Source: Alphaproteobacteria bacterium (GTDB lineage: Bacteria; Pseudomonadota; Alphaproteobacteria; CAAHEQ01; UBA3637). From it: a stretch of 64,000 bases of DNA. Below, one piece after another: positions 1 through 64,000 of this stretch (position 1 is the stretch's first letter; the number at the start of each line of letters is the position of its first letter). The stretch is from positions 4,345 through 68,344 of the forward strand of contig JAFXIF010000044.1 in the NCBI GenBank assembly GCA_017533325.1, read 5' to 3'. A model generated the notes under the pieces. That model was not told the DNA's origin, searched no databases, and saw only the letters and a program-made list of their open reading frames with translations. Both the position numbers and the translations under genes were made by a program.

Positions 1-161
1 TTATTGATTGGGAGTGTGCAAGATTAACAAAGCCGGATAAACCGCTTAATGCTTATGATACATTGATGAAATTTTATCCGGATTATAAAAAAATATATTT
101 ACCAATCATCAAAAAATATTTACCCTATCAAGTAAAAGAAAGAGAGTAGGGAAATAATGAA

Positions 162-737
162 ATGATTTTTGAACTGTTAGCTGCTATTTTTGGATTGATA
201 CAAGGCTCATTATCGCTTTTGAATAAAAGGATTCATTGGTTTTTTTATCTTTTGCAATTAATTGTTTTAATTATATTTTCTTGGAATGAAAAATTATATG
301 GAGATGTGATTATTTCAATTGTATTTATGTTTTTTTGCATTGTTGGGTTCTTTTTTTGGAATTCAAAAGAATATAAACATATCACAAGTTGCACTATCAA
401 AGAGCGGTTTGGTTATTCAGGAGTTGTTTGTTTGGGAACTTTTATTGTTTATTTATTTTTAGATCAAACAAATGATCCGTTACCTTTTTTAGATGCTTTT
501 ACAACCGTTTTAAGCATTGTGGCTCTTTTTTATATGGTAAAACATAAAATTGATACATGGTTTTTATGGTTTACGGCAGATGCGGTTTATGTTGTGCAAT
601 ATGCTTCGCTTGAAAACCCTGCTTTGTATTTGTTAAGCCTTTATGTCATATGGACGCTGATGGCTATAGCATCTTATTGGTATTGGTTTTTAGTGTTAAA
701 GAAAGAATCAAAAGAAGTTTTTATTCATAAATCTTGA
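162..737 (+). CDS. pnuC: Nicotinamide riboside transporter PnuC
   Basis: 191 aa polytopic protein. It carries PnuC-like blocks (PFLDAFTTVLSIVA, WFLWFTADAVYVV) comparable to E. coli PnuC. Its 3' end overlaps convergent nadE. Confidence 0.75.
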   Translation: MIFELLAAIFGLIQGSLSLLNKRIHWFFYLLQLIVLIIFSWNEKLYGDVIISIVFMFFCIVGFFFWNSKEYKHITSCTIKERFGYSGVVCLGTFIVYLFLDQTNDPLPFLDAFTTVLSIVALFYMVKHKIDTWFLWFTADAVYVVQYASLENPALYLLSLYVIWTLMAIASYWYWFLVLKKESKEVFIHKS

Positions 738-1488
738 TTACCGGAGGCATTTGTTCGCGTTTAAAAGCATTTTTTTGGAATCTTGATTTTATTTCAGACA
801 CCAGTTTTTCTTCCTCTTTTAAAACAGGTTGATTATCAAAAATATGATCTTTTAAAATATGGTCTAATACATCATACTCGGGTAAAGAATCTGTATCTTT
901 TTGGTTTGTTTTAAGTTCGGCTGAAGGAGGTCTGTTGATAATTTCTTGTGGAATGATTACCTCTTTTTCATGGTTAATTAAATCAGCTAATTTATAAATA
1001 TCAGTTTTATATAAATCACCGATAGGTGCTAATGACCCGGCCATATCGGCGCCATAAAGAGTGCAATATCCCATGGCTGCTTCTGATTTATTTCCGCAAG
1101 AAAGAAGCATCCAGCCTTTTTCATTTGCATAAGCCATACCGATAACAGTTCTGATTCTTGCCTGAATATTTTGTTCCGTAACTTCATTTTTTAATTCGAA
1201 TGGCAAGATTGAAGAAAAGTTATCCACAAGTTCTTGAATATCAATTTCTTGATAGTCAACTTTATTAAGTAAAGCAATTTCTTTTGCGAGATCTAAACTT
1301 TTTTGAGATGTATATTTTGTTTTCATCATTATCCCATGGACATGTTGCGCTCCTAAAGCTTGAACGGAAAGAGCTAAAACAAGTGCACTGTCAAGACCTC
1401 CCGAAAGTCCGAAAACAACATCTTTAAATCCGTTTTTATCACAAAATTTTTTTAACTCTAGTATAATTTTTTCTTTTGTTTTTTTCAT
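721..1488 (-). CDS. nadE: NH3-dependent NAD+ synthetase
   Basis: 255 aa. PP-loop GLSGGLDSALVLAL (SGGxDS) with NadE-like length and layout. Confidence 0.85.
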   Translation of the reverse strand: MKKTKEKIILELKKFCDKNGFKDVVFGLSGGLDSALVLALSVQALGAQHVHGIMMKTKYTSQKSLDLAKEIALLNKVDYQEIDIQELVDNFSSILPFELKNEVTEQNIQARIRTVIGMAYANEKGWMLLSCGNKSEAAMGYCTLYGADMAGSLAPIGDLYKTDIYKLADLINHEKEVIIPQEIINRPPSAELKTNQKDTDSLPEYDVLDHILKDHIFDNQPVLKEEEKLVSEIKSRFQKNAFKREQMPPVIKIYE

Positions 1489-1503
1489 GTTTTACCTCTT
1501 TTA

Positions 1504-2970
1504 TTAATTTCTGTCATGGGATTGAATTTCATTTTTTAAGGCTTTTTTTCTTAAATCGTTTCTCAAAATAAACAAACCTTTTTCAAGTCCGGCAATATAT
1601 GTATGTGAAGATTTCAGCCTCAAATGAGATTCATCCAAACGAGATAAGTTTTTTTGTGTATATTCTCTTATTTGTGCAAGTGGTTTAAGCATTTCTTCTT
1701 TGTTAACTTTTCCGTTTTTAATCACCTCAATCATGGGGCGATATGCTTTTTTCCCTTTTAAAAATAATTTAAGGTGTTCATTATCAATTCGAATGGATTC
1801 TATGTTTTGAGAAAGAGTATTGTTATTTAAAAAAGTTTTTCCCTCTTGGCAAATAATGTCACCGGCATATTGATTATTTTCATCAATAACGCGAATCACA
1901 TCGGTTGCCCCCGGTATAGTTGTTTTGATGGGCAGTTCCGAAACTTTAATAACTTCTCTGTTCTTTGTTTTTTTTAGTTTATATACCCCACCTAAAGCCG
2001 GTTGGTCAAAACTTGTTGCCAACATTGTGCCAACACCAAAAATGTCAATGGGTGCTTTTTGTTCTAAAATAAGGCTTTGAATGGTATATTCATCTAGGTC
2101 GTTTGAAGCTGTTATTTTTGTGTCATAAAAGCCTTCATTGTCTAAAAGGGCGCGCACTTTTTTGGATAAATAGGCTAAATCCCCCGAATCAAGACGAACA
2201 CTTTTAAGGGGAATTTTTGTTTCTTTTGATGCCTGAATGGCATTTTTAGCTCCTTGAATGGTATCATAGGTGTCGATAAGAACGCTTGCTCTTTTGGGAT
2301 CGGAAACAAGATAATTTTTAAAAGCTTCTTTTTCTTGTTCTTCTCTCATAATGAGGCAATGCGCCATCGTTCCAACAGCCGGAATATTATAATATCTTGC
2401 TGCTTCAACATTTGAGGTGCCGTCAATTCCACCGATATAAGCGGCTCTGGTTGGTGTAAATCCTTGGGTATCTTGAGCTCGCCTTAAGCCCATTTCAAGA
2501 ATGGTTCTTTTTTTCCCATCCGCTTGACTGGCTCTAACAATACGGCTTGCTTTTGTTGCGAATAAACTTTGCGCATTGATAATGTTTAAAATCCCGGTTT
2601 CTATCATAACTGCCTGCCAAGCCGGTCCTGTTACTCGAACAATCGGCTCGTTTGGGAAGACGATTTCGCCTTCTTTAAAAGCGTGCATATCAATTTCAAG
2701 ATGTGACTCTTTAAGCATTGTTAAAAAATCTTCTTTAAATCCGAGAGATCTTAAATAATCAATATCTTCATCTGAGTAATGCCAATCATTTAACCATTCT
2801 AAAACTTCTCCAAGTCCGGCAGCGATTAAATAAGACCCTTTGAAAGGATTTTTTCTAATGAACATTTCGTATGTTTCTATATTATTATGCGTTCCTTGAT
2901 CAAACATGGCTTGAGCCATTGTTAAATGGTATAAGTCACAAAAAAGAGGGGAAAATTTGTTTCTAATCAT
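1504..2970 (-). CDS. pncB: Nicotinate phosphoribosyltransferase
   Basis: 488 aa, NAPRTase family by length and N-terminal pattern. Lies between nadE and the adenylyltransferase in an NAD salvage operon. Confidence 0.8.
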   Translation of the reverse strand: MIRNKFSPLFCDLYHLTMAQAMFDQGTHNNIETYEMFIRKNPFKGSYLIAAGLGEVLEWLNDWHYSDEDIDYLRSLGFKEDFLTMLKESHLEIDMHAFKEGEIVFPNEPIVRVTGPAWQAVMIETGILNIINAQSLFATKASRIVRASQADGKKRTILEMGLRRAQDTQGFTPTRAAYIGGIDGTSNVEAARYYNIPAVGTMAHCLIMREEQEKEAFKNYLVSDPKRASVLIDTYDTIQGAKNAIQASKETKIPLKSVRLDSGDLAYLSKKVRALLDNEGFYDTKITASNDLDEYTIQSLILEQKAPIDIFGVGTMLATSFDQPALGGVYKLKKTKNREVIKVSELPIKTTIPGATDVIRVIDENNQYAGDIICQEGKTFLNNNTLSQNIESIRIDNEHLKLFLKGKKAYRPMIEVIKNGKVNKEEMLKPLAQIREYTQKNLSRLDESHLRLKSSHTYIAGLEKGLFILRNDLRKKALKNEIQSHDRN

Positions 2971-2986
2971 ATAAAACTCCTTTTAT

Positions 2987-3451
2987 TTAAATAAGAGAAT
3001 GAATTGCTTTAGGAACATCTTGTTTCCATGAAAGGTCATGTAACTGAATTTTTTTTCGAATTAATGTTCCTGAAATTGGTAAAATATTGCGATCAAATTG
3101 TTTGATTTTGATTCCTTTTTTTTGAAATAAATCTCCATCCTGTCCATTTCCGCAATAATAAATATCAAAAGGGCAATGAACTGTATCTTTTACATAATCC
3201 ACCCATTTGGGAGGGTTATTAATATCCTTGATACCTCTAACAATTAATTTTTTTGAATGAATGGCATCAGAATATATTTTTTTAACCATTTTAAGCCGTT
3301 TTTCGAATGAATAGGGGTTTTTATTATCTGTTTTGTTAATCGAACCAATAAGAAGAATGACTTGATTGTTTTCTTGTAACATTGTATCTATAATTTTTTT
3401 GTGACCATTATGAAAAGGCTGTAAGCGCATTATAGTTAGAGCTGTTGTCAT
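2987..3451 (-). CDS. nadM: Nicotinamide/nicotinate mononucleotide adenylyltransferase (NadM-type cytidylyltransferase fold)
   Basis: 154 aa with HxGH nucleotidyltransferase motif (PFHNGHKKII) in an operon with pncA/pncB/nadE. Subfamily assignment is an inference. Confidence 0.65.
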   Translation of the reverse strand: MTTALTIMRLQPFHNGHKKIIDTMLQENNQVILLIGSINKTDNKNPYSFEKRLKMVKKIYSDAIHSKKLIVRGIKDINNPPKWVDYVKDTVHCPFDIYYCGNGQDGDLFQKKGIKIKQFDRNILPISGTLIRKKIQLHDLSWKQDVPKAIHSLI

Positions 3452-3453
3452 GG

Positions 3454-4068
3454 CTATCCTCTTTGGCGTTGTAGTTTTTTTAAAAATTCTAAACTTGTTG
3501 TCGTTTTTATTTGTCCTTTTAAAACGGCTTTTTTAAATGGTTCTTCTTGTAAAACTTCTTCTGTTTCTTTATAAATTCCTCTTGTTAAATCTGTTAAAAT
3601 TGTAACAGGCATATCTCTTTTGATCCAACCAAGAAGAGCCGCTTTATTGCAAAAATCAGAGGCCACACCACATAAAACAACTTCATCCGTATCTTGAATA
3701 ATCGGCTCATAAACAGCATCAATGCTGGCAGCCCACATGTCGTAAGTTGATTTTCTTAAATGTTGAATGGCTCTTATTTTTGTTGTGAGATTTCCTTTGT
3801 TGATGGCTAATAACCATCCGATAGTGCCCTTTTCGCAATGAAGTGGAAAGTTCTTTGCTTCTTCTGTTTGAAAATAAGTGTCTTTATAATGTGTATCATA
3901 AGTAACAATACCGTAAGCAAACGCATTTTGAGGCATTTTTTCAAAAAAGTTTTCAGCTCTTTGAATTAAAGAGGGATCACCTTTTTTGTTATCAAAAGTA
4001 AGCGCCCCGTTTGGAGCAACGAAATCATTTTGAAAATCAATAAGGTTTAAGGTAAGTTTCTTTTTCAT
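3454..4068 (-). CDS. pncA: Nicotinamidase / isochorismatase-family hydrolase
   Basis: 204 aa with an N-terminal DFQNDF motif typical of nicotinamidases. First gene of the minus-strand salvage operon. Confidence 0.75.
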   Translation of the reverse strand: MKKKLTLNLIDFQNDFVAPNGALTFDNKKGDPSLIQRAENFFEKMPQNAFAYGIVTYDTHYKDTYFQTEEAKNFPLHCEKGTIGWLLAINKGNLTTKIRAIQHLRKSTYDMWAASIDAVYEPIIQDTDEVVLCGVASDFCNKAALLGWIKRDMPVTILTDLTRGIYKETEEVLQEEPFKKAVLKGQIKTTTSLEFLKKLQRQRG

Positions 4069-4094
4069 GTTTTTGCTTCTTGTTATTATTTTTC

Positions 4095-4150
4095 TGTTAT
4101 TAACAATTTATTATTAACATAAAGATAAAAAGATGTCAAGAGATTTTTTA
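4095..4150 (-). promoter_or_regulatory. Promoter plus palindromic operator upstream of pncA (copy 1 of a conserved 56-nt element)
   Basis: Minus strand reads TTGACA (4139-4134), a 17-nt spacer, then TAATAA (4116-4111). Two TGTTATTAACA-type palindromes overlap the -10 and +1 regions. The element is nearly identical (4 mismatches in 56 nt) to 35121-35178. Confidence 0.5.
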
Positions 4151-4252
4151 TATATAAAAATATCAAAAAATAGAATAAAGGGGATTGTTATTTAAAAAAC
4201 AATATGTTATTATCAAAATGATTTTAACAAAAGATATTTTAAAGAGGATAAA

Positions 4253-5023
4253 ATGTTTATCAAAAAGGCAGAAAAAGCATTTTTAAAAACATACGATTCG
4301 TCTGTTTTTGAAAAATTATCAGTTACAACAGATTTGCTTGTTTTTAGTATTTCTGATTTAAAAACAAATAATTACAGAAAATTATCAAATAAAGTGATGA
4401 GTGTTTTTTTAGCGAATCGTGATCAATTCCCCTTTAAAGATTGTTGGAGTCTTCCAGGCGGTTTTGTTTCGCCAAAAGAAACATTAGAAGAAACGGCAAA
4501 ACGTGTTTTAAGAGAAAAAATACATGTGGATGATTTATATCTCGAACAATTATATACATTTGGTGAGGTTGAACGCGATCCGAGAATGAGGATTATTTCA
4601 GTCGCTTATATGGCGTTGGTTGAGAGATCAGATTTGCCTTATTCTCTTCAACAATCTGATAATTGGTTTAATATTTTTAGAGAAGATAATAAAATTATCT
4701 TGAGAAATGAAAAAGATTCAGGTGTGGAATTTGATTTAAATATGCCCTCGGTTTTAGCATTTGATCATCAAGAAATTATTAAAATTGGGTTAGAGCGATT
4801 AAAAAATAAAATTGAATATACTGATTTAGCTTTTCATCTTGTTCCAAATGAATTTACACTAACTGAGCTTCAAAATGTTTATGAATCTGTATTAGGTAAA
4901 AAACTTTTGGCTCCTGCTTTTAGGAGAAGTATCAAATCAAAAGTTATTCCAACCGGTAACATGACTTCCGGTAATGGACATAGGCCATCGGAATTATATT
5001 GTTATAAAAATAATGAAGCGTAA
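4253..5023 (+). CDS. nrtR: NrtR-like regulator (Nudix domain plus C-terminal winged-helix)
   Basis: 256 aa with Nudix signature region (LPGGFVSPKETLEETAKRVLREK) followed by ~100 aa of C-terminal extension. Divergent from the NAD salvage operon, as is typical for NrtR. Confidence 0.65.
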   Translation: MFIKKAEKAFLKTYDSSVFEKLSVTTDLLVFSISDLKTNNYRKLSNKVMSVFLANRDQFPFKDCWSLPGGFVSPKETLEETAKRVLREKIHVDDLYLEQLYTFGEVERDPRMRIISVAYMALVERSDLPYSLQQSDNWFNIFREDNKIILRNEKDSGVEFDLNMPSVLAFDHQEIIKIGLERLKNKIEYTDLAFHLVPNEFTLTELQNVYESVLGKKLLAPAFRRSIKSKVIPTGNMTSGNGHRPSELYCYKNNEA

Positions 5024-5068
5024 TTTACGGCTTATTTTTATTAAATAAAAAGCATCTAATACTGCTTG

Positions 5069-6274
5069 TTATAGATTTTTTCTGGGTGTGCTTTTTTTTG
5101 GGGCGTTTTTATGAGTTACATATTCGCCTTTCATGACACAGCACCACATCTGTGTTAATAAATTATTCCAGAATGAAATCGTTTGAATTGTAAAGAAAAA
5201 AGCAACATAAAAGTAAGCCCATATCAGATGCATGAATAAAAAGAAAATAATTGTTGCATGAATGGAAAGATGATGAGCAAACATGGAATAAATAATGCCG
5301 GAGGGAATGATAAAAAGGATGGATAATTTTACCCATAAAGCATGTTTTCTTGGTATTAAAATATAACAAAATGCATAAACAACCAAAATACCCAGCATTG
5401 AGGATAAAGAGGCAAGGGATTTGGCGTCTAGTAAAGCAGTGTATCCAACTTTTAAAAGCGGTAAAGCGGCGGTTTTTGTGTAATAGAATAAAATACCGAC
5501 AAGAAAGACATTAAGAATTATACCAATCCAAAATTTAATAACATACAGTGGCTTTTTTAGGCCCTGCCAAAAAGCTTTTGAAACAAGTCTAAATCTGAGG
5601 GGACCGGTTAAGACCAAGGTTAAAATTGTGAAAATATAAGATATACAGCAAATAGGAATAAGATATAAAATAGCTTGAGGTATTTGATTTGGTTCGATTG
5701 ACAAAATATTTGAAATGCCGGGCTTTTGTTTTAAAACGTTGATAACGAAACTCGACCAAAGCCAAATAATACTTGAAAACCAAGTATAGGTCGAAATAAG
5801 TAATAAAAAGGATTTGAAGATATATCTTTTAAACGAAAAAGCACCGTATGTTTGTTTTACTGATGTGAACGAAAAATAAGAGAAGAAACTAAACCAAAGG
5901 GCTTGCCAAAAGGCATACATAAAAGTTATCACCAAATAAAAATAAACACCGTCTTGAATTTTTTTGTTTTCGATAAAATAAACAAGTTGCAAAAAACATT
6001 CCGGTCGACCCCAAATAAGTCTGAACAGCATAACTAAAATTGTTGAAGCAATCAGCAAAAAAAGAAATGTTGCCATAAAGGATAGCGGACTAAATGAAAA
6101 TTTGAAAGCTTTAAAAATTGAAAATTTTTCCAAATCGATTAAAGATAAATTGGTTTGGTGAAGTTTTTGATGTTTTAAATTTAATGCTTTCTTATGGCAT
6201 TGATAAGCTTTTTCAGTTATCATGCCGTTTTTTAACATAAAATCCAAATTTTCAAGTTCTTGTCTGTCAACCAT
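5069..6274 (-). CDS. Polytopic inner-membrane protein, function unknown
   Basis: 401 aa with ~10 hydrophobic segments after a 40-aa cytoplasmic N-terminus. No recognisable catalytic motif. Confidence 0.5.
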   Translation of the reverse strand: MVDRQELENLDFMLKNGMITEKAYQCHKKALNLKHQKLHQTNLSLIDLEKFSIFKAFKFSFSPLSFMATFLFLLIASTILVMLFRLIWGRPECFLQLVYFIENKKIQDGVYFYLVITFMYAFWQALWFSFFSYFSFTSVKQTYGAFSFKRYIFKSFLLLISTYTWFSSIIWLWSSFVINVLKQKPGISNILSIEPNQIPQAILYLIPICCISYIFTILTLVLTGPLRFRLVSKAFWQGLKKPLYVIKFWIGIILNVFLVGILFYYTKTAALPLLKVGYTALLDAKSLASLSSMLGILVVYAFCYILIPRKHALWVKLSILFIIPSGIIYSMFAHHLSIHATIIFFLFMHLIWAYFYVAFFFTIQTISFWNNLLTQMWCCVMKGEYVTHKNAPKKSTPRKNL

Positions 6275-6336
6275 ACCAGTCCACCCCTCTAAACAAAGAG
6301 GACACTAGCATAAAATATTATAAAAAACAAGAAAAA

Positions 6337-6834
6337 TCAAAAAAACGGATTATACGCCCATTGAAGCAGCGCTTGTCGTTGCTTTTTTCGGCATTGAGTG
6401 TCAAATGGAAGGCAATTTTTTTCAATTTGTATTTTATGTCTTTTAAATGAGCGCCATCGTTTTATTTGAATGGCATCTATTTTCTCAATGCGTCTGCCTA
6501 AATAATATCGGCAATACCATTGAAACCACCCTCTTGGATCGGGTTCAAATATCCAGCCTTTTGATTGCCATATAAGCAAGCTTTGTCTTGATTTAACTTT
6601 AAAACAATTGCATGAAATGTCCGGTTCTTTGGGTGAAAGTTTTGCATTGGTAAACCATTCGTGTGGAAATTCATTTTGACAGTCTGTTAAATATTTCCCT
6701 TCAAAAACCCCTAACTCTAGCATTTCTTTTGGTGTTAATTCAGGTTGAAACAATGAAGAAAAATTTTTCCCTTCAGGTTCTGTTGTTTCATAAGAATAAT
6801 TTTTTTGCATTTTGTCACAACCAATTATTTTCAT
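6337..6834 (-). CDS. Hypothetical protein (Cys/Trp-rich, 165 aa)
   Basis: Intact ORF. No signal peptide and no motif I can assign. Confidence 0.4.
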   Translation of the reverse strand: MKIIGCDKMQKNYSYETTEPEGKNFSSLFQPELTPKEMLELGVFEGKYLTDCQNEFPHEWFTNAKLSPKEPDISCNCFKVKSRQSLLIWQSKGWIFEPDPRGWFQWYCRYYLGRRIEKIDAIQIKRWRSFKRHKIQIEKNCLPFDTQCRKKQRQALLQWAYNPFF

Positions 6835-7073
6835 TAAGTTAATATGGTGACTAAAAAAAATTTTTAAATAGATAAAAGTATTTTGATTTTTTTATTTTTG
6901 TATTATCCTTTTAATGTGTGTTAAAAATATAATGAATTAACCATTAAAACAACATGAGGAACGATTTAAAAAAAATGTTTTTATATTTCAATAGGAAAAT
7001 AAAAATCCGTTGATTTTTTGTCAAAAATATAGTATAATCAAGTAGTTTAATTTAAAATGGCAGCGGGATTAAA

Positions 7074-7811
7074 ATGGAAAAAAAAGAAACTCTTAATGAT
7101 GTCTCTTTTTGTTTGCGAAAAATAAAAAAAGAGGCATCTAAGAATACATTGCAATCAGGTGTTTTTGAAAATGTATTAAAACTATCTTACTTGTTGATAA
7201 GAGCGTTGGATAATAAAAAAACAACAACATTGGAAATAAAGAAGCAATTATTACAACTGGATGTATCCGGTGTAAAATTTTCTCCTTTTGTAAAGCGGTT
7301 TGTTCTTCAAAATTTACCTCTTTGTATAAAGGAAATTTCGCCTGTGGATGAAAGAGAAAATAAAGTATTAAAGTGGATGCATCATAGGGCTTTAACCGAT
7401 AAAACATTATTGCATATTGATTTTGTTGAATATAAAAGAAGTCTTGCAAAAAATTTTGATTCCTCTGATAAAGATGACTTTTTAAGTATTTGTTCTGTAA
7501 CTGAACAATTAATTTCTTCCGATTCTAAAAAAACATTGTTTAAATCTCCGGATGCTCGTATTCGTGAAATTGAAAATGATACTTTTATTAATGTATCTGA
7601 AGGCGTTAGAAACGCTATAAAAACCGGTTTGTTTTTCTTTAAAAGAGAAAGAATTCATTTATCACATAAACAAACGCCTGTTTGGGTGGAAAATTATGCG
7701 CTTTTGAAAAAAATGTGTCAAAAATATTATGTTGATATGTCGTCAAAGGCAAAAAAATCTCCATCTAATAGTAAAAAAAATGGGTTAGGGAATGAGAGGG
7801 TAAAATCATGA
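7074..7811 (+). CDS. Hypothetical protein (245 aa)
   Basis: Its stop overlaps the start of the next ORF by 4 nt (ATGA), suggesting translational coupling with the 1204-aa protein. Confidence 0.4.
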   Translation: MEKKETLNDVSFCLRKIKKEASKNTLQSGVFENVLKLSYLLIRALDNKKTTTLEIKKQLLQLDVSGVKFSPFVKRFVLQNLPLCIKEISPVDERENKVLKWMHHRALTDKTLLHIDFVEYKRSLAKNFDSSDKDDFLSICSVTEQLISSDSKKTLFKSPDARIREIENDTFINVSEGVRNAIKTGLFFFKRERIHLSHKQTPVWVENYALLKKMCQKYYVDMSSKAKKSPSNSKKNGLGNERVKS

Positions 7812-10800
7812 CAAATAAAAAAAACAGTTTGCTGCCGTTTAATATAATTTTTTTAGATGAACCGTTACCTTCTTGTTTTCATCAACGAAGCGGAATGACT
7901 TTTAAAGATCTTTTATCCGTTATTGGACGTGAATTTAAAAATACATATGTTCAAGGTCAACGCGCTGAAAGAGGAAAGAAAAAGGAACAGGTTCAAAATA
8001 ATGAAATTTCCAGAAAAGAGATTTTTGATAAAATTCGAGAAGAACTTGGGGACTCGGAATATGAAAGATTTCTTTCTGTTTTTAAAGATTTAGAAACGGA
8101 AACGGATTACCAAGCATTAAAAAGTAGTGCTTATATCGGAAATTCAAAAAATGCCAGAAATCACATGGGGGCAAATAATCTTTTGGAATGGATGTTCAGT
8201 GCTGATGGCAGAATTGATGCTTGTTTTATCCAAAAAGACGGGGTTAAATTTATCTTTATTATGGATGTGCGGTTGAGTAATCATTATAATAAAAAAGATG
8301 CTCAGTTGCATGAATTAAACAGGGATATTGCAAAAGTTATTGCGGATTCTTTTGATGGCAAAAATGGAAATGATCCTCAAGGAATTTTAAAAAATGGTTT
8401 GTTAGCTTATCAACACGAGCTTTTGCAAAATACAAACACTGTTTCGGCTCAGTTTGAAACTCTTTTGATTACAATTGAACAATTAATTGCCTCAAATGAC
8501 TCTGTTCTGGAAAAGATTGAGTTGTTTAAAAGGGATTTATCTGTTTGCTTAAGACATGTATCTGAAGAAGAATTTGATAACTATATTAAAAAACGTTTAA
8601 TTACGGGGCCGATTAAGAATTATCAAAAAGAGCTTTTTGATAGATTGTATAGCTATGAATATGGGAAAGATAAATTAACAAATGAAATTGAAAATACTTT
8701 TACCGGTATTCAGGCTGTTAAAACATTGGCGCCGTCATTTTTTAACAGAGTAAAGGATTTACTTGAAAAAGAGGAAAATGAAAAAACAGAACGTGAATGG
8801 GCTCAAGATACATTAGATTGTTTCCGTGTTTTTCACAAAATATCTCCGTCATATATCTATATCTTAGAAGAAGAGATTGATGATTTTTGTTCTGATATCG
8901 AATCGGATGAATTAAAACAACAGCTTGAATATTTTGTTGGAGAATTAAAAAATTTAAAAGTAAATTATCGGTTTGTTGATGGGAATTCCCCTTATAAAGA
9001 ATTTAAAAAACTTCTTAACAATGCTAAAAAGTCAAGATTTCAACCATTAAATATGGGTGAAAATGTTCTTGAAAAAAAAGATGTTTTGGTTGATTTATTA
9101 AAAACGGACATTTCAGAATTAGCTGATTTAAAGGCTGTGGATAAAATTGCTGCAGCTTTAATTAAAATTATTGTTGAAGAAGAGTATTCTTCTGTTTCGG
9201 AGTTTGTTCAAGAACATAAATCTTTAATCCCGTCTGCAAATAAAAACAGCGTTTATAGACAAGTTCCAAATCCGGAAAATACGTTTAATGCTTTGTTAAG
9301 AGAAATTTTAAAAAACAAAAAAATTCAATCTAATTTGTGTCAAAAATATCCATATTTAACTGAATATGTTGACCAGCTTCAAAAAGAAGGAGTTGTAACT
9401 TCTCAAGATGAGTTAAATACGATATGCGAATATTATCGGGAGTATGCTTATACAGGAGATGAGGAGTTTTTTGTTGAGGCTAACAAAGTGTTAAAAACTA
9501 TGCCTGAAGCAAAGCGCTCGTTATATAAAGGCTATCTGCAACATGTTTATTCTCTGTCCCCTGAAAATTCGGAAATTTTGGAATTGGCAACCGGTTCGTT
9601 GAATATTATTGATGAACTGAAGCGCATTGAAACCATTAAAGATAAAATAGAAATAAGTTTAGGGCAGGAAGAAAAGAAAATCACCCCAATACAACAAAGT
9701 GGCAGATTTGCTTTTGAAAATATTTTTAGCGATTTTTTAATGGATATGGGAAATGTTGATTTATATGAAGAATTGCAATCAAAAGCAGCTCAATTAACTC
9801 AAACTGATTTAGAAGAATTAAGAAAAGCTGATGGTGAAATAGGTGAATTTATCAAGGATTATATTAAATATTCTTCAAAAAAGAAAAAACCGGCTTTTTC
9901 AACATTGATTGAAAATGTTTTAAAACGTGAAGAAATAAAACGAAGAGAACGTTTTGAACAAGCACTTTCTAATTATTTTGTTTCATTAGATCGTAAACAA
10001 GCTAAAACAGATTTAGGGTTAAGTTGTTTAACTCTTGAACCGAAAGATGTTGATTATTTTCTTACAAAATGGAAAGCAAATGAAAAACAAAATGAATTAA
10101 AAATTTTATTTTTGCAAACATATAAAGCTTCTTCATTTGAAATAGCAATGAAAAGAATTGATACTAAAATTATTAAAGAGAAAAAAGCCATTTTAGATGC
10201 ATTTATAAAACAATATCATGAGATTATTAAGGAGGGAAATAAAGATAATTTAAATGATTTTGTTCAATTTATCCTTCAACTAAAAAATGTTGATTTAGAT
10301 ATGTTGACGTATATTCATGAAGAGCAAGAAAATGCACAAGTTTGTTCTTTTTTAGAGAATATTAGTAAGATAAAATCAAAAAACAACAAAAATGCAACAA
10401 AAGAAATTCAAGAGATAATTCTAAGCACTGAAAGACGGTCAGGCTTTAAACAAAAAATGTATGATTATTTTATTAAAAACCCTGGAGAAGAAACAAAAGA
10501 AATCTTAATACGGGACATTTTTAATTTGAATAAATCAGATATAGATGCCTTTTTCAGTGATAACACAAACAGTCATCCGTTCAAACTGTTTTTTGGTAAA
10601 TTACGTAATTTGAGAAACAAATTAAAGGCGCAAAATATGGAAAACGAAGTGTCTAATATAATAGATGCAACAAAACGGCGCTTGTATTTTTATAATACCT
10701 TATATAGCTATTTGCATAATGCCGAGGCAGATAAGTCCCAGGCTGAAGTTTTGGCGGATTTTTACTTAGCGTTAACACCTCAAGATCAAAAAGATATTGA

Positions 10801-11422
10801 GCAGGAACAATCAAATCAGATGCTTTTCCCTGTTTTATTTTCAAGATTAAATGCAATTAAAAAAGAAACAGGTAATGATAAACAAGAAATTGTAAACTAT
10901 TTTGTAAATAATCGTTGGGAACAAGATTTTTACTTTGCTTTTGATATGTTGCATCGTGAGGATGGTTTATTACCATCCAAAGAAGACAGAATGGTTTTTG
11001 TTTCTATTTTGTCGACATTAAATTTTGATCAGGCATATAGTTTATTGCTTCAAAAAGATGTTAAAAAGCCAAAGGCTTTATCAAGTGGTTTAAAAGATAA
11101 ATGTTTTATTGATGCTTATACTGAGTTTATGGATGATCAAACAAATGATGAGGCGCAAAAACGTTTGAAAAATATTTCTGGTATGTTAACTTTGCCGGAT
11201 GTTAAAACCATGCTTGATAAGGCTGATGACCCAAAAATGGTTGATTATTTGTTCAGATTATATGAATGTTTGAATATGTCAATTTCTCCTTTACAAAAAG
11301 AATCTGCTGTTCATAGGGCTATTACAGGTTTTATTAACAGAGCTAATCATAACATGGTTCATGATTTGAAGGGCGTTAATTTATCTATGTTAAGAAATGG
11401 TGGAATGGGACCAAAAGAATAA
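7808..11422 (+). CDS. Large hypothetical protein (1204 aa, soluble, alpha-helical/K-E-rich)
   Basis: Long uninterrupted ORF with coding-like composition. No signal peptide, TM segment or known motif. Candidate secreted effector (inference). Confidence 0.5.
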   Translation: MTNKKNSLLPFNIIFLDEPLPSCFHQRSGMTFKDLLSVIGREFKNTYVQGQRAERGKKKEQVQNNEISRKEIFDKIREELGDSEYERFLSVFKDLETETDYQALKSSAYIGNSKNARNHMGANNLLEWMFSADGRIDACFIQKDGVKFIFIMDVRLSNHYNKKDAQLHELNRDIAKVIADSFDGKNGNDPQGILKNGLLAYQHELLQNTNTVSAQFETLLITIEQLIASNDSVLEKIELFKRDLSVCLRHVSEEEFDNYIKKRLITGPIKNYQKELFDRLYSYEYGKDKLTNEIENTFTGIQAVKTLAPSFFNRVKDLLEKEENEKTEREWAQDTLDCFRVFHKISPSYIYILEEEIDDFCSDIESDELKQQLEYFVGELKNLKVNYRFVDGNSPYKEFKKLLNNAKKSRFQPLNMGENVLEKKDVLVDLLKTDISELADLKAVDKIAAALIKIIVEEEYSSVSEFVQEHKSLIPSANKNSVYRQVPNPENTFNALLREILKNKKIQSNLCQKYPYLTEYVDQLQKEGVVTSQDELNTICEYYREYAYTGDEEFFVEANKVLKTMPEAKRSLYKGYLQHVYSLSPENSEILELATGSLNIIDELKRIETIKDKIEISLGQEEKKITPIQQSGRFAFENIFSDFLMDMGNVDLYEELQSKAAQLTQTDLEELRKADGEIGEFIKDYIKYSSKKKKPAFSTLIENVLKREEIKRRERFEQALSNYFVSLDRKQAKTDLGLSCLTLEPKDVDYFLTKWKANEKQNELKILFLQTYKASSFEIAMKRIDTKIIKEKKAILDAFIKQYHEIIKEGNKDNLNDFVQFILQLKNVDLDMLTYIHEEQENAQVCSFLENISKIKSKNNKNATKEIQEIILSTERRSGFKQKMYDYFIKNPGEETKEILIRDIFNLNKSDIDAFFSDNTNSHPFKLFFGKLRNLRNKLKAQNMENEVSNIIDATKRRLYFYNTLYSYLHNAEADKSQAEVLADFYLALTPQDQKDIEQEQSNQMLFPVLFSRLNAIKKETGNDKQEIVNYFVNNRWEQDFYFAFDMLHREDGLLPSKEDRMVFVSILSTLNFDQAYSLLLQKDVKKPKALSSGLKDKCFIDAYTEFMDDQTNDEAQKRLKNISGMLTLPDVKTMLDKADDPKMVDYLFRLYECLNMSISPLQKESAVHRAITGFINRANHNMVHDLKGVNLSMLRNGGMGPKE

Positions 11423-11432
11423 AAGGAATAAA

Positions 11433-12014
11433 ATGTTTGTCATAGGATTAACCGGTGGTGTCGCCTGTGGTAAATCATTGGCGTCAACATATTTAAAAGA
11501 AAAAGGCTTTGCTGTTATTGATTGTGATGAATTGAACAGGAAATTACAGTTGACCCATTCTTTGGTCCATCTTATTTTAAAAGAAAATTTTCCTCTAGCT
11601 TTTGATAATGGAAAGCTTAATCGAAAAAAATTGGCGCAACTTGTTTATCAATCCGAAGAGGGGTTAAGTCATATCAATCATTTGATGTTGCCTTTTATCA
11701 TAAAGGAAATTCAATCGGAGCTTTGTTTGTTGGAGCAATCTAAAACGCCTGTTGTTTTTATTGACGCTCCCTTGTTGTTTGAAAATGGGATAGATAAGTT
11801 TTGTCAAAAAACAATTTGTGTTTATATAGAGGAAAAAATTTTTAAAGAAAGATTTTTAAAAAGACCTGATATGACACCTGAAATCTTTAAAAAAGTTATT
11901 TTAGCCCAGTTTTCGATTGAGGAAAAAAAGAAAAGAGCGGATGTTACTATTTTATCTGATAACAAAAAAGATTTTTTTGATAGGATAGATTTATTTTTAA
12001 ATACACTGAATTGA
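11433..12014 (+). CDS. coaE: Dephospho-CoA kinase
   Basis: MFVIGLTGGVACGKS P-loop at the N-terminus. Start set at internal ATG 11433 with RBS AAGGA. The ORF track shows an upstream extension from 11397. Confidence 0.8.
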   Translation: MFVIGLTGGVACGKSLASTYLKEKGFAVIDCDELNRKLQLTHSLVHLILKENFPLAFDNGKLNRKKLAQLVYQSEEGLSHINHLMLPFIIKEIQSELCLLEQSKTPVVFIDAPLLFENGIDKFCQKTICVYIEEKIFKERFLKRPDMTPEIFKKVILAQFSIEEKKKRADVTILSDNKKDFFDRIDLFLNTLN

Positions 12015-12120
12015 ATTTTATAAAAAAATTGACATAAAATAAAAAAAACTGTATACTATCAAAAGTTAATTTGGTATGGGTGTGTTTTTTATTCCGAAAG
12101 AGAATAAAAAAGGAGGAAAT

Positions 12121-12942
12121 ATGTTTTATACTTCATCATTGTTAAAAGATAATGAACATTATTATAAAGCTTATCACATGACTTTTGATGAAAAAAGTAT
12201 GAAGGATTTTTCCGAGAAGGGTTCTTGTGTGAAGCTAACCAATGGTATGGGCGGACAAAAGGGCGGTGTTTTTTTCTGGATTAATCCAAAAGGAGTTCAT
12301 TATTGGCTTGATCGTTTTTTGGCCTGTGAAAAACAAGCCAATGAAACAGGGATTGGTAGTGCTAAAAAAGTTCCTGAAAAAATATATGTTTTGGAATTTC
12401 GCATTCCCAAAAAAAATTTTTATTATCCGGATTGGCAGGTTGATTTTGCCTTGTGTGGAAAATATTTAATCCCTTTAATTTCAAAATATTACTATAAATT
12501 GTATAAAAAGAAGTTACTGGATAACAATGAAGTTTCTTTATATTTAAATTGTCCTTTAGTTCATGATAAAAAATATTCAAAAAAAATAAAAGGGATGATT
12601 TTTAAAGAAAATGGAGTTGTTTTGAGTTTGGAAAATAGTGAAATGAATTTTTCGGTATTAAAAAGAAATAGCGCCTACTATTCCGGAATTTTTCAACGCT
12701 TGCATGATTTTTTATATGTAAAATCAAAAGGCTATTCCGAAGCATATAATCATTTTATGAAAAAGGTTTTTTTGAAAAATACAATTGGTGCAGTCAAATA
12801 TTGCGGTGGAGAAAGTTTGAAACCGGTGGCTATTGAAGTTTGGGATGCAAGAACAAGAGCCATGATTTCCCGTTGCGAAAATATAAATATTCAAACGCAA
12901 TCAAAAGGAATGCATTCGCAAGTTCAAAAAGAAAAAAATTAA
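12121..12942 (+). CDS. Hypothetical protein (273 aa from the SD-supported start)
   Basis: Strong Shine-Dalgarno AAGGAGG sits 7 nt before ATG 12121. No recognisable domain. Confidence 0.45.
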   Translation: MFYTSSLLKDNEHYYKAYHMTFDEKSMKDFSEKGSCVKLTNGMGGQKGGVFFWINPKGVHYWLDRFLACEKQANETGIGSAKKVPEKIYVLEFRIPKKNFYYPDWQVDFALCGKYLIPLISKYYYKLYKKKLLDNNEVSLYLNCPLVHDKKYSKKIKGMIFKENGVVLSLENSEMNFSVLKRNSAYYSGIFQRLHDFLYVKSKGYSEAYNHFMKKVFLKNTIGAVKYCGGESLKPVAIEVWDARTRAMISRCENINIQTQSKGMHSQVQKEKN

Positions 12943-12943
12943 A

Positions 12944-13285
12944 TTATACTTGGGCATTTCCAAATCGGTTTGAAATGTTTTTTCCTTTGATGAAAGGAAG
13001 AATTAAAATCGGTAAAACACAAAGAATCCACCAACCGCTTAAATTTAAATCATGCAATCTTCTGATGATTAAGCCGCCAACAATCCATGGCATAAATATA
13101 ATAAAGTATAGCAGATAAAGCATATTGATAATTGTGATGTTATTTAAGGATGCCATAAAAAGGGGAAGGGCAAAATAAACAGTTAAAATTGTCCAAAATT
13201 CCAAAAGATCAGCTCTTGATTTGATATCAAAAAATTTGTTACCGAAAAAGCTTATAAAAACAATATGAATAATTTTTTGAATCAT
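12944..13285 (-). CDS. DUF805-family small membrane protein
   Basis: 113 aa with 3 TM segments and an RRLHDLNLSGWW motif characteristic of DUF805/YhaH-like proteins. Confidence 0.55.
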   Translation of the reverse strand: MIQKIIHIVFISFFGNKFFDIKSRADLLEFWTILTVYFALPLFMASLNNITIINMLYLLYFIIFMPWIVGGLIIRRLHDLNLSGWWILCVLPILILPFIKGKNISNRFGNAQV

Positions 13286-13406
13286 GAGGTATCCTTATTT
13301 TTTTTATTATAACATAAAAAGTTTATAAGGATTTTTAATAAAAGTCAAAAAATATCTTAAATAAAGAGTTCTTCTATCTTCAAGGATAGAAGAATCTTTT
13401 TATATT

Positions 13407-14078
13407 TTAAATTTTTGTATGAAATTTTTGAGTTGCTTTTAAAAACGGTAAAGTGCTCTTCATGATTGTTTTTGGATTAAAAGAAAGACTTCCGCTTGAT
13501 AGGGTTTGAGAGATAGTTTTATCAGAGGATGTTGGCACTTTGATATCCCATAAAACAGTTGTTGGAGAAAGAATTTTCTCTCGATAGTTTTTAGAGTTGC
13601 TTTCTTTTTTTGAAATTTTAGTGGCATCTTTATTTTTTTGAAAAGCATAACCGGTTAAAAAACCGCATAGAATCGCTAAAGGCGCAGACCATGGAATAAT
13701 TTTATCATCTCCTTTATCTTCAGTTAAATGAGTGGCTATTGTGGCTCCTAAACTGACAAGAGCCCCGATAAAAGAAACTTTTTTAAGTATTTTCCAAAAT
13801 TTAGAGGGTTTTCCCAATTTTTCATCAACGGTTTCTTTCTTTTTTTGACTGCATCCTGCAACGCCGGCTGCAACAACGGATAGTGTATATCCAGCCGGAA
13901 CCAAAAAGTCATCTTTTTTTGTCTCTGTTAAATCGCCATATACGCCGGCACAGGCTCCTAAAACAGCAAGTGAGAGAGAAGTTTTGCGTATACGACCCCA
14001 TTTTTTTGATTTTTTTATTTCTTTTGATAAATTATTATCTTCATCTTTTTTTAAAGATTCAAATTCGATATTTTCCAT
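13407..14078 (-). CDS. Hypothetical membrane protein (glycine-zipper TM segments)
   Basis: 223 aa with three Gly/Ala-rich hydrophobic segments and a lysine-rich N-terminus. Confidence 0.4.
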   Translation of the reverse strand: MENIEFESLKKDEDNNLSKEIKKSKKWGRIRKTSLSLAVLGACAGVYGDLTETKKDDFLVPAGYTLSVVAAGVAGCSQKKKETVDEKLGKPSKFWKILKKVSFIGALVSLGATIATHLTEDKGDDKIIPWSAPLAILCGFLTGYAFQKNKDATKISKKESNSKNYREKILSPTTVLWDIKVPTSSDKTISQTLSSGSLSFNPKTIMKSTLPFLKATQKFHTKI

Positions 14079-14227
14079 ACGACCTCTTTTAAAAATTTAA
14101 GCAAATTGTATCAAAAACTTATGTTTTTGTCAAATGTTTTATTAAAAAGATTTATTTTGTTTTTTTATTGACGTTGATAAAGTTTTTTGCTTAAGTATGG
14201 GTTGTTAATTATTAAAAGAGGTGGAAA

Positions 14228-14521
14228 ATGAAAAAAAATATTATGTTTATTTTGGGTGTTTGTTTATTAACGGCTTCTTGTGCATCATCAGATGTAACAA
14301 ACTTATCTACAATGGGAAAAATGAAAAATTGCTTAACGGAAAAAGCAATGCAATCTTTGACAGATGGAACGCTTTATGTAAATGGTGTTTCCTCAACAGC
14401 TAAAACAATTTCAAACGGATGTATTAAATCTCTTGCTATGGAACATTTGGGTATTGATACACAAACAACTCAAATGGCAACAACAATTTTATCAGCCTTA
14501 AAAGCATCTAATCTGCAATAG
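14228..14521 (+). CDS. Small lipoprotein
   Basis: Signal peptide with lipobox LLTASC. 97 aa. Confidence 0.5.
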   Translation: MKKNIMFILGVCLLTASCASSDVTNLSTMGKMKNCLTEKAMQSLTDGTLYVNGVSSTAKTISNGCIKSLAMEHLGIDTQTTQMATTILSALKASNLQ

Positions 14522-14545
14522 AGATTTTTCTATTGAAAGATTTCT

Positions 14546-14578
14546 CCCTCTTCTTGCTTTAAGAAGAGGGATTTTATT
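14546..14578 (+). terminator. Rho-independent terminator
   Basis: Hairpin CCCTCTTCTTGC/TTTAAGAAGAGGG followed by ATTTTATT. Confidence 0.6.
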
Positions 14579-14658
14579 ATATAATATTTTTATATATTTG
14601 TTGACAAAAACTTGCTTTTTGGCTAGACTTTTTTATATATTTAATAGGAGGTTGTGTA

Positions 14659-15693
14659 ATGAGAAAGAAGCAAGGAAAGAAACCGGTTATTTCGGTTATT
14701 ATGCCGGTATTCAATACAAAAGAATCGTATCTTCGTGCCGCTATTGAAAGTATTTTAAATCAAACATTTAAAAAATTTGAATTTATTATTGTTGATGATT
14801 GTTCCGATAAAGTTGATGTTGAAAAAATTGTTCGCTCCTATCAAGATTCGCGAATCCGATTCGTTAAGCAAGATAAAAATCAAGGAGATGCTGTTGCCAG
14901 AAATCGAGGGATAAAAATGGCAAGAGGGGAATTTATTGCTATGCAAGATAGTGACGATATTTCCAGACCGCAACGTTTTGAAATTCAGCTTGATTATATG
15001 AAAAATTATCCGGATGTCGGTGTGCTTGGAACGGCGTATAGCGTTTTTCCAAGGGCAAAAGAACAAGTTTGGAATAAATTTGGTTCGTCTGAATATTTAA
15101 ACAGTTATGCCTTATTTCATAATTCTCCTTTTGGGCATTCAACGGTTATGCTTCGTTCAAGTATGATAAAAGAGTTGGGCATCGGATATAACAAAAATTT
15201 TATTTGCAATGATTTTAAATTGTGGATGGATTTAGTTGGAAAAACAAAATTTATGAATGTTCCGAAAGTGTTACTTGATTATCGCGTCCATGGAAATAAT
15301 ATCTCGCTTCAAAAAGCTGATATCATGAATGAACAAGTTGCTCAAATTCGTGTTCAAGGATGGATTGATGAACTTAAATTGCCGGTTCAAACAAGTGGCT
15401 TGTTGATTAAGTTTTTAAAGGGTGAAAAACTTTCATTGCCCGAACAAAGAAAATCCATGAATATTGTTTGTCAGGTATTTGATGTATATCGGAAAAAAGA
15501 AAAGGATAAAAACCCAAGAGCTTTTATAATGCTTGATTATTTAATTCAAGGTGTTAAAGAGAGGGCTTTAGCTCATGGGAATAAATATGACGATAAAATC
15601 TTGGATTGGAGAGTTTTCTATACCCCAACACAAGTTTATCGTAAAAAACCTTTAAAATATATGATTCATTCTGGAAAAGAATATTCAAGATAA
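14659..15693 (+). CDS. Family-2 glycosyltransferase
   Basis: N-terminal GT-A fold signature (VSVIMPVFN, DDCSDK, DSDD). Confidence 0.8.
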   Translation: MRKKQGKKPVISVIMPVFNTKESYLRAAIESILNQTFKKFEFIIVDDCSDKVDVEKIVRSYQDSRIRFVKQDKNQGDAVARNRGIKMARGEFIAMQDSDDISRPQRFEIQLDYMKNYPDVGVLGTAYSVFPRAKEQVWNKFGSSEYLNSYALFHNSPFGHSTVMLRSSMIKELGIGYNKNFICNDFKLWMDLVGKTKFMNVPKVLLDYRVHGNNISLQKADIMNEQVAQIRVQGWIDELKLPVQTSGLLIKFLKGEKLSLPEQRKSMNIVCQVFDVYRKKEKDKNPRAFIMLDYLIQGVKERALAHGNKYDDKILDWRVFYTPTQVYRKKPLKYMIHSGKEYSR

Positions 15694-15782
15694 AATTAAA
15701 TAAAACAATATGTTGTGTGTTTGACTTGTTTTTTGTCTAAAGATATGATATAATAGTATCATTGTCTATTTTGGAGTTTAAT

Positions 15783-16061
15783 ATGCCAAATAAAACATTT
15801 AAAGATGAGTTAGAAGAATGTAAAAATGATCCATATTTAACAAGGTTATGGTATCGGTATTGTCAGTATCTTGAAATAGGTGGAACGCATTGGCGCGATT
15901 CTATGGCTGAAAGCAAAGAAGAAAAAACATCAGATTCCATGTTTGATCATCTTCCCAAATCAAAAGATTTTGAAATTGAACAAAAACTTATTGCCCAAAA
16001 TCCGAATGTGGATGTAAATCAATTGCGCCTTCAAATGAAATATGGTTCAAGATCCATGTGA
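15783..16061 (+). CDS. Hypothetical small protein
   Basis: 92 aa from ATG 15783 with a GGAG RBS. Confidence 0.35.
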   Translation: MPNKTFKDELEECKNDPYLTRLWYRYCQYLEIGGTHWRDSMAESKEEKTSDSMFDHLPKSKDFEIEQKLIAQNPNVDVNQLRLQMKYGSRSM

Positions 16062-16084
16062 ATATAAAGGCAAACTTATTTTTA

Positions 16085-16127
16085 TAAAAAAAACACCTTT
16101 GATAAAAATCAAAGGTGTTTTTTTATT
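16085..16127. terminator. Bidirectional rho-independent terminator
   Basis: Perfect hairpin CACCTTTGAT(aaaaa)ATCAAAGGTG flanked by an A-run and a T-run, lying between convergent genes. Confidence 0.6.
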
Positions 16128-17223
16128 ATTTTTTAATTGTCCATATATTGTCTTTTTTTTCAAACGTCTCTGTTCCCCAGTCATCCCATTTAATTGTCAT
16201 TTTATCTGATGTTTTTTCTATAATTGTGGCACAATCTTTCGAGTCATGTCTGCAAACTCTTTCATTTTCAAAAACAAAATGACCTTCCCATTGCGGATGG
16301 TTGACTTTTTCTGCATTCTCTGGAGGACAAATTTTCATAACATGAGTTTTTAAAAGAGCGTGGGGGATAAGATTTAAATTTTCATTTTTTTCAACCATTT
16401 TTCTCATAATGCTACAATTATCAAGATTTTCAAATTCTTCTTTAGAGGCAAATCTGGGCAAAATTTCATTATGGAAAAATTTGTGAGCATTTGAGATTTG
16501 ATTTACATAATACTCATAAGGATTCGTTCCATGAAGCCTGAATAATAGTAAAACTTCCGGAATGTTGGTTATTTTTCCGTCAGCGTCCATGATATCTAAC
16601 CAAAATTTTCTGTCTTCAGCAGCTTTATATTCATTGCTGTATGTAATATTATGTTGTGTTAAAAAGCTTCTTCTTATAAAAGCAGCTGGATGAGAGATTG
16701 GAACGGAATTTAAGTATAAAAACATTTTAATTTTTTCAGGATCTGTTTGATCGTGAAACCCCCATTTTTGGTTATTATCGGGATTTCCAATCCAAGATCC
16801 TGCAACCGCAATATCAGGATTTTTCTCCATAAAATCATATTGTTTCATAAATCTGTTTGGTAAGGAAATGTCGTCATCATCCATGCGGGCGATATATTTA
16901 CCTTTCGCTTCTTCAAGTCCTTTGTTTAAAGAATAAATGAGGCCTTTATTCGGGTTGTTTGTTATCACTCGAATGCGTTTGTCTTTTTTTGCATATTCAG
17001 CCAAAATTTCCGGTGTTTTATCTGAGGATCCATCATCAATAATAATAAATTCAAAATCTGTAAAAGTTTGATTTAAAATTGAATCAATCGCGCGTGATAA
17101 CAATGGTGCACGATTATAAGTGCTCATAACAACTGAAATAAGAGGAGGATTTTTTTGTTTAAAGATGAAAAATGAGCCAATACATAAAACTGATATTAAT
17201 AAAATAAAAATAAATTTTTTCAT
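16126..17223 (-). CDS. Family-2 glycosyltransferase with N-terminal TM anchor
   Basis: 365 aa carrying ISVVMSTYN, DDGSSD and DDDD GT-A motifs. Confidence 0.8.
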   Translation of the reverse strand: MKKFIFILLISVLCIGSFFIFKQKNPPLISVVMSTYNRAPLLSRAIDSILNQTFTDFEFIIIDDGSSDKTPEILAEYAKKDKRIRVITNNPNKGLIYSLNKGLEEAKGKYIARMDDDDISLPNRFMKQYDFMEKNPDIAVAGSWIGNPDNNQKWGFHDQTDPEKIKMFLYLNSVPISHPAAFIRRSFLTQHNITYSNEYKAAEDRKFWLDIMDADGKITNIPEVLLLFRLHGTNPYEYYVNQISNAHKFFHNEILPRFASKEEFENLDNCSIMRKMVEKNENLNLIPHALLKTHVMKICPPENAEKVNHPQWEGHFVFENERVCRHDSKDCATIIEKTSDKMTIKWDDWGTETFEKKDNIWTIKK

Positions 17224-17790
17224 GACAAATCCTTATACTTTTTGTTTCCCATATAATTTGTTTATCATACAATATAATAAAATACTATAAAAATAGTTGG
17301 ATTTTTTATATTTTTTTACCTGTTTTATTGAATAAAAAAAATATGGAAAAATAAATATAAAAAAGGATTAATTGGTGTAAAATTACAATATCCATTAAAA
17401 AAAACTTCGCTTTATTATCATGAAAACTCTTGCTATATAAGGGTATTATTTTACCAGTTGAATATATTTTGGCGGAATAACACCATTTTTAACAATAATA
17501 AAGTAATAACGAATAAAAGCAAAACGCCACCCTTTTTCATCATCTCAAATACTGTAATTATTCGGTGTAAAATCAATTTCTGTTAAATCAGAAAGTTGAT
17601 ACAATCCTTCATCATTTTTATTTTTTGGTTATTTTTCTAATATAGAAGGGCTCAGATAAATCGATTCTGTCAACCCGTTTTTTTAAGGGCGGAAATATCA
17701 ATTTTAAATAAATCTGATGTTTTTATAAATTTCCTTATGCTAGGTGTGTTTTGAGTGTGTTGCAGTGGTTCAATCAATAACCTAATGCCA

Positions 17791-17863
17791 CAACTCAGCC
17801 AACAAAAAACGCCCCTTTCGGAGCGTTCTTTTATTGGCTGGAGAAGTCTGGTAATACACGGAG
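17791..17863. repeat. Copy A of a ~70-90-nt terminator-containing repeat that is homologous to the tRNA-Gln 3' flank
   Basis: CAACTCAGCCAACAAAAAA, a hairpin, then TTCTTTTATTGGCTGGAGAAGTCTGGTAATACACGGA. The same architecture recurs at 19188-19282 and 20575-20645. Confidence 0.5.
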
Positions 17864-18038
17864 TATTATTATGTTGTATTGTTAAAAAATAATATAAATT
17901 CATCTTGACAAGATAAGATTTTTATAAAAACATATTGATATAATTAGGTTGATTTATTTTTGTTTTGTTGTCTATTTATCTGTATTTAAAAGAATTTTTA
18001 GTTAATTGATTTTTACTGGGAGTAAAGAAGGGTTTCAA

Positions 18039-18644
18039 ATGAGCGTATATCAAAATAAATTAGAGTTTGTTTATCACCCACTAAAACGGATATATGAAAT
18101 TTTTGCTATAATTATATCTTTTTTATATTCTGTTTGTTTTTTTATTTTTTCTTCATTATTTTCAAGTTTTGATTTTATATGGATTTTTCTAGGTTTAGGA
18201 TTTTTATCTGCTTCAGTATTTATGGGCATTAATTGTTTAAAAAAAGAAAATAAAATAGTTGTTACTAAAAAAAATATTGCGCGAGAAATAGTGACTCAAA
18301 GTAATTATAAAGTAATGAAAATAATTTCAACAAATATGAATAGGAAATGGGGTGTTTTATTAAAAGATGGATATTTGTTATATATGTTATTGATTCCATT
18401 ATTGTTCATTTTAATTCCTTTTATTTGCATGATAACTTTTGTGAGGTATTGCTTGCCTAAATCTTCATTAAAAAAATTACAAATAGATGATGTAATTGAT
18501 GTTCAATATAAACAATCTATATATGGAAAAATATTTAATTATGGCACAATTATTTTTGTTTGGAAGAATAAAAAAAGATATTTCTTAATGATTCAAAATC
18601 CACAAAAAGTTTGTGAAGAAATTAAATTATTTTTAAAAATATGA
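18039..18644 (+). CDS. Membrane protein with bacterial PH (bPH_2/YdbT-like) domain
   Basis: Two N-terminal TM segments, then a C-terminal segment (IYGKIFNYGTIIFVWKNKKRYFLMIQNPQKVCEEI) resembling bPH_2. Start set at ATG 18039 (GAAGGG RBS). Confidence 0.5.
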   Translation: MSVYQNKLEFVYHPLKRIYEIFAIIISFLYSVCFFIFSSLFSSFDFIWIFLGLGFLSASVFMGINCLKKENKIVVTKKNIAREIVTQSNYKVMKIISTNMNRKWGVLLKDGYLLYMLLIPLLFILIPFICMITFVRYCLPKSSLKKLQIDDVIDVQYKQSIYGKIFNYGTIIFVWKNKKRYFLMIQNPQKVCEEIKLFLKI

Positions 18645-18722
18645 TCTGTATATACAAATAGTTATCATTTTGTTGTTGATTTGGTATATTGTGTTAAATA
18701 TAGTATACTAAAGGAGCAAAAA

Positions 18723-19151
18723 ATGGCATATGACGTAAAAAAAGTTTCTGTTGTTTGTATTATTGAAAAAGATGGAAAGTATCTGTTTTTAAAAAGAAGC
18801 AACACGGGAAAAGGTGATGGTTTTTATATGTTGCCAGGAGGACATGTGGATGCAGGGGAATCTGTTTTGCATGCTGCAATTAGAGAGTTAAAAGAAGAAT
18901 TGGGAATTGATGTAAAAGAATCTGATTTAGAGTTTAAGCTTGTTGAACCAATTAAAACATATATCACATTTTTCTTTCGTGTTAAAAAATTTGATGGGAT
19001 ACTTCAAAATATGGAACCAGAAAAACATGGAGAAATGGTTTATTTGCCTATAGATGCGAAAGACATTCATCCTTTTTCTAGGCGTGAGTTAGAGTTAATA
19101 AAAAATGGTGTTTCTTTTTTGCCAAATGATGATGTGGATTTATCATCTTAA
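18723..19151 (+). CDS. NUDIX hydrolase
   Basis: Canonical Nudix box GGHVDAGESVLHAAIRELKEELGI. AAGGAG RBS before ATG 18723. Confidence 0.8.
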   Translation: MAYDVKKVSVVCIIEKDGKYLFLKRSNTGKGDGFYMLPGGHVDAGESVLHAAIRELKEELGIDVKESDLEFKLVEPIKTYITFFFRVKKFDGILQNMEPEKHGEMVYLPIDAKDIHPFSRRELELIKNGVSFLPNDDVDLSS

Positions 19152-19187
19152 ATGCATTATGCTTGCTTATTAAAGGAATAACATATT

Positions 19188-19282
19188 CTGCTTGTTGCTC
19201 AAATTCCTTTAGTTTAGTCAACAAAAAAAACTCCACAAGGGAGGTTCTTTTATTGGCTAGAGAAGTCTGATAATACACGGAA
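19188..19282. repeat. Copy B of the tRNA-Gln-flank repeat
   Basis: TTGTTGCTCAAATTCCTTTAGTTTAGTCAACAAAAAAAA, hairpin CTCCACAAGGGAGG, then TTCTTTTATTGGCTAGAGAAGTCTGATAATACACGGA. It aligns with copy C over ~80 nt. Confidence 0.5.
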
Positions 19283-19343
19283 TGATTTTAATATTGAAAC
19301 CATTTAAAAATAATGCTAAAGTTTAACACAAAGGAGTTTAAAA

Positions 19344-20258
19344 ATGGCACTAAATTTAACTAAAACCATAGTAAGTATATTGAAAAATAATCCTAACAAA
19401 TACTTTACAGCAAGGCAACTGGCAGTATGGATATGGGATAATAAACAAGATGAATGTAAAGCTAAAATGGAGAGAAGTAAAGCAACCGTTATTCCTGTTG
19501 ATACTGTTGAGGCGCTAATAAATCAGCTTGTAGCTGAAATTGGTTCACAAAAAAACAATATTTTATCTTTATCATCCAATATTAAAATTACTGCTGAACG
19601 TCCAAGAAAATATTACTATTCAGAAAAAAGTGATGCTCAGGAAATTAAAGATGCTGAGAAAGTCTCAAAAACAAATGGACAGCCAGAACATGATTCGTAT
19701 CCGAAATTATGCGAATATTTGCATAATGAGCTAAATATATATCCCAAAAGAATAGATGAAAAAAAATCTTCAAATTCAAAAGGCAACAATGGGAACAAAT
19801 GGTTGCATCCGGATATAGTAGGGTTAAAAAATCTTTCAGGTAGTTGGAATGCAGATGTTGTTTCTTGTGCTAGTAAACATGCTTTCAATAAAACATCATT
19901 ATGGTCATTTGAAGTAAAAATAAAGATTAATTTGTCAAATGTAAGAGAATATTTTTTCCAAACTGTTTCAAATTCAAGTTGGGCTAATTTTTCATATCTT
20001 GTAGCTCAAACGATCGATGAAAAAGCCATGGATGAGTTGCGTATTTTATGTAGTGGCCATGATATTGGACTGATTCAATTAGATTGTGAAAACCCATCAG
20101 AAAGCCAAATATTAATTCCCGCAACAGAGAAAAAAGAGCTTGACTGGGATATGATTGATAGAATTGTCAAGGAAAATCCTGATTTTAAGGATTTTATTAA
20201 TTTAATCACAGAGTTTTATCAAACAGGAAAAATAAAAGATAAAGAATGGGATATTTAA
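19344..20258 (+). CDS. Hypothetical protein with N-terminal winged-helix-like region and a PD-(D/E)xK-like nuclease core
   Basis: 304 aa. WLHPDIVGL followed by SLWSFEVKIK fits a PD-D/ExK pattern. Family assignment is an inference. Confidence 0.4.
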   Translation: MALNLTKTIVSILKNNPNKYFTARQLAVWIWDNKQDECKAKMERSKATVIPVDTVEALINQLVAEIGSQKNNILSLSSNIKITAERPRKYYYSEKSDAQEIKDAEKVSKTNGQPEHDSYPKLCEYLHNELNIYPKRIDEKKSSNSKGNNGNKWLHPDIVGLKNLSGSWNADVVSCASKHAFNKTSLWSFEVKIKINLSNVREYFFQTVSNSSWANFSYLVAQTIDEKAMDELRILCSGHDIGLIQLDCENPSESQILIPATEKKELDWDMIDRIVKENPDFKDFINLITEFYQTGKIKDKEWDI

Positions 20259-20476
20259 CATTCTTTTTTGCATCAAAATTTAGCTTAATCACCCCCTACT
20301 ATCTCTAGGAGGAATTTTTGACATCCCAAGACAGAAGTATTGTAAAATAAGGCTTTTTTTAATTTTGAGTCCGTGTAGGGCTGAAAAAGAGGTATTTTAA
20401 AAAACGCTGTACACGGACCAATATAAGTGCTTGTAAAATAATAAAAAAGTCGCTATTTCTAGCGACTTATCTGTTT

Positions 20477-20494
20477 TGGCGGGCTGGCTGGATT
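20477..20494 (-). repeat. Partial duplicate of the tRNA-Gln 3' end (att-like)
   Basis: Minus strand reads ATCCAGCCAGCCCGCCA, which matches the last 18 nt of tRNA-Gln (ATCCAGCCAGCCCAGCCA) apart from 1 indel. It lies ~150 bp downstream of the tRNA. Confidence 0.45.
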
Positions 20495-20574
20495 GTAAAT
20501 TGCAAAGCAATTTATCCCTCGTAAACTCGGGACCGCCTAACGGCGTCGTTCGCTTTCGGCTCACCGAACCAACT

Positions 20575-20645
20575 TCATGCCATTCGTTGCTCAAATCCCC
20601 TCAACTTAGCCAACAAAAAAACCTCCGCAAGGGAGGTTTTTTTAT
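20575..20645. repeat. Copy C of the flank repeat, the native 3' flank and terminator of tRNA-Gln
   Basis: TCGTTGCTCAAATCCCCTCAACTTAGCCAACAAAAAAA, hairpin CCTCCGCAAGGGAGG, then TTTTTTTATTGG, running straight into the tRNA 3' end. Confidence 0.55.
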
Positions 20646-20720
20646 TGGCTGGGCTGGCTGGATTCGAACCAACGAATGACGGTATCAAAAACCGTTGCCT
20701 TACCACTTGGCGACAGCCCA
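20646..20720 (-). tRNA. tRNA-Gln (anticodon UUG)
   Basis: Minus strand reads TGGGCTGTCGCCAAGTGGTAAGGCAACGGTTTTTGATACCGTCATTCGTTGGTTCGAATCCAGCCAGCCCAGCCA. Cloverleaf with a GGTTCGAATCC T-arm and encoded CCA. Anticodon loop TTTTGAT. Confidence 0.85.
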
Positions 20721-20861
20721 ATTTTTCATTGGTAATCGTATTTATATTCCATTTTGGTATAAAATGCAAGTGTTTTTTTTGCTTTTTGTAAAAAAATATT
20801 ACAAATAGTTATATTTTTTGTTTTTTTGAGCACTATTTGTGTTCTTTCCCTTTTGATTAGT

Positions 20862-21171
20862 TGGCGCACTTGTCTCGATTATTCGCTATCGCTCACCCAT
20901 AAAGGGCTGTCTCATTTCATTCGACATTGGCTCGGGCATAAAAGCCCTTGCCCCGAACTCACTTTGCGAGTTCTTCTCTCGCCAAGTATAAAAAAACCAC
21001 CCCTAAAGGTGGTTTTTGGCGCACTTGTCTCGATTATTCGCTAACGCTCACCCATAAAGGGCTGTCTCATTTCATTCGACATTGGCTCGGGCATAAAAGC
21101 CCTTGCCCCGAACTCACTTCGCGAGTTCTTCTCCCGCCAAGTATAAAAAAACCACCCTCAAAGGTGGTTTT
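20862..21171. repeat. Tandem 155-bp repeat (2 units), each ending in a copy of the tRNA-Arg 3' end
   Basis: Units at 20862-21016 and 21017-21171 are ~95% identical. On the minus strand each unit ends in ...CGAATAATCGAGACAAGTGCGCCA (compare the tRNA-Arg 3' end CGAATCTCGCCAAGTGCGCCA). Each unit also has its own AAACCACC(ttt)GGTGGTTTTT terminator hairpin. The units are comparatively GC-rich. Confidence 0.8.
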
Positions 21172-21248
21172 TGGCGCACTTGGCGAGATTCGAACTCACG
21201 ACCCTTGCCTTCGGAGGGCAATACTCTATCCAGCTGAGCTACAAGTGC
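21172..21248 (-). tRNA. tRNA-Arg (anticodon CCG)
   Basis: Minus strand reads GCACTTGTAGCTCAGCTGGATAGAGTATTGCCCTCCGAAGGCAAGGGTCGTGAGTTCGAATCTCGCCAAGTGCGCCA. Anticodon loop CTCCGAA. Confidence 0.85.
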
Positions 21249-21305
21249 ATAAATGTTGCTCTTCTTATACGATATTTTCTTAAAAAAAGCAACAAATTTA
21301 TCTTT

Positions 21306-22571
21306 TTATTGATTCATACTTTCAAAAAATTCGTCGTTTGTTTTTGTTTGTTTTAATTTATCCATTAAAAATTCCATGGAATCTGTAACACCCATTGGCA
21401 TTAAAATTCGGCGCAAAATCCAAACTTTCGGAAGTTTATTTTTATCAACAAGCAAATCTTCGTTTCTTGTTCCGGATTTGATGATATCAATAGCCGGGAA
21501 AATGCGTTTATCAGAAACTTTTCGATCCAAAATAATTTCGGAATTACCTGTTCCTTTAAATTCTTCAAAAATAACTTCATCCATTCTGGAGCCTGTTTCA
21601 ATTAATGCTGTTCCGAAAATAGTGAGAGAACCTCCTTCTTCAACATTTCTGGCAGCACCAAAGAAGCGTTTTGGTTTTTGAAGCGCATTTGCATCAACCC
21701 CACCGGTTAAAACCTTTCCTGAACTTGGAATGACGGTATTATAAGCGCGGGATAAGCGCGTAATCGAATCAAGTAAAATAATAACATCTTTTTTATGTTC
21801 AACCAATCGTTTTGCTTTTTCAATAACCATTTCGGCAACTTGAACATGGCGAACGGCAGGTTCGTCAAAAGTTGAGCTGATAACTTCTCCTTTGATTGAG
21901 CGAATCATATCCGTCACTTCTTCTGGTCTTTCATCAATAAGCAAAACAATTAAATGAGCTTCCGGATGATTTTTTTCAATGGAGTGGGCAATGTTTTTTA
22001 ACATCACTGTTTTCCCTGTTCTTGGAGGAGCAACAATCAAACACCGTTGTCCTTTACCTTGTGGACAAACAAGGTCGATAATTCTTGGCGTTAAATCTTT
22101 AGAAGCTTTCGGATCGCCATTGCCATATTCCATAACAATCGGTTGATTTGGATAAAGTGGAGTTAAGTCGTCAAAATTAACGCGATAGCGCAATTCTTCC
22201 GGTTCTTGATAGTTAACGGTATTAATTTTTGTAAGTGAAAAATATTTTTCACCATTTTTAGGAGCAATAATTTCGCCGATAATTGTGTCGCCGGTTCTTA
22301 ATCCCCATTTTTTGATATGGTGTGGTGCCACATAGATATCATCAGGACCGGCCAAATAATTGGCTTCGGCGGAACGTAAAAAACCAAAACCATCTGCCAT
22401 GACCTCTAAAACCCCTTCGCCTATTAAAGACGCTTCGGATTCAGAAAGCTTTTTTAAAATGGCATACATTAAGTCTTGAGTTCTTAAGGATGAAGCGTTT
22501 TCAACTTCTAATTCTTCTGCATAGAGCAATAACTCGGCAGGAGTTTTCTTCTTTAAATCATTAAGTTGCAT
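21306..22571 (-). CDS. rho: Transcription termination factor Rho
   Basis: 421 aa with an N-terminal RNA-binding domain and a RecA-type ATPase carrying Walker A PRTGKT. Confidence 0.9.
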
Positions 22572-22767
22572 GTGAACCTTATATAAAAAATGGGAAAATA
22601 AAAATTAAGGATAACTCGAATTGGCATAAACAGATGTGGCCAAATTCCATAATATATATCTTAGCTGAAAAAAGTTTATCTGTCAACGAAATAATTAAAA
22701 ATAACTGGACTTTAATGCTTTTTTATGGGAAGATATAAAGACTGACGAATAAAGAAGGGGTGTCAAA

Positions 22768-23907
22768 ATGGAACTTTGCGAATATCAAAATAAAAGGTTA
22801 CTCCGAGATAATAAAATCCCCGTTTTAAAAGGGGGGGTAGCCTATACGGTTGAAGAGGCCGTTCAAATCGCATCAGATATGAATGCTCAAAGTTATCGAT
22901 TGCATGTTCAAATTCCGCAAGGCGAAAAAATTTTAAAATATATTCCCTCCGTTAAAGGAAATTTGGATGCTCATTCAATAGAAGAAGTTGAAAAGTTGGC
23001 AACCAAGTTATTTCAAACAAAAGTTGTTACCATATCTAATCGAGAATATCCGGTTCAACGAATTTATATTGAAGAATTATGTCAAATTGAAAAAAGATTA
23101 TCATTTTCAATGAGGGTTGACACGCAAAAACAAAAGATGATTTTTTCATTTTTTTGCAAAAAAAAGAAGAATATGGAATGTGAAATTCCTTTGAAAAAGC
23201 CAACGGTTTTGTTTTGGTGCCGACTATTAAAAATTTTTGAATTTCAGGGGATGCAAAGTGCTGCTTTATTGCCGATTTTGAAAAATATGTATTCCTTTTT
23301 TATGAAATACAATGTTGTTTTTATGGAATTTGATCCGTTGGTTTTAACCAAAGAGGGAAAGTGGATTGTGCTTGATAGCCAAATCCAATTTGATGATGAA
23401 GCCTTGTTTTTGCATCCTGAAATTTCTAAATTAAGAGAAACGCCGAAAGGTGAGGAATCTCAAGAAAGGGCGCGTCTTTATAATTTCAGATATTTACCGT
23501 TTGACGGGAATATCGCTTGTTTGGTTAATGGGTCGGGTTTAGGGGCGGCCACAATTGATATGATTGTGGAGCACGGCGGGCGACCGGCTTGTTTGTTGGA
23601 TGTTGGAACCGAACCGACAAAAGAATCGGTTTTTCAGGCCTTGAAATTAGCTTTAAGCGAGCCGAATGTTGAGGGTATTTTTGTGAATATCTTTGGTGGA
23701 ATAACCCGTTGTGATGTGATTGCGGACGGATTAATTTCCGCTTCTCAGGAAATATCGGTTGGTATGCCTTTAGTTGTTCGTATGGATGGAACGAATGCTT
23801 TGGTTGGGTCAAGGCTTCTTTTTGATTCGCGTTTACCTCTCATTGTGATGAAGGAATTTGATGAGGCTGTTAAAACGATTATTAAACAGGTGGAGGATTT
23901 GTTATGA
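22768..23907 (+). CDS. Succinyl-CoA synthetase beta-subunit-like protein (divergent, ATP-grasp motifs degenerate)
   Basis: Aligns along its length to SucC, with NIACLVNGSGLGAATIDMIVEHGG and NIFGGITRCDVIADG blocks retained. The N-terminal ATP-grasp GGRGK-type loop is absent. Confidence 0.55.
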   Translation: MELCEYQNKRLLRDNKIPVLKGGVAYTVEEAVQIASDMNAQSYRLHVQIPQGEKILKYIPSVKGNLDAHSIEEVEKLATKLFQTKVVTISNREYPVQRIYIEELCQIEKRLSFSMRVDTQKQKMIFSFFCKKKKNMECEIPLKKPTVLFWCRLLKIFEFQGMQSAALLPILKNMYSFFMKYNVVFMEFDPLVLTKEGKWIVLDSQIQFDDEALFLHPEISKLRETPKGEESQERARLYNFRYLPFDGNIACLVNGSGLGAATIDMIVEHGGRPACLLDVGTEPTKESVFQALKLALSEPNVEGIFVNIFGGITRCDVIADGLISASQEISVGMPLVVRMDGTNALVGSRLLFDSRLPLIVMKEFDEAVKTIIKQVEDLL

Positions 23908-24758
23908 CGATTAAATTTCCTAACAAAAAAACGCCGATTTTGTATCAAGGAATTACAGCAAGTTCCGGAGCAACCCATGTTGAAAAAGCAATTTTTTATG
24001 GTTCAAATGTTGTTGCCGGTGTCAGTAAAGATAAATCGGTTACAATGTTTCAAAATGTGCCTGTTTTTCAAACGGTAAGAGATGCCGTAAAAAAAACAAA
24101 ACCGCAAATCAGTGTTATCTTTTCAAGTCCGCAACGGGCACTTCAAGATGTTGAGGAGGCGGCAAAGGCTAGAATTCCTTTAATTATATGTCCGACAAAT
24201 CATGTGCCTTATAAAGATGTGTTGGAAATGAAACAATTAGCTCTCAAATATAAAGTGGAACTGATTGGTCCTTCAGCGCCGGGTCTTGTAACGCCGGGGC
24301 AATCGGTTGCAGGAACGGTGCCAGCACATTTGTTTCATAAAGGTAATATCGGAATTGTTTCAAGATCAAGCTCGTTAACATACGAAACCGTGCAACAATT
24401 AGCCAAATATGATTTAGGAGTTTCCTCATGTGCAGCTATTGGGTCTGCTGCAATTCTTGGAACGGGGTTTATTCCGATTATTGAGGCATTTTTAAAAGAT
24501 AGTAAAACAAAAGCCATTTTAATTATCGGAAAGGCATCCGGTGATTTTGAATATGAATTGGCGCATTATTTAAAAAAGAAAAAACATTCAAAAAAAATTG
24601 CACTTTATATTCCAGGTCGTTTTTCAAAAGATGATGAAATTTCTTTAAAAGAAAAAGCGCTTGAAAAGTGTGGCGTTTATATTATTCGTTCCGGTGGAGC
24701 TATTGGAAAAGAAATTAAAAAAATTATAGAGGGAGAAAATATGAACAATGAAGCTTGA
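23904..24758 (+). CDS. Succinyl-CoA synthetase alpha-subunit-like protein lacking the phosphohistidine loop
   Basis: CoA-binding N-terminus (ILYQGITASSGATH) and GIVSRSSSLTYE are conserved. The MGHAGAI catalytic His segment is deleted. 4-nt overlaps with both neighbours. Confidence 0.6.
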   Translation: MTIKFPNKKTPILYQGITASSGATHVEKAIFYGSNVVAGVSKDKSVTMFQNVPVFQTVRDAVKKTKPQISVIFSSPQRALQDVEEAAKARIPLIICPTNHVPYKDVLEMKQLALKYKVELIGPSAPGLVTPGQSVAGTVPAHLFHKGNIGIVSRSSSLTYETVQQLAKYDLGVSSCAAIGSAAILGTGFIPIIEAFLKDSKTKAILIIGKASGDFEYELAHYLKKKKHSKKIALYIPGRFSKDDEISLKEKALEKCGVYIIRSGGAIGKEIKKIIEGENMNNEA

Positions 24759-25290
24759 AGAAATTCTTGTTACAAAAATGAGTCATGATTTAGCTGGTGC
24801 TGTTGGTGCATTGGATAATATGGCTGACTTGATTTTAATGGATGACTCATTTGTAAAAGAAGGGGGAATGTTGTTGAAGAAAACAACATTTACTTTGATT
24901 TCAAGATTAAAATTTTTTAGAGCTCTTTTAGGTATTGAAACAAAAATTGATTTTGAATTAGCTGATAATTATTTAAAAACACTTTCAAGTCCGATTGCTC
25001 TTGAAGGGGATATTTCAAAAAAACTTCATTTGATGTTTGTTTTGTTGGCGGCCTCAATTTTGATTGACGGAGGGTCTTTACAAATCAGTGATGAAGGGTT
25101 TGTTTGTATGGGAAATATAACTATTTCTGATGAAAAAAAATTTCATCTGTTAAATCGTTCAACAAATTTAAATATTGATAATGCATTATGGGTTTGGCTA
25201 TCGAATTGGATGATTGAAAATAAATTAAAAGCAGATATCTATCATGCCGGAGATGTTTTTTCATTGAGGTTTTTGTCTGAAACTTTGTAA
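24748..25290 (+). CDS. ChpT-like histidine phosphotransferase
   Basis: N-terminal LVTKMSHDLAGAVGALDNMADLIL matches the ChpT H-box region (LAARLCHDFISP..G.LDLL). 180 aa. In an operon after the sucCD-like pair. Confidence 0.5.
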   Translation: MKLEEILVTKMSHDLAGAVGALDNMADLILMDDSFVKEGGMLLKKTTFTLISRLKFFRALLGIETKIDFELADNYLKTLSSPIALEGDISKKLHLMFVLLAASILIDGGSLQISDEGFVCMGNITISDEKKFHLLNRSTNLNIDNALWVWLSNWMIENKLKADIYHAGDVFSLRFLSETL

Positions 25291-25398
25291 AATATCTTTG
25301 AAATAAAATATTTTTGCTTGATTTTTTTAACTTTTTTTGGCATACTCTACCTCCGATAAACATAGGAAACATTTTGTTATAAAGTAAGGAAAAGAAAT

Positions 25399-28300
25399 AT
25401 GTCACAACAAAAATATTATCCACAGTTAAATTCGCGTATCAGTTTTCCCGAAATGGAAAAAGAAATAATTGCTTATTGGGAAAAAGAAAAAACATTCCAA
25501 AAGTCGATTGATATTCGAAAAGAAGCCGAAGAATTTGTTTTTTATGATGGACCTCCGTTTGCAAACGGATTACCCCACTATGGGCATATTATGATTTCCT
25601 ATGTTAAAGATACAATTGCCCGTTTCCAAACAATGAACGGTAAGCGTGTTGAACGTCGTTTAGGGTGGGACTGTCATGGTCTTCCGGCAGAAATGGCCGC
25701 GGAAAAAGAGTTGGGTGTTTCCGGTCATAAAGCCATTGAAGAATTCGGTATTCAAAAATTTAATGATTTTTGTCGCACAAACGTTTTAAAATATTCAACG
25801 ATTTGGACAGATATGTTCCGCCGTATCGGTCGTTGGGTTGATTTTGATAATGATTATAAAACGATGGATCTTTCTTTTATGGAATCCATTATCTGTAACT
25901 TTAAACAATTATATGATAAAGGATTGGTTTATGAAGATTATCGTGTTCAACCATATTCTTGGTGTGCTCAAACACCGGTTTCAAATTTTGAAGTGAACTT
26001 GGGCTATCGTGATAAAACAGATACGGCGATTACAGTTTTGTTTAAACTTGAAAATGACATGAATATTCTTGTTTGGACAACAACACCGTGGACACTTCCT
26101 TCAAACTTAATGTTAGCGGTTGGTGAAGATATTGAGTATGCCGTTATGCAAGAAGGTGATGAAAAATATATTTTAGCCGAAGCTTTGCTTGGAAGATATA
26201 AGCAACAATTACAACATGCTGAACGTGTTGGAACAATGAAGGGTTCAGAATTGGTTGGGCTTTCCTATACGCCAATGTTCCCTTATTTTAAAGATTTGAA
26301 AGAAAAGGGTTGCTTTAAAGTTTTAAAGGGCGAATTTGTTTCTGTTGAAGACGGAACGGGTATTGTTCATATTGCTCCTGGTTTTGGTCAAGATGACTTT
26401 GATGTATGTCGTTCACTTAATCCGGAATTTCCGGTTGTTTGTCCGGTGGATGAAGCCGGGTGCTTTACTTCAGAAGTCCCAGATTATCAATCCAGACAAG
26501 TTTTTGATACAAACGAAGACATCATGACTTGGTTAAAAGAAAATCGTCTTTTGGTTAAAAAAGAACAAATTACACATAGTTATCCATATTGCTGGAGAAC
26601 AGATACGCCGCTTATTTATAAAGCAATGAGTGGTTGGTTTGTAAAAGTTTCTGATTTCAGAGATGAAATGGTTGCTTTAAATGAACAAATCACATGGACG
26701 CCGGATCACCTTAAAAACGGTCGTTTCGGAAAATGGCTTGAAGGTGCAAGAGATTGGTCAATTTCAAGAAATCGTTTTTGGGGAACACCGATTCCTGTTT
26801 GGAAATCCGATAATCCTCAATTCCCCCGTATTGATGTTTTTGGATCAATTGAAGAAATTAAGGAAAAAACAGGAATCGAAGTTAAAGATTTGCATCGACC
26901 GATTATTGATGATGTGGTTTACCAAAATCCGGATGATCCTTCAGGAAAAACGATGATGCGTCGTGTAACGGATGTTTTTGATTGTTGGTTTGAATCAGGA
27001 TCAATGCCGGAAGGACAATTGCACTATCCATTTGAAAATAAAAAATGGTTTGAAGAACATTTTCCGGCGGATTTTATTGTGGAAGCCATTGACCAAACAC
27101 GCGGTTGGTTCTATACACTTCATGTTTTAGGAACAGCCCTTCATCATAAACCGGCGTATAAAAATTGTTTATGCACAGGGTTGATTATGGCCGAAGGTGG
27201 CGTGAAGCTTTCTAAAAAATTAAAGAACTATCCGGATCCTTATGTTGTTTTAGATTCAATGGGTTCCGATGCTCTTCGTTGGTTCCTTGTTTCTTCACCG
27301 GTTATTAAAGGTGGTAACGTGATGATTGACCAAGAAGGGAAAGAAGTTTCAAAAGCTGCTCGTAAAGCATTAATGCCACTTTGGAATGCTTTTTATTTCT
27401 TCTGTTTATATGCCAATGCTGAGGGAATTAAAGCAACTAAAACTGTTGGTTCAGATGATGTGTTAGACAGATATATTTTATCCAAAGTAAAAGTTTTGGC
27501 ACAAGATGTTAAAAAGTCAATGGAAGAATATGATATTAACCAAGCCTGTGCTGATTGTGCTGAATTTTTGGATATTTTAAACAATTGGTATATTCGTCGT
27601 TCACGCACTCGTTTTTGGGATGGAACTGATTTAACAGCCTTTAATGTTTTATACACTGTTTTAATCACAATTGCAAAAGTGATGGCTCCGTTAATGCCAA
27701 TGATGTGTGAATATGTGTATCGTTCATTAACGGAAAAAGAATCCGTTCACTTAAGATCATATCCGGATGTCAGCGCTTTAACTCAAGACGTTGAATTGAT
27801 GGAAAAAATGGATTTAGTGAGAACAATTTCTTCAACAGCAAAGGCTATTCGTGAAGAACATCGTTTGCGCAATCGTTTGCCATTGCGTTCAATGACGATT
27901 GCCGGTACAAGTGTTGAAAAGCTTTATGAATTTGCAGAAGTTTTAAAAGAAGAAGTCAACGTTAAAGATATTGTTTTCAAAACAGATATTAATGAAGTGG
28001 CTGATACATTCCTTTATTTGAAAACACCGCTTATCGGAAAAAGATTAGGTCGTTTTATGAAGGATATTATGGCTGAATCCAAAGGAAATAATTGGAAACA
28101 AAATGAGGACGGAACTTTGTCAATTGCAGGTCAAATTTTAACTCAAGAAGAATATGAATTACGTCTTGTTTTAAAAGAAGGATTGCAAGGTCAAGCTTTA
28201 CCGGATAATACCGCTGTTATTCAATTAGACACACAAATTATTCCGGAACTTGAAAAAGAAGGAATTGCCAGAGATTTTGTCCGTATGATTCAATCTTTAA

Positions 28301-28506
28301 GAAAAGAAAAAGGGTTTGATGTTTCAGATCGTATTCAATTAACTTATACAACTGATTCTTCGTTGGTCAAAGAAGCGATCGCCGAACATGAAGCTTATAT
28401 TAAGGATCAAGTTTTGGCCGTTGAAATTAAAGAATCCACTGACTCTTTATTTAAACAAGAAGAGTTGGGCGATTCAAATATTTCATTTGATGTTATAAAA
28501 AATTAA
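25399..28506 (+). CDS. ileS: Isoleucyl-tRNA synthetase (type 2)
   Basis: 1035 aa with HIGH-type motif PHYGH and KMSKS-type KLSKKLKN. Eukaryote-like type-2 architecture. Confidence 0.9.
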   Translation: MSQQKYYPQLNSRISFPEMEKEIIAYWEKEKTFQKSIDIRKEAEEFVFYDGPPFANGLPHYGHIMISYVKDTIARFQTMNGKRVERRLGWDCHGLPAEMAAEKELGVSGHKAIEEFGIQKFNDFCRTNVLKYSTIWTDMFRRIGRWVDFDNDYKTMDLSFMESIICNFKQLYDKGLVYEDYRVQPYSWCAQTPVSNFEVNLGYRDKTDTAITVLFKLENDMNILVWTTTPWTLPSNLMLAVGEDIEYAVMQEGDEKYILAEALLGRYKQQLQHAERVGTMKGSELVGLSYTPMFPYFKDLKEKGCFKVLKGEFVSVEDGTGIVHIAPGFGQDDFDVCRSLNPEFPVVCPVDEAGCFTSEVPDYQSRQVFDTNEDIMTWLKENRLLVKKEQITHSYPYCWRTDTPLIYKAMSGWFVKVSDFRDEMVALNEQITWTPDHLKNGRFGKWLEGARDWSISRNRFWGTPIPVWKSDNPQFPRIDVFGSIEEIKEKTGIEVKDLHRPIIDDVVYQNPDDPSGKTMMRRVTDVFDCWFESGSMPEGQLHYPFENKKWFEEHFPADFIVEAIDQTRGWFYTLHVLGTALHHKPAYKNCLCTGLIMAEGGVKLSKKLKNYPDPYVVLDSMGSDALRWFLVSSPVIKGGNVMIDQEGKEVSKAARKALMPLWNAFYFFCLYANAEGIKATKTVGSDDVLDRYILSKVKVLAQDVKKSMEEYDINQACADCAEFLDILNNWYIRRSRTRFWDGTDLTAFNVLYTVLITIAKVMAPLMPMMCEYVYRSLTEKESVHLRSYPDVSALTQDVELMEKMDLVRTISSTAKAIREEHRLRNRLPLRSMTIAGTSVEKLYEFAEVLKEEVNVKDIVFKTDINEVADTFLYLKTPLIGKRLGRFMKDIMAESKGNNWKQNEDGTLSIAGQILTQEEYELRLVLKEGLQGQALPDNTAVIQLDTQIIPELEKEGIARDFVRMIQSLRKEKGFDVSDRIQLTYTTDSSLVKEAIAEHEAYIKDQVLAVEIKESTDSLFKQEELGDSNISFDVIKN

Positions 28507-28528
28507 AAAATTCATTTTGTATTTTTAA

Positions 28529-28566
28529 TACTCTGTGTTTTAAAAAAAGGCACAGAGTATTTTTTT
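28529..28566 (+). terminator. Rho-independent terminator after ileS
   Basis: TACTCTGTG(ttttaaaaaaagg)CACAGAGTA followed by a T7 run. Confidence 0.7.
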
Positions 28567-28617
28567 ATGAAAAAAACTTCGTTTTTTCATAAACTTCTTC
28601 TTGCATAAAAAATAAAA

Positions 28618-28632
28618 TTAACTTATTGTTAA
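28618..28632 (+). promoter_or_regulatory. Candidate CtrA box (TTAA-N7-TTAA) upstream of ctrA
   Basis: TTAACTTATTGTTAA lies 37 nt upstream of the ctrA start. The motif can occur by chance in AT-rich DNA. Confidence 0.3.
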
Positions 28633-28668
28633 GAAAGGTTAATAAAGTCTATCTAAAAAAGGGGCGAT

Positions 28669-29355
28669 ATGCGTATTTTACTTATCGAAGACGACAAAAC
28701 GGTTAGTCAAAATATCTCATTGATTTTAAAAAGAGAAAATATTGTTGTGGATTGTTCTTTCAAAGCGGAAGATGGCCTTGAAGATGCAAAACATTATGAA
28801 TATGATTTAATCATTTTAGATTTAGGGTTGCCGGATATGGATGGATGTGAAGCTATTCGGAAACTTCGCGGTATGCAAATTTCAACACCGGTATTGGTAT
28901 TATCCGGAATGGCGGCAATTGATAAAAAAGTGAATGCTTTAGCTTTTGGTTGTGATGATTATTTGACAAAACCTTTTGATACCAGAGAATTGATTGCAAG
29001 AATTAATGCACTTGTCCGCCGTTCTAAAGGCTATTGCGAAAATGTTATTCGAACCGGCGATATGGAAGTGAATTTAAATTCAAAAATTGTAACCATAATG
29101 GGAAAAACGCTTCATTTAACAAGTAAAGAATATGCTCTTTTTGAGTTGCTTGCTTTAAGAAAAGGGGCAACAATTAATAAAGAACAATTTTTAAATCATC
29201 TTTACGGAGGAATGGATGAACCGGAAGGCAAAATCATAGATGTTTTCTTGTGTAAAATTCGCCGTAAGATTGAAAAAATATCCCCGGAAGAAGAATATAT
29301 TCAAACTGTTTGGGGTAGGGGATATATTTTAAAAGATTTGCCCGTTCTTCAATAA
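28669..29355 (+). CDS. ctrA: Cell-cycle response regulator CtrA (OmpR family)
   Basis: 228 aa. The receiver and winged-helix domains track Caulobacter/Brucella CtrA closely (MRILLIEDD, LSGMAAIDKKVNALAFGCDDYLTKPF, LIARINALVRRSKG). Confidence 0.8.
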   Translation: MRILLIEDDKTVSQNISLILKRENIVVDCSFKAEDGLEDAKHYEYDLIILDLGLPDMDGCEAIRKLRGMQISTPVLVLSGMAAIDKKVNALAFGCDDYLTKPFDTRELIARINALVRRSKGYCENVIRTGDMEVNLNSKIVTIMGKTLHLTSKEYALFELLALRKGATINKEQFLNHLYGGMDEPEGKIIDVFLCKIRRKIEKISPEEEYIQTVWGRGYILKDLPVLQ

Positions 29356-29402
29356 AAAATAAAGTTTTTTATAAAAAGTATTTTTATCTTTTAGCCAATA
29401 AC

Positions 29403-29440
29403 AAAAAACGCCTTCTTAAAAAAGAAGGCGTTTTCGTTTG
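29403..29440. terminator. Bidirectional terminator between ctrA and the OMP gene
   Basis: CGCCTTCTT(aaaaa)AGAAGGCG flanked by an A-run and T-run. Confidence 0.6.
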
Positions 29441-29455
29441 AACACTTGTTCTTAA

Positions 29456-30250
29456 TTAGAAACCAAGGCGTAATCTTAAACCGATTTGATTGCCGTGAAT
29501 GTCTTTTTTGTGTTCTTCACCATCAATGATATAGGCACCGTATGCGCTAACTGCAACATTCTTTGTGACATGGTAAGCTGCTTCAATGCCGTATGTATAA
29601 AGACGGGTTTCATTCCATTCGTCATAATCAACGCTTAATTGATGATCAACAGAAACTTTCATTTTCGGGCAGTATGTGTATAAACCGGCTGTTCCTGTGT
29701 ATTTAATTTCATTGTCATCGCGATCGCTTTGCCAAACAGGAATTTCGGCTGTACCTGATAAATATGGTGTCCAATATCCCATTTTATAACCGATTTTGGC
29801 GCCGACTTTAGCATATTTATAAGCACCTAATTCAGCATAATCTTCTTTTTGACCATAAGCCAAAATAGATTGAACTTTTAAAGCGCCATCTGAAACAAGG
29901 TTGTATTTTGATGTGATTTCAAAATTAATATTTTTGTCATCGCTATCTGTTGTTGAATATAAATCAACGTAATCAGAATATGTGCCTTTCAACCATGAGT
30001 TAGAAACGGTAACGCCCAATGACCAAACATCCGACAAACCATATTCAAGTGTTTGTGTGGCTGTGTGAGCATAACCTTTTGCGCGAGTACCGGCATAATC
30101 ATTTTTTACTGTTACGGTTGAATAATCATAAGATGTTGTTGAAGCCCATCCTCCTTCTTGCGGAACATAGAATGGGTTTGTTAATTCAACAGCGCCTGCA
30201 GATGTTGCAAGGCTCATAACACCTAATAACAAAAATGCTTTTTTAAACAT
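29456..30250 (-). CDS. Outer-membrane beta-barrel protein (Omp25/porin-like)
   Basis: Signal peptide followed by alternating amphipathic beta strands rich in Y/G/T. C-terminal aromatic residue (…RLRLGF). Confidence 0.6.
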   Translation of the reverse strand: MFKKAFLLLGVMSLATSAGAVELTNPFYVPQEGGWASTTSYDYSTVTVKNDYAGTRAKGYAHTATQTLEYGLSDVWSLGVTVSNSWLKGTYSDYVDLYSTTDSDDKNINFEITSKYNLVSDGALKVQSILAYGQKEDYAELGAYKYAKVGAKIGYKMGYWTPYLSGTAEIPVWQSDRDDNEIKYTGTAGLYTYCPKMKVSVDHQLSVDYDEWNETRLYTYGIEAAYHVTKNVAVSAYGAYIIDGEEHKKDIHGNQIGLRLRLGF

Positions 30251-30655
30251 AATTAACTCCTTTTATAAAAGTTTGATTGTTACCAATCTTATTGCAGGAC
30301 CCTCCTGCTGATATCTACTTTAGACAATCATAACAAAATATGCAACAAAAATATCATATTTTACGAATCGCGATTCTTTTTTTTCGATTCGGAAGCGTTC
30401 GAATTGATGAAATTGTCTATCGCTTTTTAAAATCAAGACTTTTTGAAAAAAAGTCATTTTTTGGTCTCTTTTTTAGTCTAAATAAACACCTTTTGTGTGT
30501 AGAATAAAAAATATAAAAATTATTATATTTCAATAAGATATAAAAAATAGAAAAAAGCTATTGACAATCAAAGTTTAGTCTTTGTATGAATAATTATAAG
30601 ATAGGTCCAACGGACTAAAAAAGTTTAAAAACCCAAAAATAGAAAGGAAGAAAAA

Positions 30656-30841
30656 ATGACAGATGCAGAAATCTTGAAAGCAAATGAAAATGAACGTCAA
30701 TCTGTTGAATGTTGGACAAGAGTTATGGGTTATTTCCGTCCATACAGTCATTTTAATAAAGGTAAAAAATCAGAATTTGAAGAAAGACAATGGTTTATTG
30801 AAGAAAAAGCCTGTTGTTCATGCGAAATCAAAGCCGCTTAA
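30656..30841 (+). CDS. Small ORF resembling the glycyl-radical C-terminal segment of anaerobic ribonucleotide reductase NrdD
   Basis: 61 aa with TRVMGYFRPYSHFNKGKKSEFEERQW, which fits the NrdD pattern R-V-x-G-Y…FN-x-GK-x-x-E…R. It has its own AGGAAG RBS and a downstream terminator. Confidence 0.35.
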   Translation: MTDAEILKANENERQSVECWTRVMGYFRPYSHFNKGKKSEFEERQWFIEEKACCSCEIKAA

Positions 30842-30861
30842 AAATTCTCTCTTGATGAAAA

Positions 30862-30887
30862 ATGCCCTTTTAAAGGGCATTTTTTTG
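30862..30887 (+). terminator. Rho-independent terminator
   Basis: ATGCCCTTT(ta)AAAGGGCAT followed by a T7 run. Confidence 0.6.
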
Positions 30888-30938
30888 TTGTGAAAAGCAA
30901 AGGTTTTTTATATCTTAAAATATAAAGGAGTTTTTATT

Positions 30939-31703
30939 ATGTTTAAAATTATAACTTTTTTATTATTTGTATTGTTAACACCTTTTGCTTCATTTGCAAA
31001 TTACGCTGAAGTTGATTTAAGGGCAAAAAACGTTCCTGAGCGTTATGAAAAAAGATTAGAGGACTTGGTTAAATATCTTATTGAACCATATAAAAAGAAT
31101 GATGAGCTAAAAGCACGAGCAATTTTTGCTTGGATCGGATATCATATTGAGTATGATATGTTTAAGTATGATGTTATCAGTGAAAAAAAGAAAGGAGCCC
31201 GTTATACAAAAAGAAAAATGCGCACAGGTGATGCTTTTAAAACAAGAGTGGGTGTTTGTGGGGATATTGCTGATTTATATGAACGGATGGCAAAATCTGC
31301 CGGATTGGAAGTCGAATATATCTCCGGATATGCTGGCAATAATTTAACAATGGATGATTTAGATGATTCTGGTCATGCATGGAATGCTGTTAAAATTAAC
31401 AAAAAATGGTATTTTGTTGATGCAACTTGGGGCGTGAGCGGTGATTATACGGCTTTTGATAATGTTGATTCTTTGGCCAAACATAGAAAAGAAATTCGAA
31501 AACGGCGCCGTGGAGATGTTGATGTAAGCAAAAATAGAACATTGAACGATAATTGGTTTTTAGTTCCGCCGGAGCGTATGGTTAAAACTCATTTTCCAAG
31601 AAGAGAAAAAAATCAACATTTATCACGACCGGTTGATATGAAAAAAGTTTTAAGAGAAAATAAAAGACGTATGGAAAAAGAAAAACGAGGTAAAAAAAGA
31701 TGA
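30939..31703 (+). CDS. Secreted transglutaminase-like cysteine protease superfamily protein
   Basis: Signal peptide. Cys-His-Asp core spelled VGVCGDIADLY … SGHAWNAVK … FVDATW. Confidence 0.6.
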   Translation: MFKIITFLLFVLLTPFASFANYAEVDLRAKNVPERYEKRLEDLVKYLIEPYKKNDELKARAIFAWIGYHIEYDMFKYDVISEKKKGARYTKRKMRTGDAFKTRVGVCGDIADLYERMAKSAGLEVEYISGYAGNNLTMDDLDDSGHAWNAVKINKKWYFVDATWGVSGDYTAFDNVDSLAKHRKEIRKRRRGDVDVSKNRTLNDNWFLVPPERMVKTHFPRREKNQHLSRPVDMKKVLRENKRRMEKEKRGKKR

Positions 31704-32767
31704 TTTATTCTCAATCTGTTTTGTTAATCGACTTAAATGCCTTAAAAGAAAATTATTTGTTTTTAAAACAGACGGCACCTAATAGTATTTGTGCGGCCGT
31801 TGTTAAGAATAATGCCTATGGGTTGGGGATTGAACGTGTTGTGCCGGCGCTTAGAGAAGTCGGATGTAATGATTTTTTTGTTGCTTTAGCTGTGGAAGGA
31901 GAACGAGTTCGATCTGTTGCTCCTCAGGCGAATATTTATGTTTTACAAGGAATTGGAGACGATTCGGTAAAATTATTCCAAGATAACAAATTAATACCGG
32001 TTATTTCTACACCGGCGATGTTTAAATTTTGGATGAAAAATAAAATTGACGGAATAAAACCCGTTTTAAATATTGAAACAGGTTTAAATCGTTTGGGATT
32101 TAGAAAAAAAGACGTTATGGCACTAACAGAAGATGAAAAAAAAGAATTTTCCTATCTTTTATCCCATTTGGCCTGTGCTGACGAACCATATCATTTTATG
32201 AATCGGCATCAAATTAAAGAGTTTGATGAAATGAAAAAAATGCTACCGAATTTAAAGTCAACATTATCTGCATCCGATGGTGTTTTTTTAGGGGAAAATT
32301 TTCAAAAAGATATGGTGCGATTAGGCGCTGCAATGTATGGGTTAAATACGGCGCCGGACAGACAAAATAAGATGAAAGCTGTTGTTCATTTAAAAGCACC
32401 CGTTCTTCAAATTGCTAATGTTTCAGATGGAGAATATATCGGTTATGGAGCTTCTTATAAAACCAAAAAAGAAATGAAAATAGCAATCGTTTCTATTGGT
32501 TATGCGGATGGACTACCTCGCTCATTAATGGGTCGGGGAAGAGTGTTTTTTTTAGATCAGGAAATAAGGCTTATCGGTCGATTATCGATGGATAACTTGA
32601 TGTGTGATGTAACGGATGTAAAAGGACTAAAAGAAGGAATGTTTGTTGATGTTTTAAACAATCATTACACTGCTGATGATATGGGTGCTGATGCTGGAAC
32701 AATCGGTTATGAAATTTTAAATGGTGTTTGTAAATCAGGTAGAGTTCAAATAATTGAAAAAAAATAA
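31700..32767 (+). CDS. alr: Alanine racemase
   Basis: 355 aa with a PLP-lysine region AVVKNNAYGLG and Alr-like length. Confidence 0.8.
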   Translation: MIYSQSVLLIDLNALKENYLFLKQTAPNSICAAVVKNNAYGLGIERVVPALREVGCNDFFVALAVEGERVRSVAPQANIYVLQGIGDDSVKLFQDNKLIPVISTPAMFKFWMKNKIDGIKPVLNIETGLNRLGFRKKDVMALTEDEKKEFSYLLSHLACADEPYHFMNRHQIKEFDEMKKMLPNLKSTLSASDGVFLGENFQKDMVRLGAAMYGLNTAPDRQNKMKAVVHLKAPVLQIANVSDGEYIGYGASYKTKKEMKIAIVSIGYADGLPRSLMGRGRVFFLDQEIRLIGRLSMDNLMCDVTDVKGLKEGMFVDVLNNHYTADDMGADAGTIGYEILNGVCKSGRVQIIEKK

Positions 32768-32800
32768 AAGAAACGGCACTTAGAAAAAGTGCCGTTTAAA
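32768..32800. terminator. Bidirectional terminator between alr and the recombinase gene
   Basis: AACGGCACT(tagaaaa)AGTGCCGTT. Confidence 0.6.
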
Positions 32801-32804
32801 GTTT

Positions 32805-33413
32805 TTAATAGCCTGCGTTTTTTAAATAGTTATATATTGTTTTAGAACTAACGCCTAATCTTTGAGCAATTTTTGTTTTGGCAAGGCCTTGTTTGTAAAG
32901 CAAGATAATCTCTCTTTCTTTTCCGTCGAGAATATGTTTTTTATTTTTTGAACCGGGGGTGCGACCAAGTCGTTTCCCTGTTGATTTTAATCTTGCCAAA
33001 GCTTCTTTTGTTCTTTGACTGATTAAATTTCTTTCAATTTCAGCAGAAAGGGAAAAAGCGAATGCTAAAACTTTACTTTGGATGTCGGATCCTAAACGGT
33101 AATCATCTTTAACAGTCCAAACTTTAATATTGCGCTGCATACAATAATTTAAAATAGTCATAACTTGAAAAAGATTTCGACCTAATCTTGAAATTTCAGT
33201 GCAAATTAAAATATCACCTGCTTTTAATTTTTTGATATATTTACCAAGTTTTCGAAATTCAACATCTTTTGTTCCGCTGACTGTTTCGCTTATCCAACCG
33301 GAAATTAAAATATTTTCTTTTTTTGCGAATTCAATAAGTTCAAATTCTTGATTTTTGTGAGTTTGCTTATCTGTGCTAACACGAATATATGCATAATTCA
33401 TATCCATCTCCAT
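32805..33413 (-). CDS. Serine recombinase (resolvase/invertase family)
   Basis: N-terminal catalytic YIRVSTDKQ with Ser nucleophile, plus a C-terminal HTH (KTKIAQRLGVSSKTIYNYL). The start could be ATG 33401 instead. Confidence 0.85.
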   Translation of the reverse strand: MEMDMNYAYIRVSTDKQTHKNQEFELIEFAKKENILISGWISETVSGTKDVEFRKLGKYIKKLKAGDILICTEISRLGRNLFQVMTILNYCMQRNIKVWTVKDDYRLGSDIQSKVLAFAFSLSAEIERNLISQRTKEALARLKSTGKRLGRTPGSKNKKHILDGKEREIILLYKQGLAKTKIAQRLGVSSKTIYNYLKNAGY

Positions 33414-33427
33414 TCATAATATGCATA

Positions 33428-33494
33428 AAAAAACCTAAACATTGTAAGTTTAGAAACAAAAAGTATGTAAAACTTAAAAAAAGCTTTACATACT
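33428..33494 (-). terminator. Tandem hairpin terminators between the radical-SAM gene and the recombinase gene
   Basis: 10-bp perfect inverted repeat AGTATGTAAA/TTTACATACT and 6-bp CTAAAC/GTTTAG, each followed by a T-run on the minus strand. Confidence 0.5.
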
Positions 33495-33535
33495 ATATTA
33501 TACCCTAAAAATTCATTATCCGGTTAAAAAAGATT

Positions 33536-34492
33536 TTATGCTGAAGCAATTAAGGCATTTCCGCATGTAATACGATCGCTATCTTCCTCATGACTGGGGA
33601 CAAAAACAATCACATCCCATCCTTTTTTGACAAGCGGTTGTTCAAATTCGCGGTATACGTCATAATCATCATAGCTTGTTGTCACATCAAATCCATTTTG
33701 AATGGCTGAATTTGTTTCATGAATAGGCGTGATCTTAACGATAAACATTTTGGGATCAAAAAGTTCTGTTAATCGGTCAGCATCCAAAATAGTATCTTTT
33801 GTAACGGCAAAATTAAGTGTATATTTTCTGCCGACAGGCTGAGGTAATTCTTTGGCTAAAGCAGAAATTTCTTCTAAGCTTAAACTGTTGGAATTAAACT
33901 GAGCCTCACGTTGAGCGTTATCGGTTGAATTAATTGAAAATTGAAGTCCGGCTTCTCCGTTATAATCAATATTTTTGATATTGCACCAATCTAATATAAA
34001 TTGTTTTAATTTTTTATTTTTCTTTGGAAGCATAGTGGAAACAACCGGATGAATTGTTTTGGCTGTGATATATTTTTTTGTTATATCGCGTAAATGATTT
34101 TTTGCAAATTCCAAAACATTTTCATTGAATGTCGGTTCACCCATTCTGGCAAAATGAACATTAAATCTGTCTGTGTTTTTTATTGTTTCATTTTTTAAAA
34201 TGGTTTCAATCTCAAAAGAGAGTTCTTCAACAGATGCATTTCCGAAAAATCCGAATTTTGGACAGTCACAGAATTGACATTTCATCGGGCACCCTTTTTG
34301 AGTGCTGATTGTTGCGACCCATTTTTTTGTTAAATCAACTTCTTTATGTTTAACGCCGTTAATTTCGGTATGTAACCCTAAAAAATCGGCTTTAATATTG
34401 TTTTCTTTACCATAATCGCCAACTGTTAAAAATTCTAAACGATGTTCGGTGTCAACATAAATTTTTCCGGTATGAGTGTGAACAATTTGCAT
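33536..34492 (-). CDS. Radical SAM enzyme, family unassigned
   Basis: 318 aa with CPMKCQFC (CxxxCxxC) at residues ~68-75 and a downstream GEP SAM-binding motif. No SPASM or other auxiliary Cys cluster. Confidence 0.75.
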   Translation of the reverse strand: MQIVHTHTGKIYVDTEHRLEFLTVGDYGKENNIKADFLGLHTEINGVKHKEVDLTKKWVATISTQKGCPMKCQFCDCPKFGFFGNASVEELSFEIETILKNETIKNTDRFNVHFARMGEPTFNENVLEFAKNHLRDITKKYITAKTIHPVVSTMLPKKNKKLKQFILDWCNIKNIDYNGEAGLQFSINSTDNAQREAQFNSNSLSLEEISALAKELPQPVGRKYTLNFAVTKDTILDADRLTELFDPKMFIVKITPIHETNSAIQNGFDVTTSYDDYDVYREFEQPLVKKGWDVIVFVPSHEEDSDRITCGNALIASA

Positions 34493-34549
34493 AATTTTCC
34501 TCCATAAATTGTTTTTGTTTTAAAAGTACATCATAATACACATATTTTG

Positions 34550-35104
34550 TCATTCATTTAGTTGAAAAAGGCCAAAAAGTGTTTCATTTGTTTTATCATC
34601 TTCAATATTTTCATCAATTAAATAAAGGTGATAAAATTCGCCGGCATTTTTTCTGCAAATAACAGCATAATTTTCGGGATATTGACCTGTGGATAACTTT
34701 TTTGCTGCTAAAGCAGTATCTTCTGCTTCTAATTCTTTAATATCAGGAAATTTTTCTTTTCTGTATTTAACAGTTTGTTTTAATGCTTGAATATGAGAAG
34801 TAATAGAATCGATTTTAGAGTCTTTGTTTTTTATAAATAATGAATGATGAATTGGAAGCGTAAGTGTATCTATCATTTTTATTTTATTACTCAAAGCATT
34901 TAAAGTTTCTTGAACCGGTCCCGCAATTTTGTTTTCAAGAGCCAAAACGCCATAATCAATTTCCTTGTTTAAAAGCGCGGTTACAACCTTTCTTGATGAA
35001 ATTAAAGGAATGAAACAAGGTGTTTTTATTTTATGAATTTTTGAAAATTTAAATGCAGCTTCTTCAGAATTTGAAAATAAATCACCTTGAAATCCGATTT
35101 TCAT
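34550..35104 (-). CDS. Stand-alone prephenate-dehydratase (PDT) catalytic-domain protein without ACT domain
   Basis: 184 aa aligning to the PDT domain (KIGFQGDLFSNSEEAA, DYGVLALENKIAGPV, LPIHHSLF, SHIQAL). Confidence 0.7.
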   Translation of the reverse strand: MKIGFQGDLFSNSEEAAFKFSKIHKIKTPCFIPLISSRKVVTALLNKEIDYGVLALENKIAGPVQETLNALSNKIKMIDTLTLPIHHSLFIKNKDSKIDSITSHIQALKQTVKYRKEKFPDIKELEAEDTALAAKKLSTGQYPENYAVICRKNAGEFYHLYLIDENIEDDKTNETLFGLFQLNE

Positions 35105-35120
35105 TTTTTCTCCTTTAAAT

Positions 35121-35178
35121 TGTTATTAATAATTTGTTATTAACATAAAGATAAAAAGATGTCAAGATGTTTTTTATT
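35121..35178 (-). promoter_or_regulatory. Promoter/operator copy 2 (near-identical to 4095-4150) upstream of the PDT-like / radical-SAM operon
   Basis: TGTTATTAATAATTTGTTATTAACATAAAGATAAAAAGATGTCAAGATGTTTTTTA. The minus strand gives TTGACA, a 17-nt spacer and TAATAA, with a perfect palindrome TGTTATTAACA. Confidence 0.5.
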
Positions 35179-35282
35179 AAAACAAACGGAATGCATTAAA
35201 TAAAAGAAAAAATCTTGACATTTTTAAAGAAATACAGGCATATTGAGAAGAGAATTTGATATAACATCATCAGAAAAGGGTA

Positions 35283-36305
35283 TTGTTTATGTTTAGTATT
35301 TCCGAATTTATTAAAGTGAACAGAGTATATTTTATTTGGGCTGTTTTTTTAAGTACACTTTATTTATTTAGAAGTATGTTCGGTCTTGTTTTTATGACAT
35401 TTATCATGTGTTTTATTTTTGCAAGTATCGGTCATAAAATTCGAAGAAAATATCATTGGAACAGAAGAATGATAGTTATATCTCTCTATTTGTTTTTTTT
35501 GCTTTGCGAAATTTTGTTTATTGCGGTTGTGCCAAGTAAGCTTGTAAGTGAAACGCTTAATTTTACCGCGCAATTACCGGACACAATTTCTTTTTTAAAA
35601 AAATGGATTAATACGCAAGCCCAAGGAAATGAAATCATTGCCAGGATTGTTGATCAATTCTCTGTAAATATTTCTCCGGCTGATGCCTTGACATGGGCCT
35701 GGAGTTTATTAAATACGGGGATTCATTATATAGGATGGTTCTTTTTGGCCATGTTGTTTAGTTTTTTGATTCTTTTAGATTTACCGACTTTATCTTTAGG
35801 AATTAGACGCCTTCGTGATACCAAATTGGCGGAGACATATAAAGAGATTTCCGGAAGTGTTGTATTATTTGCTAAAGTTGTGGGTGAAAATTTTAGAGCC
35901 CAATTAATTATTTCTGCAATTAACACTTGTTTAACCGCCATAGGGCTTTATTTCCTTGGAATTAAAGCAATTGCGCTTTTATGCACAATTGTGTTTATTT
36001 GCGGATTAATTCCGGTTTTGGGTATGATTATTTCTTCTGTCCCCATTGTTTTAATGGCTGTTAATACCGGAGGAATGGCTTTAGGTTTATGGGCGCTGGG
36101 GATGATTATTCTTATCCATTTATTGGAAGCTTATGTTTTAAATCCGAGAATTGTTTCTTCCGTGATGCATATCAACCCTGTCATGACATTAATTATTCTT
36201 TATATTGCTCATAGCTTTTTGGGATTGTGGGGCATGTTATTAGGGGTTCCGATTGCGGTTTATTTTTATCGTAAAATCAATATTCATCAAACAAATCAGA
36301 TATAA
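35283..36305 (+). CDS. AI-2E/PerM-family (UPF0118) membrane transporter
   Basis: 340 aa with ~8 TM segments and the typical glycine-rich central region. Confidence 0.5.
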   Translation: MFMFSISEFIKVNRVYFIWAVFLSTLYLFRSMFGLVFMTFIMCFIFASIGHKIRRKYHWNRRMIVISLYLFFLLCEILFIAVVPSKLVSETLNFTAQLPDTISFLKKWINTQAQGNEIIARIVDQFSVNISPADALTWAWSLLNTGIHYIGWFFLAMLFSFLILLDLPTLSLGIRRLRDTKLAETYKEISGSVVLFAKVVGENFRAQLIISAINTCLTAIGLYFLGIKAIALLCTIVFICGLIPVLGMIISSVPIVLMAVNTGGMALGLWALGMIILIHLLEAYVLNPRIVSSVMHINPVMTLIILYIAHSFLGLWGMLLGVPIAVYFYRKINIHQTNQI

Positions 36306-36364
36306 CAAATATCTTAAAAATAAAAGCACTTAAAAAGTGCTTTTATTTTTCTTGATTTTAATTT

Positions 36365-36811
36365 TTAATGTTCTTGTGACATATTGATATATGCACTTTC
36401 ATCAAGGTAATACATGTCGCCGGTTATTGGGTCAATGATTAAATAACCAAGCAATCCGCCAACCACTAAATTACCGACATAATACCAACCGCTCACATGC
36501 CAATCAATAATTTTTTGTTCGGTTTTATATCCGTTTTTTGAAGCAATAACCGTATATTTTTCCGGATTAAAATATCCGTTTGCAGATGTTTTTAAATTAA
36601 TGGTTGTTGGAGTTTTGCCCTTGAAAACAACTTCGCCATTTTTATTAAGAACTTTGATATCAACTTGATCAATATTAGACCTAATGGAAACATTTTGAGA
36701 GTTTTCGCGCATAATGGTTGCACAAGCTGATAAAAATGTTAAAGTCAAACAAACTGTCAATGCAATAAAAATTTTTTTCATTTTTTTATCCTTTAATAAA
36801 GTTAACAACAA
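36365..36811 (-). CDS. Lipoprotein, function unknown
   Basis: Signal peptide with lipobox LTFLSAC. 148 aa. Confidence 0.5.
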   Translation of the reverse strand: MLLTLLKDKKMKKIFIALTVCLTLTFLSACATIMRENSQNVSIRSNIDQVDIKVLNKNGEVVFKGKTPTTINLKTSANGYFNPEKYTVIASKNGYKTEQKIIDWHVSGWYYVGNLVVGGLLGYLIIDPITGDMYYLDESAYINMSQEH

Positions 36812-37251
36812 AAAAAGCCGCCTTGAAAGGCGACTGGAAGTTGGTAACTATAGTAGAATAGTGCGACATATTGACTAGGAAAGCTTATTTTGCCGCCTTC
36901 CAGCCATTTTTAATGACCAGAAAGCGTGCAAAGTTTCGTCTTTACACAGAACGTCTCGTAAAAGGTTACCACACCTTTAGATACAGCCTGCCGTATCCTT
37001 TTCAAATATAATTCAGATACATAAAATATGTCAAATGATTTTTTTTATTTCATAAAATAGCAATAAAAATTTTGATGTAAGAATATGTTAAAATAGGAAC
37101 TTTTTTTAAGTTTACATTGCGCCTTGTCGATTCGCTCTTCATATTTGAAACAAAAAAGTTCTTTTTTTTTGTGATTTTAAGATGAACGAGGATGATTCAT
37201 ATCTGTTGATGCCGCTTAAAATAAAAAAAACACCTTTCGGCGTTTTTATTT

Positions 37252-37326
37252 TGGCGACCCTAACGGGATTCGAACCCGTGTACCAACCTTGAGAGGGTTG
37301 TATCCTAACCACTAGATGATAGGGTC
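37252..37326 (-). tRNA. tRNA-Glu (anticodon CUC as read)
   Basis: Minus strand reads GACCCTATCATCTAGTGGTTAGGATACAACCCTCTCAAGGTTGGTACACGGGTTCGAATCCCGTTAGGGTCGCCA. Anticodon loop CTCTCAA. An upstream terminator hairpin lies on the same strand. Confidence 0.8.
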
Positions 37327-37407
37327 GTGATGGTGCTTATTTATCATATTTTTTTTGAAAAATCAAATAAAAAAATAAGGCGGAGAATATCCGCCCCATT
37401 TTAAATT

Positions 37408-39831
37408 TTAGTTAACCAATTTATTCCACCAGCCTTTTTTACGAGGACCTGAAGATTCGGGCTCGGTTTCATTTAAGGGGGTGGGAGTTTCAACCGGTTT
37501 TTTTGTTTCTTGAACAGGTTTTTTTGAGGCTTCTGCAACATCTTTAACCTCTTTTGAGACACTCTTTCTTTTTGAAGGTGTCTTTTCATCCGTCTTTTTG
37601 GTGTCTTGACCTTGTTTTTCTTTTACCTGTTTTGTTTTTGCCGGTTTTTCTTTTGGCAATTCTTTTTTGATTTCTTTTTCATCAGTTACAGGTTCAGTTT
37701 TTGCTTTTTGTTCAGTTCCGGTATCCGATTTTAAAGAAACATTTTCTTCTTTTTTAGAAGGTTTCTTTTTGCCCTTTGCAGAAGATTTTTTCCCTTCTTT
37801 TTTATCGTTTTGAACGTTTGTTTGTTCGGATTCGATTTTGGGTAAGTCTTCTTTTTTGAATTCAGAAAAATCTTTTTGTTCAACAACGGTGAATTTTTCT
37901 TCACTATTTATTGGTTTATTTTCTGATTCTTCAGCAGCGGCTTGTCTTTGTTTTAATCTGGCAAGCATACGTTTTTCTTTGCGGCGTTTGCGCCATTCAC
38001 TGCGTCTTTTATTTTTATTCTTTTTTTCTTGATTTATTTCCGGTTGCTCTGGAGCTTCCGCTTCTTTGACTTCTTTTTGATCCGGTTCAATTGCTTGCGG
38101 TTTTTCATGTTTTTTATGATCTTTATCAAAAGGCATACGCAAGAAATCTTGTTTTCTTTTTTCTTTTTGTTCGTGGCGAGCAGGTGCATTCAAGTTAACA
38201 TGCAAACGCTCTCCATCTTCTCTGATTCTTTCCAATTTGAAATCAGAAGAGCGCAACAATGTTTCGTCAGGAATAATTTGAATGCTGACTTTATATTTTG
38301 TTTCTAAAGATACTAAATGCGAACGTTTGATGTTTAATAAATATGTGGCCACATTTTGTGGAAGTGAAATTAAAAGTTTGTTGCTGATATTTTTAAATGC
38401 TGCTTCTTCCAAAATGTGTAATGCATGCATAGCACAAGATTCAACCGAACGGATAACACCTTTTCCGCCACAATGCATACAAGGTTGATAACTGCTTTCC
38501 AAAAAGCTTGAATGTAAGCGTTGTCTGGACATTTCAACCAATCCGAAACCAGACATTTTTCCAACTTGAATCCGTGCACGATCTTTCTTAAGTGCTTCTT
38601 TTAAACGACGTTCAACGGCGGCATTGTTTTTTGCTTCTTCCATATCAATAAAGTCGATTACAATAAGACCGGCCATATCGCGCAAACGCAGTTGTCTTGC
38701 GAGTTCATCGCAAGTTTCAAGATTTGTTCGCAGGGCAGTTTCCTCAATATCGTGTTCTTTGGTGGCTCTTCCTGAGTTTACGTCAACGGCAACCAATGCT
38801 TCTGTTTGATCAATGACCAAATATCCGCCGGATTTGAGTTGAACAATATTATTATGAATACTTTCAAGCTGTTGTTCAACTTGATGAGCAACAAAAATCG
38901 GTTCAGCCCCTTTATATTGTTTGATTTTTTTTGCTTGAGCCGGCATTAACATTTTCATAAATTCTTTTGCTGATTTGAAAACGGCTTCGCCTTCTACCCA
39001 AATTTCTTCAATATCCGGTGTGAAAACATCCCTTAAAGAACGTTTAACAATGTCGCCTTCTTCATGAATAAGTTTCGGGGCTAAAGATTCAAGGGTTTCT
39101 TCACGGATTTTCATCCAAGTTTTAATCAGATAATCATAATCGCGTTTGATTTCTGTTTTTGTTTTTCCTTGACCGGCTGTGCGAATGATAACGCTCATTC
39201 CTTCGGGAATTGAAAATTTATCGATAATGGTGCGTAAAGCTTTTCTGTCTTTAACATTGGTAATTTTTCTTGAAATTCCACCGCCTTTACCGTTGTTGGG
39301 CATCAACACACTGAATCTACCTGCTAAAGAAAGATAAGTTGTGAGCGCGGCCCCTTTGTTACCGCGTTCTTCTTTGACAACCTGCACAAGCATCACTTGA
39401 CCTTGTCTGATAACCTCTTGAATTTTATATTTTTTGATAAAAGAAGGGTAAACTCTTGTGCGAACATCGTTTTCGGTTTCTGAAACAACTTCAACATCAG
39501 AAGTGTTTTCATTTTCTTCGGTTGTTTCAATTTCATCCTCATCAGCTTTTTTAAGCATTGCTTTTAAAGCTTCTCTGTCAGCAACAGGGATTTGATAATA
39601 ATCAGGGTGAATTTCGCTAAAAGCCAAAAAACCATGACGATTGCCGCCGTAATCAACAAAAGCAGCTTGTAAAGATGGTTCAACGCGAACAACTTTAGCT
39701 AAATAAATATTCCCTTTGATTTGTTTTTTTGTGGAGGTGTCGACATCTAATTCCTCCACTCTTGAGTTTTCTGATACAACAACGCGGGTTTCCTCGGGAT
39801 GCGTTGCATCGATAAGCATCTTTTTTGACAT
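37408..39831 (-). CDS. rne: Ribonuclease E
   Basis: 807 aa. N-terminal S1 and catalytic domains with Zn-link CMHCGGKGVIRS, plus a long K/E-rich low-complexity C-terminal scaffold. Confidence 0.85.
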   Translation of the reverse strand: MSKKMLIDATHPEETRVVVSENSRVEELDVDTSTKKQIKGNIYLAKVVRVEPSLQAAFVDYGGNRHGFLAFSEIHPDYYQIPVADREALKAMLKKADEDEIETTEENENTSDVEVVSETENDVRTRVYPSFIKKYKIQEVIRQGQVMLVQVVKEERGNKGAALTTYLSLAGRFSVLMPNNGKGGGISRKITNVKDRKALRTIIDKFSIPEGMSVIIRTAGQGKTKTEIKRDYDYLIKTWMKIREETLESLAPKLIHEEGDIVKRSLRDVFTPDIEEIWVEGEAVFKSAKEFMKMLMPAQAKKIKQYKGAEPIFVAHQVEQQLESIHNNIVQLKSGGYLVIDQTEALVAVDVNSGRATKEHDIEETALRTNLETCDELARQLRLRDMAGLIVIDFIDMEEAKNNAAVERRLKEALKKDRARIQVGKMSGFGLVEMSRQRLHSSFLESSYQPCMHCGGKGVIRSVESCAMHALHILEEAAFKNISNKLLISLPQNVATYLLNIKRSHLVSLETKYKVSIQIIPDETLLRSSDFKLERIREDGERLHVNLNAPARHEQKEKRKQDFLRMPFDKDHKKHEKPQAIEPDQKEVKEAEAPEQPEINQEKKNKNKRRSEWRKRRKEKRMLARLKQRQAAAEESENKPINSEEKFTVVEQKDFSEFKKEDLPKIESEQTNVQNDKKEGKKSSAKGKKKPSKKEENVSLKSDTGTEQKAKTEPVTDEKEIKKELPKEKPAKTKQVKEKQGQDTKKTDEKTPSKRKSVSKEVKDVAEASKKPVQETKKPVETPTPLNETEPESSGPRKKGWWNKLVN

Positions 39832-40079
39832 AAAATAAATTCCTTTGACAATTTAAAATAACGCTCATTCCGTTTAAAAAAGAATGGCATTGTGGCAAAA
39901 CATAATCCGATGTCTATCAGATAAAAAGCATTCTGAAAATAATTTGACGTTGTAAAAGCACTCATTGCTAACCCATCGGATTAAAAAATAACTCTTGGGC
40001 AATCATTTTTGATTGCATTTTTCATTATATAGGTATAAAAGAAAATAAGCAAGTTTTTTTATACAAAAAATAAGGTGAT

Positions 40080-41282
40080 ATGAAAATTAAAACGTTTTTA
40101 TTCTTTGTTTTAAGTATATTATTTGTTGTGGGAAATGCTTTTGCCACCACGATTTCTGACGTTCGACTTTCCACATTTTCTAATGGAACAGGACGAATTG
40201 TTGTCGAATCGGAAAAAAAAATTGACCCAAAAATTTTCACATTGGAAAATCCAAAAAGATTGGTGTTGGATATTGATAAATCCAAAGTTTTACCCAGCGT
40301 TGCAAAAAAGACTTTTAAAACAGGCCAAGTTGTTTCAAAAGTCAGATTTGGAAAGCCTCAAAAAGATGTTTCCCGAATCGTGATTGATTTAGGAAATAAT
40401 GTGACGGAAAGTCATTTTACATTGCCTCCTGAAAATAATAAGGGCATTTGGCGTTTTGTTTTGGATTTAAAGCCAAGTCATCCGGTTAAAGCGGGTGAAT
40501 ATAAATCTACGGCATCGGCAAAGGTTTTGTCTGATGCTTCAAAGATTCAACAAAAAACAGCTGCAACACCTTCATTAAAAACAAAAAGTGGGTTATTGCC
40601 GTTTGGTAAAAGCAAAAAAATTATTGTGTTAGATGCCGGGCATGGTGGCCAAGACCCTGGGGCCATTTCAAAAAATGGTCATTTTGAAAAAGATTTAACA
40701 CTTAAAATGGCAAAAGAAACAAAAGCGCTTTTAGAAAGGGCCGGTTATAAAGTTGTTTTGACACGGGATAGAGATATTTTTATAACGCTTCGCGGGCGCG
40801 TAAAAAAAGCGCATGAAGCAAAAGCTGATTTGTTTATTTCCATTCATGCGGATAGTGCAAGGAACACAAAAGCAAGAGGTCTTTCAATTTATACGATTTC
40901 TGAAAAAGCGTCAGATAAAGAAGCGGCTGCTTTAGCTGAACGAGAAAACAAATCAGATATTTTGCTAGGTATGGATTTAGATGATTATCAACAAGAAGTG
41001 AGTTCTGTCTTAATTGATTTAGCGAAACAAGACACAATGAAAGAATCCAGAGTTTATGCTGATTTGGTCGTTAAAGAAATGCAACGAACGGTTCAGTTGT
41101 TGCCAAATGCCCATAGATTTGCCGGTTTTGCTGTTTTAAAATCGCCAAATATTCCATCTGTTTTGTTGGAAATGGGATATATGTCTAACCGTCATGAAGA
41201 ACGCGAAATGCAAAAAGCAGCTTATCGCAAAAAATTGGGGCAAGCTTTGGTTCGTGCGGTGGATGCTTATTTTGGAAGATAA
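40080..41282 (+). CDS. amiC: N-acetylmuramoyl-L-alanine amidase (AMIN plus Amidase_3, AmiC-like)
   Basis: Signal peptide, N-terminal AMIN domain, and a catalytic domain with VLDAGHGGQDPGA and SIHADS. Confidence 0.8.
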   Translation: MKIKTFLFFVLSILFVVGNAFATTISDVRLSTFSNGTGRIVVESEKKIDPKIFTLENPKRLVLDIDKSKVLPSVAKKTFKTGQVVSKVRFGKPQKDVSRIVIDLGNNVTESHFTLPPENNKGIWRFVLDLKPSHPVKAGEYKSTASAKVLSDASKIQQKTAATPSLKTKSGLLPFGKSKKIIVLDAGHGGQDPGAISKNGHFEKDLTLKMAKETKALLERAGYKVVLTRDRDIFITLRGRVKKAHEAKADLFISIHADSARNTKARGLSIYTISEKASDKEAAALAERENKSDILLGMDLDDYQQEVSSVLIDLAKQDTMKESRVYADLVVKEMQRTVQLLPNAHRFAGFAVLKSPNIPSVLLEMGYMSNRHEEREMQKAAYRKKLGQALVRAVDAYFGR

Positions 41283-41446
41283 TGTGTGTTTTTTTTATTT
41301 TAACTAAAAAAATGAATTTTTGGCAAATCTAAAAAAGTTGATATAAAAAATCTTTGTTTATCAATATATTGATTTTATTAAAAAAATATAAAAGTTTTTA
41401 TTTTTTTTAACAAAAAAACTCTTTTATATCAAAGAGTCTCTTTACA

Positions 41447-41477
41447 ACAAAAAAGGCGGTCAATGACCGCCTTTTTA
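41447..41477. terminator. Bidirectional terminator between amiC and pgm
   Basis: GGCGGTCA/ATGACCGCC hairpin flanked by A5 and T5 runs. Confidence 0.65.
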
Positions 41478-41491
41478 ATACATGTTTTCTT

Positions 41492-43120
41492 TTATGTTAT
41501 CACGGTTGGCGCATCTTTTCCGGTATAGTCTTTAATGCGCATAATTTCATTGGCAGCAGCGATGAAATCTTTTAAAGCATCAACCGCTTCCAAATTAAAT
41601 TTTTCTTGATTTTTCGTTTCGCATGAATAATACATTCGAAGTGTTGCGCCACTGCTTCCGGTTCCGGAAAGTCGCGAAAAAATGCGACCATCTTCAAATT
41701 GAATAATGTAACCTTGATTATTGGCCGTATCACCTGTTACAGGGTCAATATAATCAAAAATGCCCGTTTCAATAACTTTATGCCCATAAAATGTTTCGCC
41801 GATTAAGCTTTCAAGATTTTCTTTAAGGGCTGTCATCATTTTATGAGTCGGTTCAACTTCAAGGCCTTCATAACTTTGTGTTGAAGTAAAGACTCGGCCG
41901 TATTTGTGCCATAAGTCATAGTTTAATTCTTCAACGGATTTTCCGGTTAACGCAATGATATTAAGCCAAAATAAAACAGCCCAAATACCATCTTTTTCGC
42001 ATAAATGGAATGAGCCGGTGCCAAAGCTTTCTTCACCGCATAAAGAGATTTTTTTTGCATTTAAAAGAGAGCTGAAAAATTTCCACCCTGTTGGTGTTGC
42101 AAAAACTGGCAATTGCTTTTCCATCATCACTTTGTCCACGGCAGGGGCTGTCGGCATGGATCTTGCAACACCATAAAATTTTCCTTTATAAAAAGGAATT
42201 TGTTCCATATATTCAGCAATAATAGCTAAACTGTCAGACGGGGCAACGAAAAACTTTTTGCCCAAAATCATGTATCTGTCCCCATCGCCATCAGAAGCCG
42301 CACCAAAATCAGGGGCGTCATCCTGATACATTTTTTCAACAAAATGTTTCGCGTATGTTAAATTTGGTTCCGGATGAAGTCCGCCGAAATCAGGAAGAGG
42401 TGTTTTATTTAAAACGGTTCCTTCTTCTGCACCCAGCAATGTTTCAAAAATATAGGATGCATAAGGACCAGTAACGGCATTTAATGCATCATAAGACATT
42501 TTAAACCCATTTTTGAAGAGGTTTGAAATGGCTTCAAAATCAAAAATTTCTTGCATATAAGAGGCATAATCTCTGACCGAATCAACAACTTCAATAATGG
42601 TTGAACCAATAACTTGTTCTCCGATTTCAGAAAGTTTGATATCTCCAATATCTGCCATCCAATAATGGTTAATAACTTTGGTTTGCTCGGTTATTTTATC
42701 TGAAATATTTTGAGGAGCAGGGGCTCCGTCAGCCGTATCAAATTTAATACCAAAATCGCCATTTGGTCCTCCGGGATTATGACTGGCTGATAGAATAATT
42801 CCACCAAAAGCATTTCTTTTTACAATCAGGTGAGAAGCGGCCGGTGTGGATAAAATTCCGTTTTGCCCGATAATTAAGCGCCCAAATTGATTTGCAATGG
42901 CAATTTTGATGATTTTTTGAATAGCCGTATTGTTGAAATAACGCCCGTCACCACCGATGACAAGCGTTTTTCCTTCAAACCCCTCAAGTGAGTTAAAAAT
43001 CGATTGAACAAAATTTTCAAGATAATTTTCTTGCTTTACAACAGAAATCTTTTTTCTTAACCCGCTTGTGCCGCAAATTTGATCGTCATAAGGCGAAGTT
43101 TTGATTGATTTAATATCCAT
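41492..43120 (-). CDS. pgm: Phosphoglucomutase (alpha-D-phosphohexomutase, PGM1-like)
   Basis: 542 aa with active-site SASHNPGG and eukaryote-type PGM length. Confidence 0.85.
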   Translation of the reverse strand: MDIKSIKTSPYDDQICGTSGLRKKISVVKQENYLENFVQSIFNSLEGFEGKTLVIGGDGRYFNNTAIQKIIKIAIANQFGRLIIGQNGILSTPAASHLIVKRNAFGGIILSASHNPGGPNGDFGIKFDTADGAPAPQNISDKITEQTKVINHYWMADIGDIKLSEIGEQVIGSTIIEVVDSVRDYASYMQEIFDFEAISNLFKNGFKMSYDALNAVTGPYASYIFETLLGAEEGTVLNKTPLPDFGGLHPEPNLTYAKHFVEKMYQDDAPDFGAASDGDGDRYMILGKKFFVAPSDSLAIIAEYMEQIPFYKGKFYGVARSMPTAPAVDKVMMEKQLPVFATPTGWKFFSSLLNAKKISLCGEESFGTGSFHLCEKDGIWAVLFWLNIIALTGKSVEELNYDLWHKYGRVFTSTQSYEGLEVEPTHKMMTALKENLESLIGETFYGHKVIETGIFDYIDPVTGDTANNQGYIIQFEDGRIFSRLSGTGSSGATLRMYYSCETKNQEKFNLEAVDALKDFIAAANEIMRIKDYTGKDAPTVIT

Positions 43121-43150
43121 CTAGTCTCCTTGCAAAATGAAAAAATGTTA

Positions 43151-43957
43151 TTAAACATTTATATCATTTGCAGGGGCTGTTTGCAAGTCTCTTTGAAAAA
43201 TATTTTGAAGAACATTAATGATTTCTTGACGACCGCTTAAGGCAGACGGAGATGTATGCATATTTAAGCCGTTTTCTTTCAAATCCATCATTGTTAATCC
43301 TTTTAAGAACAATTCTCTGTAAATTACACGATCTGAAACACCGGCAGATAATGTGTAATGAATGCGTCTTGAAAGAGCATTTAAAAGAGTTGTCATTAAT
43401 TGAGAGTTTTTGCTCTTCGTATATGTTAAACGGTTGCGAACGATAAGCCAGTGAAGCGGTGGTTTACGCTCAATCATGCGTTGTTGACGTGTTGACCAAA
43501 CTTTTTGTGAAAAATGGCTTGGTCCTTTAATGCGCAAAGACCCTGTATCCACTTGAGCCAAAACATCAAGGTCAATTAAGCTGTCATTTAACGGCGTGAT
43601 CAATGTATCGGCCAAAACCATAGCTTCTTGAGAATAATCACTGCTGCTACCTGGGGTGTCAACAATAACAAAATCAGCTGTTTCTTTTGCTTTTTCGATT
43701 TGACCGCGAATGGTATAAATTTTTGCCATTTCATCTGTCCAATGTGTATGAACCGGCATTGGAATCGGTGTGCCCATGTTTTTTAAAAATTGTTCTCTGT
43801 TTTCAAGATAGTGAGTAAGAGATCCTTGCGGATAATCTAAGTCAAAAGAAACAACTTTTTTTCCAAGGCGTAACAAAGCAACAATAATATGCATGGCAAG
43901 GGTGGATTTCCCTGTGCCGCCCTTTTCATTTGCGAATACGATTACATGAGCAGTCAT
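43151..43957 (-). CDS. ParA/MinD-superfamily P-loop ATPase
   Basis: Deviant Walker A KGGTGKST. Start set at ATG 43957 (GAGGGAAG RBS). The ORF track extends to 44041. Confidence 0.6.
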   Translation of the reverse strand: MTAHVIVFANEKGGTGKSTLAMHIIVALLRLGKKVVSFDLDYPQGSLTHYLENREQFLKNMGTPIPMPVHTHWTDEMAKIYTIRGQIEKAKETADFVIVDTPGSSSDYSQEAMVLADTLITPLNDSLIDLDVLAQVDTGSLRIKGPSHFSQKVWSTRQQRMIERKPPLHWLIVRNRLTYTKSKNSQLMTTLLNALSRRIHYTLSAGVSDRVIYRELFLKGLTMMDLKENGLNMHTSPSALSGRQEIINVLQNIFQRDLQTAPANDINV

Positions 43958-44227
43958 TTTTTCTTCCCTCAAAATAAAGTGGATGTATAAGCGATTGTTT
44001 ATTAAAGTCAAAAAAATTGTTTTCCACAATAAAGAAAACAAACGCTTATCACAATTTTCTTCAATTTTTTGTTATAAATATCATAATTTTTATTAAAAGT
44101 CAACAAGGATATTGAAAAAAGAAATAACTTGTGGTATGCACGAAAAAAAGAAGAAATAAGTTTTTGATAGGTTCTTGAATTTTAAATAAAACTGCTTATA
44201 TATGTATGCATAAGATGAAAGGATAAA

Positions 44228-46087
44228 ATGATGACTGAAGAAAAAATAGAGTTTAAAGCCGAAGTGAGTAAAGTTTTGGATATTGTGATTCATTCGTTAT
44301 ATTCAAATAAAGAGATTTTTTTAAGAGAATTAATTTCGAATGCTTCCGATGCTTCGGATAAATTGAGATATGCATTATTATTGCATCCTGAACTTGCATC
44401 AAAAACAAGTGAATTTAAAATTATTTTAACACCGGATAAGCAAAACAAAACTTTAACGATTACCGATAATGGAATTGGTATGAATAAAGAAGATTTAATC
44501 AATCATTTGGGAACGATTGCAAGATCCGGTTCGGCTGAATTTATAAAATCATTAACGGGTGATAAACAAAAAGACATGGCTTTAATCGGCCAATTTGGTG
44601 TTGGTTTTTATTCGGCATTTATGGTGGCAGATAAAGTAACTGTAAAAACAAAAAAAGCAGGGGATGAAAAAGGTTATATTTGGGTATCATCGGGGGCAGA
44701 ATCATTTACCATTGAGGAAGATGATTCTTTGCCGATTGGAACAAGCATTATTCTTTCATTAAAATCAGAAGATGAAGAGTTTTTAGAACCCATTCGTTTG
44801 CGTCATTTGGTGCGCCAATATTCAGATCATATTTCAATCCCCATTATTTTGAAGGAGGGCGCAAAAGAAGAAACAATTAACTCTGCAAGTGCTCTTTGGA
44901 CAAGACCAAAATCAGAAATTACCACTGAACAATATAAAGATTTTTATCAATCTGTTTCTCATGCTTTTGATGAACCATGGATGACAATGCATTATAAAGC
45001 TGAAGGGACAATTGATTATACGGCGTTATTATTTGTGCCGACGAAACCGCCGTTTAATTTATTTCAACCGGACAGAAAATCAAATTTACAACTTTATGTA
45101 AATCGCGTTTTTATTTCGGATGATTTGCCGGAATTGATGCCGTTTTTCTTGCGGTTTATGACCGGTGTGATTGATACAAATGATTTACCTCTTAATGTGT
45201 CCAGAGAAATGCTTCAAAAAACACCGGTGATGCAAAAAATTAAAAAGGGGATTGTAAAGCGTATTTTAAATGAACTTAAAAAACGCGCTGAAGATAAAGA
45301 GGATTATAAAAAATTCTGGGAGTCGTTCGGTATCGTATTTAAAGAGGGGCTTTATGAACCGATTGACGAAAGAAAAGAGGTTGCTGATTTATGCCGCTTT
45401 AATCACACAGCTGATGAAAATTTAATCAGTTTTGATGAGTATATTGCCGGTATGAAAGAGGGGCAAGAAAATATTTATTATTTGACGGGAACGAATATTG
45501 AATCTCTTAAAAATAATCCGCAATTGGAAGGGTTTGCAGCTCGAGGTGTTAATGTATTATTGTTAACGGATCCGATTGATGAATTTTGGATTCAAACATA
45601 TACGGAACATAATGGTAAAAAAATTATTTCTGTTATGCATGCCGGTTCCGATCTTGAAAAAATTAAGCTTGAAAATGAACCAAATGAACAACCGATTGAT
45701 AAAGAAAAAGAAAAACTTTTGATTAATCGTATTAAAGAAACATTGAAAGAGAGTGTTAAAGATGTTCAAGTAACGGATAGATTAACAAAAAGTCCGTTTG
45801 CATTGATAACACCATCCGGTATGATGAGTTTAAATCTTGAACGTTTGATGAAAGCTCATGGGCAACAAATTGCCATGAACAGTGACAGGATTTTGGAAAT
45901 TAATCCGCGTCATGAGGTGATTCATAAACTTGCCGAGATGTTAGAGAATAAAGAAATGAATGATAAAGTAAATGATGCCATTTTAGTATTATTTGATCAA
46001 ACATTGATTGCCGAAGGAGAACCATTAAAAGATCCGGCTGCTTTTTCAAAAAGATTAACCTCTTTTGTTTTAAGTGGATTGGCTTAA
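44228..46087 (+). CDS. htpG: Chaperone HtpG (Hsp90)
   Basis: 619 aa with an N-terminal GHKL ATPase fold (ELISNASDA, GQFGVGFYS). Confidence 0.9.
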   Translation: MMTEEKIEFKAEVSKVLDIVIHSLYSNKEIFLRELISNASDASDKLRYALLLHPELASKTSEFKIILTPDKQNKTLTITDNGIGMNKEDLINHLGTIARSGSAEFIKSLTGDKQKDMALIGQFGVGFYSAFMVADKVTVKTKKAGDEKGYIWVSSGAESFTIEEDDSLPIGTSIILSLKSEDEEFLEPIRLRHLVRQYSDHISIPIILKEGAKEETINSASALWTRPKSEITTEQYKDFYQSVSHAFDEPWMTMHYKAEGTIDYTALLFVPTKPPFNLFQPDRKSNLQLYVNRVFISDDLPELMPFFLRFMTGVIDTNDLPLNVSREMLQKTPVMQKIKKGIVKRILNELKKRAEDKEDYKKFWESFGIVFKEGLYEPIDERKEVADLCRFNHTADENLISFDEYIAGMKEGQENIYYLTGTNIESLKNNPQLEGFAARGVNVLLLTDPIDEFWIQTYTEHNGKKIISVMHAGSDLEKIKLENEPNEQPIDKEKEKLLINRIKETLKESVKDVQVTDRLTKSPFALITPSGMMSLNLERLMKAHGQQIAMNSDRILEINPRHEVIHKLAEMLENKEMNDKVNDAILVLFDQTLIAEGEPLKDPAAFSKRLTSFVLSGLA

Positions 46088-46098
46088 AAATAAAAAAA

Positions 46099-46128
46099 AA
46101 CGGGGCGTTTTCAGCCCCGTTTTTTTAT
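46099..46128 (+). terminator. Rho-independent terminator after htpG
   Basis: CGGGGCG(ttttca)GCCCCG followed by a T7 run. Confidence 0.75.
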
Positions 46129-46191
46129 GCACAAAAGTCGAGGTTGTGAATATTTTTTTTAGCTCTATTTAAAATAAAAAAGGAGCAAAAA

Positions 46192-46926
46192 ATGTCAGAA
46201 AATAAAGATGCGGTAAATCAAAATTTTTCTTGCTTGGGAATAGGGGATAAAGCCCCTTCATTTGAAGCTGACTCAACTCTTGGAAAAATATCTTTTCCGG
46301 TTGATTTTGAAGGGTATTGGGTTATTTTGTTTTCGCATCCATCTGATTTTAGCGCTGTCTGCACAACGGAATTTATTTTTTTTGCTGAAATGATGAAGGA
46401 ATTTGAACGCTTAAATACAAAATTGCTCGGATTATCGGTTGATGGGTTAGCCAGTCATTTAGAATGGCTTTATAAAATTGAAACAGAAATTTCTTTTCAT
46501 GGAATTACGAATACAAAAATTAAATTTCCGCTTATTGCTGATTTGTCCGGTGAAATTGCATCTAAGTATGGGATGATTCACCCAAATATATCAAAGGTAA
46601 AGGCGGTTCGAAGTGTTTTTTTTGTTGATCCCAATGGTATCATCCGTGCAATTTTATTTTATCCTTTTTCAACCGGAAGAAATTTTGATGAACTTAAACG
46701 TGTTTTAATCAGTTTGCAACTTTCAGACAAATTAAATATCTCAACTCCCGCCAATTGGCAACCGGGGGATGATATTGTTCCGAAAGCACCGGATAATATC
46801 AACGAAGTCAATAGTCTGGCTAATGATGTTCGCAATAAATCCGGTGCATGGTTTTTATCACTGGAAGAGCTTTCAAAAGAAGATATTGAAATAGCCCTTC
46901 ACTCTAAAAGACAAAAATTTAATTAA
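46192..46926 (+). CDS. Peroxiredoxin (1-Cys/Prx6-like)
   Basis: 244 aa with peroxidatic Cys in FSAVCTTEF. Confidence 0.8.
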   Translation: MSENKDAVNQNFSCLGIGDKAPSFEADSTLGKISFPVDFEGYWVILFSHPSDFSAVCTTEFIFFAEMMKEFERLNTKLLGLSVDGLASHLEWLYKIETEISFHGITNTKIKFPLIADLSGEIASKYGMIHPNISKVKAVRSVFFVDPNGIIRAILFYPFSTGRNFDELKRVLISLQLSDKLNISTPANWQPGDDIVPKAPDNINEVNSLANDVRNKSGAWFLSLEELSKEDIEIALHSKRQKFN

Positions 46927-47206
46927 TTGTTTTTCGTTTATATGGATTTCCATAACTAAGACCAACAGGCGCGTTTTCGCTAATCATACAGTCAAAAAGA
47001 AAATAAGGCTCTCCTTGACCTGAAAAAAGTTCATCAAGGTAATATTTTATTTCTTCTTCAACTGATTGTTCCAATTCCCTTGGGGGAATTTTGTGTAACG
47101 GACATCTAAAATCAATCATCAAATCATCTTGAATGCGTTGTAATTTTTTTTGAATGCCGCGTTCAATAATATCGTATCGTTGTGCTTTTTCTTCAAGTGT
47201 TAACAT
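46919..47206 (-). CDS. Hypothetical protein (95 aa)
   Basis: Intact ORF downstream of the T4SS operon terminator. No recognisable motif. Confidence 0.3.
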   Translation of the reverse strand: MLTLEEKAQRYDIIERGIQKKLQRIQDDLMIDFRCPLHKIPPRELEQSVEEEIKYYLDELFSGQGEPYFLFDCMISENAPVGLSYGNPYKRKTIN

Positions 47207-47290
47207 TTAGCCTCCTTAAAATGTTGATTGTTGTTATATATTATACATATAATACAATATTTACATAAGTCAAGAGAAAAATGTATAAAA

Positions 47291-47328
47291 AAAGAGATTT
47301 TATAAAAAATATAAAATCTCTTGGGAAA
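47291..47328 (-). terminator. Rho-independent terminator closing the T4SS operon
   Basis: AAGAGATTTTATA(ttttt)TATAAAATCTCTT followed by a T7 run on the minus strand, 30 nt after the virB11 stop. Confidence 0.6.
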
Positions 47329-47354
47329 ACAACAATACTGAATATAAAAAGAAG

Positions 47355-48344
47355 CTATGTGACTTCTGTCACCGCGCGGATATTTCCATCTCGGTTGATT
47401 TGAACGACTCTTAATTTTTCTTTCATTTCACGATAGGTTTTTTCTCTATCTGTTGTCGGATAAGAGTGTAAAATACGTCCGATAAAAGCTTTATAAGCCG
47501 CATCCGGGTTTTCGGCATGGATAGTGGCAAAACAGTTTTCATGACCTGAACCCATTAATTCCCATAATGCACCTGCGTTGGAAGTTGAAATTTCACCACC
47601 GATAATGGCATCAGGGGTAAAGCGAACGGCAAGGTCAATCACTTTTTTATAGTCAAAATTATTTGTAAGTTCCGTTCTTGGTAAGACAATATGAACTCGA
47701 TTTTTATGCGGCACAATAAGTTCGCGTGTATCTTCAATGGTTAAAATACGTTTATGTGGGTCCAAGACCTTAATTAAATTATTTAAAAAGGTTGTTTTAC
47801 CAGTTGCCGTTGCCCCGGAGATTAAAACATGGTCACCGCGTTTAATAGAAAGCATTAATCTTTCAAAAGGATCATCTGGGTCTTCAACTTGTTTTAATCT
47901 GTTCAGCGGACGTAATCTTTCGCCGACACTTAAACCAAAATCGCTCATTGAAATATTAACGTCTTCTTTATAAACACGAATCGCCATAGCGATACCGCCG
48001 GTTAAATCGTTGTTATCATACATAACGTTTCTGCCGGCAATTCCGGTAAAACGATGTCCGCCTGGGAGCGTTGCATAAACAGTTGGTGTCCCTTGTGTCG
48101 GGTCAAAAGCATAATCATAAGAATTGGCAATAATATACATGATATTATTTAAATATTCTCGTGTTAGTTTTGGATCTTCATAGTAGTGCCATGGATGTGC
48201 ATGACGCCCGCGTAAGCGTAACCAAATACCGCCGGGAGAATCAACCGCAACTTCCTCAACATTATCTTGATTATACCAATAGGAAAGTGGGCGTAGAGCC
48301 GATTCTAAAACCCTATAGGTATCTGCAATCGATAATTCTCCCAT
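47355..48344 (-). CDS. virB11: Type IV secretion ATPase VirB11
   Basis: 329 aa with Walker A ISGATATGKTT and VirB11/TrbB-like length. Last gene of the operon. Confidence 0.85.
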   Translation of the reverse strand: MGELSIADTYRVLESALRPLSYWYNQDNVEEVAVDSPGGIWLRLRGRHAHPWHYYEDPKLTREYLNNIMYIIANSYDYAFDPTQGTPTVYATLPGGHRFTGIAGRNVMYDNNDLTGGIAMAIRVYKEDVNISMSDFGLSVGERLRPLNRLKQVEDPDDPFERLMLSIKRGDHVLISGATATGKTTFLNNLIKVLDPHKRILTIEDTRELIVPHKNRVHIVLPRTELTNNFDYKKVIDLAVRFTPDAIIGGEISTSNAGALWELMGSGHENCFATIHAENPDAAYKAFIGRILHSYPTTDREKTYREMKEKLRVVQINRDGNIRAVTEVT

Positions 48345-48360
48345 TCTTTATCATCCTTTT

Positions 48361-51300
48361 TTAAAACAATCTGTCAGAGGAGCCTGTTTTTGGTAGAACA
48401 GGTGTTACTTTTCTTTCCTCTACAGGTTGTTTTTCAACGCTGTCCCCAGTATAAATCGGTTCATTTGAATCTTCGTCAGAAGAGCCATCTTCATTATTAT
48501 ATTTGTCAGATGGTTTATAGTATTTACTATCATCAACTTCAGAGTTTTCGTCCTCATTAGTTTCTTCGTCTGATTCTTCCTCTTCTTCTTCGGATTTTTC
48601 TTCTTTAGATTCCTTTCGCGTGTCAACCCAAGAAGACGTATCCGGTGTTTGTGCTTCAGTTGAAACTTCTTCAGCTTCTTGGATGTCATCTTCTTCAGAT
48701 CTTAACCATAAATCTTCATTCGGGAAGACGGTTAAGCGCGTGCCTGACGGAACATAAATAACAACAGGAATATTTGCGGAATCTTCGATAAGTTGATCAA
48801 AGATTGTTTGCATAGATTCAATGAAGTTTTCTCTGGCATCATTTGCAGCTTCAGTTTTAGATGAAGTAATCGTGTTGCCATACATATCTTGATACATATC
48901 ATCATTTGTTGCCATCATGTAGGAAATAGCTGATGTAACAACGCTGGTCATAATCGGTTTACCGAATTTTTTAACCAATTCATCATCAAGATAAGCTGCA
49001 ACACCACCACGTCCTTGAGCATCACCTGATGTCCCTTCAAAGGAGAAAGCTCCTCCATCAGGACGGATAAGTCTTTGCCATGTGATTTCAAGTTTTGCCG
49101 CGCGTTTATCATTGCCTTGTTCACCGGCAAATGTTCCAATCAATCTGGAACCGGCCGGAATGATGATATTTCTTCCTTTTTCAGAATAAATATGTCTTTC
49201 AACAATGGCTGTAACAGGCATATCGGCATATCTGGAATCGATAGATCTTGTTAAGACTGCCGGAATTGCTTTGTCTTTCAAAATCATACGAGACATATCA
49301 ACAGGATAAGAAGATACAATTTTATTTACACCGATTGATTTCCAGTCCGCATCAGCTTTTTTACGAGCCATTGCTTTAATTTTTGAATTTGGTGTAATCA
49401 ATCCTCTTGATGCCATGCCGGCTTTCATTCCTTCTCGTTTTTGAGAAAGAATTTCTTGCATTTGTTGAATTTGTTCCGGTGTCGGTTTCAATTTTTTATC
49501 TGCAAAATTCGGACGAATACGACCTTGATCGTCACCTTGAGTGCTTAAGGGGCGTCCATCTAAAGTCATTGGTCTGCCATCTTGCATAAAGCCGACAATT
49601 TCATTTTGGTCATCTAAAATAGAACCATCCGGTGTAACTTGATATAATTTATTTCCGAATGAAATACGGCGTGTTCCGGCTTGTCCGGCTCCTCCTTGTG
49701 CATTTCTTAATGCTTCTAATTCTTCTTCAGAAAGTCCTTTAATACCACATTTATCCAAGCGAAGATCAAGGCCTTTAATTTTACCCATATCATTACCATC
49801 TTTATCTTTCAATAATCCGTTTTCATGAATGGTTGCATAGATTTCGCCATTCAACCCGATAATGGAGCCGTTTGGCATAATAGAAGCAATTTTTTCATTT
49901 TGAAGATTTAAAACATCACAACCTGAAATTTTTCCGAATGTATTTCCGTTGGCATCTACAAGTAGTCCGCTTTCAATATCACTTGGTAATTCGCCGTTTT
50001 CGCCGAGTTGTCCGATAACATTGCCATTTTCATCAACAATGTCTCCGTTTGGTAAAACCTGAGCAATAAATTTTCCTTCTGCATCTTTGATAACACCCTC
50101 AGAAGATAATGTCCCTTTAATATTACCTTTTTCGTCAAACAATAACTCTTCGTCACGGGAAACATTACGACCGATGATTTCACCTTTTTCGTTAACAACG
50201 TTGCCATCTGCGCGTAATACACCGATTTTTTCTCCGTTTTTGTTTACAACGTCCCCATTTAATTTAATTCGGCCGATTGGTTTTCCGTCTTTACCTAAAA
50301 CAAGCCCGCGTTCATGTGTTGCACCGATAACTTCGCCGGTTTTATGATCAACAACAGAACCGTCATTTCGGCTACATCCGATATTGATTCCGTTAACATC
50401 AACCACAGTTGAGTCCGGCATTGTGCGTCCGATATATTTTCCTTCAGGCGACATAACGATACCATTTCTTGTTACGCGACCGATTTTTTCACCTGAAGCA
50501 TTAACCGCCCATTTATCCGGTAAAATACGGCCAACAACCGTTCCTTTTGCATCAATAACTTGACCATTAAAAGCAGCTTGACCGACAACTTTACAATCAT
50601 TTGTAATTAATGCAGAAGGGATTAAGGCCCCTGTAATTTTATAAGTTCCTTCTTTAACCGTTCCATTAACGGCAATTTTCCCTTTTAATCCTCCGTTTGG
50701 AGAAACAATTTGCCCATTATGAATCAATGTCCCCATGAAAGAACCATCTTGTGAAATGGCAGTATAGAACGGCAAAACTGCACCGGCTAACGGTTCATCT
50801 TTGCCTAAAATAGTTCCGTCATCCAAAATGCGTAATGTTTTGCTGTCTGTTGCATCCAAAATATCACCGGAAAGAGTTGTTCGACCCAAAACATCCCCGC
50901 GATATCCAAACGGTAATCCTTGTTGGACAAGGCCACCTTTTTGAGGCATTGTGTTATATAAAGAACGATCTTGGATATCCGCAACAGAACCATCACTAAG
51001 CGCTCTTCCCGTCATTTGATTTGCATTGCCGATAACAGCGCCATCTGCAGCAACAGTTCCAAGAATTTTTGCATCATCATCAACAGCTACACCAAATGGA
51101 GCTTTTCCACCAGCCCAAAGATTATCGGAGGTGAGTGCAAAACCAAGAGGTGTTTGAACGGCAATGTTTCTTTCATCTTGATTAAAGATGGTTGCAGCAG
51201 TTTGTGTTTGACCGATTAAAAGGCCTGATTTCCCGACAAAAGCAGAAACAGGTAACGTCATACCACGAATATTGCCTTTTTCATTATAAAGGGCTCTGAT

Positions 51301-54300
51301 ACCTGAAGTGGAAGATTCTTTTTTACCTCTTAAGAAAATTGTTCCACTTAAGCTTTCGCGACCAACCGTGTTTAATGCATTTGATACAGCCGGTCCTGAG
51401 TAAACAACATTTCCTTGGATTTGTTTAATTAAGTTTGTTGCAAATCCGTTTGTCATTACCGAACCGAGAGGTTTTGAATTTCCGATGGATAAAATACTTC
51501 CGTTTGTTGAAATGATTCCCATTGTTTTGGCCGTGCTGTTTTCCGCAACAAATAAATCTTTGTCAGCCAATCTGGCAATAAAGTTCCCATCTTTTGCAAC
51601 AGTTTGCGGTGCAATGACTAAACCTTTTACTTGTCCTTTCCCATCAATAGCTTCACCGTATTCATTGATGAGATAAGAAAATTGATTATTGTCACCATAT
51701 CCGACTGAATTTAATGGGATAAATGTGCCTGTTATATCTCCCTTTGCATTTGCAATTCGGTTGTCAGATAATACATGGCCTAATTGTGATTTTGAAAGTC
51801 CGATGCGTCCGTCAGATTGAAGCAGTCCGGCAAACTTTCCGTTATTATCCACAGCAATCCCTTGTGGCAAAACTCTTCCGATTACTTCATCCATGTTATT
51901 GTAAATATAGTCTGAAGCATAAAGATAACCGGTATCTTTTTCAGCTGTAATGGTGTTATTAATTGACATGTAGCCGAGTAATTTTCCATTTGGTTTAACT
52001 GCAATACCAGTTTTTACAAGATAACCGATTTGATTCCCGGCTTTATCCAGACCAATTCCATTTGACATTAATCTTCCGATAGATCTTGAATTTTTGCCGT
52101 ATAAATCTGCATCAAAACTTGTCCATCCAATTAATTCATTCTTTGTATCAACATAAACGCCGAATGGAATCATTCTTCCGATAACGCCTTCAGAATTGAT
52201 AACCAATCCAAATGGGGTTGCTTGTCCGGCAATATTCCCATTTTTATCCATTATAGCCCCTGTTACACTTGGATAACCGATTAATTCTTCCGGAGAAAAA
52301 GCAAGGCTTAAGCGTTTAAAAACACCCCCGATAATTTTTTCATCAGATGAAATGGCAATCCCGTTTGCAAGAATTTTGCCGATAACTGTTTTCTTTGGTG
52401 AAATCACTTCGCCTTTAGGTGTAACCGAGCCGATTTCTTTACCTAAAACAGATAAAACTTTTCCATGAGGCATTTCAAAACCGATTACTTTTCCGTCCTT
52501 ATCCGTAACGGTTTTATTTGCTCTGATTGCCCCGATAATATCTCCGTCAGCATTCTTTAATGTGCCATCAACACCCATAGTGCCAAGATAATTATTATCT
52601 AAATCAAGAAAGGCTGTTTTATCAGGAATGAGAGTTCCGATAATTTTTTGAGTTTCACCGCTTATAGCAGTTAAATTTGGTAAAACACGGGCAAATCTTT
52701 CTCCTTCTTGATTCAATGCAAATCCGATTTTTGAATTGTAACGACCAAGAATCATACCATCTTGAGAAACGATAACTCCATCAGGTGGGATAACACCTAA
52801 AAATTTTCCGTTTGATGCAGAAACAATACCATCTTGGTCAACAGTGCCGATTTCATTTCCGTGGGCGTCATAAACTTTATCACCCATAACGGTCCAACCG
52901 GTCGGATTTCCGTTATCATCTAAAACAACTCCGTTAGGTGTATTTTGATTTCCGGATCCGACAACAGTTCCCAAAATTTCTTTACCATTTAAAGAAATAA
53001 CAGATCCATCTTCTTGAAGACATCCGATAATCTTTCCTTTTAAATCCATAACTTTACCATCAAGGCGCACACGACCGATAACAACACCTTCATTGTTTTT
53101 GACAACACCTTTGATAGCTAAAGCACCGATAATTTTTCCATTGTTATCAACAACAGTTTTATCCGGTGTTATACAACCAAACGGTTCATTATTCGCATCT
53201 GTTAAATCACCACCAATTGTGACAAGCCCTAATAAACGACATCCGTCAGCAATGGCAGAGGCTCTTGGAACAACAACACCGATAATGCGGTTTTGATCAT
53301 TTCGAACATAACTGTCCGTCATCACTTTGCCAACTTGTTCAAGTGAATCGTTAATGGCAATCCCGTTTGGGAAAACAGACCCGACTTGTTGACACCCAAA
53401 TCCGATGACGCGACCTTTTGGTAAAACAGAACCCACAGTCTTTTTACCAGCTGTTACAGATCCGTCCGGATTGACACAACCGATAACTGCTCCTTGGGGA
53501 CCAACGGCTTTACCTTCTGAATTTATAAATCCGATTGGATTGCCTTTTTCATTAATAACAAGCCCTAATTGAATAGCGCCGCCAATGTCCGTGCCGTCAT
53601 TGTTAATAACGCTTCCGTCAATTAATGTTTTTCCGACAGTTTGATTATATGAATCACGAACTTCACCATTTTGCATGATTTTGCCGGTTAATTGACATCC
53701 CGGAGCAACGGCAACCCCTTGAGGAATAGTTCCGCCAATAAGATCATTTGTGCTATTCACAACTAATCCGTTTGGTTTAACCATACCGATAACATTATTT
53801 GCTGCATCCATAACTGAACCGTCCGGAACAATTCCACCGATAACGTTACCTGTTAAATCGGCAACCAAACCCCATGGTCTTAAAACCCCTACTACACGGT
53901 TATTCAAATTGGCAACGGCACCGTTTGAAAGCGGTTTACCGATAACGGCACCTTTTTCATTTACAATTGTTCCGTCTTTTAATAATTTTCCGATTACATT
54001 TCCTGTCATATCCATAACCGAAACAATTGGGATGGCAGCCCCTAAAACATTTAATTCGGTATCAACAATGGTGTCATCTCCTAACAACCGACCGAGTTTG
54101 TCCCCATTTTCGTTAATTACATCACCATTTGGAGCAATTTTTCCCATGACCTCATTTTTTAAGTTAAGAGGTAATTTTTCGGGAACGGCAATAGCAACGA
54201 TTTTACCGTCTTTGTTGATATATAATCCGTTTTCAGTTGGTTTTATGACTTCACCGTCAATAACAATGGAGCCGTCTTCACCAACCGGATGCAATTTTCC

Positions 54301-54984
54301 ATCTAATCCCATTGCATATTTTTGTTCTTTTTCAGCATCATCCTTTGAAACTGATTCGCAAATAACACAATCTTTTGAATCGGTTGATTGAGCTTTTACT
54401 TGAACGGTTGTTTTCTTTTCTCTGTCAGAAAAACCGGCGGCAGTTGCAGAATCTTCTTCCCATTGAATAGTCAAAACATTTTGGATTTGTCTTAAAGAAA
54501 CAGGATTCCATAAAACTTTAATCAAGCATTCTTGCCCACTTGCCAAAGATTCATTTTCTTTACAAGTTGTTTCCATTGAAAATCCGTCTTGTTGATTTTC
54601 AAGAAATGTTGCCCCCTTGTAAAGAACAGCTCCGTTTTCGGCAGTTAATTTAATCAGCGCTTCGACTTGTGAACCGATAACAACATTATTCATATCAATT
54701 TGTTCAGGGACAACTTTTAAAGTAACATCCCCTCTGGCAAATCCTTGAAATTGACCGCCTTGTTCGTCTTTTTGGGTTTGGTATTCATCACCCCAGTCAA
54801 TATTTGTTGTTGTGTCTTGAACGGGCGCTTTTTCAGAGATAAAGGAAAGCGCTACAAAAAATACAATAAGAAGAAACAAACCGCCGAATAAAAGTTTCCT
54901 GTTGCTTTTTTTTACATATTGCTCACTAGAGCTTAATCCTCTGTTTTCTTTCATTGCTAACCCATTTCTTTTCTGTCGGAACAA
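48361..54984 (-). CDS. virB10: Giant VirB10-family protein (CagY-like) with a ~1700-aa degenerate repeat region
   Basis: 2207 aa. N-terminal cytoplasmic segment and single TM, then >100 degenerate ~12-13-aa repeats (xDGxVxDxxGxxIGxV), a C-terminal VirB10/TrbI domain (IPAGSRLIGTFAGEQ…VVIYVPSGTRLTVF), and an acidic Ser/Glu/Asp tail. Confidence 0.7.
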   Translation of the reverse strand: MFRQKRNGLAMKENRGLSSSEQYVKKSNRKLLFGGLFLLIVFFVALSFISEKAPVQDTTTNIDWGDEYQTQKDEQGGQFQGFARGDVTLKVVPEQIDMNNVVIGSQVEALIKLTAENGAVLYKGATFLENQQDGFSMETTCKENESLASGQECLIKVLWNPVSLRQIQNVLTIQWEEDSATAAGFSDREKKTTVQVKAQSTDSKDCVICESVSKDDAEKEQKYAMGLDGKLHPVGEDGSIVIDGEVIKPTENGLYINKDGKIVAIAVPEKLPLNLKNEVMGKIAPNGDVINENGDKLGRLLGDDTIVDTELNVLGAAIPIVSVMDMTGNVIGKLLKDGTIVNEKGAVIGKPLSNGAVANLNNRVVGVLRPWGLVADLTGNVIGGIVPDGSVMDAANNVIGMVKPNGLVVNSTNDLIGGTIPQGVAVAPGCQLTGKIMQNGEVRDSYNQTVGKTLIDGSVINNDGTDIGGAIQLGLVINEKGNPIGFINSEGKAVGPQGAVIGCVNPDGSVTAGKKTVGSVLPKGRVIGFGCQQVGSVFPNGIAINDSLEQVGKVMTDSYVRNDQNRIIGVVVPRASAIADGCRLLGLVTIGGDLTDANNEPFGCITPDKTVVDNNGKIIGALAIKGVVKNNEGVVIGRVRLDGKVMDLKGKIIGCLQEDGSVISLNGKEILGTVVGSGNQNTPNGVVLDDNGNPTGWTVMGDKVYDAHGNEIGTVDQDGIVSASNGKFLGVIPPDGVIVSQDGMILGRYNSKIGFALNQEGERFARVLPNLTAISGETQKIIGTLIPDKTAFLDLDNNYLGTMGVDGTLKNADGDIIGAIRANKTVTDKDGKVIGFEMPHGKVLSVLGKEIGSVTPKGEVISPKKTVIGKILANGIAISSDEKIIGGVFKRLSLAFSPEELIGYPSVTGAIMDKNGNIAGQATPFGLVINSEGVIGRMIPFGVYVDTKNELIGWTSFDADLYGKNSRSIGRLMSNGIGLDKAGNQIGYLVKTGIAVKPNGKLLGYMSINNTITAEKDTGYLYASDYIYNNMDEVIGRVLPQGIAVDNNGKFAGLLQSDGRIGLSKSQLGHVLSDNRIANAKGDITGTFIPLNSVGYGDNNQFSYLINEYGEAIDGKGQVKGLVIAPQTVAKDGNFIARLADKDLFVAENSTAKTMGIISTNGSILSIGNSKPLGSVMTNGFATNLIKQIQGNVVYSGPAVSNALNTVGRESLSGTIFLRGKKESSTSGIRALYNEKGNIRGMTLPVSAFVGKSGLLIGQTQTAATIFNQDERNIAVQTPLGFALTSDNLWAGGKAPFGVAVDDDAKILGTVAADGAVIGNANQMTGRALSDGSVADIQDRSLYNTMPQKGGLVQQGLPFGYRGDVLGRTTLSGDILDATDSKTLRILDDGTILGKDEPLAGAVLPFYTAISQDGSFMGTLIHNGQIVSPNGGLKGKIAVNGTVKEGTYKITGALIPSALITNDCKVVGQAAFNGQVIDAKGTVVGRILPDKWAVNASGEKIGRVTRNGIVMSPEGKYIGRTMPDSTVVDVNGINIGCSRNDGSVVDHKTGEVIGATHERGLVLGKDGKPIGRIKLNGDVVNKNGEKIGVLRADGNVVNEKGEIIGRNVSRDEELLFDEKGNIKGTLSSEGVIKDAEGKFIAQVLPNGDIVDENGNVIGQLGENGELPSDIESGLLVDANGNTFGKISGCDVLNLQNEKIASIMPNGSIIGLNGEIYATIHENGLLKDKDGNDMGKIKGLDLRLDKCGIKGLSEEELEALRNAQGGAGQAGTRRISFGNKLYQVTPDGSILDDQNEIVGFMQDGRPMTLDGRPLSTQGDDQGRIRPNFADKKLKPTPEQIQQMQEILSQKREGMKAGMASRGLITPNSKIKAMARKKADADWKSIGVNKIVSSYPVDMSRMILKDKAIPAVLTRSIDSRYADMPVTAIVERHIYSEKGRNIIIPAGSRLIGTFAGEQGNDKRAAKLEITWQRLIRPDGGAFSFEGTSGDAQGRGGVAAYLDDELVKKFGKPIMTSVVTSAISYMMATNDDMYQDMYGNTITSSKTEAANDARENFIESMQTIFDQLIEDSANIPVVIYVPSGTRLTVFPNEDLWLRSEEDDIQEAEEVSTEAQTPDTSSWVDTRKESKEEKSEEEEEESDEETNEDENSEVDDSKYYKPSDKYNNEDGSSDEDSNEPIYTGDSVEKQPVEERKVTPVLPKTGSSDRLF

Positions 54985-55009
54985 ATATTTAAATGATTTT
55001 CAAAGAAGT

Positions 55010-56788
55010 TTATTGAACGCGAACAACTGAACATCCAAAGCCGCGACGGCCTAATCTTTTGCATAATTTGTCGGCCAAAGTGATATCCTTAATCGGACCG
55101 ACACGCAAACGGAATAATTCGCGCATATTACTGTCTGCTGTTGTATCAACAGAATAATATGGTTCATATCCTTTTAAAACATCAGAGTTCTTTTCAAGAA
55201 TTTTTTCCCAAATGCTTTCAAGTTCTGTAATGTCAGCGTGTGTGCCAAGTTCAATCGAAATGGTTTCGCTTGTTGCCAAACCGGAATTTCTTTGAGTTGA
55301 AATCGGCATTTGACTCATAACCCCAACAATACCTGCAGAGGCTTGAGGTGAATTCATAACATTTGCCGGAATAGATTGGATTGGAGCCATATCGCCAGAA
55401 TAAATTGATCCGCCTTGCGGTGCATATTGAGGAATATAGTTTCCTGCATAGGAATCATAAATCATTCCTTGAGGATACATATTGTTTGATTGTTGCGTAT
55501 ATGAATTTTGTTGATAAGAATTCATCATTTTTGGTGTTGGAGCTAACGGACTTCTTTCAACAATTTTTTCGCTTTCTGTTTCACTCATTGCAGTCGGATC
55601 ATAAGCCGGAGCATCTTGGCTCATAACACTCGGGCGACCTGTATAAGGTGAAACAGTCATATTTTCAGCACCACTGTAATCTGTATATTCAAGACCGGCG
55701 CTTGGATCTCTTCTGAGTTTTAAGCAAATAAGTTTTTTGCCGTTTCTTAAAACCAAATCACCAATAGCTTCAACAACAATTAAACGACTGTTTGGCCCGG
55801 TTGTTCTAAATCCGACCGGAACTTCCGTATCTTGAACCAAAAGGCTGACCACCGGACGTTGTGTCATCGTTAATGCTTTCGGGCCCAAGTCAATGTATGT
55901 GAAAATATTATCGCGCCATACATTATCCGGAGCAATATCAACATCAGATGGATTTGGAATATAAATATCTATGTCAAAACGAATGTTTTCAGGGTCAACC
56001 GGAATGCTTTGCAACCAGTTTTTAGGGCCGGTTGAAGCTGTATTAATGCCTAATTGCGGATTTTGTCCGCCACTTCTACCGATTGCCCAACCGGGAGCTT
56101 TGTTGGAATTTAAAAATCCGTTACCGACAGCTCTGTTTGTGGCGCCGTTCATTCCGCCTAAACGTCCACCATTTTCAACCGGTGTATATCTCGGGCCAAC
56201 TAACACGTCAACAACAGATTGTGAAATTTTTTCGGCATTGTAAGTTTCGCTTCTTAAATAGAAAACATATCGGTTGCCGGATCTACCAAAAATAATCATA
56301 TTACTGTCAACCCCGATATAAGAGGGATCAGCATATAAAAGAAGAGAGTTTGGTGCGGCAATTTCACCACCAAATGATTCCGGAGAACCGATATGAACTT
56401 TTTCAATTAATTCCCATGTCGGTAAGTTGATAAGTGTCATCATACCTTCTCTTAAACGAATGGGTAAAATCACATCAGGTGACCAAGCGTATTTTGAATA
56501 CCCCGGTTTTGATTGACCTTCACCTAAATGTGCCATCGGATCGTTCCATGCTTTTTGTTGCATGCCGAGTGAATGTAAGTAATTTGGGTTAACAGATTCA
56601 TAATCGCCGTTTGTTTGAGCGATAGCGTCGCTTAAACGTTCACTTTCAGCATCTGTAGGCAACCCCTCTGAATGTGCAACAACAGAAAATAAAACAAAAA
56701 TAGCAGCCGTTGACAGCCAACCTTGTCTGTGAAGTTTTTGTTTGAACATAGAATCTCTCCTCTTTATTTTTGTAATATATTTACACAA
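55010..56788 (-). CDS. virB9: VirB9-like (CagX-like) T4SS protein with a C-terminal SPOR-like peptidoglycan-binding domain
   Basis: 592 aa with a signal peptide. Sits between virB8 and virB10. The C-terminal 70 aa (FRLRVGPIKDITLADKLCKRLGRRGFGCSVVRV) resembles a SPOR domain, preceded by a Q/Y/P-rich linker. The VirB9 call rests mainly on position and size. Confidence 0.5.
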   Translation of the reverse strand: MCKYITKIKRRDSMFKQKLHRQGWLSTAAIFVLFSVVAHSEGLPTDAESERLSDAIAQTNGDYESVNPNYLHSLGMQQKAWNDPMAHLGEGQSKPGYSKYAWSPDVILPIRLREGMMTLINLPTWELIEKVHIGSPESFGGEIAAPNSLLLYADPSYIGVDSNMIIFGRSGNRYVFYLRSETYNAEKISQSVVDVLVGPRYTPVENGGRLGGMNGATNRAVGNGFLNSNKAPGWAIGRSGGQNPQLGINTASTGPKNWLQSIPVDPENIRFDIDIYIPNPSDVDIAPDNVWRDNIFTYIDLGPKALTMTQRPVVSLLVQDTEVPVGFRTTGPNSRLIVVEAIGDLVLRNGKKLICLKLRRDPSAGLEYTDYSGAENMTVSPYTGRPSVMSQDAPAYDPTAMSETESEKIVERSPLAPTPKMMNSYQQNSYTQQSNNMYPQGMIYDSYAGNYIPQYAPQGGSIYSGDMAPIQSIPANVMNSPQASAGIVGVMSQMPISTQRNSGLATSETISIELGTHADITELESIWEKILEKNSDVLKGYEPYYSVDTTADSNMRELFRLRVGPIKDITLADKLCKRLGRRGFGCSVVRVQ

Positions 56789-56905
56789 TAAAACAAAAAT
56801 ATTTAAAAAGTCTACAAAAAAATGAAAAAAGATGTAATTTTAATGGAAAAATTTTTTTTAGAGTTTTTTGTGAGTGTTTTTAGAGGAGTTTTTTTAAAAA
56901 AATTA

Positions 56906-57604
56906 TTATGAATCAGCTTTTTTTATCACGAGCTGAATAACTGTAAATCCAAGTGGGTTTTTAAGTCTTTCTTCCCAAGTTAATCCTTCACGAACGGGTT
57001 TGAAAGCAACATTCATTGTGACAACCCATCTTGATTTTTTCGGTTCGCTGGATAAGTGTTTCATTTCCGTAAATTCAACTTCTGCACGCCAAATGTTTTC
57101 ATTCTTGTTGGTGCGATAAGGATTAACAACTAAAATTTTGACATTACGGGTTAATCCTTCTTCTTTTGCTTGTTGGATCCAATCTTCGGCATATTCAGTA
57201 AATTTTGTATAGACCGTAGGTTCGCTCATCCAGTTAATTTCCCCATCAATTCCGGTTCGTCTTTCTAATTCTTGAATGTTTGAACCGATATTAAAATAGG
57301 AGAGCAAATATTGTCTGATAAAGGACTCAGTCAATGTTTGCATATTCATTTGACTAAAATTAGGTCGAACAACATTAACAACTTGTTCGTTTTTATTAAG
57401 TGTTGTTAAAAAAAATGGTTGAACTCTGACAATAGGCATTAAAGATGTAAGAGCAGTGATAAGCATAATAGTTGTTAAAGTTGAAACAACTAAAACAAGC
57501 GCAAACGTTCGCGCCATCCAAAGATAACGTCTTTCTTTAACGGCTTCTTCTGATAAATCTTGTCCTTGTTTTTTTTGTTGGACTTTTTGATTGCTCATTG
57601 TCAT
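56906..57604 (-). CDS. virB8: VirB8 (paralogue a)
   Basis: 232 aa. Cytoplasmic N-terminus, single TM, periplasmic NTF2-like domain pattern (ERRYLWMARTFALVLVVSTL…). Confidence 0.65.
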   Translation of the reverse strand: MTMSNQKVQQKKQGQDLSEEAVKERRYLWMARTFALVLVVSTLTTIMLITALTSLMPIVRVQPFFLTTLNKNEQVVNVVRPNFSQMNMQTLTESFIRQYLLSYFNIGSNIQELERRTGIDGEINWMSEPTVYTKFTEYAEDWIQQAKEEGLTRNVKILVVNPYRTNKNENIWRAEVEFTEMKHLSSEPKKSRWVVTMNVAFKPVREGLTWEERLKNPLGFTVIQLVIKKADS

Positions 57605-57622
57605 AAGAATAAATATTTCTTG

Positions 57623-57814
57623 TTAAGATAACCAATCCGGAAGAGCAGGGGCTTTTTCAAGTTCAAGGCATGCACAAGGTGATTTTTTTAATTCAGAATA
57701 ATCCGGACCGATTCCAACAGGTTCTTTTTCATAAACACTACCGCAAGCTGCAGCCAAAACGGTCAATCCTAAAACAAATAAAACAACAAAATATTTTTTC
57801 ATTTTTTTCCTCAT
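57623..57814 (-). CDS. VirB7-like small lipoprotein
   Basis: 63 aa with lipobox LAAACGS. Located between the two virB8 paralogues, as in rvh clusters. Confidence 0.45.
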   Translation of the reverse strand: MRKKMKKYFVVLFVLGLTVLAAACGSVYEKEPVGIGPDYSELKKSPCACLELEKAPALPDWLS

Positions 57815-57891
57815 ATTTTTGTGAATTACAAACTCAGTTTATCGAAAGAAAAATAATTAATCAACCAAAAAAAACATTATTTTAAAATATT

Positions 57892-58590
57892 TTATTTTTT
57901 GACAGCTTCATCATATTTTTGTATGTAAAAACCAAAAGGGTTGGCAAAGGTTCGTGAATAAATGTGTCTGTTTGGATAATGCCCGACGGTGATTGTTGCC
58001 ACCCGCTGTTGAACGCGCGGTTTAACAATCGGGTCATAAGGATTATAAATAAAAACATCAAATTCAATGGTATATGTATTACCAAGTTTTGAGATATTTG
58101 TGATTTCAACACTTTGGGTTTCTTTTGCCGTAGAAATTTGTTTAATCTTTTCTTGTATGTTTTTTGAAAATTTAGCATAAACAGCCGGGGAAGATAGCCG
58201 TCTGATTTCTCCGCGAGCTCCCCATCTGGATGTCATTTCATTTTTATCCGCAAAATAAGAAACTCTTCTGTCAATATAATATCTGATTAACATTTCATCT
58301 AACAATTCACGATTAGCCCGATTACTGTGAGATTTTGAATCCATTAATCTATTTGCCGGTAAAGTATCGATTTGGATGTGATCTAACGTATTCATGGGAG
58401 AGGGTAAAATTTGAGCAATCACTTTTAATTTTGGCGCCATTTGAACCAATGTTAAAACAATGAACAAGTTAATAGCAATGGAAATAGCCGTCAATGTCAT
58501 CCAAAATTTTGCCCAATAAAGTGCAAATTTTCCTCGAGTTTTTTGGTCCTTGATAAAATAAGAAAGCACTAAAGACCTCCTTCTAAACAT
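57892..58590 (-). CDS. VirB8 (paralogue b)
   Basis: 232 aa with the same topology as VirB8a (KFALYWAKFWMTLTAISIAINLFIVL…). Confidence 0.55.
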   Translation of the reverse strand: MFRRRSLVLSYFIKDQKTRGKFALYWAKFWMTLTAISIAINLFIVLTLVQMAPKLKVIAQILPSPMNTLDHIQIDTLPANRLMDSKSHSNRANRELLDEMLIRYYIDRRVSYFADKNEMTSRWGARGEIRRLSSPAVYAKFSKNIQEKIKQISTAKETQSVEITNISKLGNTYTIEFDVFIYNPYDPIVKPRVQQRVATITVGHYPNRHIYSRTFANPFGFYIQKYDEAVKK

Positions 58591-60122
58591 CTTTTGTTTA
58601 TTTTTGTGTTATATGCTTTTTTGATGTCTTCCTTGTTCTTTTTTTCAAGTTCTTCATAAAGGGCATTTTCTGCTTGTTTTTCTTTTAATAAATGGTCTAT
58701 TTCTTGAGCATTTATAACCGTAAAATTAACACTGCCGTTGATGTCTTTTTCAAGTGCATTAACATAATTAAAATCCTGATAGGCTTGAGAAAAATACATG
58801 ATATGTTTAAGCTGTCTGTATTCTTCAGAATCTTTTTCAAGCGAATCAAGAGCATTTAATTGCTCAATATAAGACATTTTTAAATAAGTTTTAAATGAGT
58901 CCGGCTTATTTTTTGTATCCCCAATATCGGAATGTTTTTTTGTTATTTTATCTCGAACAGTTTGAATGTTTTTGCTTTTAAGTTGTAATAATTCTTCTTC
59001 TAAACGACTAACAGATTCAATATTATCAGCTTCAATAGCTGTTTGAATGCCAAGATCTTTTAGTCTGCTGTTTAATTCGTTAACAGCGGAAGATTTAGCA
59101 TTACTTGTAACGTTTAATGTATTTTCTGCACTTGTTTTTTCTTTTTTTATTGCTTGATAAACATTTAATCTGTTGTTTTGTTGGCTGGCGTCCATATGTC
59201 TCATGTCTTCATTTAAGACCAAGCTTTTGGGCAAAAATGTTTTTGCCATTTCACCATTTTCATTATATGTGTTAAATCCGCTTTGAATAAATTTTTGCCA
59301 GGGTTGAGGCCATTGAGGAAAAACAGATTTTGATTTTGCAGGATCTTCAGTAAACCACATAATTTCATGAGCCGGCGGTAATGCTTTGGGTGGTTTGGGG
59401 AATGTTTTTTGTGTTTCTGATAATTTTTGAAGTTGATCCGGGGGCAATGATGATAAAAATGTTTTATAGGCCGATTCATTTTGTTCAAAATTATTTTCAG
59501 CAGTGATACCGTTTATTCGACCGGTTCTCCCTAAAATTTTATTTACATCTTGCAAAAAAGAGTTCACTTCGTCTGCATAGACATATTTTTGATCTTCCCA
59601 TAAATCAAAAGATTTCCCCTCTTTTAGTTTTCCATATTTCTCTGGATTTGCATAAACATCTGTTAAAACTTCTTTCCCTAAATACCAGTTGGCAAAAAGT
59701 TCTGTTTGTGCTTTTTTCCCTGTGTTTTTTTGTTGAGGCATACTGTTTAAAATATCAACTGTTAATTTGAGCTCTCTGTCATCATATTCTTGAGTGATAT
59801 TTTTCCAAGCCGTTTTGGGATCTTCATAGACATCGGAGAGCAAATTGATATTACATGCCTCCATTGAATTATATTTTTGATTTATTAAATCAACTTGAAG
59901 TTTTTCTTGCTCTTCTTCTTGGTATCGTTTTTTTAAATTTCTAACTTTAATTTGCATAGCATGCAGTTGTTCAAGATATATTATTTCTCTTGTATAATCA
60001 TCAGATTCAATGGCTTCTTCGGTTTCTTGAGAAGCAATTTCAATAGGAGCTGTTGCATGAGTAAAACTGATAAATGAAAAAAATGAAATACCTGATAATG
60101 CTAAAAATAAAAATGGTTTCAT
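58569..60122 (-). CDS. T4SS-associated secreted coiled-coil protein (517 aa from ATG 60122)
   Basis: Signal peptide MKPFLFLALSGISFFSFISFTHA. The start overlaps the upstream gene's stop in ATGA. The ORF track extends to 60161 with a TTG start. Confidence 0.45.
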   Translation of the reverse strand: MKPFLFLALSGISFFSFISFTHATAPIEIASQETEEAIESDDYTREIIYLEQLHAMQIKVRNLKKRYQEEEQEKLQVDLINQKYNSMEACNINLLSDVYEDPKTAWKNITQEYDDRELKLTVDILNSMPQQKNTGKKAQTELFANWYLGKEVLTDVYANPEKYGKLKEGKSFDLWEDQKYVYADEVNSFLQDVNKILGRTGRINGITAENNFEQNESAYKTFLSSLPPDQLQKLSETQKTFPKPPKALPPAHEIMWFTEDPAKSKSVFPQWPQPWQKFIQSGFNTYNENGEMAKTFLPKSLVLNEDMRHMDASQQNNRLNVYQAIKKEKTSAENTLNVTSNAKSSAVNELNSRLKDLGIQTAIEADNIESVSRLEEELLQLKSKNIQTVRDKITKKHSDIGDTKNKPDSFKTYLKMSYIEQLNALDSLEKDSEEYRQLKHIMYFSQAYQDFNYVNALEKDINGSVNFTVINAQEIDHLLKEKQAENALYEELEKKNKEDIKKAYNTKINKRCLEGGL

Positions 60123-60901
60123 TGTTGATTTTCCTCCGGCAACTCTTCTTTGGGGTTCCAATATGTTTTATGGCGTTTTGCAGTCGCAAGACCCAGAAGG
60201 GCATTGTATTGTAATTGTGCAGCTCTTAATTGTTTTTGAATCATGAGTAATTTTGCCCATGTAATTTTTGCAAAGGCAGTTGTCATTAAAAGTTTGGTTT
60301 TATTTTCATTGCTTTCCAATGCCCCTTGATTAGAAGCTTTTTTAGATGAATCATCAATTTTTGTTTCCATATCATCAATGATCTTAAATATTTCTTTTGT
60401 TTGGTGTTTTAATACCAATATTCTTGCTAATAACTGAAGATTGGCTTGTTGGCGTATATATTGTCTTTTTTTAACAAAATTATAATCCCCCTCATGATCG
60501 GCAAAAGGTTGATCCGCATAGACCTCCATATTGCTTTTCATAATATTTTTAATCGTTGATGTTGCAGGGTCAGCTCGTTTTACAACTATTTCTTTTGGGG
60601 GTGTTCCTTTGGGAACAAAATCGCCAGGGGAGGCGTTTAAAATATCTAAAATTGTTGTTGACCCGCCTTGAATTGTTGAAATCGTGTCATTTACAATGGC
60701 TGTTGCGCGTTCTGAATAATAATGGCCTTGTTTTAGTACTTCGGCTACTCCTCTTGAAGCAGTGTCAGTTACACTTCCGGGTTCCAAAATTGGCCCTCCG
60801 ACACCGGCAATCCAACAAGGGTCACACGGCAAACAAATAGAATAAGCCGATAAAGATGTTGAAAATGTTAATATAAAAAGAAGGGAAGAAATTATTTTCA
60901 T
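60119..60901 (-). CDS. T4SS-associated secreted protein (260 aa)
   Basis: Signal peptide, Cys-rich mature N-terminus (CLPCDPC). 4-nt overlaps on both sides. Confidence 0.4.
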   Translation of the reverse strand: MKIISSLLFILTFSTSLSAYSICLPCDPCWIAGVGGPILEPGSVTDTASRGVAEVLKQGHYYSERATAIVNDTISTIQGGSTTILDILNASPGDFVPKGTPPKEIVVKRADPATSTIKNIMKSNMEVYADQPFADHEGDYNFVKKRQYIRQQANLQLLARILVLKHQTKEIFKIIDDMETKIDDSSKKASNQGALESNENKTKLLMTTAFAKITWAKLLMIQKQLRAAQLQYNALLGLATAKRHKTYWNPKEELPEENQQ

Positions 60902-61614
60902 TTTTTATCTCCTTCAGTGTCTTCTGGCGCACCAATTTTTTTAAGTGTTAAAATAGTCGGTTGGTCTTTGATAAATTGTTGAACAACATCTACTTCCATT
61001 TGAACAATTTGCAAAATGATTTGCGAAGCAACCATTTTTATTTGAGCTTTAATATTTCGGTTGAGCATGGCATTGCTTTGTGTTTGATTACAACCTTTTC
61101 CGGAAGCAACTTGCATGGATTGCATGTCTTCAATAAAAAGAGGTCGAAGTTGCTGAGCAAGCGAGTAAGCTTCAGCTGCAACTTCTGAAGCAAAGTTAAC
61201 CCTATTTTGAAGTTTTGTTAGGGCAGATTCTTTATCCCCTTCTTGCAAAAAGAAGTTTTTTTTCAACATGTCCAAAGCTGTTTTATACTTTTCTTGTGGA
61301 GAAATATATGTTGATTCGAAAAGCTTCATAATATTTGCTTCTAAATAATCATAGGTCTTTGTTGTTATTTCTGTTTTTTTGTTTGAAGGTGCATTAGAGC
61401 AAGAGGCGTTTCCGGATCGAGTATTATTTGCGATCTCTTCTTGTGTAACAACTTCTGCGCCTAAACTTGTAGTCAGTTGTGTTGCAATATTACTGCCTGC
61501 AAGTAGAGGAATATTTTTTATATCAGTAACGAGGCATTGACTAAAGGCTGTATGACATAATAATCCAGCGGCTAAAAAAGAAGAAAACAGATGTATTTTA
61601 AAGTTTTTTTTCAT
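60898..61614 (-). CDS. Secreted alpha-helical protein, possible VirB5/TrbJ-like minor pilin paralogue (238 aa)
   Basis: Signal peptide, with size and helical/Q-rich character similar to VirB5. The assignment is an inference. Confidence 0.35.
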   Translation of the reverse strand: MKKNFKIHLFSSFLAAGLLCHTAFSQCLVTDIKNIPLLAGSNIATQLTTSLGAEVVTQEEIANNTRSGNASCSNAPSNKKTEITTKTYDYLEANIMKLFESTYISPQEKYKTALDMLKKNFFLQEGDKESALTKLQNRVNFASEVAAEAYSLAQQLRPLFIEDMQSMQVASGKGCNQTQSNAMLNRNIKAQIKMVASQIILQIVQMEVDVVQQFIKDQPTILTLKKIGAPEDTEGDKK

Positions 61615-61625
61615 TTTTTTCTCCT

Positions 61626-62384
61626 TTAATCTTCTTCAACGATTTTTCGTTGTTTATCTTGCATTAGTAATGTGCTGTTGATTTCTAAAATTGAGGATTC
61701 AATAACTAACAATTCATTAAGAAGAACAGCTATTTTTTTATCTAAAACCGATAATCCGTTTTCAAGGCTTTTGACATCTGTTCGGGCTTTTATATTGGAA
61801 GACATACTTTCTAATTCTTCTTTTTGTTTATCCATAAGAGCTAACACTTTATCAGCAATAGCTAATCCATGATGCAAAGAAACATATCGTTTATGCTGAA
61901 TAAATTCTTGGGTGTTAACATATTTTGCATCTTCAAATGGGTCAATTTTAACGATTGCATCACTTTCAAGGTCTATTTTATCTTTTTCATTTAGAGAATT
62001 TTGTGCTTGATAATCTACCAAATAAGTGCTTTTAACAATTTGATGGAGTTTAGAAAGATTGGGTTCCTCTTTTGTTGATTCTTGTAGAAACATTTGTGTA
62101 AAAGTTTCATCTGTATAAAAAGCAACATCATCGCCCGTTAAGAGCGGAGAGTTATCCGAAGTTATTATTTCATGTCTGATAACGCCGGGTTGACCATAAT
62201 TTTTGTTTGCAGCTTTTTGATACATGGCAATAAATTTTGCAATTGTTGCAGATAATCTTTGATACCCTGCTTGAACAGGTGCCAATGGAGCCATTAATAT
62301 GCTGGTTGTTACACCGGCTTGAACTGGTGTATTTAAACAGGAGAGAACGATAACTGTTAATAAGAATGATTTAAATTTCAACAT
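61626..62384 (-). CDS. Secreted alpha-helical protein, possible VirB5-like paralogue (252 aa)
   Basis: Signal peptide and predicted coiled-coil C-terminal half. Confidence 0.35.
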   Translation of the reverse strand: MLKFKSFLLTVIVLSCLNTPVQAGVTTSILMAPLAPVQAGYQRLSATIAKFIAMYQKAANKNYGQPGVIRHEIITSDNSPLLTGDDVAFYTDETFTQMFLQESTKEEPNLSKLHQIVKSTYLVDYQAQNSLNEKDKIDLESDAIVKIDPFEDAKYVNTQEFIQHKRYVSLHHGLAIADKVLALMDKQKEELESMSSNIKARTDVKSLENGLSVLDKKIAVLLNELLVIESSILEINSTLLMQDKQRKIVEED

Positions 62385-62393
62385 GTTATCCTC

Positions 62394-63158
62394 CTAATCA
62401 AAAAATGAACCAACAATTCCGCCGACAGCCTGTATGGCCATCCCACCAACCACGTCTTTAAAAGAGTTGTTAGTATCTGTAACGTAATCTGCAGAACTGA
62501 TGGCTGTCAGCATATTATTAGTGGCTGCTGTTAAAACAATTGCATTATAAATTTGAGCGGTACTCATTTTAACGCTGGTATTATTTGAAACAGTAGAAGA
62601 GTAATTTGTTGTTTTGTTTGTGGTATCAGACACTTGGTTATCAATATTTTTTTTGCCGCTTAAATTTCTAGAGGCCGCATTTTTATGAATGGCTGCTAAG
62701 GCGTATCCAAATGTTGCAACTTCAACCAAAGCTCTTTCTCTTTTATTTTGTGTTTCAGCACTGTTAATAATACCAGCTTCTTCGGCTCTGCTTTTCCCGT
62801 CTTCTGTTTGAGCCGGTAATAAGGTATTCTTGAAAAATTCACTTCCATTAATACCTTCAGGAATGGATTCAGTTGATTTTGCATCTTCAGAAGAAAGTGA
62901 TGCATTGACACCTTCGGAAGGTTTATTATTAGCTATAAATTCCAAAGAATCATTACTAAAATTGTTGCCAAGTTCTCTGTTTTTACTGGATGTTTCCAGT
63001 TGGGAATTATGTTTTTCATCCTCCGCATCTTTATCGGCATCTTTTTGAGCATTTTGACCACTCTTATATCCGCCACTGTCACTAATTGGAATGGCAAGGG
63101 CATTTTGAACGGCAAAAGAAAAGAAGACTAAAAGAAAAATAAAAACTAATTTTTTCAT
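62394..63158 (-). CDS. Secreted protein with C-terminal glycine-zipper segment (254 aa)
   Basis: Signal peptide, S/T/N-rich middle region, C-terminal VVGGMAIQAVGGIVGSFFD. Confidence 0.35.
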   Translation of the reverse strand: MKKLVFIFLLVFFSFAVQNALAIPISDSGGYKSGQNAQKDADKDAEDEKHNSQLETSSKNRELGNNFSNDSLEFIANNKPSEGVNASLSSEDAKSTESIPEGINGSEFFKNTLLPAQTEDGKSRAEEAGIINSAETQNKRERALVEVATFGYALAAIHKNAASRNLSGKKNIDNQVSDTTNKTTNYSSTVSNNTSVKMSTAQIYNAIVLTAATNNMLTAISSADYVTDTNNSFKDVVGGMAIQAVGGIVGSFFD

Positions 63159-63931
63159 TCAAGACCTCCATCTGCTTTAATCGCATTGATTGTTGAATAT
63201 ATGCTTAAGGAATTTAACTCAAGTGCTGATAAATCCAATGCAAAATAACTAGCCCCAATAACATTAAAAAGAATATCTGATTCAACTCGTTTTGTTAATG
63301 TTTCTGAAACTGTTTTCGGATCTTGATCATTTAAAGCGGATTCTGTAGCTTCAAAATTTGCGGTTGTATTAATAATCGCTGCTGCATCAGCATAGGAATT
63401 TGCGATACCTTCAAATTGAGCCTTGGTGACATGTTGATGAATGTCACCCACCTCCATGATGCCTGGTTTTTCGTCATTGTCAAGATAAAAACATTTTTTT
63501 ACACCATCCGGAGTTTTTAAATCATTGCATATTTTTTTATTTTCTTCTCTTTTTGTTAATCGATCGATCGGATTTAACTCATTAACCTTAGTCATAATGT
63601 CAGAAGTGCCCTTTTTGGGTTTAACAAAACCACTGCCTGCAACCTCTTCTTCATCAGATGAAAATAAATCACCAACATAGTCTGCTCCTTGTTCCGCCCA
63701 GCCTCCAACTGTATCCGTGGCACTTTCAATAGCGCCATCTAGAGTATTGGTGGCGGCTTGTGTGGCTGAACTGATAGCGGTTGTTGCAGTTCCAATAACG
63801 GTATCCACAGTTCCCACAACAGCATTTTCAACATTATCTATAGTTGTCATAGCTTTATTTGCAAATTGTCCTAAAGCCGATTGCTCAAAATAATTAGGCA
63901 ATCCATTTATCATATTCTGAGCTTGCATCAA
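63155..63931 (-). CDS. Hypothetical T4SS-operon protein (258 aa, Ala/Thr-rich N-terminus)
   Basis: Intact ORF with a 4-nt overlap with the downstream gene. No clear signal peptide. The operon may continue beyond the window edge. Confidence 0.35.
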   Translation of the reverse strand: MMQAQNMINGLPNYFEQSALGQFANKAMTTIDNVENAVVGTVDTVIGTATTAISSATQAATNTLDGAIESATDTVGGWAEQGADYVGDLFSSDEEEVAGSGFVKPKKGTSDIMTKVNELNPIDRLTKREENKKICNDLKTPDGVKKCFYLDNDEKPGIMEVGDIHQHVTKAQFEGIANSYADAAAIINTTANFEATESALNDQDPKTVSETLTKRVESDILFNVIGASYFALDLSALELNSLSIYSTINAIKADGGLE

Positions 63932-64000
63932 TCCCCTTAAATTTTCTTCCGTTGTGGCATGTTCAATGGTTGATTGCAGATTGGGTGTATAATTAAGATT

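Follow-up and report, generated by a model that had tools for sequence, protein, structure and literature searches.

What kind of secretion machine does this locus encode? Twelve codirectional minus-strand ORFs run from position 47355 to the end of the window (the whole 64,000-nt stretch of DNA that was analyzed), in the order g1 to g6, VirB8b, a VirB7-like lipoprotein, VirB8a, VirB9, VirB10, and VirB11. The host is an uncultured gut alphaproteobacterium. A preliminary description had labeled the cluster an rvh-like type IV secretion system (T4SS). Our analysis supports a type IV secretion operon that locally lacks virB2 to virB6 and virD4; judged by sequence, it encodes the outer membrane core set (VirB7-type lipoprotein, VirB9, and VirB10) together with two VirB8 proteins and VirB11. 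It looks like an undescribed, expanded secretion system design rather than a Rickettsia-type (rvh) one, and we consider it reasonably probable that the locus is the vertically inherited chromosomal "outer half" of a domesticated VirB-type (P-type) T4SS, the energizing parts of which are encoded elsewhere.

The layout is that of a single coupled operon, much as had been described. ATGA overlaps are present at three junctions (g1/g2, g4/g5, and g5/g6). Where the g6 stop meets the virB8b start, the overlap reads TAGTG. The terminator reported behind virB11 was located at positions 47285 to 47322 (minus strand), where a 13-bp A/U-rich stem with a 5-nt loop is followed by U7 and closes the operon. 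None of 200 shuffled sequences folded as stably as this RNA (dG, −13 kcal/mol; z = −5.7), although a consensus terminator scan, which demands at least three G-C pairs, passed over it. On the 3' side of virB11 we found a 95-aa ORF with a promoter of its own, a peroxiredoxin gene, and htpG, and inspection of these neighbors agreed with the statement that virD4 does not directly follow virB11. The likely true starts are at 60122 for g6, 58569 (GTG) for virB8b, 56749 for virB9, and 54954 for virB10, and these revised starts agree with the gene calls on near-identical contigs. One boundary had to be corrected: the first gene, g1, is still incomplete at 63931, where the described region stops, and its frame stays open to base 64000.

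The most unusual features of the operon, both absent from the preliminary description, are a giant beta-flower VirB10 and a VirB9-SPOR fusion. VirB10 (48361 to 54954, minus strand; 2,197 aa) matches the Pfam families TrbI (115 bits), Bflower_2 (211 bits), and Bflower (65 bits; all for ORF 48361 to 54984). Its N terminus comprises a cytoplasmic tail and a transmembrane (TM) segment (residues ∼20 to 40), followed by a weak, subthreshold ASH/Ig-like match (residues ∼84 to 163; ASH, 20.9 bits), ∼1,500 residues of beta-flower repeats (residues ∼250 to 1760; nt 49675 to 54207), a linker, the TrbI domain (residues 1891 to 2084; nt 48703 to 49284), and an acidic E/S/D tail (nt 48364 to 48702). The repeats, with a period of 17 residues and 15% Gly, form an array of roughly 17 beta-flower domains or about 88 beta-hairpin units with conserved positions, and Bflower_2 matches occur in 8 to 10 stretches. 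Matches in the PDB (ComB10, Xanthomonas VirB10, CagY, and TrwE) were confined to the TrbI part. VirB10 orthologues measure 2,197 to 2,335 aa, the ∼1,700 aa between the TM segment and TrbI being conserved in length, and between lineages the repeats align colinearly, with no more than ∼11 gapped positions over 1,500 aa at ∼50% identity. Clustering the top ranks of an exhaustive TrbI-region search at 50% identity yielded at least 30 clusters of giant VirB10s overall (at least 17 of 2,085 to 2,406 aa and at least 14 of 1,400 to 1,950 aa), and the combination of Bflower_2, Bflower, and TrbI was found in all 23 giant VirB10s tested.

The TM/TrbI layout, read with the canonical topology of VirB10, suggests an inner membrane anchor and insertion into the outer membrane core. 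Its beta-flower array, probably multicopy as in other VirB10 rings, would form a large scaffold of fixed geometry in the space between the two membranes, and with such a scaffold the machine would be an "expanded" T4SS in the manner of Cag (CagY) and Dot/Icm (DotG); the array itself may be periplasmic or surface located. Both CagY and DotG are repeat-expanded VirB10 homologues, and DotG, with a C-terminal TrbI domain, is enlarged by internal repeats to 1,000 to >1,500 aa (PMC6761968). As in the Helicobacter pylori Cag system (CagY/CagX/CagT plus Cag3, CagM, and CagH/I/L), the repeats lie N-terminal to the TrbI-like domain of a giant VirB10 homologue, and several accessory proteins have no homologues in minimal systems. 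In contrast to CagY, however, the repeats are beta-flower hairpins rather than CagY repeat modules, and whereas CagY is recombination-variable (PMC6761968), the protein described here is length-conserved, with no tandem repeats found in the virB10 DNA; g1 to g6, moreover, show no sequence similarity to the Cag accessory proteins (no PDB matches). The VirB10 homologue of the Legionella/Coxiella Dot/Icm system is likewise enlarged by internal repeats, but these are pentapeptides that differ in number from species to species and from strain to strain, whereas the present array is nearly indel-free between lineages and the remaining components (VirB8/9/11) are of type IVA rather than type IVB.

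VirB9 (55010 to 56749, minus strand; 579 aa), encoded by a single-copy gene in the operon, combines a CagX domain (nt 55721 to 56497; 47.3 bits for ORF 55010 to 56788), a Q/S/P/Y-rich linker, and a C-terminal, peptidoglycan-binding SPOR domain (nt 55019 to 55174; 29.2 bits, with a cutoff of 21), which would pin the core to peptidoglycan. Its best PDB match, a weak one, is Xanthomonas VirB9, and identity across distant lineages is 64 to 75%. SPOR was detected in the VirB9 of every lineage tested; it reaches the 21-bit cutoff in four of the five VirB9 proteins of related loci L012 to L016, that of L013 falling below it (19.1 bits). The last gene of the operon encodes the VirB11 ATPase (47355 to 48344, minus strand; 329 aa; Pfam T2SSE), which is 98 to 99% identical to its counterparts in close relatives and 69 to 78% identical to those in distant ones. 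Its best PDB match is Brucella VirB11 (2gza), and it aligns over its full length to NCBIfam TIGR02788 with 133.8 bits, under the cutoff of 249.95.

Between VirB10 and g6, the operon has two VirB8 genes with a lipoprotein gene between them, next to virB9. VirB8a (56906 to 57604, minus strand; 232 aa; Pfam VirB8, E = 2e-14) is the conserved paralogue, with an NPLG motif and 58 to 91% identity to its orthologues. VirB8b (57892 to 58569, minus strand; E = 6e-9 for ORF 57892 to 58590), 225 aa long from a GTG start overlapping the g6 stop and preceded by a GGAGG ribosome-binding site, is the faster-evolving copy (40 to 87% identity to orthologues), with an N-terminal TM segment and NPFG. The VirB7-type lipoprotein (57623 to 57802, minus strand; 59 aa; lipobox LAAAC/G) has a mature peptide of about 40 aa, CGSVYEKEPVGIGPDYSELKKSPCAC...LPDW, and is 79 to 97% identical to its orthologues; it appears not to match the classical P[ILV]NK motif. 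A lipoprotein homologous to this mature peptide occupies the VirB7 position in the nearest normal-sized relative, a canonical virB operon (L019; GCA_964521375.1, 68% GC) with the order VirB2-B3-B4-278aa-547aa-B7-B8-B9(SPOR-like)-B10(579 aa)-B11-SLT-VirD4. The two loci share the VirB7 peptide type C-x-x-[YF]EK-x-PVGIG...SPCAC...LP-x-W and a VirB9 that is 49% identical and aligns through its SPOR-like C terminus, and in L019 exported proteins of 278 and 547 aa stand between VirB4 and VirB7 in place of recognizable VirB5/VirB6. They differ in that L019 unites VirB2, VirB3, VirB4, SLT, VirD4, and a TraI-like helicase in one cluster, has one VirB8 and a VirB10 without beta-flowers, and encodes two exported accessory proteins rather than six.

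The gene order does match that of R. typhi, rvhB8-II / rvhB7-rvhB8-I-rvhB9-II-rvhB10-rvhB11 / rvhD4 (PMC4676284), and to this extent the rvh-like label stands. If the locus were a true member or sister of rvh, its VirB8-VirB7-VirB8 arrangement would stem from a shared ancient duplication, and the other rvh islets (rvhB3/B4/B6 paralogues, rvhB9-I, and rvhD4) would lie elsewhere. The more divergent upstream VirB8, the lack of a recognizable VirB5, the several VirB6-like genes of a related subclade, and the character of a scattered chromosomal P-type system would all fit, the hallmarks of rvh being duplicated RvhB4, RvhB8, and RvhB9, multicopy RvhB6, and absent VirB5 (PMC11077975). However, whereas NPXG is degenerate in RvhB8-II, NPxG is kept by VirB8a and VirB8b alike in eight of eight lineages; VirB9 is single, and no virD4 stands behind virB11. 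VirB8a and VirB8b are 24% identical (E = 1.7e-9), and the single L019 VirB8 is closer to each (36% to VirB8a, E = 2e-42; 27% to VirB8b, E = 4e-22) than they are to each other, which suggests that the duplication arose inside this T4SS family. The peptide type and SPOR-like VirB9 end shared with canonical L019 also speak against the label, as do flagellar genes at related loci and a GC content of up to 56%. A phmmer search against all PDB chains gave three weak VirB8-family matches for VirB8a (E = 0.24 to 0.58), possibly including the solved RvhB8-II chain, and none for VirB8b. Compared with rvh, in a host lineage that may lie outside Rickettsiales, VirB10 is about four to five times larger, VirB9 carries SPOR, and six predicted-exported genes stand ahead of the core. 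We thus regard membership in rvh as unlikely; the sequences indicate that the VirB8 duplication is probably independent of rvh and the resemblance convergent.

These six upstream genes had been described as encoding secreted, non-membrane proteins in place of VirB5/VirB6 types, which agrees with our results. Signal-peptide-like hydrophobic N termini were read by eye in g2 to g6 and, for g1, seen solely in the L009 homologue; no internal TM segment was found in g1 to g6, and no VirB5, VirB2, or VirB6 Pfam match among 31 orthologues and neighbors. Searches of Pfam, NCBIfam, and the PDB gave no match at threshold for g1 to g6 and thus no sign of ordinary VirB5/VirB2 homologues, nor did g1 to g5 show significant similarity to VirB5, each other, or the 278-aa protein of L019. 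Mutual paralogy of g1 to g6, as implied by the term "upstream paralogues," could not be demonstrated by BLAST or hhalign, both being nonsignificant.

The first gene, g1 (63155 to 64000, minus strand), is cut at its 5' end by the window edge. Its orthologues, found in matching positions in L007 to L009, L015, and L016, have 258 to 319 aa (319 in L009) with a signal peptide; the N-terminal half of the protein is rich in Ala, Thr, and Gly, a Cys pair is conserved, and the helical C terminus ends in GG[LF]. The only Pfam signal is a subthreshold FliD_C match of the L016 orthologue (23.3 versus 25.4 bits). The predicted exported protein g2 (62394 to 63158, minus strand; 254 aa; 20 to 63% identity to orthologues) has the mature N terminus IP(I/V)SD, a low-complexity middle, and a Gly-rich hydrophobic C terminus. 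In g3 (61626 to 62384, minus strand; predicted exported, 252 aa), the C-terminal half is helical. Alignment of g4 (60898 to 61614, minus strand; predicted exported, 238 aa), which gave no PDB profile match, revealed three invariant Cys residues (C27, C72, and C175) and conserved GCNQxQ...NRNxKA motifs, and that of g5 (60119 to 60901, minus strand; predicted exported, 260 aa) showed a Cys-rich mature N terminus, an invariant RxYIRQQA helix, and a C-terminal helical hairpin. The AlphaFold2 model of g5 is poor (pLDDT, 47.7), the hairpin (140-189/198-240) alone reaching about 60 to 73, and the L008 homologue is split into two ORFs. The best conserved of the six, g6 (58569 to 60122, minus strand; predicted exported, 517 aa), occupies the virB6 slot of canonical operons yet has no TM segments; its confident structure model predicts an all-alpha fold, for which no structural match was found.

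The structural role proposed for g1 to g6 is inferred from where the genes lie, from their export signals, and from how fast they evolve. They would be exported structural or surface components in the VirB5/"VirB6-position" slots, probably descended from the exported 278- and 547-aa slot fillers of L019, and would form the distal, target-contacting part (pilus, tip, or stalk). Fast evolution, export signals, and the lack of homology to structural T4SS proteins could also suit secreted substrates, toxins/effectors, or periplasmic chaperones that are merely cotranscribed. T4SS substrates, however, are normally recruited from the cytoplasm and lack Sec signal peptides, and the six genes keep their order, number, and size down to 28% identity and are translationally coupled to virB8b. 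A g6 homologue adjoins virB8b in L013 too, and profile comparison shows weak similarity of g6 to the 547-aa pre-VirB7 protein of L019. We therefore consider a substrate role improbable.

Alternatively, the operon might encode a Trw-like apparatus for adhesion or surface display that works without a coupling protein, g1 to g6 being variable surface or pilus parts for attachment to a host or a partner cell. The precedent is Bartonella Trw, which builds variable pili from duplicated VirB2/VirB5 homologues and translocates no protein (PMC4676284). Here as there, the coupling protein is unlinked (in none of the giant-VirB10 loci is virD4 linked), and genes for exported surface components are multiplied or diversified upstream of the core (PMC4676284). 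The fast evolution of the six predicted-exported accessory proteins would also fit this reading. But Trw tandemly amplifies recognizable VirB2/VirB5 and keeps VirB3, VirB4, and VirB6 in its locus, whereas g1 to g6 are unique, nonhomologous by sequence, and single-copy positional orthologues under purifying selection without tandem variants, and no VirB2-like pilin was found. The Trw-like reading is accordingly possible but doubtful.

The genomic site fits vertical inheritance of the outer half. In five related loci (L007 to L009, L015, and L016), lptD-surA-folD adjoin the series g1-g6-B8b-B7-B8a-B9-giant B10, and this site and layout persist in gut MAG lineages of 34 to 42% GC, even where g6 identity has dropped to 28%. 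The module B8-B7-B8-B9-giant B10-B11 also occurs in L012 to L014, L017, and L018, with a GC content of 37 to 56%. Across distant lineages, g1 to g5 are detected by local BLAST matches alone (22 to 33% identity), the aligned distant orthologues of g2, g4, and g5 being 20 to 34% identical to the window copies. With dS near saturation (0.75 to 1.4), rough dN/dS values were 0.02 to 0.07 for the core (VirB11, 0.02; VirB10, 0.065) and 0.13 to 0.32 for g1 to g6 (g3, 0.13; g1, 0.21; g4, 0.29; g2, 0.32), which thus evolve 3 to 5 times faster. The core is under strong purifying selection. It is most improbable that the locus is what remains of a conjugative element (ICE or plasmid T4SS) decaying after the loss of virB2 to virB6, virD4, and relaxase: L019 does look conjugative, with VirD4, SLT, and the TraI-like helicase adjacent, and a resolvase is present elsewhere in the window, but lineages of very different divergence have identical chromosomal neighbors, all 12 genes are intact at these dN/dS values, and a 6.6-kb ORF has been kept open and length-conserved. 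GC is in line with the genome, Gly-rich virB10 excepted, and the flanks contain no integrase, relaxase, or repeats.

The missing parts had been suspected to lie beyond the window edge, but in the five related loci this place is taken by folD, surA, and lptD, with no virB2 to virB6. VirB4, VirB3, VirB2, and VirD4 were found neither in the window nor within about 10 kb of the module at any giant-VirB10 locus. In the outer-half reading, VirB3, VirB4, VirB6-like proteins, and perhaps VirD4 would be encoded elsewhere in the genome, as in Rickettsiales, and the assembled machine would serve for protein delivery into, or adhesion to, a second cell, whether of a host, a protist, or a bacterium. The VirB6-like candidates of the subclade L014, L017, and L018, which gave no NCBIfam match, are polytopic proteins encoded downstream of virB11, with weak TrbL matches (21.1 bits, under the Pfam cutoff of 25.9).

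The T4SS locus is real, and it is more unusual than first described, for reasons other than those given at the time. Its hallmark is a length-conserved VirB10 of about 2,200 aa that carries beta-flower repeats, accompanied by a VirB9 fused to a SPOR domain, a duplicated VirB8 and six exported orphan proteins. As previously reported, twelve ORFs run in one direction on the minus strand; they extend from 47355 to the end of the window. Five of their products were recognized above the Pfam gathering thresholds, namely the two VirB8 copies (B8b, upstream, 57892-58590, E 6e-9; B8a, downstream, 56906-57604, E 2e-14), VirB9 (55010-56788, CagX), VirB10 (48361-54984, TrbI at the C-terminus) and VirB11 (47355-48344, T2SSE). 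VirB11 also aligned over its full length with NCBIfam TIGR02788 (133.8 bits, under the cutoff of 249.95), and its best solved relative is Brucella VirB11. A 59-aa ORF located between the two virB8 genes has the lipobox LAAAC and a strongly conserved mature peptide; its homologue in L019, the nearest canonical virB2-11/virD4 operon, is the lipoprotein found in the VirB7 place. The classical VirB7 motif, P[ILV]NK, was not seen in it. We regard the operon as a VirB-type (P-type, type IVA) T4SS module and a variant of known T4SSs.

The junctions also agreed with the preliminary description. Genes upstream of virB8b, which we call g1 to g6, are coupled by ATGA overlaps at g1/g2, g4/g5 and g5/g6, and the g6 stop codon overlaps the GTG start of virB8b, which is preceded by a GGAGG site. 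On the same strand, 33 bases past virB11, lies the terminator (13-bp hairpin and U7, dG -13 kcal/mol, z -5.7), and no virD4 follows it. It is followed instead by a promoter-like site and the AAGGAGG ribosome-binding site of an unrelated 95-aa ORF (46919-47206, minus strand), and then by a peroxiredoxin gene and htpG, on the opposite strand. The first gene, which had been given an end at 63931, has to be corrected, since the window edge truncates g1, the frame of which is still open at base 64000; the g1 orthologue in the related locus L009 has 319 aa and a signal peptide. The 95-aa ORF, which has no Pfam or NCBIfam match, is about 90% identical in L007 and L009 and 88% identical in L008, where the locus stops within the match. 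At the same position in L001 to L006, a gene of 95 aa was called. It appears to be a unit separate from the operon.

From its likely start at 54954, VirB10 comprises 2,197 aa, which are arranged as a short cytoplasmic tail, one transmembrane (TM) helix, a region of ~200 aa, the repeats, a linker, the TrbI domain (aa 1891-2084) and an acidic tail of 110 aa. The ~200-aa region gave a weak, subthreshold match (20.9 bits) to the Ig-like ASH domain, which was detected above 1e-3 in 2 of 23 relatives. The repeat region itself spans ~1,500 aa, with 15% glycine, a dominant period of 17 residues and 45 GxxhG anchors whose dominant spacing is 17 residues. Pfam reads it as 5-fold and 4-fold beta-flower domains (families PF21784 and PF21785 of clan CL0395), at 211 bits against a 38-bit cutoff for Bflower_2 and 64.6 bits against a cutoff of 25 for Bflower. 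At ~85 aa per five-hairpin flower, the region would hold roughly 17 flowers. The beta-flower fold was described only in 2023, from AlphaFold models; it has [DNEQ]xxG as its hairpin-tip motif, shares its clan with Tubby C-terminal domains and has no assigned function (PMC10584680).

This architecture is widespread. When 1.84 billion representatives were searched exhaustively with the VirB10 linker and TrbI region, the closest relatives were themselves giants, forming at 50% identity at least 17 clusters of 2,085 to 2,406 aa and at least 14 clusters of 1,400 to 1,950 aa. Normal VirB10s of 500 to 630 aa ranked only below about E 1e-42. Bflower_2, Bflower and TrbI were present together in all giants tested (23/23).

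Repeat-expanded VirB10 homologues are known, namely CagY, and DotG with 1 to 13 pentapeptide repeats whose number differs between species and strains (PMC6761968). Like these proteins, the window VirB10 has a long internal repeat region ahead of its C-terminal TrbI domain. Unlike theirs, whose number varies by recombination between DNA repeats, its repeats are conserved in length: no DNA tandem repeats were found in virB10 of the window, and lineages at 50 to 90% identity align colinearly over the repeat region with hardly any gaps, those at ~50% identity showing ~11 gapped positions over 1,500 aa. Variable repeats of the CagY type were thus rejected. Taken together with a VirB10 dN/dS of 0.065, these observations make the repeat array look like a scaffold of calibrated size rather than a variable surface. 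If this reading of VirB10 is true, the beta-flower fold would gain a concrete, testable role and its first functional context.

The giant gene is poorly served by public data. In the short-read scaffolds of five distant loci (L012, L013, L014, L017 and L018), it is interrupted by N-runs or frameshifts, with N-runs breaking it in L012 and L014, and many of the apparently short matches in one of the searches are fragments. Gene callers also placed spurious antisense genes in the giant virB10 of distant loci; in L012 (4351-9150), four reverse-strand "genes" cover most of it. An antisense ORF of 213 aa is likewise found inside virB10 of the window (53750-54391, plus strand). Because of these N-runs and antisense calls, giant VirB10s are systematically fragmented or miscalled. 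The identical VirB11 is named "Flp pilus assembly complex ATPase component TadA" at NCBI (MBQ3035100.1, MBR6730525.1), and the relatives of VirB8a and g6 that we looked up are "hypothetical protein" or unnamed in public records. The T4SS is therefore hidden by public annotation, with VirB11 listed as TadA, other components nameless and virB10 often fragmented by assemblers and gene callers. In our literature searches by VirB10/beta-flower, VirB9/SPOR and T4SS/gut-lineage names, we found no description of such a system: VirB10 did not occur together with beta-flower or VirB9 with a SPOR domain, none of the gut lineages CAG-239, Rs-D84 and Enterousia was linked to a T4SS, and nothing relevant stood among the papers listed for RF32. 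Papers on Holosporales and Hepatincolaceae were likewise uninformative.

The C-terminus of the 579-aa VirB9 is a peptidoglycan-binding SPOR domain (29.2 bits, Pfam cutoff 21), which was also detected in VirB9 of L012 to L016 (19.1 to 28.4 bits). The two VirB8 copies are 24% identical, and B8a is the better conserved, with 58 to 68% identity to its counterparts in the distant loci L015 and L016, versus 40 to 58% for B8b. Gene order had led to the operon being called rvh-like, after the Rickettsiales vir homologue T4SS; there, rvhB7 is preceded by the fast-evolving RvhB8-II and followed by the conserved RvhB8-I (PMC4676284). The label is apt as a description of gene order, since both systems have a duplicated VirB8 with VirB7 between the copies, as in Rickettsia typhi (PMC4676284), and in both the upstream copy evolves faster. 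That the operon belongs to rvh is not supported. The NPXG dimerization motif is lost from RvhB8-II (PMC4676284), whereas both window-type copies keep NPxG in 8/8 lineages, with NPFG, NPVG, NPMG and NPLG as the B8b variants. Moreover, rvh has rvhB9-I upstream of rvhB8-II and rvhB9-II past rvhB8-I, whereas the operon here has a single VirB9, and the gene preceding VirB8b is g6, not a VirB9. In rvh, VirB4 is duplicated and VirB6 multicopy at other places in the genome, for which two adjacent, weak VirB6-like genes of L014 are the sole indication among the window-type loci. Finally, rvhD4 directly follows rvhB11, a place taken here by the terminator, the 95-aa ORF, peroxiredoxin and htpG. The VirB8 duplication probably arose independently of rvh. 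The rvh system has been treated as a Rickettsiales signature, and its odd VirB8 duplication has had no explanation; a separate emergence of VirB8-VirB7-VirB8 in another domesticated, scattered T4SS suggests that the duplication solves a general problem, for which the window-type T4SS would be a second system to study.

Among the relatives with a normal-sized VirB10, L019 (GCA_964521375.1, 68% GC) has a complete classical cluster. It starts with an HTH regulator, followed by VirB2 (TrbC), a VirB3-like protein, VirB4 (798 aa), exported proteins of 278 aa and 547 aa, a 58-aa lipoprotein, one VirB8, VirB9 (458 aa), VirB10 (579 aa), VirB11, an SLT protein and VirD4, with a TraI-like helicase further along. 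The lipoprotein (CDGYFEKTPVGIGSDAHELRKSPCAC...LPQW) is plainly of the same type as the window VirB7, and the VirB9 is 49% identical to that of the window, with an alignable SPOR-like segment at its end. Both B8a and B8b are closer to the single VirB8 of L019 (36% identity, 2e-42, for B8a; 27%, 4e-22, for B8b) than they are to each other. The simplest reading of these similarities would be that a conjugative-type ancestor of the subfamily was domesticated, with VirB8 duplicated, VirB10 expanded and the locus split. Under such a domestication, we infer that the rvh-like gene order would be convergent. The L019 comparisons also speak, indirectly, against a place for VirB8, VirB9, VirB10 and VirB11 inside the rvh clade.

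The exported 278-aa and 547-aa proteins of L019 (5174-7665, between VirB4 and VirB7) have a single N-terminal hydrophobic segment each and no match in Pfam or NCBIfam, and they replace a polytopic VirB6 and a recognizable VirB5. A classical VirB6 at this position may be lacking from the whole subfamily, beyond the giant-VirB10 clade.

The proteins g2 to g6 of the window show a signal-peptide-like N-terminus and conserved cysteines, the N-terminus of g1 being visible only in homologues; internal TM segments are absent from all six. The earlier proposal that they are not ordinary VirB5, VirB2 or VirB6 proteins was borne out, as g1 to g6 had no match in Pfam, NCBIfam or PDB sequence searches. The same searches, with PDB profile searches added, gave g1 to g5 no match to VirB5/TrbJ minor pilin models or to solved VirB5/TraC, so that their assignment as VirB5, VirB2 or TrbJ was rejected, and 31 orthologues and neighboring accessory proteins from relatives were equally without a match above threshold. 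Paralogy among the six could not be demonstrated. BLAST all-vs-all and hhalign with profiles of 4 and 6 sequences were nonsignificant, and the best hhalign pair, g2-g4, reached 32% probability with signal peptides included. A helix pattern seen by eye, R-x-x-[YF]...A...A, is common to the g proteins and serves as a lead only; g2, g4 and the L019 278-aa protein may also share an "IPVxD"-like N-terminal motif. A low-confidence model of g5 (pLDDT 47.7), built on a shallow alignment of close relatives only, predicted a C-terminal helical hairpin alone; the fold of the VirB5/TrbJ family is a three-helix bundle with an appendage. In the g1 orthologue of L016 (6011-6787), we observed a subthreshold match to FliD_C, the flagellar filament cap C-terminus (E 4.8e-5, 23.3 versus 25.4 bits), which was limited to this orthologue and could either reflect composition or point to a cap-like helical protein.

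The six genes evolve 3 to 5 times faster than the core (dN/dS 0.13 to 0.32), and in lineages whose VirB9 is 64 to 75% identical, g1 to g5 are found as local matches only, at 22 to 33%. Since this dN/dS range is accompanied by gene order and sizes that are kept down to 28% g6 identity, we consider g1 to g6 to be real genes. Their positions correspond to the slots of the L019 278-aa and 547-aa proteins, where VirB5 and VirB6 are found in classical operons, and on these grounds we favor the view that they would be diversified, exported structural or distal components. In L008, from a yak-rectum metagenome-assembled genome (MAG), a frameshift or assembly error breaks the g5 orthologue (6606-7492) into ORFs of 105 aa and 190 aa, the other eleven genes being intact.

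The same operon is present in L001 to L006, which have an identical VirB11, and in three GTDB genomes (L007 to L009). Upstream of g1, these relatives have folD, surA and lptD, so that the missing virB genes are not, as had been considered, just past the window edge. A search with g6 led to two distant carriers, L016 (GCA_054276675.1, 35% GC, g6 42% identical) and L015 (42% GC, g6 28% identical), with an identical layout: lptD-surA-folD, five exported proteins of 253 to 312 aa and g6, followed by VirB8, a lipoprotein of 59 to 69 aa, VirB8, VirB9 and a VirB10 of 2,213 to 2,335 aa. The order VirB8-VirB7-VirB8-VirB9-giant VirB10-VirB11 is also kept in L012 (56% GC), L013 (46%), L014 (43%), and L017 and L018 (37%), whose VirB11 proteins are 69 to 78% identical to that of the window. 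Given this conserved layout and site in near and distant relatives, the locus is best regarded as an old, vertically inherited chromosomal feature. Because synteny is conserved and selection purifying, an origin as a mobile element was rejected. Between peroxiredoxin and htpG, L001 (12265-15846) and L002 (12263-15853) have a strain-variable insertion that encodes a 923-aa autotransporter and a resolvase; it is absent from the window and L003 to L006 despite the identical VirB11.

The carriers are uncultured gut Alphaproteobacteria from ruminants, some, including two of L007 to L009, with SGB-labelled MAG names, and a contact-dependent machine that is conserved among them offers a clue to how they live. 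In the higher-GC relatives L011 (3176-12134) and L012 (13197-18616), flagellar genes (flaF, flgI, flgK-like, fliX, motAB) adjoin the T4SS module, and none were found within the 64-kb window. The lineages with this T4SS may differ in motility and lifestyle.

VirB4, the universal T4SS ATPase, is absent from the 64-kb window, and in every giant-VirB10 locus examined it is also absent within ~10 kb of the module. Neither VirD4, VirB2 nor VirB3 was found near any of these loci, and VirB5 and VirB6 were not found locally; L019 has the set, recognizable VirB5 and VirB6 excepted. A metagenome scan with VirB8a yielded one short contig. Past virB11 in L014, L017 and L018, several unknown genes are followed by a divergent, L019-like HTH regulator, a double-TM protein of 66 to 81 aa and polytopic proteins of 650 to 745 aa, for which NCBIfam gave nothing. 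Two weak VirB6-like genes are adjacent in L014, and one polytopic protein of this locus has a weak TrbL/VirB6 match (21.1 bits, under the cutoff). This cluster hints at a second T4SS islet. A conserved accessory cluster lies beside virB11 in the higher-GC subclade (L013, 12653-18712; L014, 13302-19237; L017 and L018, 12.5 to 19.3 kb), comprising a 267- to 888-aa protein with the shared N-terminus AQRF(L/I)NIYRQ, a lipoprotein, a TM protein and a double-HTH_3 regulator that resembles the regulator upstream of L019 virB2; no counterpart was found in the window.

T4SS architecture is known from few models, namely R388/pKM101, Xanthomonas, Cag and Dot/Icm. We tentatively propose, with confidence somewhat short of even, that the operon might represent a third architectural class of "expanded" T4SS after Cag and Dot/Icm, specific to host-gut-associated Alphaproteobacteria. 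In such a machine, a ring of 2,200-residue VirB10 would form a rigid, length-calibrated beta-flower scaffold on a core pinned to peptidoglycan by VirB9-SPOR, with a VirB8 duplication convergent with rvh and a six-protein distal assembly contacting the partner or host cell. A family this widespread, with at least 30 clusters at 50% identity and a VirB10 beta-flower spacer fixed at 1,500 residues, would be a new solution for spanning or extending beyond the envelope.

The remainder of the window encodes housekeeping functions (NAD salvage, rho, sucCD-like genes, ileS, alr, RNase E/G, pgm), and no T4SS genes were found in it outside the operon. For Rs-D84, a paper reports neither flagella nor a TCA cycle, whereas sucCD-like genes are present here. 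An ORF cluster without Pfam match (5069-11422) encodes a 401-aa protein with ~6 TM segments and a 165-aa protein on the minus strand, and a 245-aa protein and a 1,204-aa soluble protein on the plus strand. These resemble no gene close to the T4SS in L011 to L014 and are candidates for lineage-specific, perhaps effector, proteins. A compact NAD salvage locus (162-5023) contains a pnuC-like NMN transporter, nadE, NAPRTase, a cytidylyltransferase-like and an isochorismatase-family protein and an NrtR-type Nudix regulator, consistent with a reduced, scavenging metabolism.

What the first reader, a model, noticed from the sequence alone, without database searches (positions are those of the whole stretch)
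48361..54984. 2207-aa VirB10 carrying >100 degenerate 12-13-residue repeats between the TM segment and the VirB10 barrel domain
A typical VirB10 is 380-500 aa. Here about 1700 aa of periodic xDGxVxDxxGxxIGxV repeats (beta-solenoid-like) are inserted, followed by a bona fide VirB10 C-terminal domain and a long acidic tail. The only well-known parallel is Helicobacter CagY, where repeat regions recombine to modulate T4SS function. The repeats here are degenerate at the DNA level, which argues for a structural spacer or extended periplasmic/surface sheath rather than a recombining array. Either way it would be an unusual core-complex architecture.
Basis: seen in the sequence. Interest (0 to 1): 0.75.

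Follow-up and report, generated by a model that had tools for sequence, protein, structure and literature searches.

The report
Giant VirB10 with beta-flower repeat array
The channel-forming VirB10 subunit of a type IV secretion system in uncultured gut Alphaproteobacteria carries a fixed, strongly conserved insertion of about 88 beta-hairpins (about 1,585 residues, "beta-flower" type), a third and previously undescribed way of enlarging this machine after Helicobacter CagY and Legionella DotG.

Summary
The ORF is real: 48361..54984 on the minus strand, 2207 codons from TTG. The likely start is the ATG at 54954, giving 2197 aa. It is not an artefact, because more than 110 protein clusters and 65 species-level loci encode it in one conserved operon: VirB8, VirB7, VirB8, VirB9-SPOR, VirB10, VirB11.

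The repeat description was off. The period is 17 aa, not 12-13, and there are about 88-91 units over about 1,585 aa. The units match Pfam beta-flower families rather than a solenoid, and an Ig-like (ASH/PapD) domain precedes them.

The array does not behave like CagY or DotG. It shows no length variation among strains and aligns without gaps across species. dN/dS is 0.06-0.17. Each unit resembles its positional ortholog (51%) far more than its neighbours (17%).

A sister lineage encodes the same architecture as two adjacent genes, split inside the array.

Best reading: a fixed, self-associating periplasmic scaffold around the T4SS channel. That mechanism is inferred, not shown.

Verdict: new variant of a known kind.

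The parts
48361..54984 (-). Whole ORF: 2207 codons from TTG. The probable CDS is 48361..54954 (ATG), 2197 aa, 233 kDa.
   Evidence: The homologs P0001 and others start at the ATG.
54895..54954 (-). Basic N-terminal cytoplasmic tail, aa 11-30 (MKENRGLSSSEQYVKKSNRK), conserved motif SSSEQYxKKSNR.
   Evidence: pI 10.2. The cytoplasmic location is inferred from the positive-inside rule and VirB10 topology.
54838..54894 (-). Single transmembrane anchor, aa 31-49.
   Evidence: 19 uncharged L/F/I/V/G residues. Part of a long helix in the AF2 model.
54727..54837 (-). Disordered acidic linker, aa 50-86.
   Evidence: pLDDT below 50. Poorly conserved.
54352..54726 (-). Ig-like ASH/PapD/MSP-type beta-sandwich, aa ~87-211. 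It has four invariant Cys, including a CxxC in the most conserved peptide of the family (KAQSTDSKDCVICE).
49564..54318 (-). Repeat array, aa 223-1807. About 88 beta-hairpins of 17 aa, consensus P-[DN]-G-x-V-x-[DN]-x-x-G-x-x-I-G-x-V-x, 165 kDa. There are three length-invariant blocks separated by variable hinges at aa ~206-267, ~661-700 and ~1651-1810.
   Evidence: period and consensus. (Pfam Bflower_2 at 211 bits, Bflower, DUF3659; 11 of 15 tiles positive). (AF2 pLDDT about 85-95, 176 strands). (blocks and hinges).
49300..49563 (-). Basic linker with a conserved helix (PEQxxQMQxLLxQKR), aa 1808-1895.
   Evidence: helix at aa 1836-1859; pI 10.1.
48697..49299 (-). VirB10/TrbI C-terminal barrel domain, aa 1896-2096, including two long 'antenna' helices at aa ~2001-2025 and ~2042-2070 (48775..48984).
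48364..48696 (-). Disordered acidic C-terminal tail, aa 2097-2207, ending in a conserved ...PVLPK......LF motif.
   Evidence: pLDDT below 50; P2185 and F2197 nearly invariant; length varies 39-162 aa.
47355..48344 (-). VirB11-type ATPase gene, 16 nt downstream in the same operon.
   Evidence: Brucella VirB11 2gza, 5e-15; adjacent in 62 loci.
55010..56788 (-). VirB9/CagX homolog, 592 aa, with a low-complexity linker and a C-terminal SPOR (peptidoglycan-binding) domain. It lies 55 nt upstream.
   Evidence: SPOR segment found in 63 loci.
56906..58590 (-). VirB8 (57892..58590), VirB7-like 63-aa lipoprotein (57623..57814) and VirB8 (56906..57604).
   Evidence: the two VirB8 copies are 24% identical. 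The order is as in the Rickettsia typhi rvh islet.

Best explanation
**Identity.** This is the VirB10 (outer-membrane channel and envelope-bridging) subunit of a chromosomal, vertically inherited P-type T4SS. The operon layout resembles the Rickettsiales rvh system. The hosts are a clade of uncultured gut and rumen Alphaproteobacteria.

**Anchoring (inferred).**
- The C-terminal domain is expected to form the O-layer and outer-membrane pore together with VirB9 and VirB7, as in known systems.
- The N-terminal tail and TM helix anchor the protein in the inner membrane.

**The insertion.** The usual proline-rich linker is replaced by two elements:
- an Ig-like domain;
- a fixed-length chain of about 88 beta-hairpins, packed as beta-flower-type small barrels.

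**Proposed role (inferred).**
- The chain is a rigid, position-specific structural module, not a variable or recombining one.
- Repeated around the ring at the usual roughly 14-fold stoichiometry, it would add about 2.3 MDa.
- I propose that it forms a periplasmic cage or collar around the channel.
- This would be analogous to the collar attributed to the DotG and CagY repeat regions.
- The conserved SPOR domain on VirB9 probably tethers the complex to peptidoglycan.
- A sister lineage makes the same architecture from two polypeptides split within the array, so the arrays presumably associate non-covalently.

**Shown versus inferred.**
- Shown: domain identities, repeat anatomy, conservation, purifying selection, operon context and the split variant.
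- Inferred: periplasmic location, oligomeric cage, stoichiometry and function.
For: **VirB10 identity**
- Pfam TrbI scores 5e-33, NCBIfam T4SS_VirB10 domain 2.4e-32 and phmmer to ComB10 1e-16.
- The antenna helices are present in the model.

**Operon**
- The order VirB8, VirB7, VirB8, VirB9, VirB10, VirB11 is conserved in at least 56 loci.
- The genomic context is chromosomal housekeeping genes.

**Repeat anatomy**
- The period is 17 aa.
- Pfam Bflower_2 scores 211 bits with 10 stretches.
- AF2 gives pLDDT 84 and pTM 0.79 for aa 11-1200, and pLDDT about 90 for the repeats in aa 1010-1740.

**Fixed architecture**
- All 11 listed full-length members of the 90% cluster are 2197 aa.
- 1585 of 1585 residues align without gaps in 5 of 6 species pairs at 65-90% identity, with dN/dS 0.06-0.17.
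- The three repeat blocks vary by only 0-4 aa in most of 110 clusters.
- Units are 17% identical to each other but 51% identical to their positional orthologs.

**Other**
- The SPOR domain on VirB9 is found in 63 loci.
- The split two-gene version is present in L066 and L067.
- DotG repeats have been proposed by others to form a periplasmic collar.
Against: - No coordinates were available, so I could not verify closure of the barrels, the end-to-end length of the chain or any ring-forming interface.
- By rough size estimate (inference), about 18 small barrels in a row would exceed a normal periplasmic width. The packing is therefore unknown.
- VirB4, VirB6, VirD4 and VirB2 were not found in the 64-kb window or in the flanks inspected, so completeness of the machine is unproven.
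- All evidence comes from metagenome-assembled genomes. No expression or imaging data were found.
- dS is near saturation (about 0.6-1.6), so the dN/dS values are approximate.
- The NCBIfam VirB10 hits are below their curated whole-protein cutoffs.
Confidence: 0.6

Rival explanations
1. Passive length spacer or 'ruler'. The array only sets the distance between the inner-membrane anchor and the outer-membrane channel, for example in an unusually wide periplasm, and makes no specific contacts.
For: The total length is tightly conserved. The array occupies the position of the proline-rich linker of ordinary VirB10.
Against: A spacer needs length, not identity. Here each unit is conserved position by position, 51% against 17%, with dN/dS 0.06-0.17. 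The split lineage breaks the chain in the middle, which a simple tether would not tolerate. A pTM of 0.79 suggests a defined overall fold.
Confidence: 0.15
2. Ligand-binding array. The beta-flower modules bind peptidoglycan or lipid, so the array anchors the machine in the wall or handles lipids. [quoted passage not shown]
Confidence: 0.12
3. CagY/DotG-like variable, host-exposed repeat region that changes length by recombination to tune or disguise the T4SS.
For: It resembles CagY and DotG in overall layout, with repeats between the TM segment and the VirB10 domain.
Against: There are no long DNA repeats and no strain-level length variants. Alignment across species is gapless and selection is strongly purifying. 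The units are beta-hairpins, not the alpha-helical CagY module. Both termini are fixed in the envelope.
Confidence: 0.03
4. Extracellular fibre or adhesin. The array is threaded outside the cell and contacts a host or prey cell.
For: In the split lineage the repeat-bearing N-terminus of the VirB10 chain is free after signal-peptide cleavage. The three hinges and the tail vary between species.
Against: In the window's protein the array lies between an inner-membrane anchor and the outer-membrane domain. The repeats are under strong purifying selection with no diversifying signal. Conserved Cys residues fit the periplasm equally well.
Confidence: 0.07
5. Assembly or frameshift artefact fusing a repeat protein to a normal VirB10.
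For: A two-gene form exists in a sister lineage.
Against: The single ORF recurs in more than 110 clusters and 65 species-level loci from independent studies and hosts. The full-length members listed for its 90% cluster all have the identical length of 2197 aa. The two-gene form has its own Shine-Dalgarno sequence, start codon and conserved signal peptide.
Confidence: 0.01

Closest known systems
Helicobacter pylori CagY (VirB10 homolog, about 1,900 aa)
   Different: CagY repeats are alpha-helical modules encoded by direct DNA repeats that recombine and change length between strains. Here the units are 17-aa beta-hairpins, degenerate at DNA level, with a fixed number and position-specific conservation.
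Legionella/Coxiella DotG (IcmE), type IVB VirB10 homolog
   Same: The repeats lie between the membrane anchor and the TrbI domain. Others have proposed that the repeat region forms a periplasmic 'collar'.
   Different: DotG has 10-aa (pentapeptide-like) repeats. Their number varies even within a species, and recombination is high. It belongs to a type IVB system. Here there is no variation and the fold class is different.
Canonical VirB10/TraF/TrwE/ComB10 (about 380-500 aa)
   Same: N-terminal tail, single TM segment, C-terminal barrel with antenna helices, and neighbourhood with virB8, virB9 and virB11.
   Different: The proline-rich periplasmic linker is replaced by about 1,750 aa (Ig-like domain plus beta-flower array), and a 111-aa tail is added. 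The nearest normal-size relatives (495-830 aa, at most 43% identical in the C-terminal domain) have no beta-flower signal.
Rickettsiales vir homolog (rvh) T4SS islet
   Same: Duplicated VirB8 with a VirB7 gene between the copies, followed by VirB9, VirB10 and VirB11. The other T4SS genes are not adjacent.
   Different: No VirD4 follows VirB11. VirB9 carries SPOR. VirB10 is about 4-5 times longer. Relatedness to rvh was not tested phylogenetically.
Beta-flower proteins (Pfam PF21784/PF21785, clan CL0395; Durairaj et al. 2023)
   Same: Strong Pfam matches, hairpin 'petals' and a [DN]xxG turn motif.
   Different: The described beta-flowers are single small domains of unknown function, often enclosing a C-terminal helix or lipoprotein-anchored. 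Here about 88 petals are chained in one polypeptide inside a secretion-system subunit, and no enclosed helices are predicted.

Membership tests
VirB10/TrbI family (T4SS core subunit) | C-terminal TrbI/VirB10 beta-barrel domain | tested here: met
VirB10/TrbI family (T4SS core subunit) | Two-helix antenna projection inside the barrel domain | tested here: met
   The AF2 model has helices at aa ~2001-2025 and ~2042-2070 between barrel strands. Local pLDDT is only about 50-80.
VirB10/TrbI family (T4SS core subunit) | Short cytoplasmic N-tail plus one TM helix (bitopic inner-membrane anchor) | tested here: met
   Basic 20-aa tail and a 19-aa uncharged hydrophobic segment. Helix in the model. The topology itself is inferred.
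VirB10/TrbI family (T4SS core subunit) | Proline-rich extended periplasmic linker | tested here: not met
   Replaced by the Ig-like domain and the beta-hairpin array. Pro is only 57 of 1585 residues in the array.
VirB10/TrbI family (T4SS core subunit) | Encoded with virB8, virB9 and virB11 | tested here: met
VirB10/TrbI family (T4SS core subunit) | Assembles as a ~14-mer with VirB7/VirB9 and spans both membranes | not testable with these tools
   Needs multimer modelling or imaging.
Beta-flower fold (Pfam CL0395: PF21784, PF21785) | Sequence match above the Pfam gathering score | tested here: met
   PF21785 scores 211.3 bits (cutoff 38) with 10 stretches. PF21784 scores 64.6 bits (cutoff 25). 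11 of 15 tiles of 210 aa are positive.
Beta-flower fold (Pfam CL0395: PF21784, PF21785) | Beta-hairpin petals with a [DNEQ]xxG motif at the tip | tested here: met
   Consensus positions 7-10 are [DN]-x-x-G. The hairpin pattern is E5-turn-E3 in the models.
Beta-flower fold (Pfam CL0395: PF21784, PF21785) | Petals close into 4-, 5- or 6-fold small barrels | tested here: inconclusive
CagY-type recombining repeat VirB10 | Long direct DNA repeats that allow in-frame recombination | tested here: not met
CagY-type recombining repeat VirB10 | Length variants among closely related strains | tested here: not met
   All 11 listed full-length members of the 90% cluster are 2197 aa (15 of 22 members were listed; the shorter ones lie on short contigs). 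The neighbouring cluster is 2197-2199 aa.
DotG/IcmE-type VirB10 | 10-aa/pentapeptide-like repeats of variable number | tested here: not met
   The period is 17 aa and there is no Pentapeptide Pfam hit.
Rickettsiales vir homolog (rvh) T4SS | Islet order B8, B7, B8, B9, B10, B11 with duplicated VirB8 | tested here: met
   compared with R. typhi.
Rickettsiales vir homolog (rvh) T4SS | VirD4 next to VirB11; duplicated VirB4 and VirB9, multiple VirB6; phylogenetic affiliation | tested here: inconclusive
   No VirD4, VirB4 or VirB6 in the window or the inspected flanks.

The most novel reading that the evidence does not exclude
The 14 or so copies of this VirB10 would contribute about 250 beta-flower barrels (about 2.3 MDa). 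These would build a new kind of ordered periplasmic cage or tube around a T4SS channel. That would give the orphan beta-flower fold its first cellular role and define a third class of 'expanded' T4SS, widespread in mammalian gut Alphaproteobacteria. In addition, a sister lineage splits the protein inside the array, with an inner-membrane-anchored half and a signal-peptide-bearing outer-membrane half. Covalent inner-to-outer membrane continuity of VirB10, central to the energy-transduction model, would then be dispensable.
Probability: 0.35. Interest if true: 0.8.

Novelty: new variant of a known kind. Interest (0 to 1): 0.65.

Why it matters
- **A third route to an enlarged VirB10.** VirB10 is the subunit that links the inner-membrane motors to the outer-membrane pore in all Gram-negative T4SSs. 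Only two repeat-expanded versions are discussed in the literature, CagY and DotG, and where their repeat regions sit is still unresolved. This family is a third, independent expansion with opposite evolutionary behaviour: fixed, position-specific and under purifying selection.
- **A tractable structural target.** AlphaFold models the region with high confidence, so it may be a better route to learning what such regions build in the periplasm.
- **A context for the beta-flower fold.** It places this fold, described in 2023 with no known function, in a defined machine.
- **A natural experiment.** The two-gene version bears on whether VirB10 must be one continuous chain.
- **Prevalence.** The host clade is common in ruminant, rabbit, horse and human gut metagenomes but is uncultured, so its T4SS biology is essentially unexplored.

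Tried and rejected
- **TRF.** It found no tandem DNA repeats in the array, only in the acidic tail.
- **My first motif regex.** It had the wrong spacing and gave 2 hits. I corrected it.
- **Structure prediction inputs.**
  - The 85-sequence alignment was too large.
  - I solved this with 42 rows.
- **Fold searches.**
  - The afdb50 library was not available.
- **Model coordinates.** They are not exposed, so I could not measure barrel closure, chain length or packing.
- **Exact-sequence look-ups.** I tried the window's upstream ORFs, to extend the locus beyond 64 kb. They are not on record.
- **Other T4SS genes.**
  - I found no VirB4, VirB6 or VirD4 in the window or in the L019 flanks.
  - NCBIfam gave nothing for the six upstream ORFs.
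- **Literature.**
  - A search for RF32, Alphaproteobacteria and T4SS returned nothing.
  - Among the 10 highest-ranked results of the 'VirB10 or DUF3659' search, none mentions DUF3659.
  - I therefore make no claim about order-level taxonomy.
- **Readings considered and rejected.** CagY-like recombination, assembly artefact and beta-solenoid (see the rival explanations).

Full report
**1. The observation**

The ORF is real. It runs 48361..54984 on the minus strand as one uninterrupted frame of 2207 codons from a TTG.

- The 110 full-length homologs all begin at the methionine encoded by the ATG at 54954. The real product is therefore most likely 2197 aa and 233 kDa.
- The gene lies 55 nt downstream of a VirB9 homolog and 16 nt upstream of a VirB11 homolog.

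The repeat periodicity is unambiguous, but it is 17 residues and not 12-13.

- Self-identity at lag 17 is 19% against a background of about 6%, with harmonics at 34, 51, 68 and 85.
- The consensus unit is P-[DN]-G-x-V-x-[DN]-x-x-G-x-x-I-G-x-V-x.
- The two AlphaFold models contain 176 strands, i.e. about 88 hairpins, between aa 223 and 1807.
- At DNA level the copies are at most about 80% identical over at most 50 nt, with spacings that are multiples of 51 nt. TRF sees no array.

**2. Anatomy (ORF numbering from the TTG)**

| Region (aa) | Feature | Evidence |
|---|---|---|
| 11-30 | Basic tail | |
| 31-49 | TM helix | |
| 50-86 | Disordered linker | |
| ~87-211 | Ig-like ASH/PapD/MSP sandwich | |
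| 223-1807 | Hairpin array | |
| 1808-1895 | Basic linker with a conserved helix | |
| 1896-2096 | VirB10/TrbI domain with two antenna helices | |
| 2097-2207 | Disordered acidic tail ending in a conserved ...LF | |

- **Ig-like domain.**
  - Foldseek hits CEP192 ASH, HYDIN and the PapD/Caf1M chaperones.
  - The Pfam ASH hit, at 3.8e-4, is below its cutoff.
  - The domain has four invariant cysteines. Two of them form a CxxC inside the family's most conserved peptide.
- **Hairpin array.**
  - It matches Pfam Bflower_2 at 211 bits in 10 stretches, and also Bflower and DUF3659.
  - The signal is detectable in 11 of 15 tiles of 210 aa. The middle of the array, aa ~1055-1475, is too diverged for Pfam.
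  - AlphaFold nevertheless models that middle section as the same hairpins, at pLDDT about 90.
- **Model quality.** The first half scores pLDDT 84 and pTM 0.79. The second half scores pLDDT 75 and pTM 0.62.
- **Link to the beta-flower description.** One of those barrels is At5g01750. Durairaj et al. use the same protein (as entry 1ZXU) as their Tubby-like comparator for beta-flowers.

**3. It is not an artefact, and it is widespread**

- A word-indexed search found 185 related proteins. More than 110 clusters at 90% identity are full length, at 2063-2609 aa, with identity down to 28%.
- A scan of one genome per GTDB species returned 65 distinct loci.
  - 60 are labelled uncultured Alphaproteobacteria.
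  - Five carry other labels: Holdemanella, Lactobacillales (two), SIG53 and 'Pseudomonadota bacterium'.
  - The sources are yak, goat, buffalo, roe deer, rabbit, horse and human (Hadza, Nepal) gut or rumen.
- The operon u530, VirB8, VirB7-like lipoprotein, VirB8, VirB9, VirB10, VirB11 is conserved in at least 56 loci.
- This is the same order as the Rickettsia typhi rvh islet.
- The surroundings are housekeeping genes: RNase E, HtpG, MipZ, peroxiredoxin, IleRS and Rho. This points to a chromosomal, vertically inherited system.

**4. How the array evolves**

- All 11 listed full-length members of the window's 90% cluster are exactly 2197 aa.
- Against six species at 65-90% identity, the 1585-aa array aligns without a single gap in five cases, and 1584 of 1585 residues align in the sixth.

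| Region | dN/dS |
|---|---|
| Repeat array | 0.06-0.17 |
| VirB10 C-terminal domain | 0.005-0.07 |
| Acidic tail | 0.13-0.36 |

- dS is near saturation, so these ratios are approximate.
- Across 110 clusters, three repeat blocks of 393, 510 and 440 aa differ by only 0-4 aa in most sequences.
- Length variation is confined to three hinges (homolog numbering ~196-257, 651-690 and 1641-1800) and to the tail.
- Units are 17% identical to one another but 51% identical to their positional orthologs.
- The array is therefore ancient, and each unit is individually constrained.
- CagY and DotG behave in the opposite way. Their repeat numbers vary by recombination even within a species.

**5. Wider family**

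- An exhaustive search with the C-terminal domain shows that relatives of 1,400 aa or more carry beta-flower repeats. They fall into two size classes, about 1,400-1,930 aa and about 2,085-2,600 aa.
- The nearest normal-size VirB10s (495-830 aa, at most 43% identity) have only TrbI.
- Most of the mid-size class (21 of 23 sampled) starts with a cleavable-looking Sec signal peptide, AxA|QEITAIDFNGD, instead of a tail plus TM segment.
- In two independent loci, the gene immediately upstream of the mid-size VirB10 encodes the missing N-terminal half.
  - That gene is 1104 or 1145 aa long.
  - It encodes the VirB10-type tail, a TM segment, the Ig-like domain with its CxxC, and about 50 repeats.
  - It aligns to aa 13-1006 of the window protein. 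The downstream gene aligns to aa 825-2108.
  - The junction reads GGAGGAAC-TAA-GTG, i.e. a Shine-Dalgarno sequence and an adjacent start codon.
- The single chain in the window therefore corresponds to two polypeptides in the sister lineage. The direction of the event, fusion or fission, is unknown.

**6. Mechanism**

*Shown:* the domain identities, the repeat anatomy, the conservation and the genomic context.

*Inferred from established VirB10 biology:*
- The C-terminal domain forms the outer-membrane pore and O-layer with VirB9 and VirB7.
- The TM segment anchors the protein in the inner membrane.
- The array must therefore lie in the periplasm.

*My proposal (confidence about 0.6 for the whole statement):*
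- The array is a rigid, position-specific scaffold.
- Repeated about 14-fold, it would add about 2.3 MDa (165 kDa x 14).
- It would form a cage or collar around the channel. This is analogous to the collar that others attribute to the DotG and CagY repeats.
- The conserved SPOR domain on VirB9 would tether the complex to peptidoglycan.
- The split lineage implies that the arrays associate non-covalently.

*Rivals:* passive spacer (0.15), ligand-binding array for peptidoglycan or lipid (0.12), extracellular fibre (0.07), CagY-like variable region (0.03) and artefact (0.01).

*Limits:*
- No model coordinates were available.
- No multimer model was made.
- VirB4, VirB6 and VirD4 were not seen in the accessible DNA.
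- The evidence comes from MAGs only.

**7. Comparison and novelty**

- By domain, context and fold, the protein is a member of the VirB10/TrbI family. It lacks the proline-rich linker.
- By sequence, it is a member of the beta-flower Pfam families. Closure of the barrels could not be verified.
- It is not a CagY-type or DotG-type repeat protein, because it fails their defining features.
- No paper in the searchable library links beta-flower to a T4SS. Among the 10 highest-ranked results of the 'VirB10 or DUF3659' search, none mentions DUF3659. Databases label these proteins only as 'TrbI/VirB10 family', 'DUF3659 domain-containing' or 'hypothetical'.
- I rate it a new variant of a known kind, with interest 0.65.

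Noticed in passing
L066:4686-12536 and L067:5601-13638: In a sister lineage the giant VirB10 is encoded as two abutting genes. The first (1104 or 1145 aa) carries the tail, TM segment, Ig-like domain with CxxC and about 50 repeats. The second (1511 or 1545 aa) carries a Sec signal peptide, repeats, the TrbI domain and a ...PALF end. The junction reads GGAGGAAC-TAA-GTG.
   Followed up: partly
window 55010..56788 (-): The VirB9/CagX homolog is 592 aa. It has a Q/N/Y/P-rich low-complexity linker and a C-terminal SPOR (peptidoglycan-binding) domain, which is found in 63 related loci. Pfam did not flag SPOR for VirB9 in the split-lineage loci L066 and L067.
   Followed up: partly
window 48364..48399 (-), and the C-termini of the homologs: The disordered tail varies in length (39-162 aa) and in composition: acidic here, S/P/G-rich in the mid-size class. 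It almost always ends in P-x-L-F with a terminal Phe, which suggests a tethered docking motif.
   Followed up: no
window 54358..54564 (-): There are four invariant cysteines in and just after the Ig-like domain (aa 141, 153, 206, 209). They include a CxxC inside KAQSTDSKDCVICE, the most conserved peptide of the whole family. Further nearly invariant Cys residues occur within the repeats.
   Followed up: no
window 58569..63931 (-): Six co-oriented ORFs lie upstream of the first VirB8: 530, 260, 238, 252, 254 and 258 aa. Five have signal peptides. None matches a Pfam or NCBIfam family, and they show no detectable similarity to one another. The 530-aa one is conserved in 44 loci. They may be lineage-specific T4SS or surface components.
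   Followed up: partly
window 57623..57814 (-): A 63-aa lipoprotein ORF (lipobox LAAC) lies between the two VirB8 genes and is conserved in 57 loci. It is VirB7-like by position and size, with no family hit.
   Followed up: partly
window 7808..11422 (+): A 1204-aa hydrophilic, K/E-rich protein that looks helical, with no TM segment and no Pfam or NCBIfam match. It could be a secreted effector.
   Followed up: no
L041, L045, L057: Three loci with the same alphaproteobacterial operon sit in assemblies labelled Holdemanella biformis or Lactobacillales. These are probably mis-binned or mislabelled contigs.
   Followed up: no
window 46919..47206 (-): A 95-aa ORF lies just downstream of VirB11. It is conserved at 80-93% identity in the 9 closest loci, together with the adjacent peroxiredoxin gene, and has no family hit.
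   Followed up: no
window 48001..56000: The VirB10 gene has a higher G+C (0.38-0.40) than the window average (about 0.33) and a negative GC skew. This is consistent with its Gly-rich (15%) coding content on the minus strand rather than with foreign origin.
   Followed up: no

What the first reader, a model, noticed from the sequence alone, without database searches (positions are those of the whole stretch)
55010..56788. VirB9-like protein fused to a C-terminal SPOR-type peptidoglycan-binding domain
The 592-aa protein in the virB9 position ends with a Q/Y/P-rich linker and a ~70-aa segment matching the SPOR fold pattern (FRLRVGPIKDITLADKLCKRLGRRGFGCSVVRV). Anchoring the outer-membrane ring component of a T4SS to septal or denuded peptidoglycan is not a described feature of VirB9.
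Basis: partly seen in the sequence, partly recalled or inferred. Interest (0 to 1): 0.55.

Follow-up and report, generated by a model that had tools for sequence, protein, structure and literature searches.

The report
VirB9 secretion-channel protein with cell-wall-binding tail
A gut alphaproteobacterium's type IV secretion system has an outer-membrane ring protein (VirB9) carrying a flexible tether ending in a SPOR-type cell-wall-binding domain. This conserved but undescribed fusion probably ties the machine to the peptidoglycan.

Summary
The minus-strand gene at 55010..56749 most likely starts at the ATG at 56749, giving 579 aa rather than the 592-aa TTG ORF. It lies in the order virB8, virB7-like, virB8, virB9, virB10, virB11. 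It passes the Pfam gathering cut-offs for both CagX/VirB9 and SPOR.

The last 86 aa fold with high confidence as beta-alpha-beta-beta-alpha-beta. Their best solved-structure matches are the SPOR domains of CwlC and RlpA. A variable, low-complexity linker of 76-166 aa joins this domain to the VirB9 core.

The fusion is present in at least 80 species-level genomes of uncultured gut Alphaproteobacteria. A strongly diverged version of the same C-terminal module occurs in more distant VirB9 proteins, including a plasmid T4SS of cultured Microvirga.

The Leu-x-Arg-x-Arg strand that binds glycan in RlpA is kept. The key SPOR glutamine is an almost invariant glutamate.

The most likely function is a multivalent tether from the outer-membrane core complex to peptide-free glycan strands, possibly also a septum/pole installation cue. 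I found no paper describing it. Verdict: real, a new variant of known kinds, of moderate interest.

The parts
55010..56749 (-). virB9-SPOR gene (579 aa plus stop). The listed 592-aa ORF begins 39 nt upstream at a TTG (56788).
   Evidence: A GAGGAG Shine-Dalgarno lies before the ATG at 56749.
56669..56749 (-). Sec-type signal peptide, aa 1-27 (MFKQKLHRQGWLSTAAIFVLFSVVAHS|EG).
   Evidence: Read directly from the sequence. The cleavage site is inferred; no predictor was run.
56465..56668 (-). Conserved N-terminal region, aa 28-95, containing the invariant GEGQ.KP.YS.Y.W.P motif. Most of it lies upstream of the Pfam CagX match.
   Evidence: Alignment A1; mean pairwise identity 0.66.
55721..56497 (-). 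VirB9/CagX core, aa 85-343. It comprises the N-terminal beta-domain (about aa 96-190), a Gly/Asn-rich inter-domain loop (aa 191-244, 56018..56179) and the C-terminal domain with invariant C342.
   Evidence: Pfam PF03524, 47.3 bits against a cut-off of 34.2. Identity is 0.80 in the N-terminal domain and 0.76 in the C-terminal domain.
55271..55681 (-). Low-complexity tether, aa 357-493 (rich in S, P, A, Q, Y, M). It holds a semi-conserved MAPxQxIPxxVxxSPxA motif near aa 455-475.
   Evidence: Identity 0.23 and length 76-166 aa among relatives. pLDDT below 50 in the full-length model.
55013..55270 (-). SPOR-type domain, aa 494-579 (beta-alpha-beta-beta-alpha-beta). E500 replaces the canonical Gln. 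L545-x-R547-x-R549 forms the basic strand. C563 and C573 are invariant.
   Evidence: Pfam PF05036. AF2 pLDDT 87.4. Foldseek top hits 1x60, 6i09 and 6i05. Residue counts.
57623..57814 (-). VirB7-like small lipoprotein (63 aa, lipobox LAAAC|G, conserved SPCAC motif). It is the likely partner of the VirB9 C-terminal domain.
   Evidence: ORF list. Conserved at the same relative position in at least 60 related loci. The partner role is inferred.
56906..57604 (-). virB8 copy 1 (232 aa).
   Evidence: Pfam VirB8, 54.5 bits.
57892..58590 (-). virB8 copy 2 (232 aa), 24% identical to copy 1.
   Evidence: Pfam VirB8, 36.4 bits; BLASTP.
48361..54984 (-). Giant virB10 (2207 aa). Beta-flower repeats lie between the N-terminal membrane segment and the C-terminal TrbI/VirB10 domain.
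   Evidence: Pfam Bflower_2 (14 stretches), Bflower, DUF3659 and TrbI. NCBIfam T4SS_VirB10 domain.
47355..48344 (-). virB11-type ATPase (329 aa).
   Evidence: Pfam T2SSE, 67.5 bits.

Best explanation
The gene encodes the VirB9 subunit of a chromosomal, vertically inherited VirB-type (type IVA) secretion system.

Proposed sequence of events:
1. After Sec export, the VirB9 core assembles with the VirB7-like lipoprotein and VirB10 into the outer-membrane core complex.
2. From the end of the VirB9 C-terminal domain, an unstructured tether of about 135 residues leads to an 86-residue SPOR-type domain stabilised by a Cys563-Cys573 pair.
3. That domain binds the glycan backbone of peptidoglycan where stem peptides have been removed by amidases.

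A core complex holds about 14 VirB9 copies, a number taken from other T4SSs. The result would be a multivalent, flexible tie between the outer-membrane ring and the sacculus.

Denuded glycan is made mainly at the division septum. The same domain could therefore also bias where VirB9 accumulates and the machine is installed, at the septum and later the new pole.

Shown here: the domain architecture, the fold, purifying selection on the domain against a free-drifting linker, and the gene context. Inferred: peptidoglycan binding, the ligand, the stoichiometry and any localisation effect.
For: - CagX and SPOR both score above the Pfam gathering cut-offs, and SPOR is hit in 27 of 27 diverse relatives.
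- The AF2 model of the last 90 aa has pLDDT 87.4 and beta-alpha-beta-beta-alpha-beta topology.
- The best PDB matches are the SPOR domains of CwlC and of RlpA bound to denuded glycan, probability 1.0 and TM 0.64-0.73. The next folds score TM 0.46 or less.
- The domain keeps a constant length (84-86 aa) and 60% mean identity, while the linker varies from 76 to 166 aa at 23% identity.
- The beta3 strand L545-x-R547-x-R549 matches RlpA L307, R309 and R311. These form the hydrophobic contact and the basic patch for the MurNAc carboxylate (PMC6895207). R549 is kept in 152 of 153 members, and hhalign places R547 on FtsN R285.
- Two invariant cysteines (153 of 153) fit an oxidising periplasmic location.
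- Gene order is virB8, virB7-like, virB8, virB9, virB10, virB11, and it is conserved in related genomes.
- The genome makes peptidoglycan and the SPOR ligand: alanine racemase and an AmiC-type amidase with an AMIN domain lie in the same window.
- There are precedents for wall-binding modules on envelope machines: PilQ AMIN domains (10.1101/087965) and the OmpA-like DotK and Dis1 in Dot/Icm (PMC9302130).
Against: - No binding or localisation data exist for any member.
- The Gln that contacts the lactyl carboxylate and N-acetyl groups (RlpA Q270, FtsN Q251) is Glu in 150 of 153 members. The aromatic residue after the G-[AS] motif (RlpA F274) is not kept. Canonical denuded-glycan binding is therefore not assured.
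- Pfam aligns only the second half of the SPOR model (positions 28-76).
- A profile search of PDB sequences gives only E = 0.088 to CwlC.
- The full-length model is poor (pLDDT 44), so the position of the VirB9 C-terminus relative to the wall is taken from other T4SS structures, not tested here.
- Mapping E500 onto Q251/Q270 rests on sequence pattern and predicted strand, not on a superposition.
Confidence: 0.62

Rival explanations
1. The domain is mainly a targeting device rather than a static anchor. SPOR-tagged VirB9 monomers are captured by the transient denuded glycan at the division septum. The T4SS is then built into the nascent pole without needing a dedicated VirB1-type lytic transglycosylase, as proposed for PilQ AMIN domains and type IVa pili.
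For: - SPOR domains characteristically localise proteins to the septum (PMC6895207).
- The PilQ AMIN pre-installation model is an established precedent (10.1101/087965).
- No SLT/VirB1-type domain was detected in any ORF of the 17-kb T4SS stretch 47355..63931.
- An AmiC-type amidase lies in the window.
Against: - The rest of the T4SS genes lie outside the window, so a VirB1 homologue cannot be excluded.
- The diverged form of the module also occurs in a plasmid conjugation-type locus in Microvirga, where polar installation has no obvious value.
- The Gln-to-Glu change questions canonical septal glycan binding.
- There are no localisation data.
Confidence: 0.25
2. The module has the SPOR fold but a changed ligand. 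One option is a modified glycan, for example de-N-acetylated or otherwise positively charged sugars that a Glu could pair with. Another is a protein partner within the T4SS, such as the giant VirB10, VirB8 or the unknown secreted proteins encoded upstream.
For: - Glu replaces the conserved Gln almost invariantly (150 of 153).
- Further invariant acidic residues, D535 and E544, lie in the predicted beta2 and beta3 region.
- The N-terminal half is too diverged for Pfam to align.
- The wider family's C-termini keep little beyond the Cys pair.
Against: The Arg-x-Arg strand that binds the MurNAc carboxylate in RlpA is strictly kept, which is hard to explain without a carboxylate-bearing glycan ligand. 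Most SPOR-glycan contacts are main-chain contacts (PMC6895207), so side-chain changes need not abolish binding.
Confidence: 0.12
3. The fusion is an artefact: an assembly or frameshift join of two genes, or a chance HMM match.
For: None found.
Against: The same single ORF, with a C-terminal domain of constant length, is found in 80 independent species-level assemblies and in more than 150 protein clusters. Both HMM hits exceed curated cut-offs. The fold prediction is confident.
Confidence: 0.01

Closest known systems
Canonical VirB9 / TraO (pKM101) / TrwF (R388) / CagX: the outer-membrane core-complex subunit of type IVA secretion systems
   Same: - It matches the Pfam CagX domain with the usual two beta-domains.
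- It has a signal peptide.
- The gene lies between virB8 and virB10.
- A small VirB7-like lipoprotein is encoded nearby.
- An invariant Cys in the C-terminal domain recalls the Agrobacterium VirB7-VirB9 disulfide (that comparison is from my own knowledge, not tested).
   Different: - It is about twice the usual length.
- It has an extra conserved N-terminal region, a Gly-rich inter-domain loop, a tether of about 135 aa and a C-terminal SPOR domain.
- It scores far below the TIGR02781 VirB9 equivalog cut-off, 28.9 against 217.7 bits.
SPOR-domain proteins: FtsN, DamX, DedD, RlpA, CwlC
   Same: - It has the same beta-alpha-beta-beta-alpha-beta fold.
- It passes the Pfam SPOR cut-off.
- It keeps an RlpA-like L-x-R-x-R glycan-binding strand (PMC6895207).
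- A disulfide is likely, as in FtsN, though at different positions.
   Different: - It is attached to a secretion-system ring subunit, not to a division protein or a wall hydrolase.
- Glu stands in place of the conserved Gln.
- The beta1-alpha1 half is too diverged for the Pfam model.
PilQ secretin AMIN domains (type IVa pilus)
   Same: A wall-binding module for septal peptidoglycan is fused, one per subunit, to the multimeric outer-membrane ring of an envelope-spanning machine. It has been shown to recruit the machine to future poles and is proposed to anchor it (10.1101/087965).
   Different: - The fold differs (AMIN, not SPOR).
- The module is N-terminal rather than C-terminal.
- The ring protein is an unrelated secretin.
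- The function has been shown for PilQ and is only inferred here.
DotK and Dis1 (Lpg0657) of the Legionella Dot/Icm type IVB system
   Same: These are peptidoglycan-binding-type modules that form part of a T4SS outer-membrane complex (PMC9302130).
   Different: - They carry OmpA-like domains, not SPOR.
- They are separate auxiliary lipoproteins, not fused to the VirB9 counterpart DotH.
- They belong to the type IVB lineage.
Rickettsiales vir homologue (rvh) T4SS arrangement
   Same: It is a chromosomal T4SS in an alphaproteobacterium with duplicated virB8 and a virB8-B9-B10-B11(-D4) block among housekeeping genes. A more distant relative has the full B8-B9-B10-B11-D4 block. The rvh comparison is from my own knowledge.
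   Different: virD4 is not adjacent in this window, VirB10 is giant, and VirB9 carries a SPOR domain. Membership of the rvh lineage was not tested phylogenetically.

Membership tests
VirB9/TrbG/CagX family (Pfam PF03524) | Match to the family HMM above the curated threshold | tested here: met
   47.3 bits against a cut-off of 34.2, aa 98-356 of the 592-aa ORF. All 66 distant relatives scanned also match.
VirB9/TrbG/CagX family (Pfam PF03524) | Gene sits between virB8 and virB10 in a T4SS operon that includes virB11 | tested here: met
   VirB8 twice, TrbI/VirB10 and a T2SSE ATPase flank it on the same strand. The same order is seen in L073, L029, L081 and Microvirga L082.
VirB9/TrbG/CagX family (Pfam PF03524) | Exported protein with a partner VirB7 lipoprotein | tested here: inconclusive
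   A signal-peptide-like N-terminus is read from the sequence. A conserved 63-aa lipoprotein is encoded between the two virB8 genes.
VirB9/TrbG/CagX family (Pfam PF03524) | Two beta-sandwich domains as in solved core complexes | tested here: inconclusive
   The full-length AF2 model has pLDDT 44. Beta-strands are predicted in both regions, but confidence is too low for a fold search.
P-type conjugative VirB9 equivalog (TIGR02781) | Score above the equivalog cut-off | tested here: not met
   28.9 bits against 217.7. It is a VirB9-family protein, not an equivalog of the P-type conjugation VirB9.
SPOR domain (Pfam PF05036) | Match to the family HMM above the curated threshold | tested here: met
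   29.2 bits for the whole protein and 33.8 bits for the domain alone, against a cut-off of 21. 27 of 27 relatives match at E <= 0.01. Only model positions 28-76 align.
SPOR domain (Pfam PF05036) | Beta-alpha-beta-beta-alpha-beta fold with a four-stranded sheet backed by two helices | tested here: met
   AF2 pLDDT 87.4 with elements in that order. The three best Foldseek PDB matches are SPOR domains, TM 0.64-0.73.
SPOR domain (Pfam PF05036) | Conserved glycan-contact residues: Gln on beta1, Arg and a hydrophobic residue on beta3 | tested here: inconclusive
   L545, R547 and R549 correspond to RlpA L307, R309 and R311 and are conserved. The Gln position is Glu in 150 of 153 members, and the F274 equivalent is variable (PMC6895207).
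SPOR domain (Pfam PF05036) | Binds peptidoglycan glycan strands lacking stem peptides and localises to septa | not testable with these tools
   This needs sacculus pull-down or ITC with denuded glycans, and localisation of an exported fluorescent fusion.

The most novel reading that the evidence does not exclude
A whole subfamily of VirB-type secretion systems, from gut Alphaproteobacteria to a Microvirga plasmid, uses a SPOR-derived module on every VirB9 subunit to read the state of the cell wall. This would let the machine be installed at the division septum without a dedicated wall-cutting enzyme and then be inherited at the new pole. The invariant Glu in place of the SPOR Gln would mark a new glycan specificity within the SPOR fold.
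Probability: 0.2. Interest if true: 0.65.

Novelty: new variant of a known kind. Interest (0 to 1): 0.45.

Why it matters
How large envelope-spanning machines get through the peptidoglycan, hold on to it, and end up at particular places in the cell is only partly understood for type IV secretion. The known answers are a VirB1 lytic transglycosylase and, in Dot/Icm, accessory OmpA-like proteins.

A wall-binding domain built into every copy of the outer-membrane ring subunit would be a third solution. It parallels the AMIN domains of the PilQ secretin.

The module's divergence also offers a natural series for asking which SPOR residues set ligand specificity. Its presence in cultured Microvirga makes the idea testable.

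The host lineage is a widespread but uncultured group of gut Alphaproteobacteria. Its conserved chromosomal T4SS, with a 2207-aa VirB10, is itself undescribed as far as my searches went.

Tried and rejected
- **Full-length AF2 model.** Using a 28-sequence alignment it reached a mean pLDDT of 44. Only the SPOR part was confident, so the model was not used for a fold search.
- **Profile search of PDB sequences.** The SPOR alignment gave only a weak hit to CwlC, E 0.088. The profile of outgroup C-termini gave nothing meaningful.
- **A conclusion I revised.** From a family HMM and Pfam I first concluded that 66 more distant long VirB9 proteins lack the domain. Reading their C-termini showed a shared C-x(7-12)-C ending in 28 of them. 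Profile-profile comparison then linked 23 of these to the family SPOR profile, probability 95.7%, so I withdrew the first conclusion.
- **Iterated HMM search.** It converged after pulling in only 4 of the 66.
- **hhalign of the family profile against FtsN.** It aligned only the second half, probability 15%. The Gln/Glu correspondence therefore rests on pattern and predicted strand.
- **The six ORFs upstream of virB8.** BLASTP among them found no paralogy, and Pfam found no family.
- **Taxon names.** Cluster look-ups gave names only for Microvirga and 'Alphaproteobacteria bacterium'.
- **Literature.** A search for RF32 plus T4SS found nothing.

Full report
**What is there.** The minus strand carries an ORF at 55010..56788 (592 aa from a TTG start). 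The true start is almost certainly the ATG at 56749. A GAGGAG Shine-Dalgarno lies 7 nt upstream, and every homologue begins at the equivalent MFKQK. This gives 579 aa, and all residue numbers below use that numbering. Against Pfam, the protein passes the curated cut-offs of both CagX/VirB9 (PF03524, 47.3 bits against 34.2) and SPOR (PF05036, 29.2 against 21). It does not reach the NCBIfam equivalog cut-off for P-type conjugative VirB9 (28.9 against 217.7). It is therefore a diverged member of the VirB9 family, not an equivalog.

**Gene context.** The same-strand neighbours are:
- two VirB8 genes (56906..57604 and 57892..58590), 24% identical to each other;
- a 63-aa lipoprotein between them (57623..57814, lipobox LAAAC), which I read as the VirB7 counterpart and which is conserved in at least 60 related loci;
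- a 2207-aa VirB10 (48361..54984) whose TrbI domain follows at least 14 beta-flower repeats;
- a VirB11-type ATPase (47355..48344).

The rest of the window is housekeeping: Rho, IleRS, RNase E, MipZ, HtpG, alanine racemase and an AmiC-type amidase with an AMIN domain. The T4SS is therefore chromosomal.

**Anatomy of the protein.** Reading the alignment of 34 relatives with per-region statistics gives seven parts:

| Part | Residues | Mean pairwise identity | Length among relatives |
|---|---|---|---|
| Signal peptide | 1-27 | not used | - |
| Conserved N-terminal region | 28-95 | 0.66 | - |
| VirB9 N-terminal beta-domain | about 96-190 | 0.80 | - |
| Gly/Asn-rich loop | 191-244 | 0.38 | - |
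| VirB9 C-terminal domain (invariant C342) | 245-356 | 0.76 | - |
| Tether, rich in S, P, A, Q, Y, M | 357-493 | 0.23 | 76-166 aa |
| C-terminal domain | 494-579 | 0.60 | 84-86 aa |

A folded domain under selection, held on a freely drifting linker, is the expected picture for a tethered binding module.

**Is the C-terminal domain a SPOR domain?**
- All 27 diverse C-termini tested hit PF05036 at E <= 0.01.
- AlphaFold2 on a 24-sequence alignment of the last 90 residues gave pLDDT 87.4 and the element order beta-alpha-beta-beta-alpha-beta.
- Foldseek against the PDB returned, as its three best matches, the SPOR domain of B. subtilis CwlC (1x60) and the P. aeruginosa RlpA SPOR domain with and without denuded glycan (6i09, 6i05). 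Probability was 1.0 and TM 0.64-0.73. The following hits were generic ferredoxin-like folds with TM 0.46 or less.

The fold assignment is therefore secure.

**Ligand site.** The RlpA-glycan crystal structure identifies Q270, R302, R309, R311, F274 and L307 as the side chains that matter. Mutagenesis of FtsN identifies Q251, S254, W283, R285 and I313 (PMC6895207). I confirmed the FtsN SPOR sequence against 1UTA.
- **Beta3 strand.** The strand E544-L545-F546-R547-L548-R549-V550-G551-P552 aligns without gaps on the GP motif, so that L545, R547 and R549 correspond to RlpA L307, R309 and R311. hhalign independently puts R547 on FtsN R285. Among 153 family members, R549 is kept in 152, R547 is R in 140 and H in 12, and L545 is aliphatic in nearly all.
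- **Beta1 strand.** The position that pattern and predicted strand assign to the conserved Gln (I-E500-L-G-T against V-Q-C-G-S in FtsN) is Glu in 150, Asp in 2 and Gln in 1 of 153. The aromatic residue after G-[AS] is not kept. This is a real departure from the canonical site. I could not verify it by superposition and cannot explain it.
- **Cysteines.** C563 and C573 are invariant (153 of 153). This fits a disulfide in an oxidising periplasm.

**Distribution.**
- The protein search found more than 1300 relatives. The best 120 are all full length at 55-100% identity, named at most 'TrbG/VirB9 family' from 'Alphaproteobacteria bacterium' MAGs.
- The scan of one genome per species returned 80 loci down to 40% identity. 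They come from gut MAGs of ruminants, yak, deer, rabbit and humans, with conserved synteny including a giant or split VirB10.
- An exhaustive profile search of 1.84 billion cluster representatives found 934 proteins at E <= 1e-3.
- A family-specific HMM recognised the C-terminal domain only in roughly the nearest 30 full-length representatives. Some of these have weak or sub-threshold Pfam SPOR scores. One (P0143) lies in a plain virB8-B9-B10(565 aa)-B11-D4 block.
- Sixty-six more distant long VirB9 proteins (380-630 aa) showed CagX but no SPOR with Pfam.
- However, 28 of those 66 end in the same C-x(7-12)-C-plus-short-tail signature. A profile of 23 of these C-termini aligns to the family SPOR profile over 75 columns, with hhalign probability 95.7% and E 9e-9.
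- One such cluster belongs to cultured Microvirga species. In Microvirga sp. VF16 it lies on plasmid pMVF16-3, in a MobA/MobL - virB2 - virB3 ... virB8 - virB9 (550 aa) - virB10 - virB11 - virD4 locus.

The module thus appears older and wider than the gut clade, and the gut clade holds its best-preserved form. The link between the diverged forms and SPOR is transitive.

**How it most likely works.** The steps below are inferred unless marked.
- VirB9, VirB7 and VirB10 form the outer-membrane core complex in studied T4SSs (established knowledge; PMC9302130).
- The VirB9 C-terminal domain lies just under the outer membrane. A disordered tether of about 135 residues (pLDDT below 50) is long enough to reach the sacculus.
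- SPOR domains bind glycan strands from which amidases have removed the peptides (PMC6895207), and an AmiC-type amidase is encoded in the window.
- With one module per VirB9 subunit, the ring would be tied to the wall multivalently.
- Denuded glycan is concentrated at the septum. The same module could therefore capture VirB9 at the division site and pre-install the machine at the new pole, as shown for the AMIN domains of PilQ (10.1101/087965).
- No SLT/VirB1-type domain was seen in the 17-kb T4SS stretch. This fits that idea, but the remaining T4SS genes lie outside the window.

My estimates are: peptidoglycan tether about 0.6, a targeting role about 0.25, a changed ligand or protein partner about 0.12, and artefact about 0.01.

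**Comparison with what is known.** The concept of a wall-binding module in a T4SS outer-membrane complex exists already: DotK and Dis1 in Dot/Icm have OmpA-like domains (PMC9302130). So does the concept of a wall-binding module fused to an outer-membrane ring subunit, namely PilQ AMIN. I did not find a SPOR domain on VirB9, or on any T4SS component. Searches for VirB9 plus 'SPOR domain' (0 papers), SPOR plus T4SS as whole words (21 papers, none relevant), VirB9 plus 'peptidoglycan-binding domain' and VirB9 plus 'sporulation-related' gave nothing. Automated annotations do record PF05036 together with PF03524 on many of these proteins, so the fusion is visible in databases but undescribed.

**Verdict.** This is a real, conserved feature and a new variant of known kinds: a VirB9 with a built-in SPOR-type wall-binding module. 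Interest is moderate. It gives a concrete, testable handle on how a type IVA system relates to the cell wall, with a cultured relative available. The function is inferred, and the ligand site departs from the canonical one.

Noticed in passing
window 48361..54984 (-): VirB10 is 2207 aa, about five times the usual size. At least 14 beta-flower repeats (PF21785, PF21784) and DUF3659 lie between the N-terminal membrane segment and the C-terminal TrbI domain, followed by an acidic Ser/Glu/Asp-rich tail of about 110 aa. In related genomes the same position holds two large ORFs: 1146 + 1496 aa in L073 and 589 + 1598 aa in L029.
   Followed up: partly
window 57623..57814 (-): A 63-aa lipoprotein (lipobox LAAAC, conserved YEKEPVGIG..YSELKKSPCAC motif) lies between the two virB8 genes. 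It is conserved at the same place in at least 60 related loci and is probably the VirB7 counterpart. Its CAC motif and the invariant C342 of VirB9 could form an inter-subunit disulfide.
   Followed up: partly
window 58569..63931 (-): Six consecutive ORFs lie upstream of virB8 (530, 260, 238, 252, 254 and 258 aa). Most have signal-peptide-like N-termini. None has a Pfam family, and BLASTP detects no similarity among them. A similar run of ORFs of comparable size precedes virB8 in L029. They may be T4SS-associated surface or pilus proteins or substrates.
   Followed up: partly
window 40080..41282 (+): An AmiC-type N-acetylmuramoyl-L-alanine amidase with an N-terminal AMIN domain. This is the enzyme class that produces the denuded glycan bound by SPOR domains. 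It is a housekeeping gene, about 14 kb from virB9.
   Followed up: no
window about 55320..55390 (-), aa about 455-475 of VirB9: Inside the otherwise unconserved tether there is a semi-conserved motif, MAPxQxIPxxVxxSPxAxxGI, in relatives above about 55% identity. Short helices are predicted there at low confidence. It may be a docking motif.
   Followed up: no
window 55250..55252 (-), codon of E500: An almost invariant Glu stands where SPOR domains have a highly conserved Gln that contacts the glycan (150 of 153 members). This is unexplained.
   Followed up: partly
L082 (Microvirga sp. VF16 plasmid pMVF16-3, NZ_CP069357.1:678511-680163): A cultured rhizobium-related bacterium carries a 550-aa VirB9 with a strongly diverged version of the C-terminal module, inside a complete relaxase-virB-virD4 locus on a 731-kb plasmid typed as non-mobilizable. 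It could serve as an experimental model.
   Followed up: partly
window 7808..11422 (+): A 1204-aa ORF with no Pfam match at E <= 1e-4.
   Followed up: no
window 48001..56000 compared with 1..20000: G+C content is 38-40% across virB10/virB9 and 28-31% in the first 20 kb of the window. GC skew is negative across the T4SS genes. This may reflect only strand and the Gly-rich repeat content.
   Followed up: no
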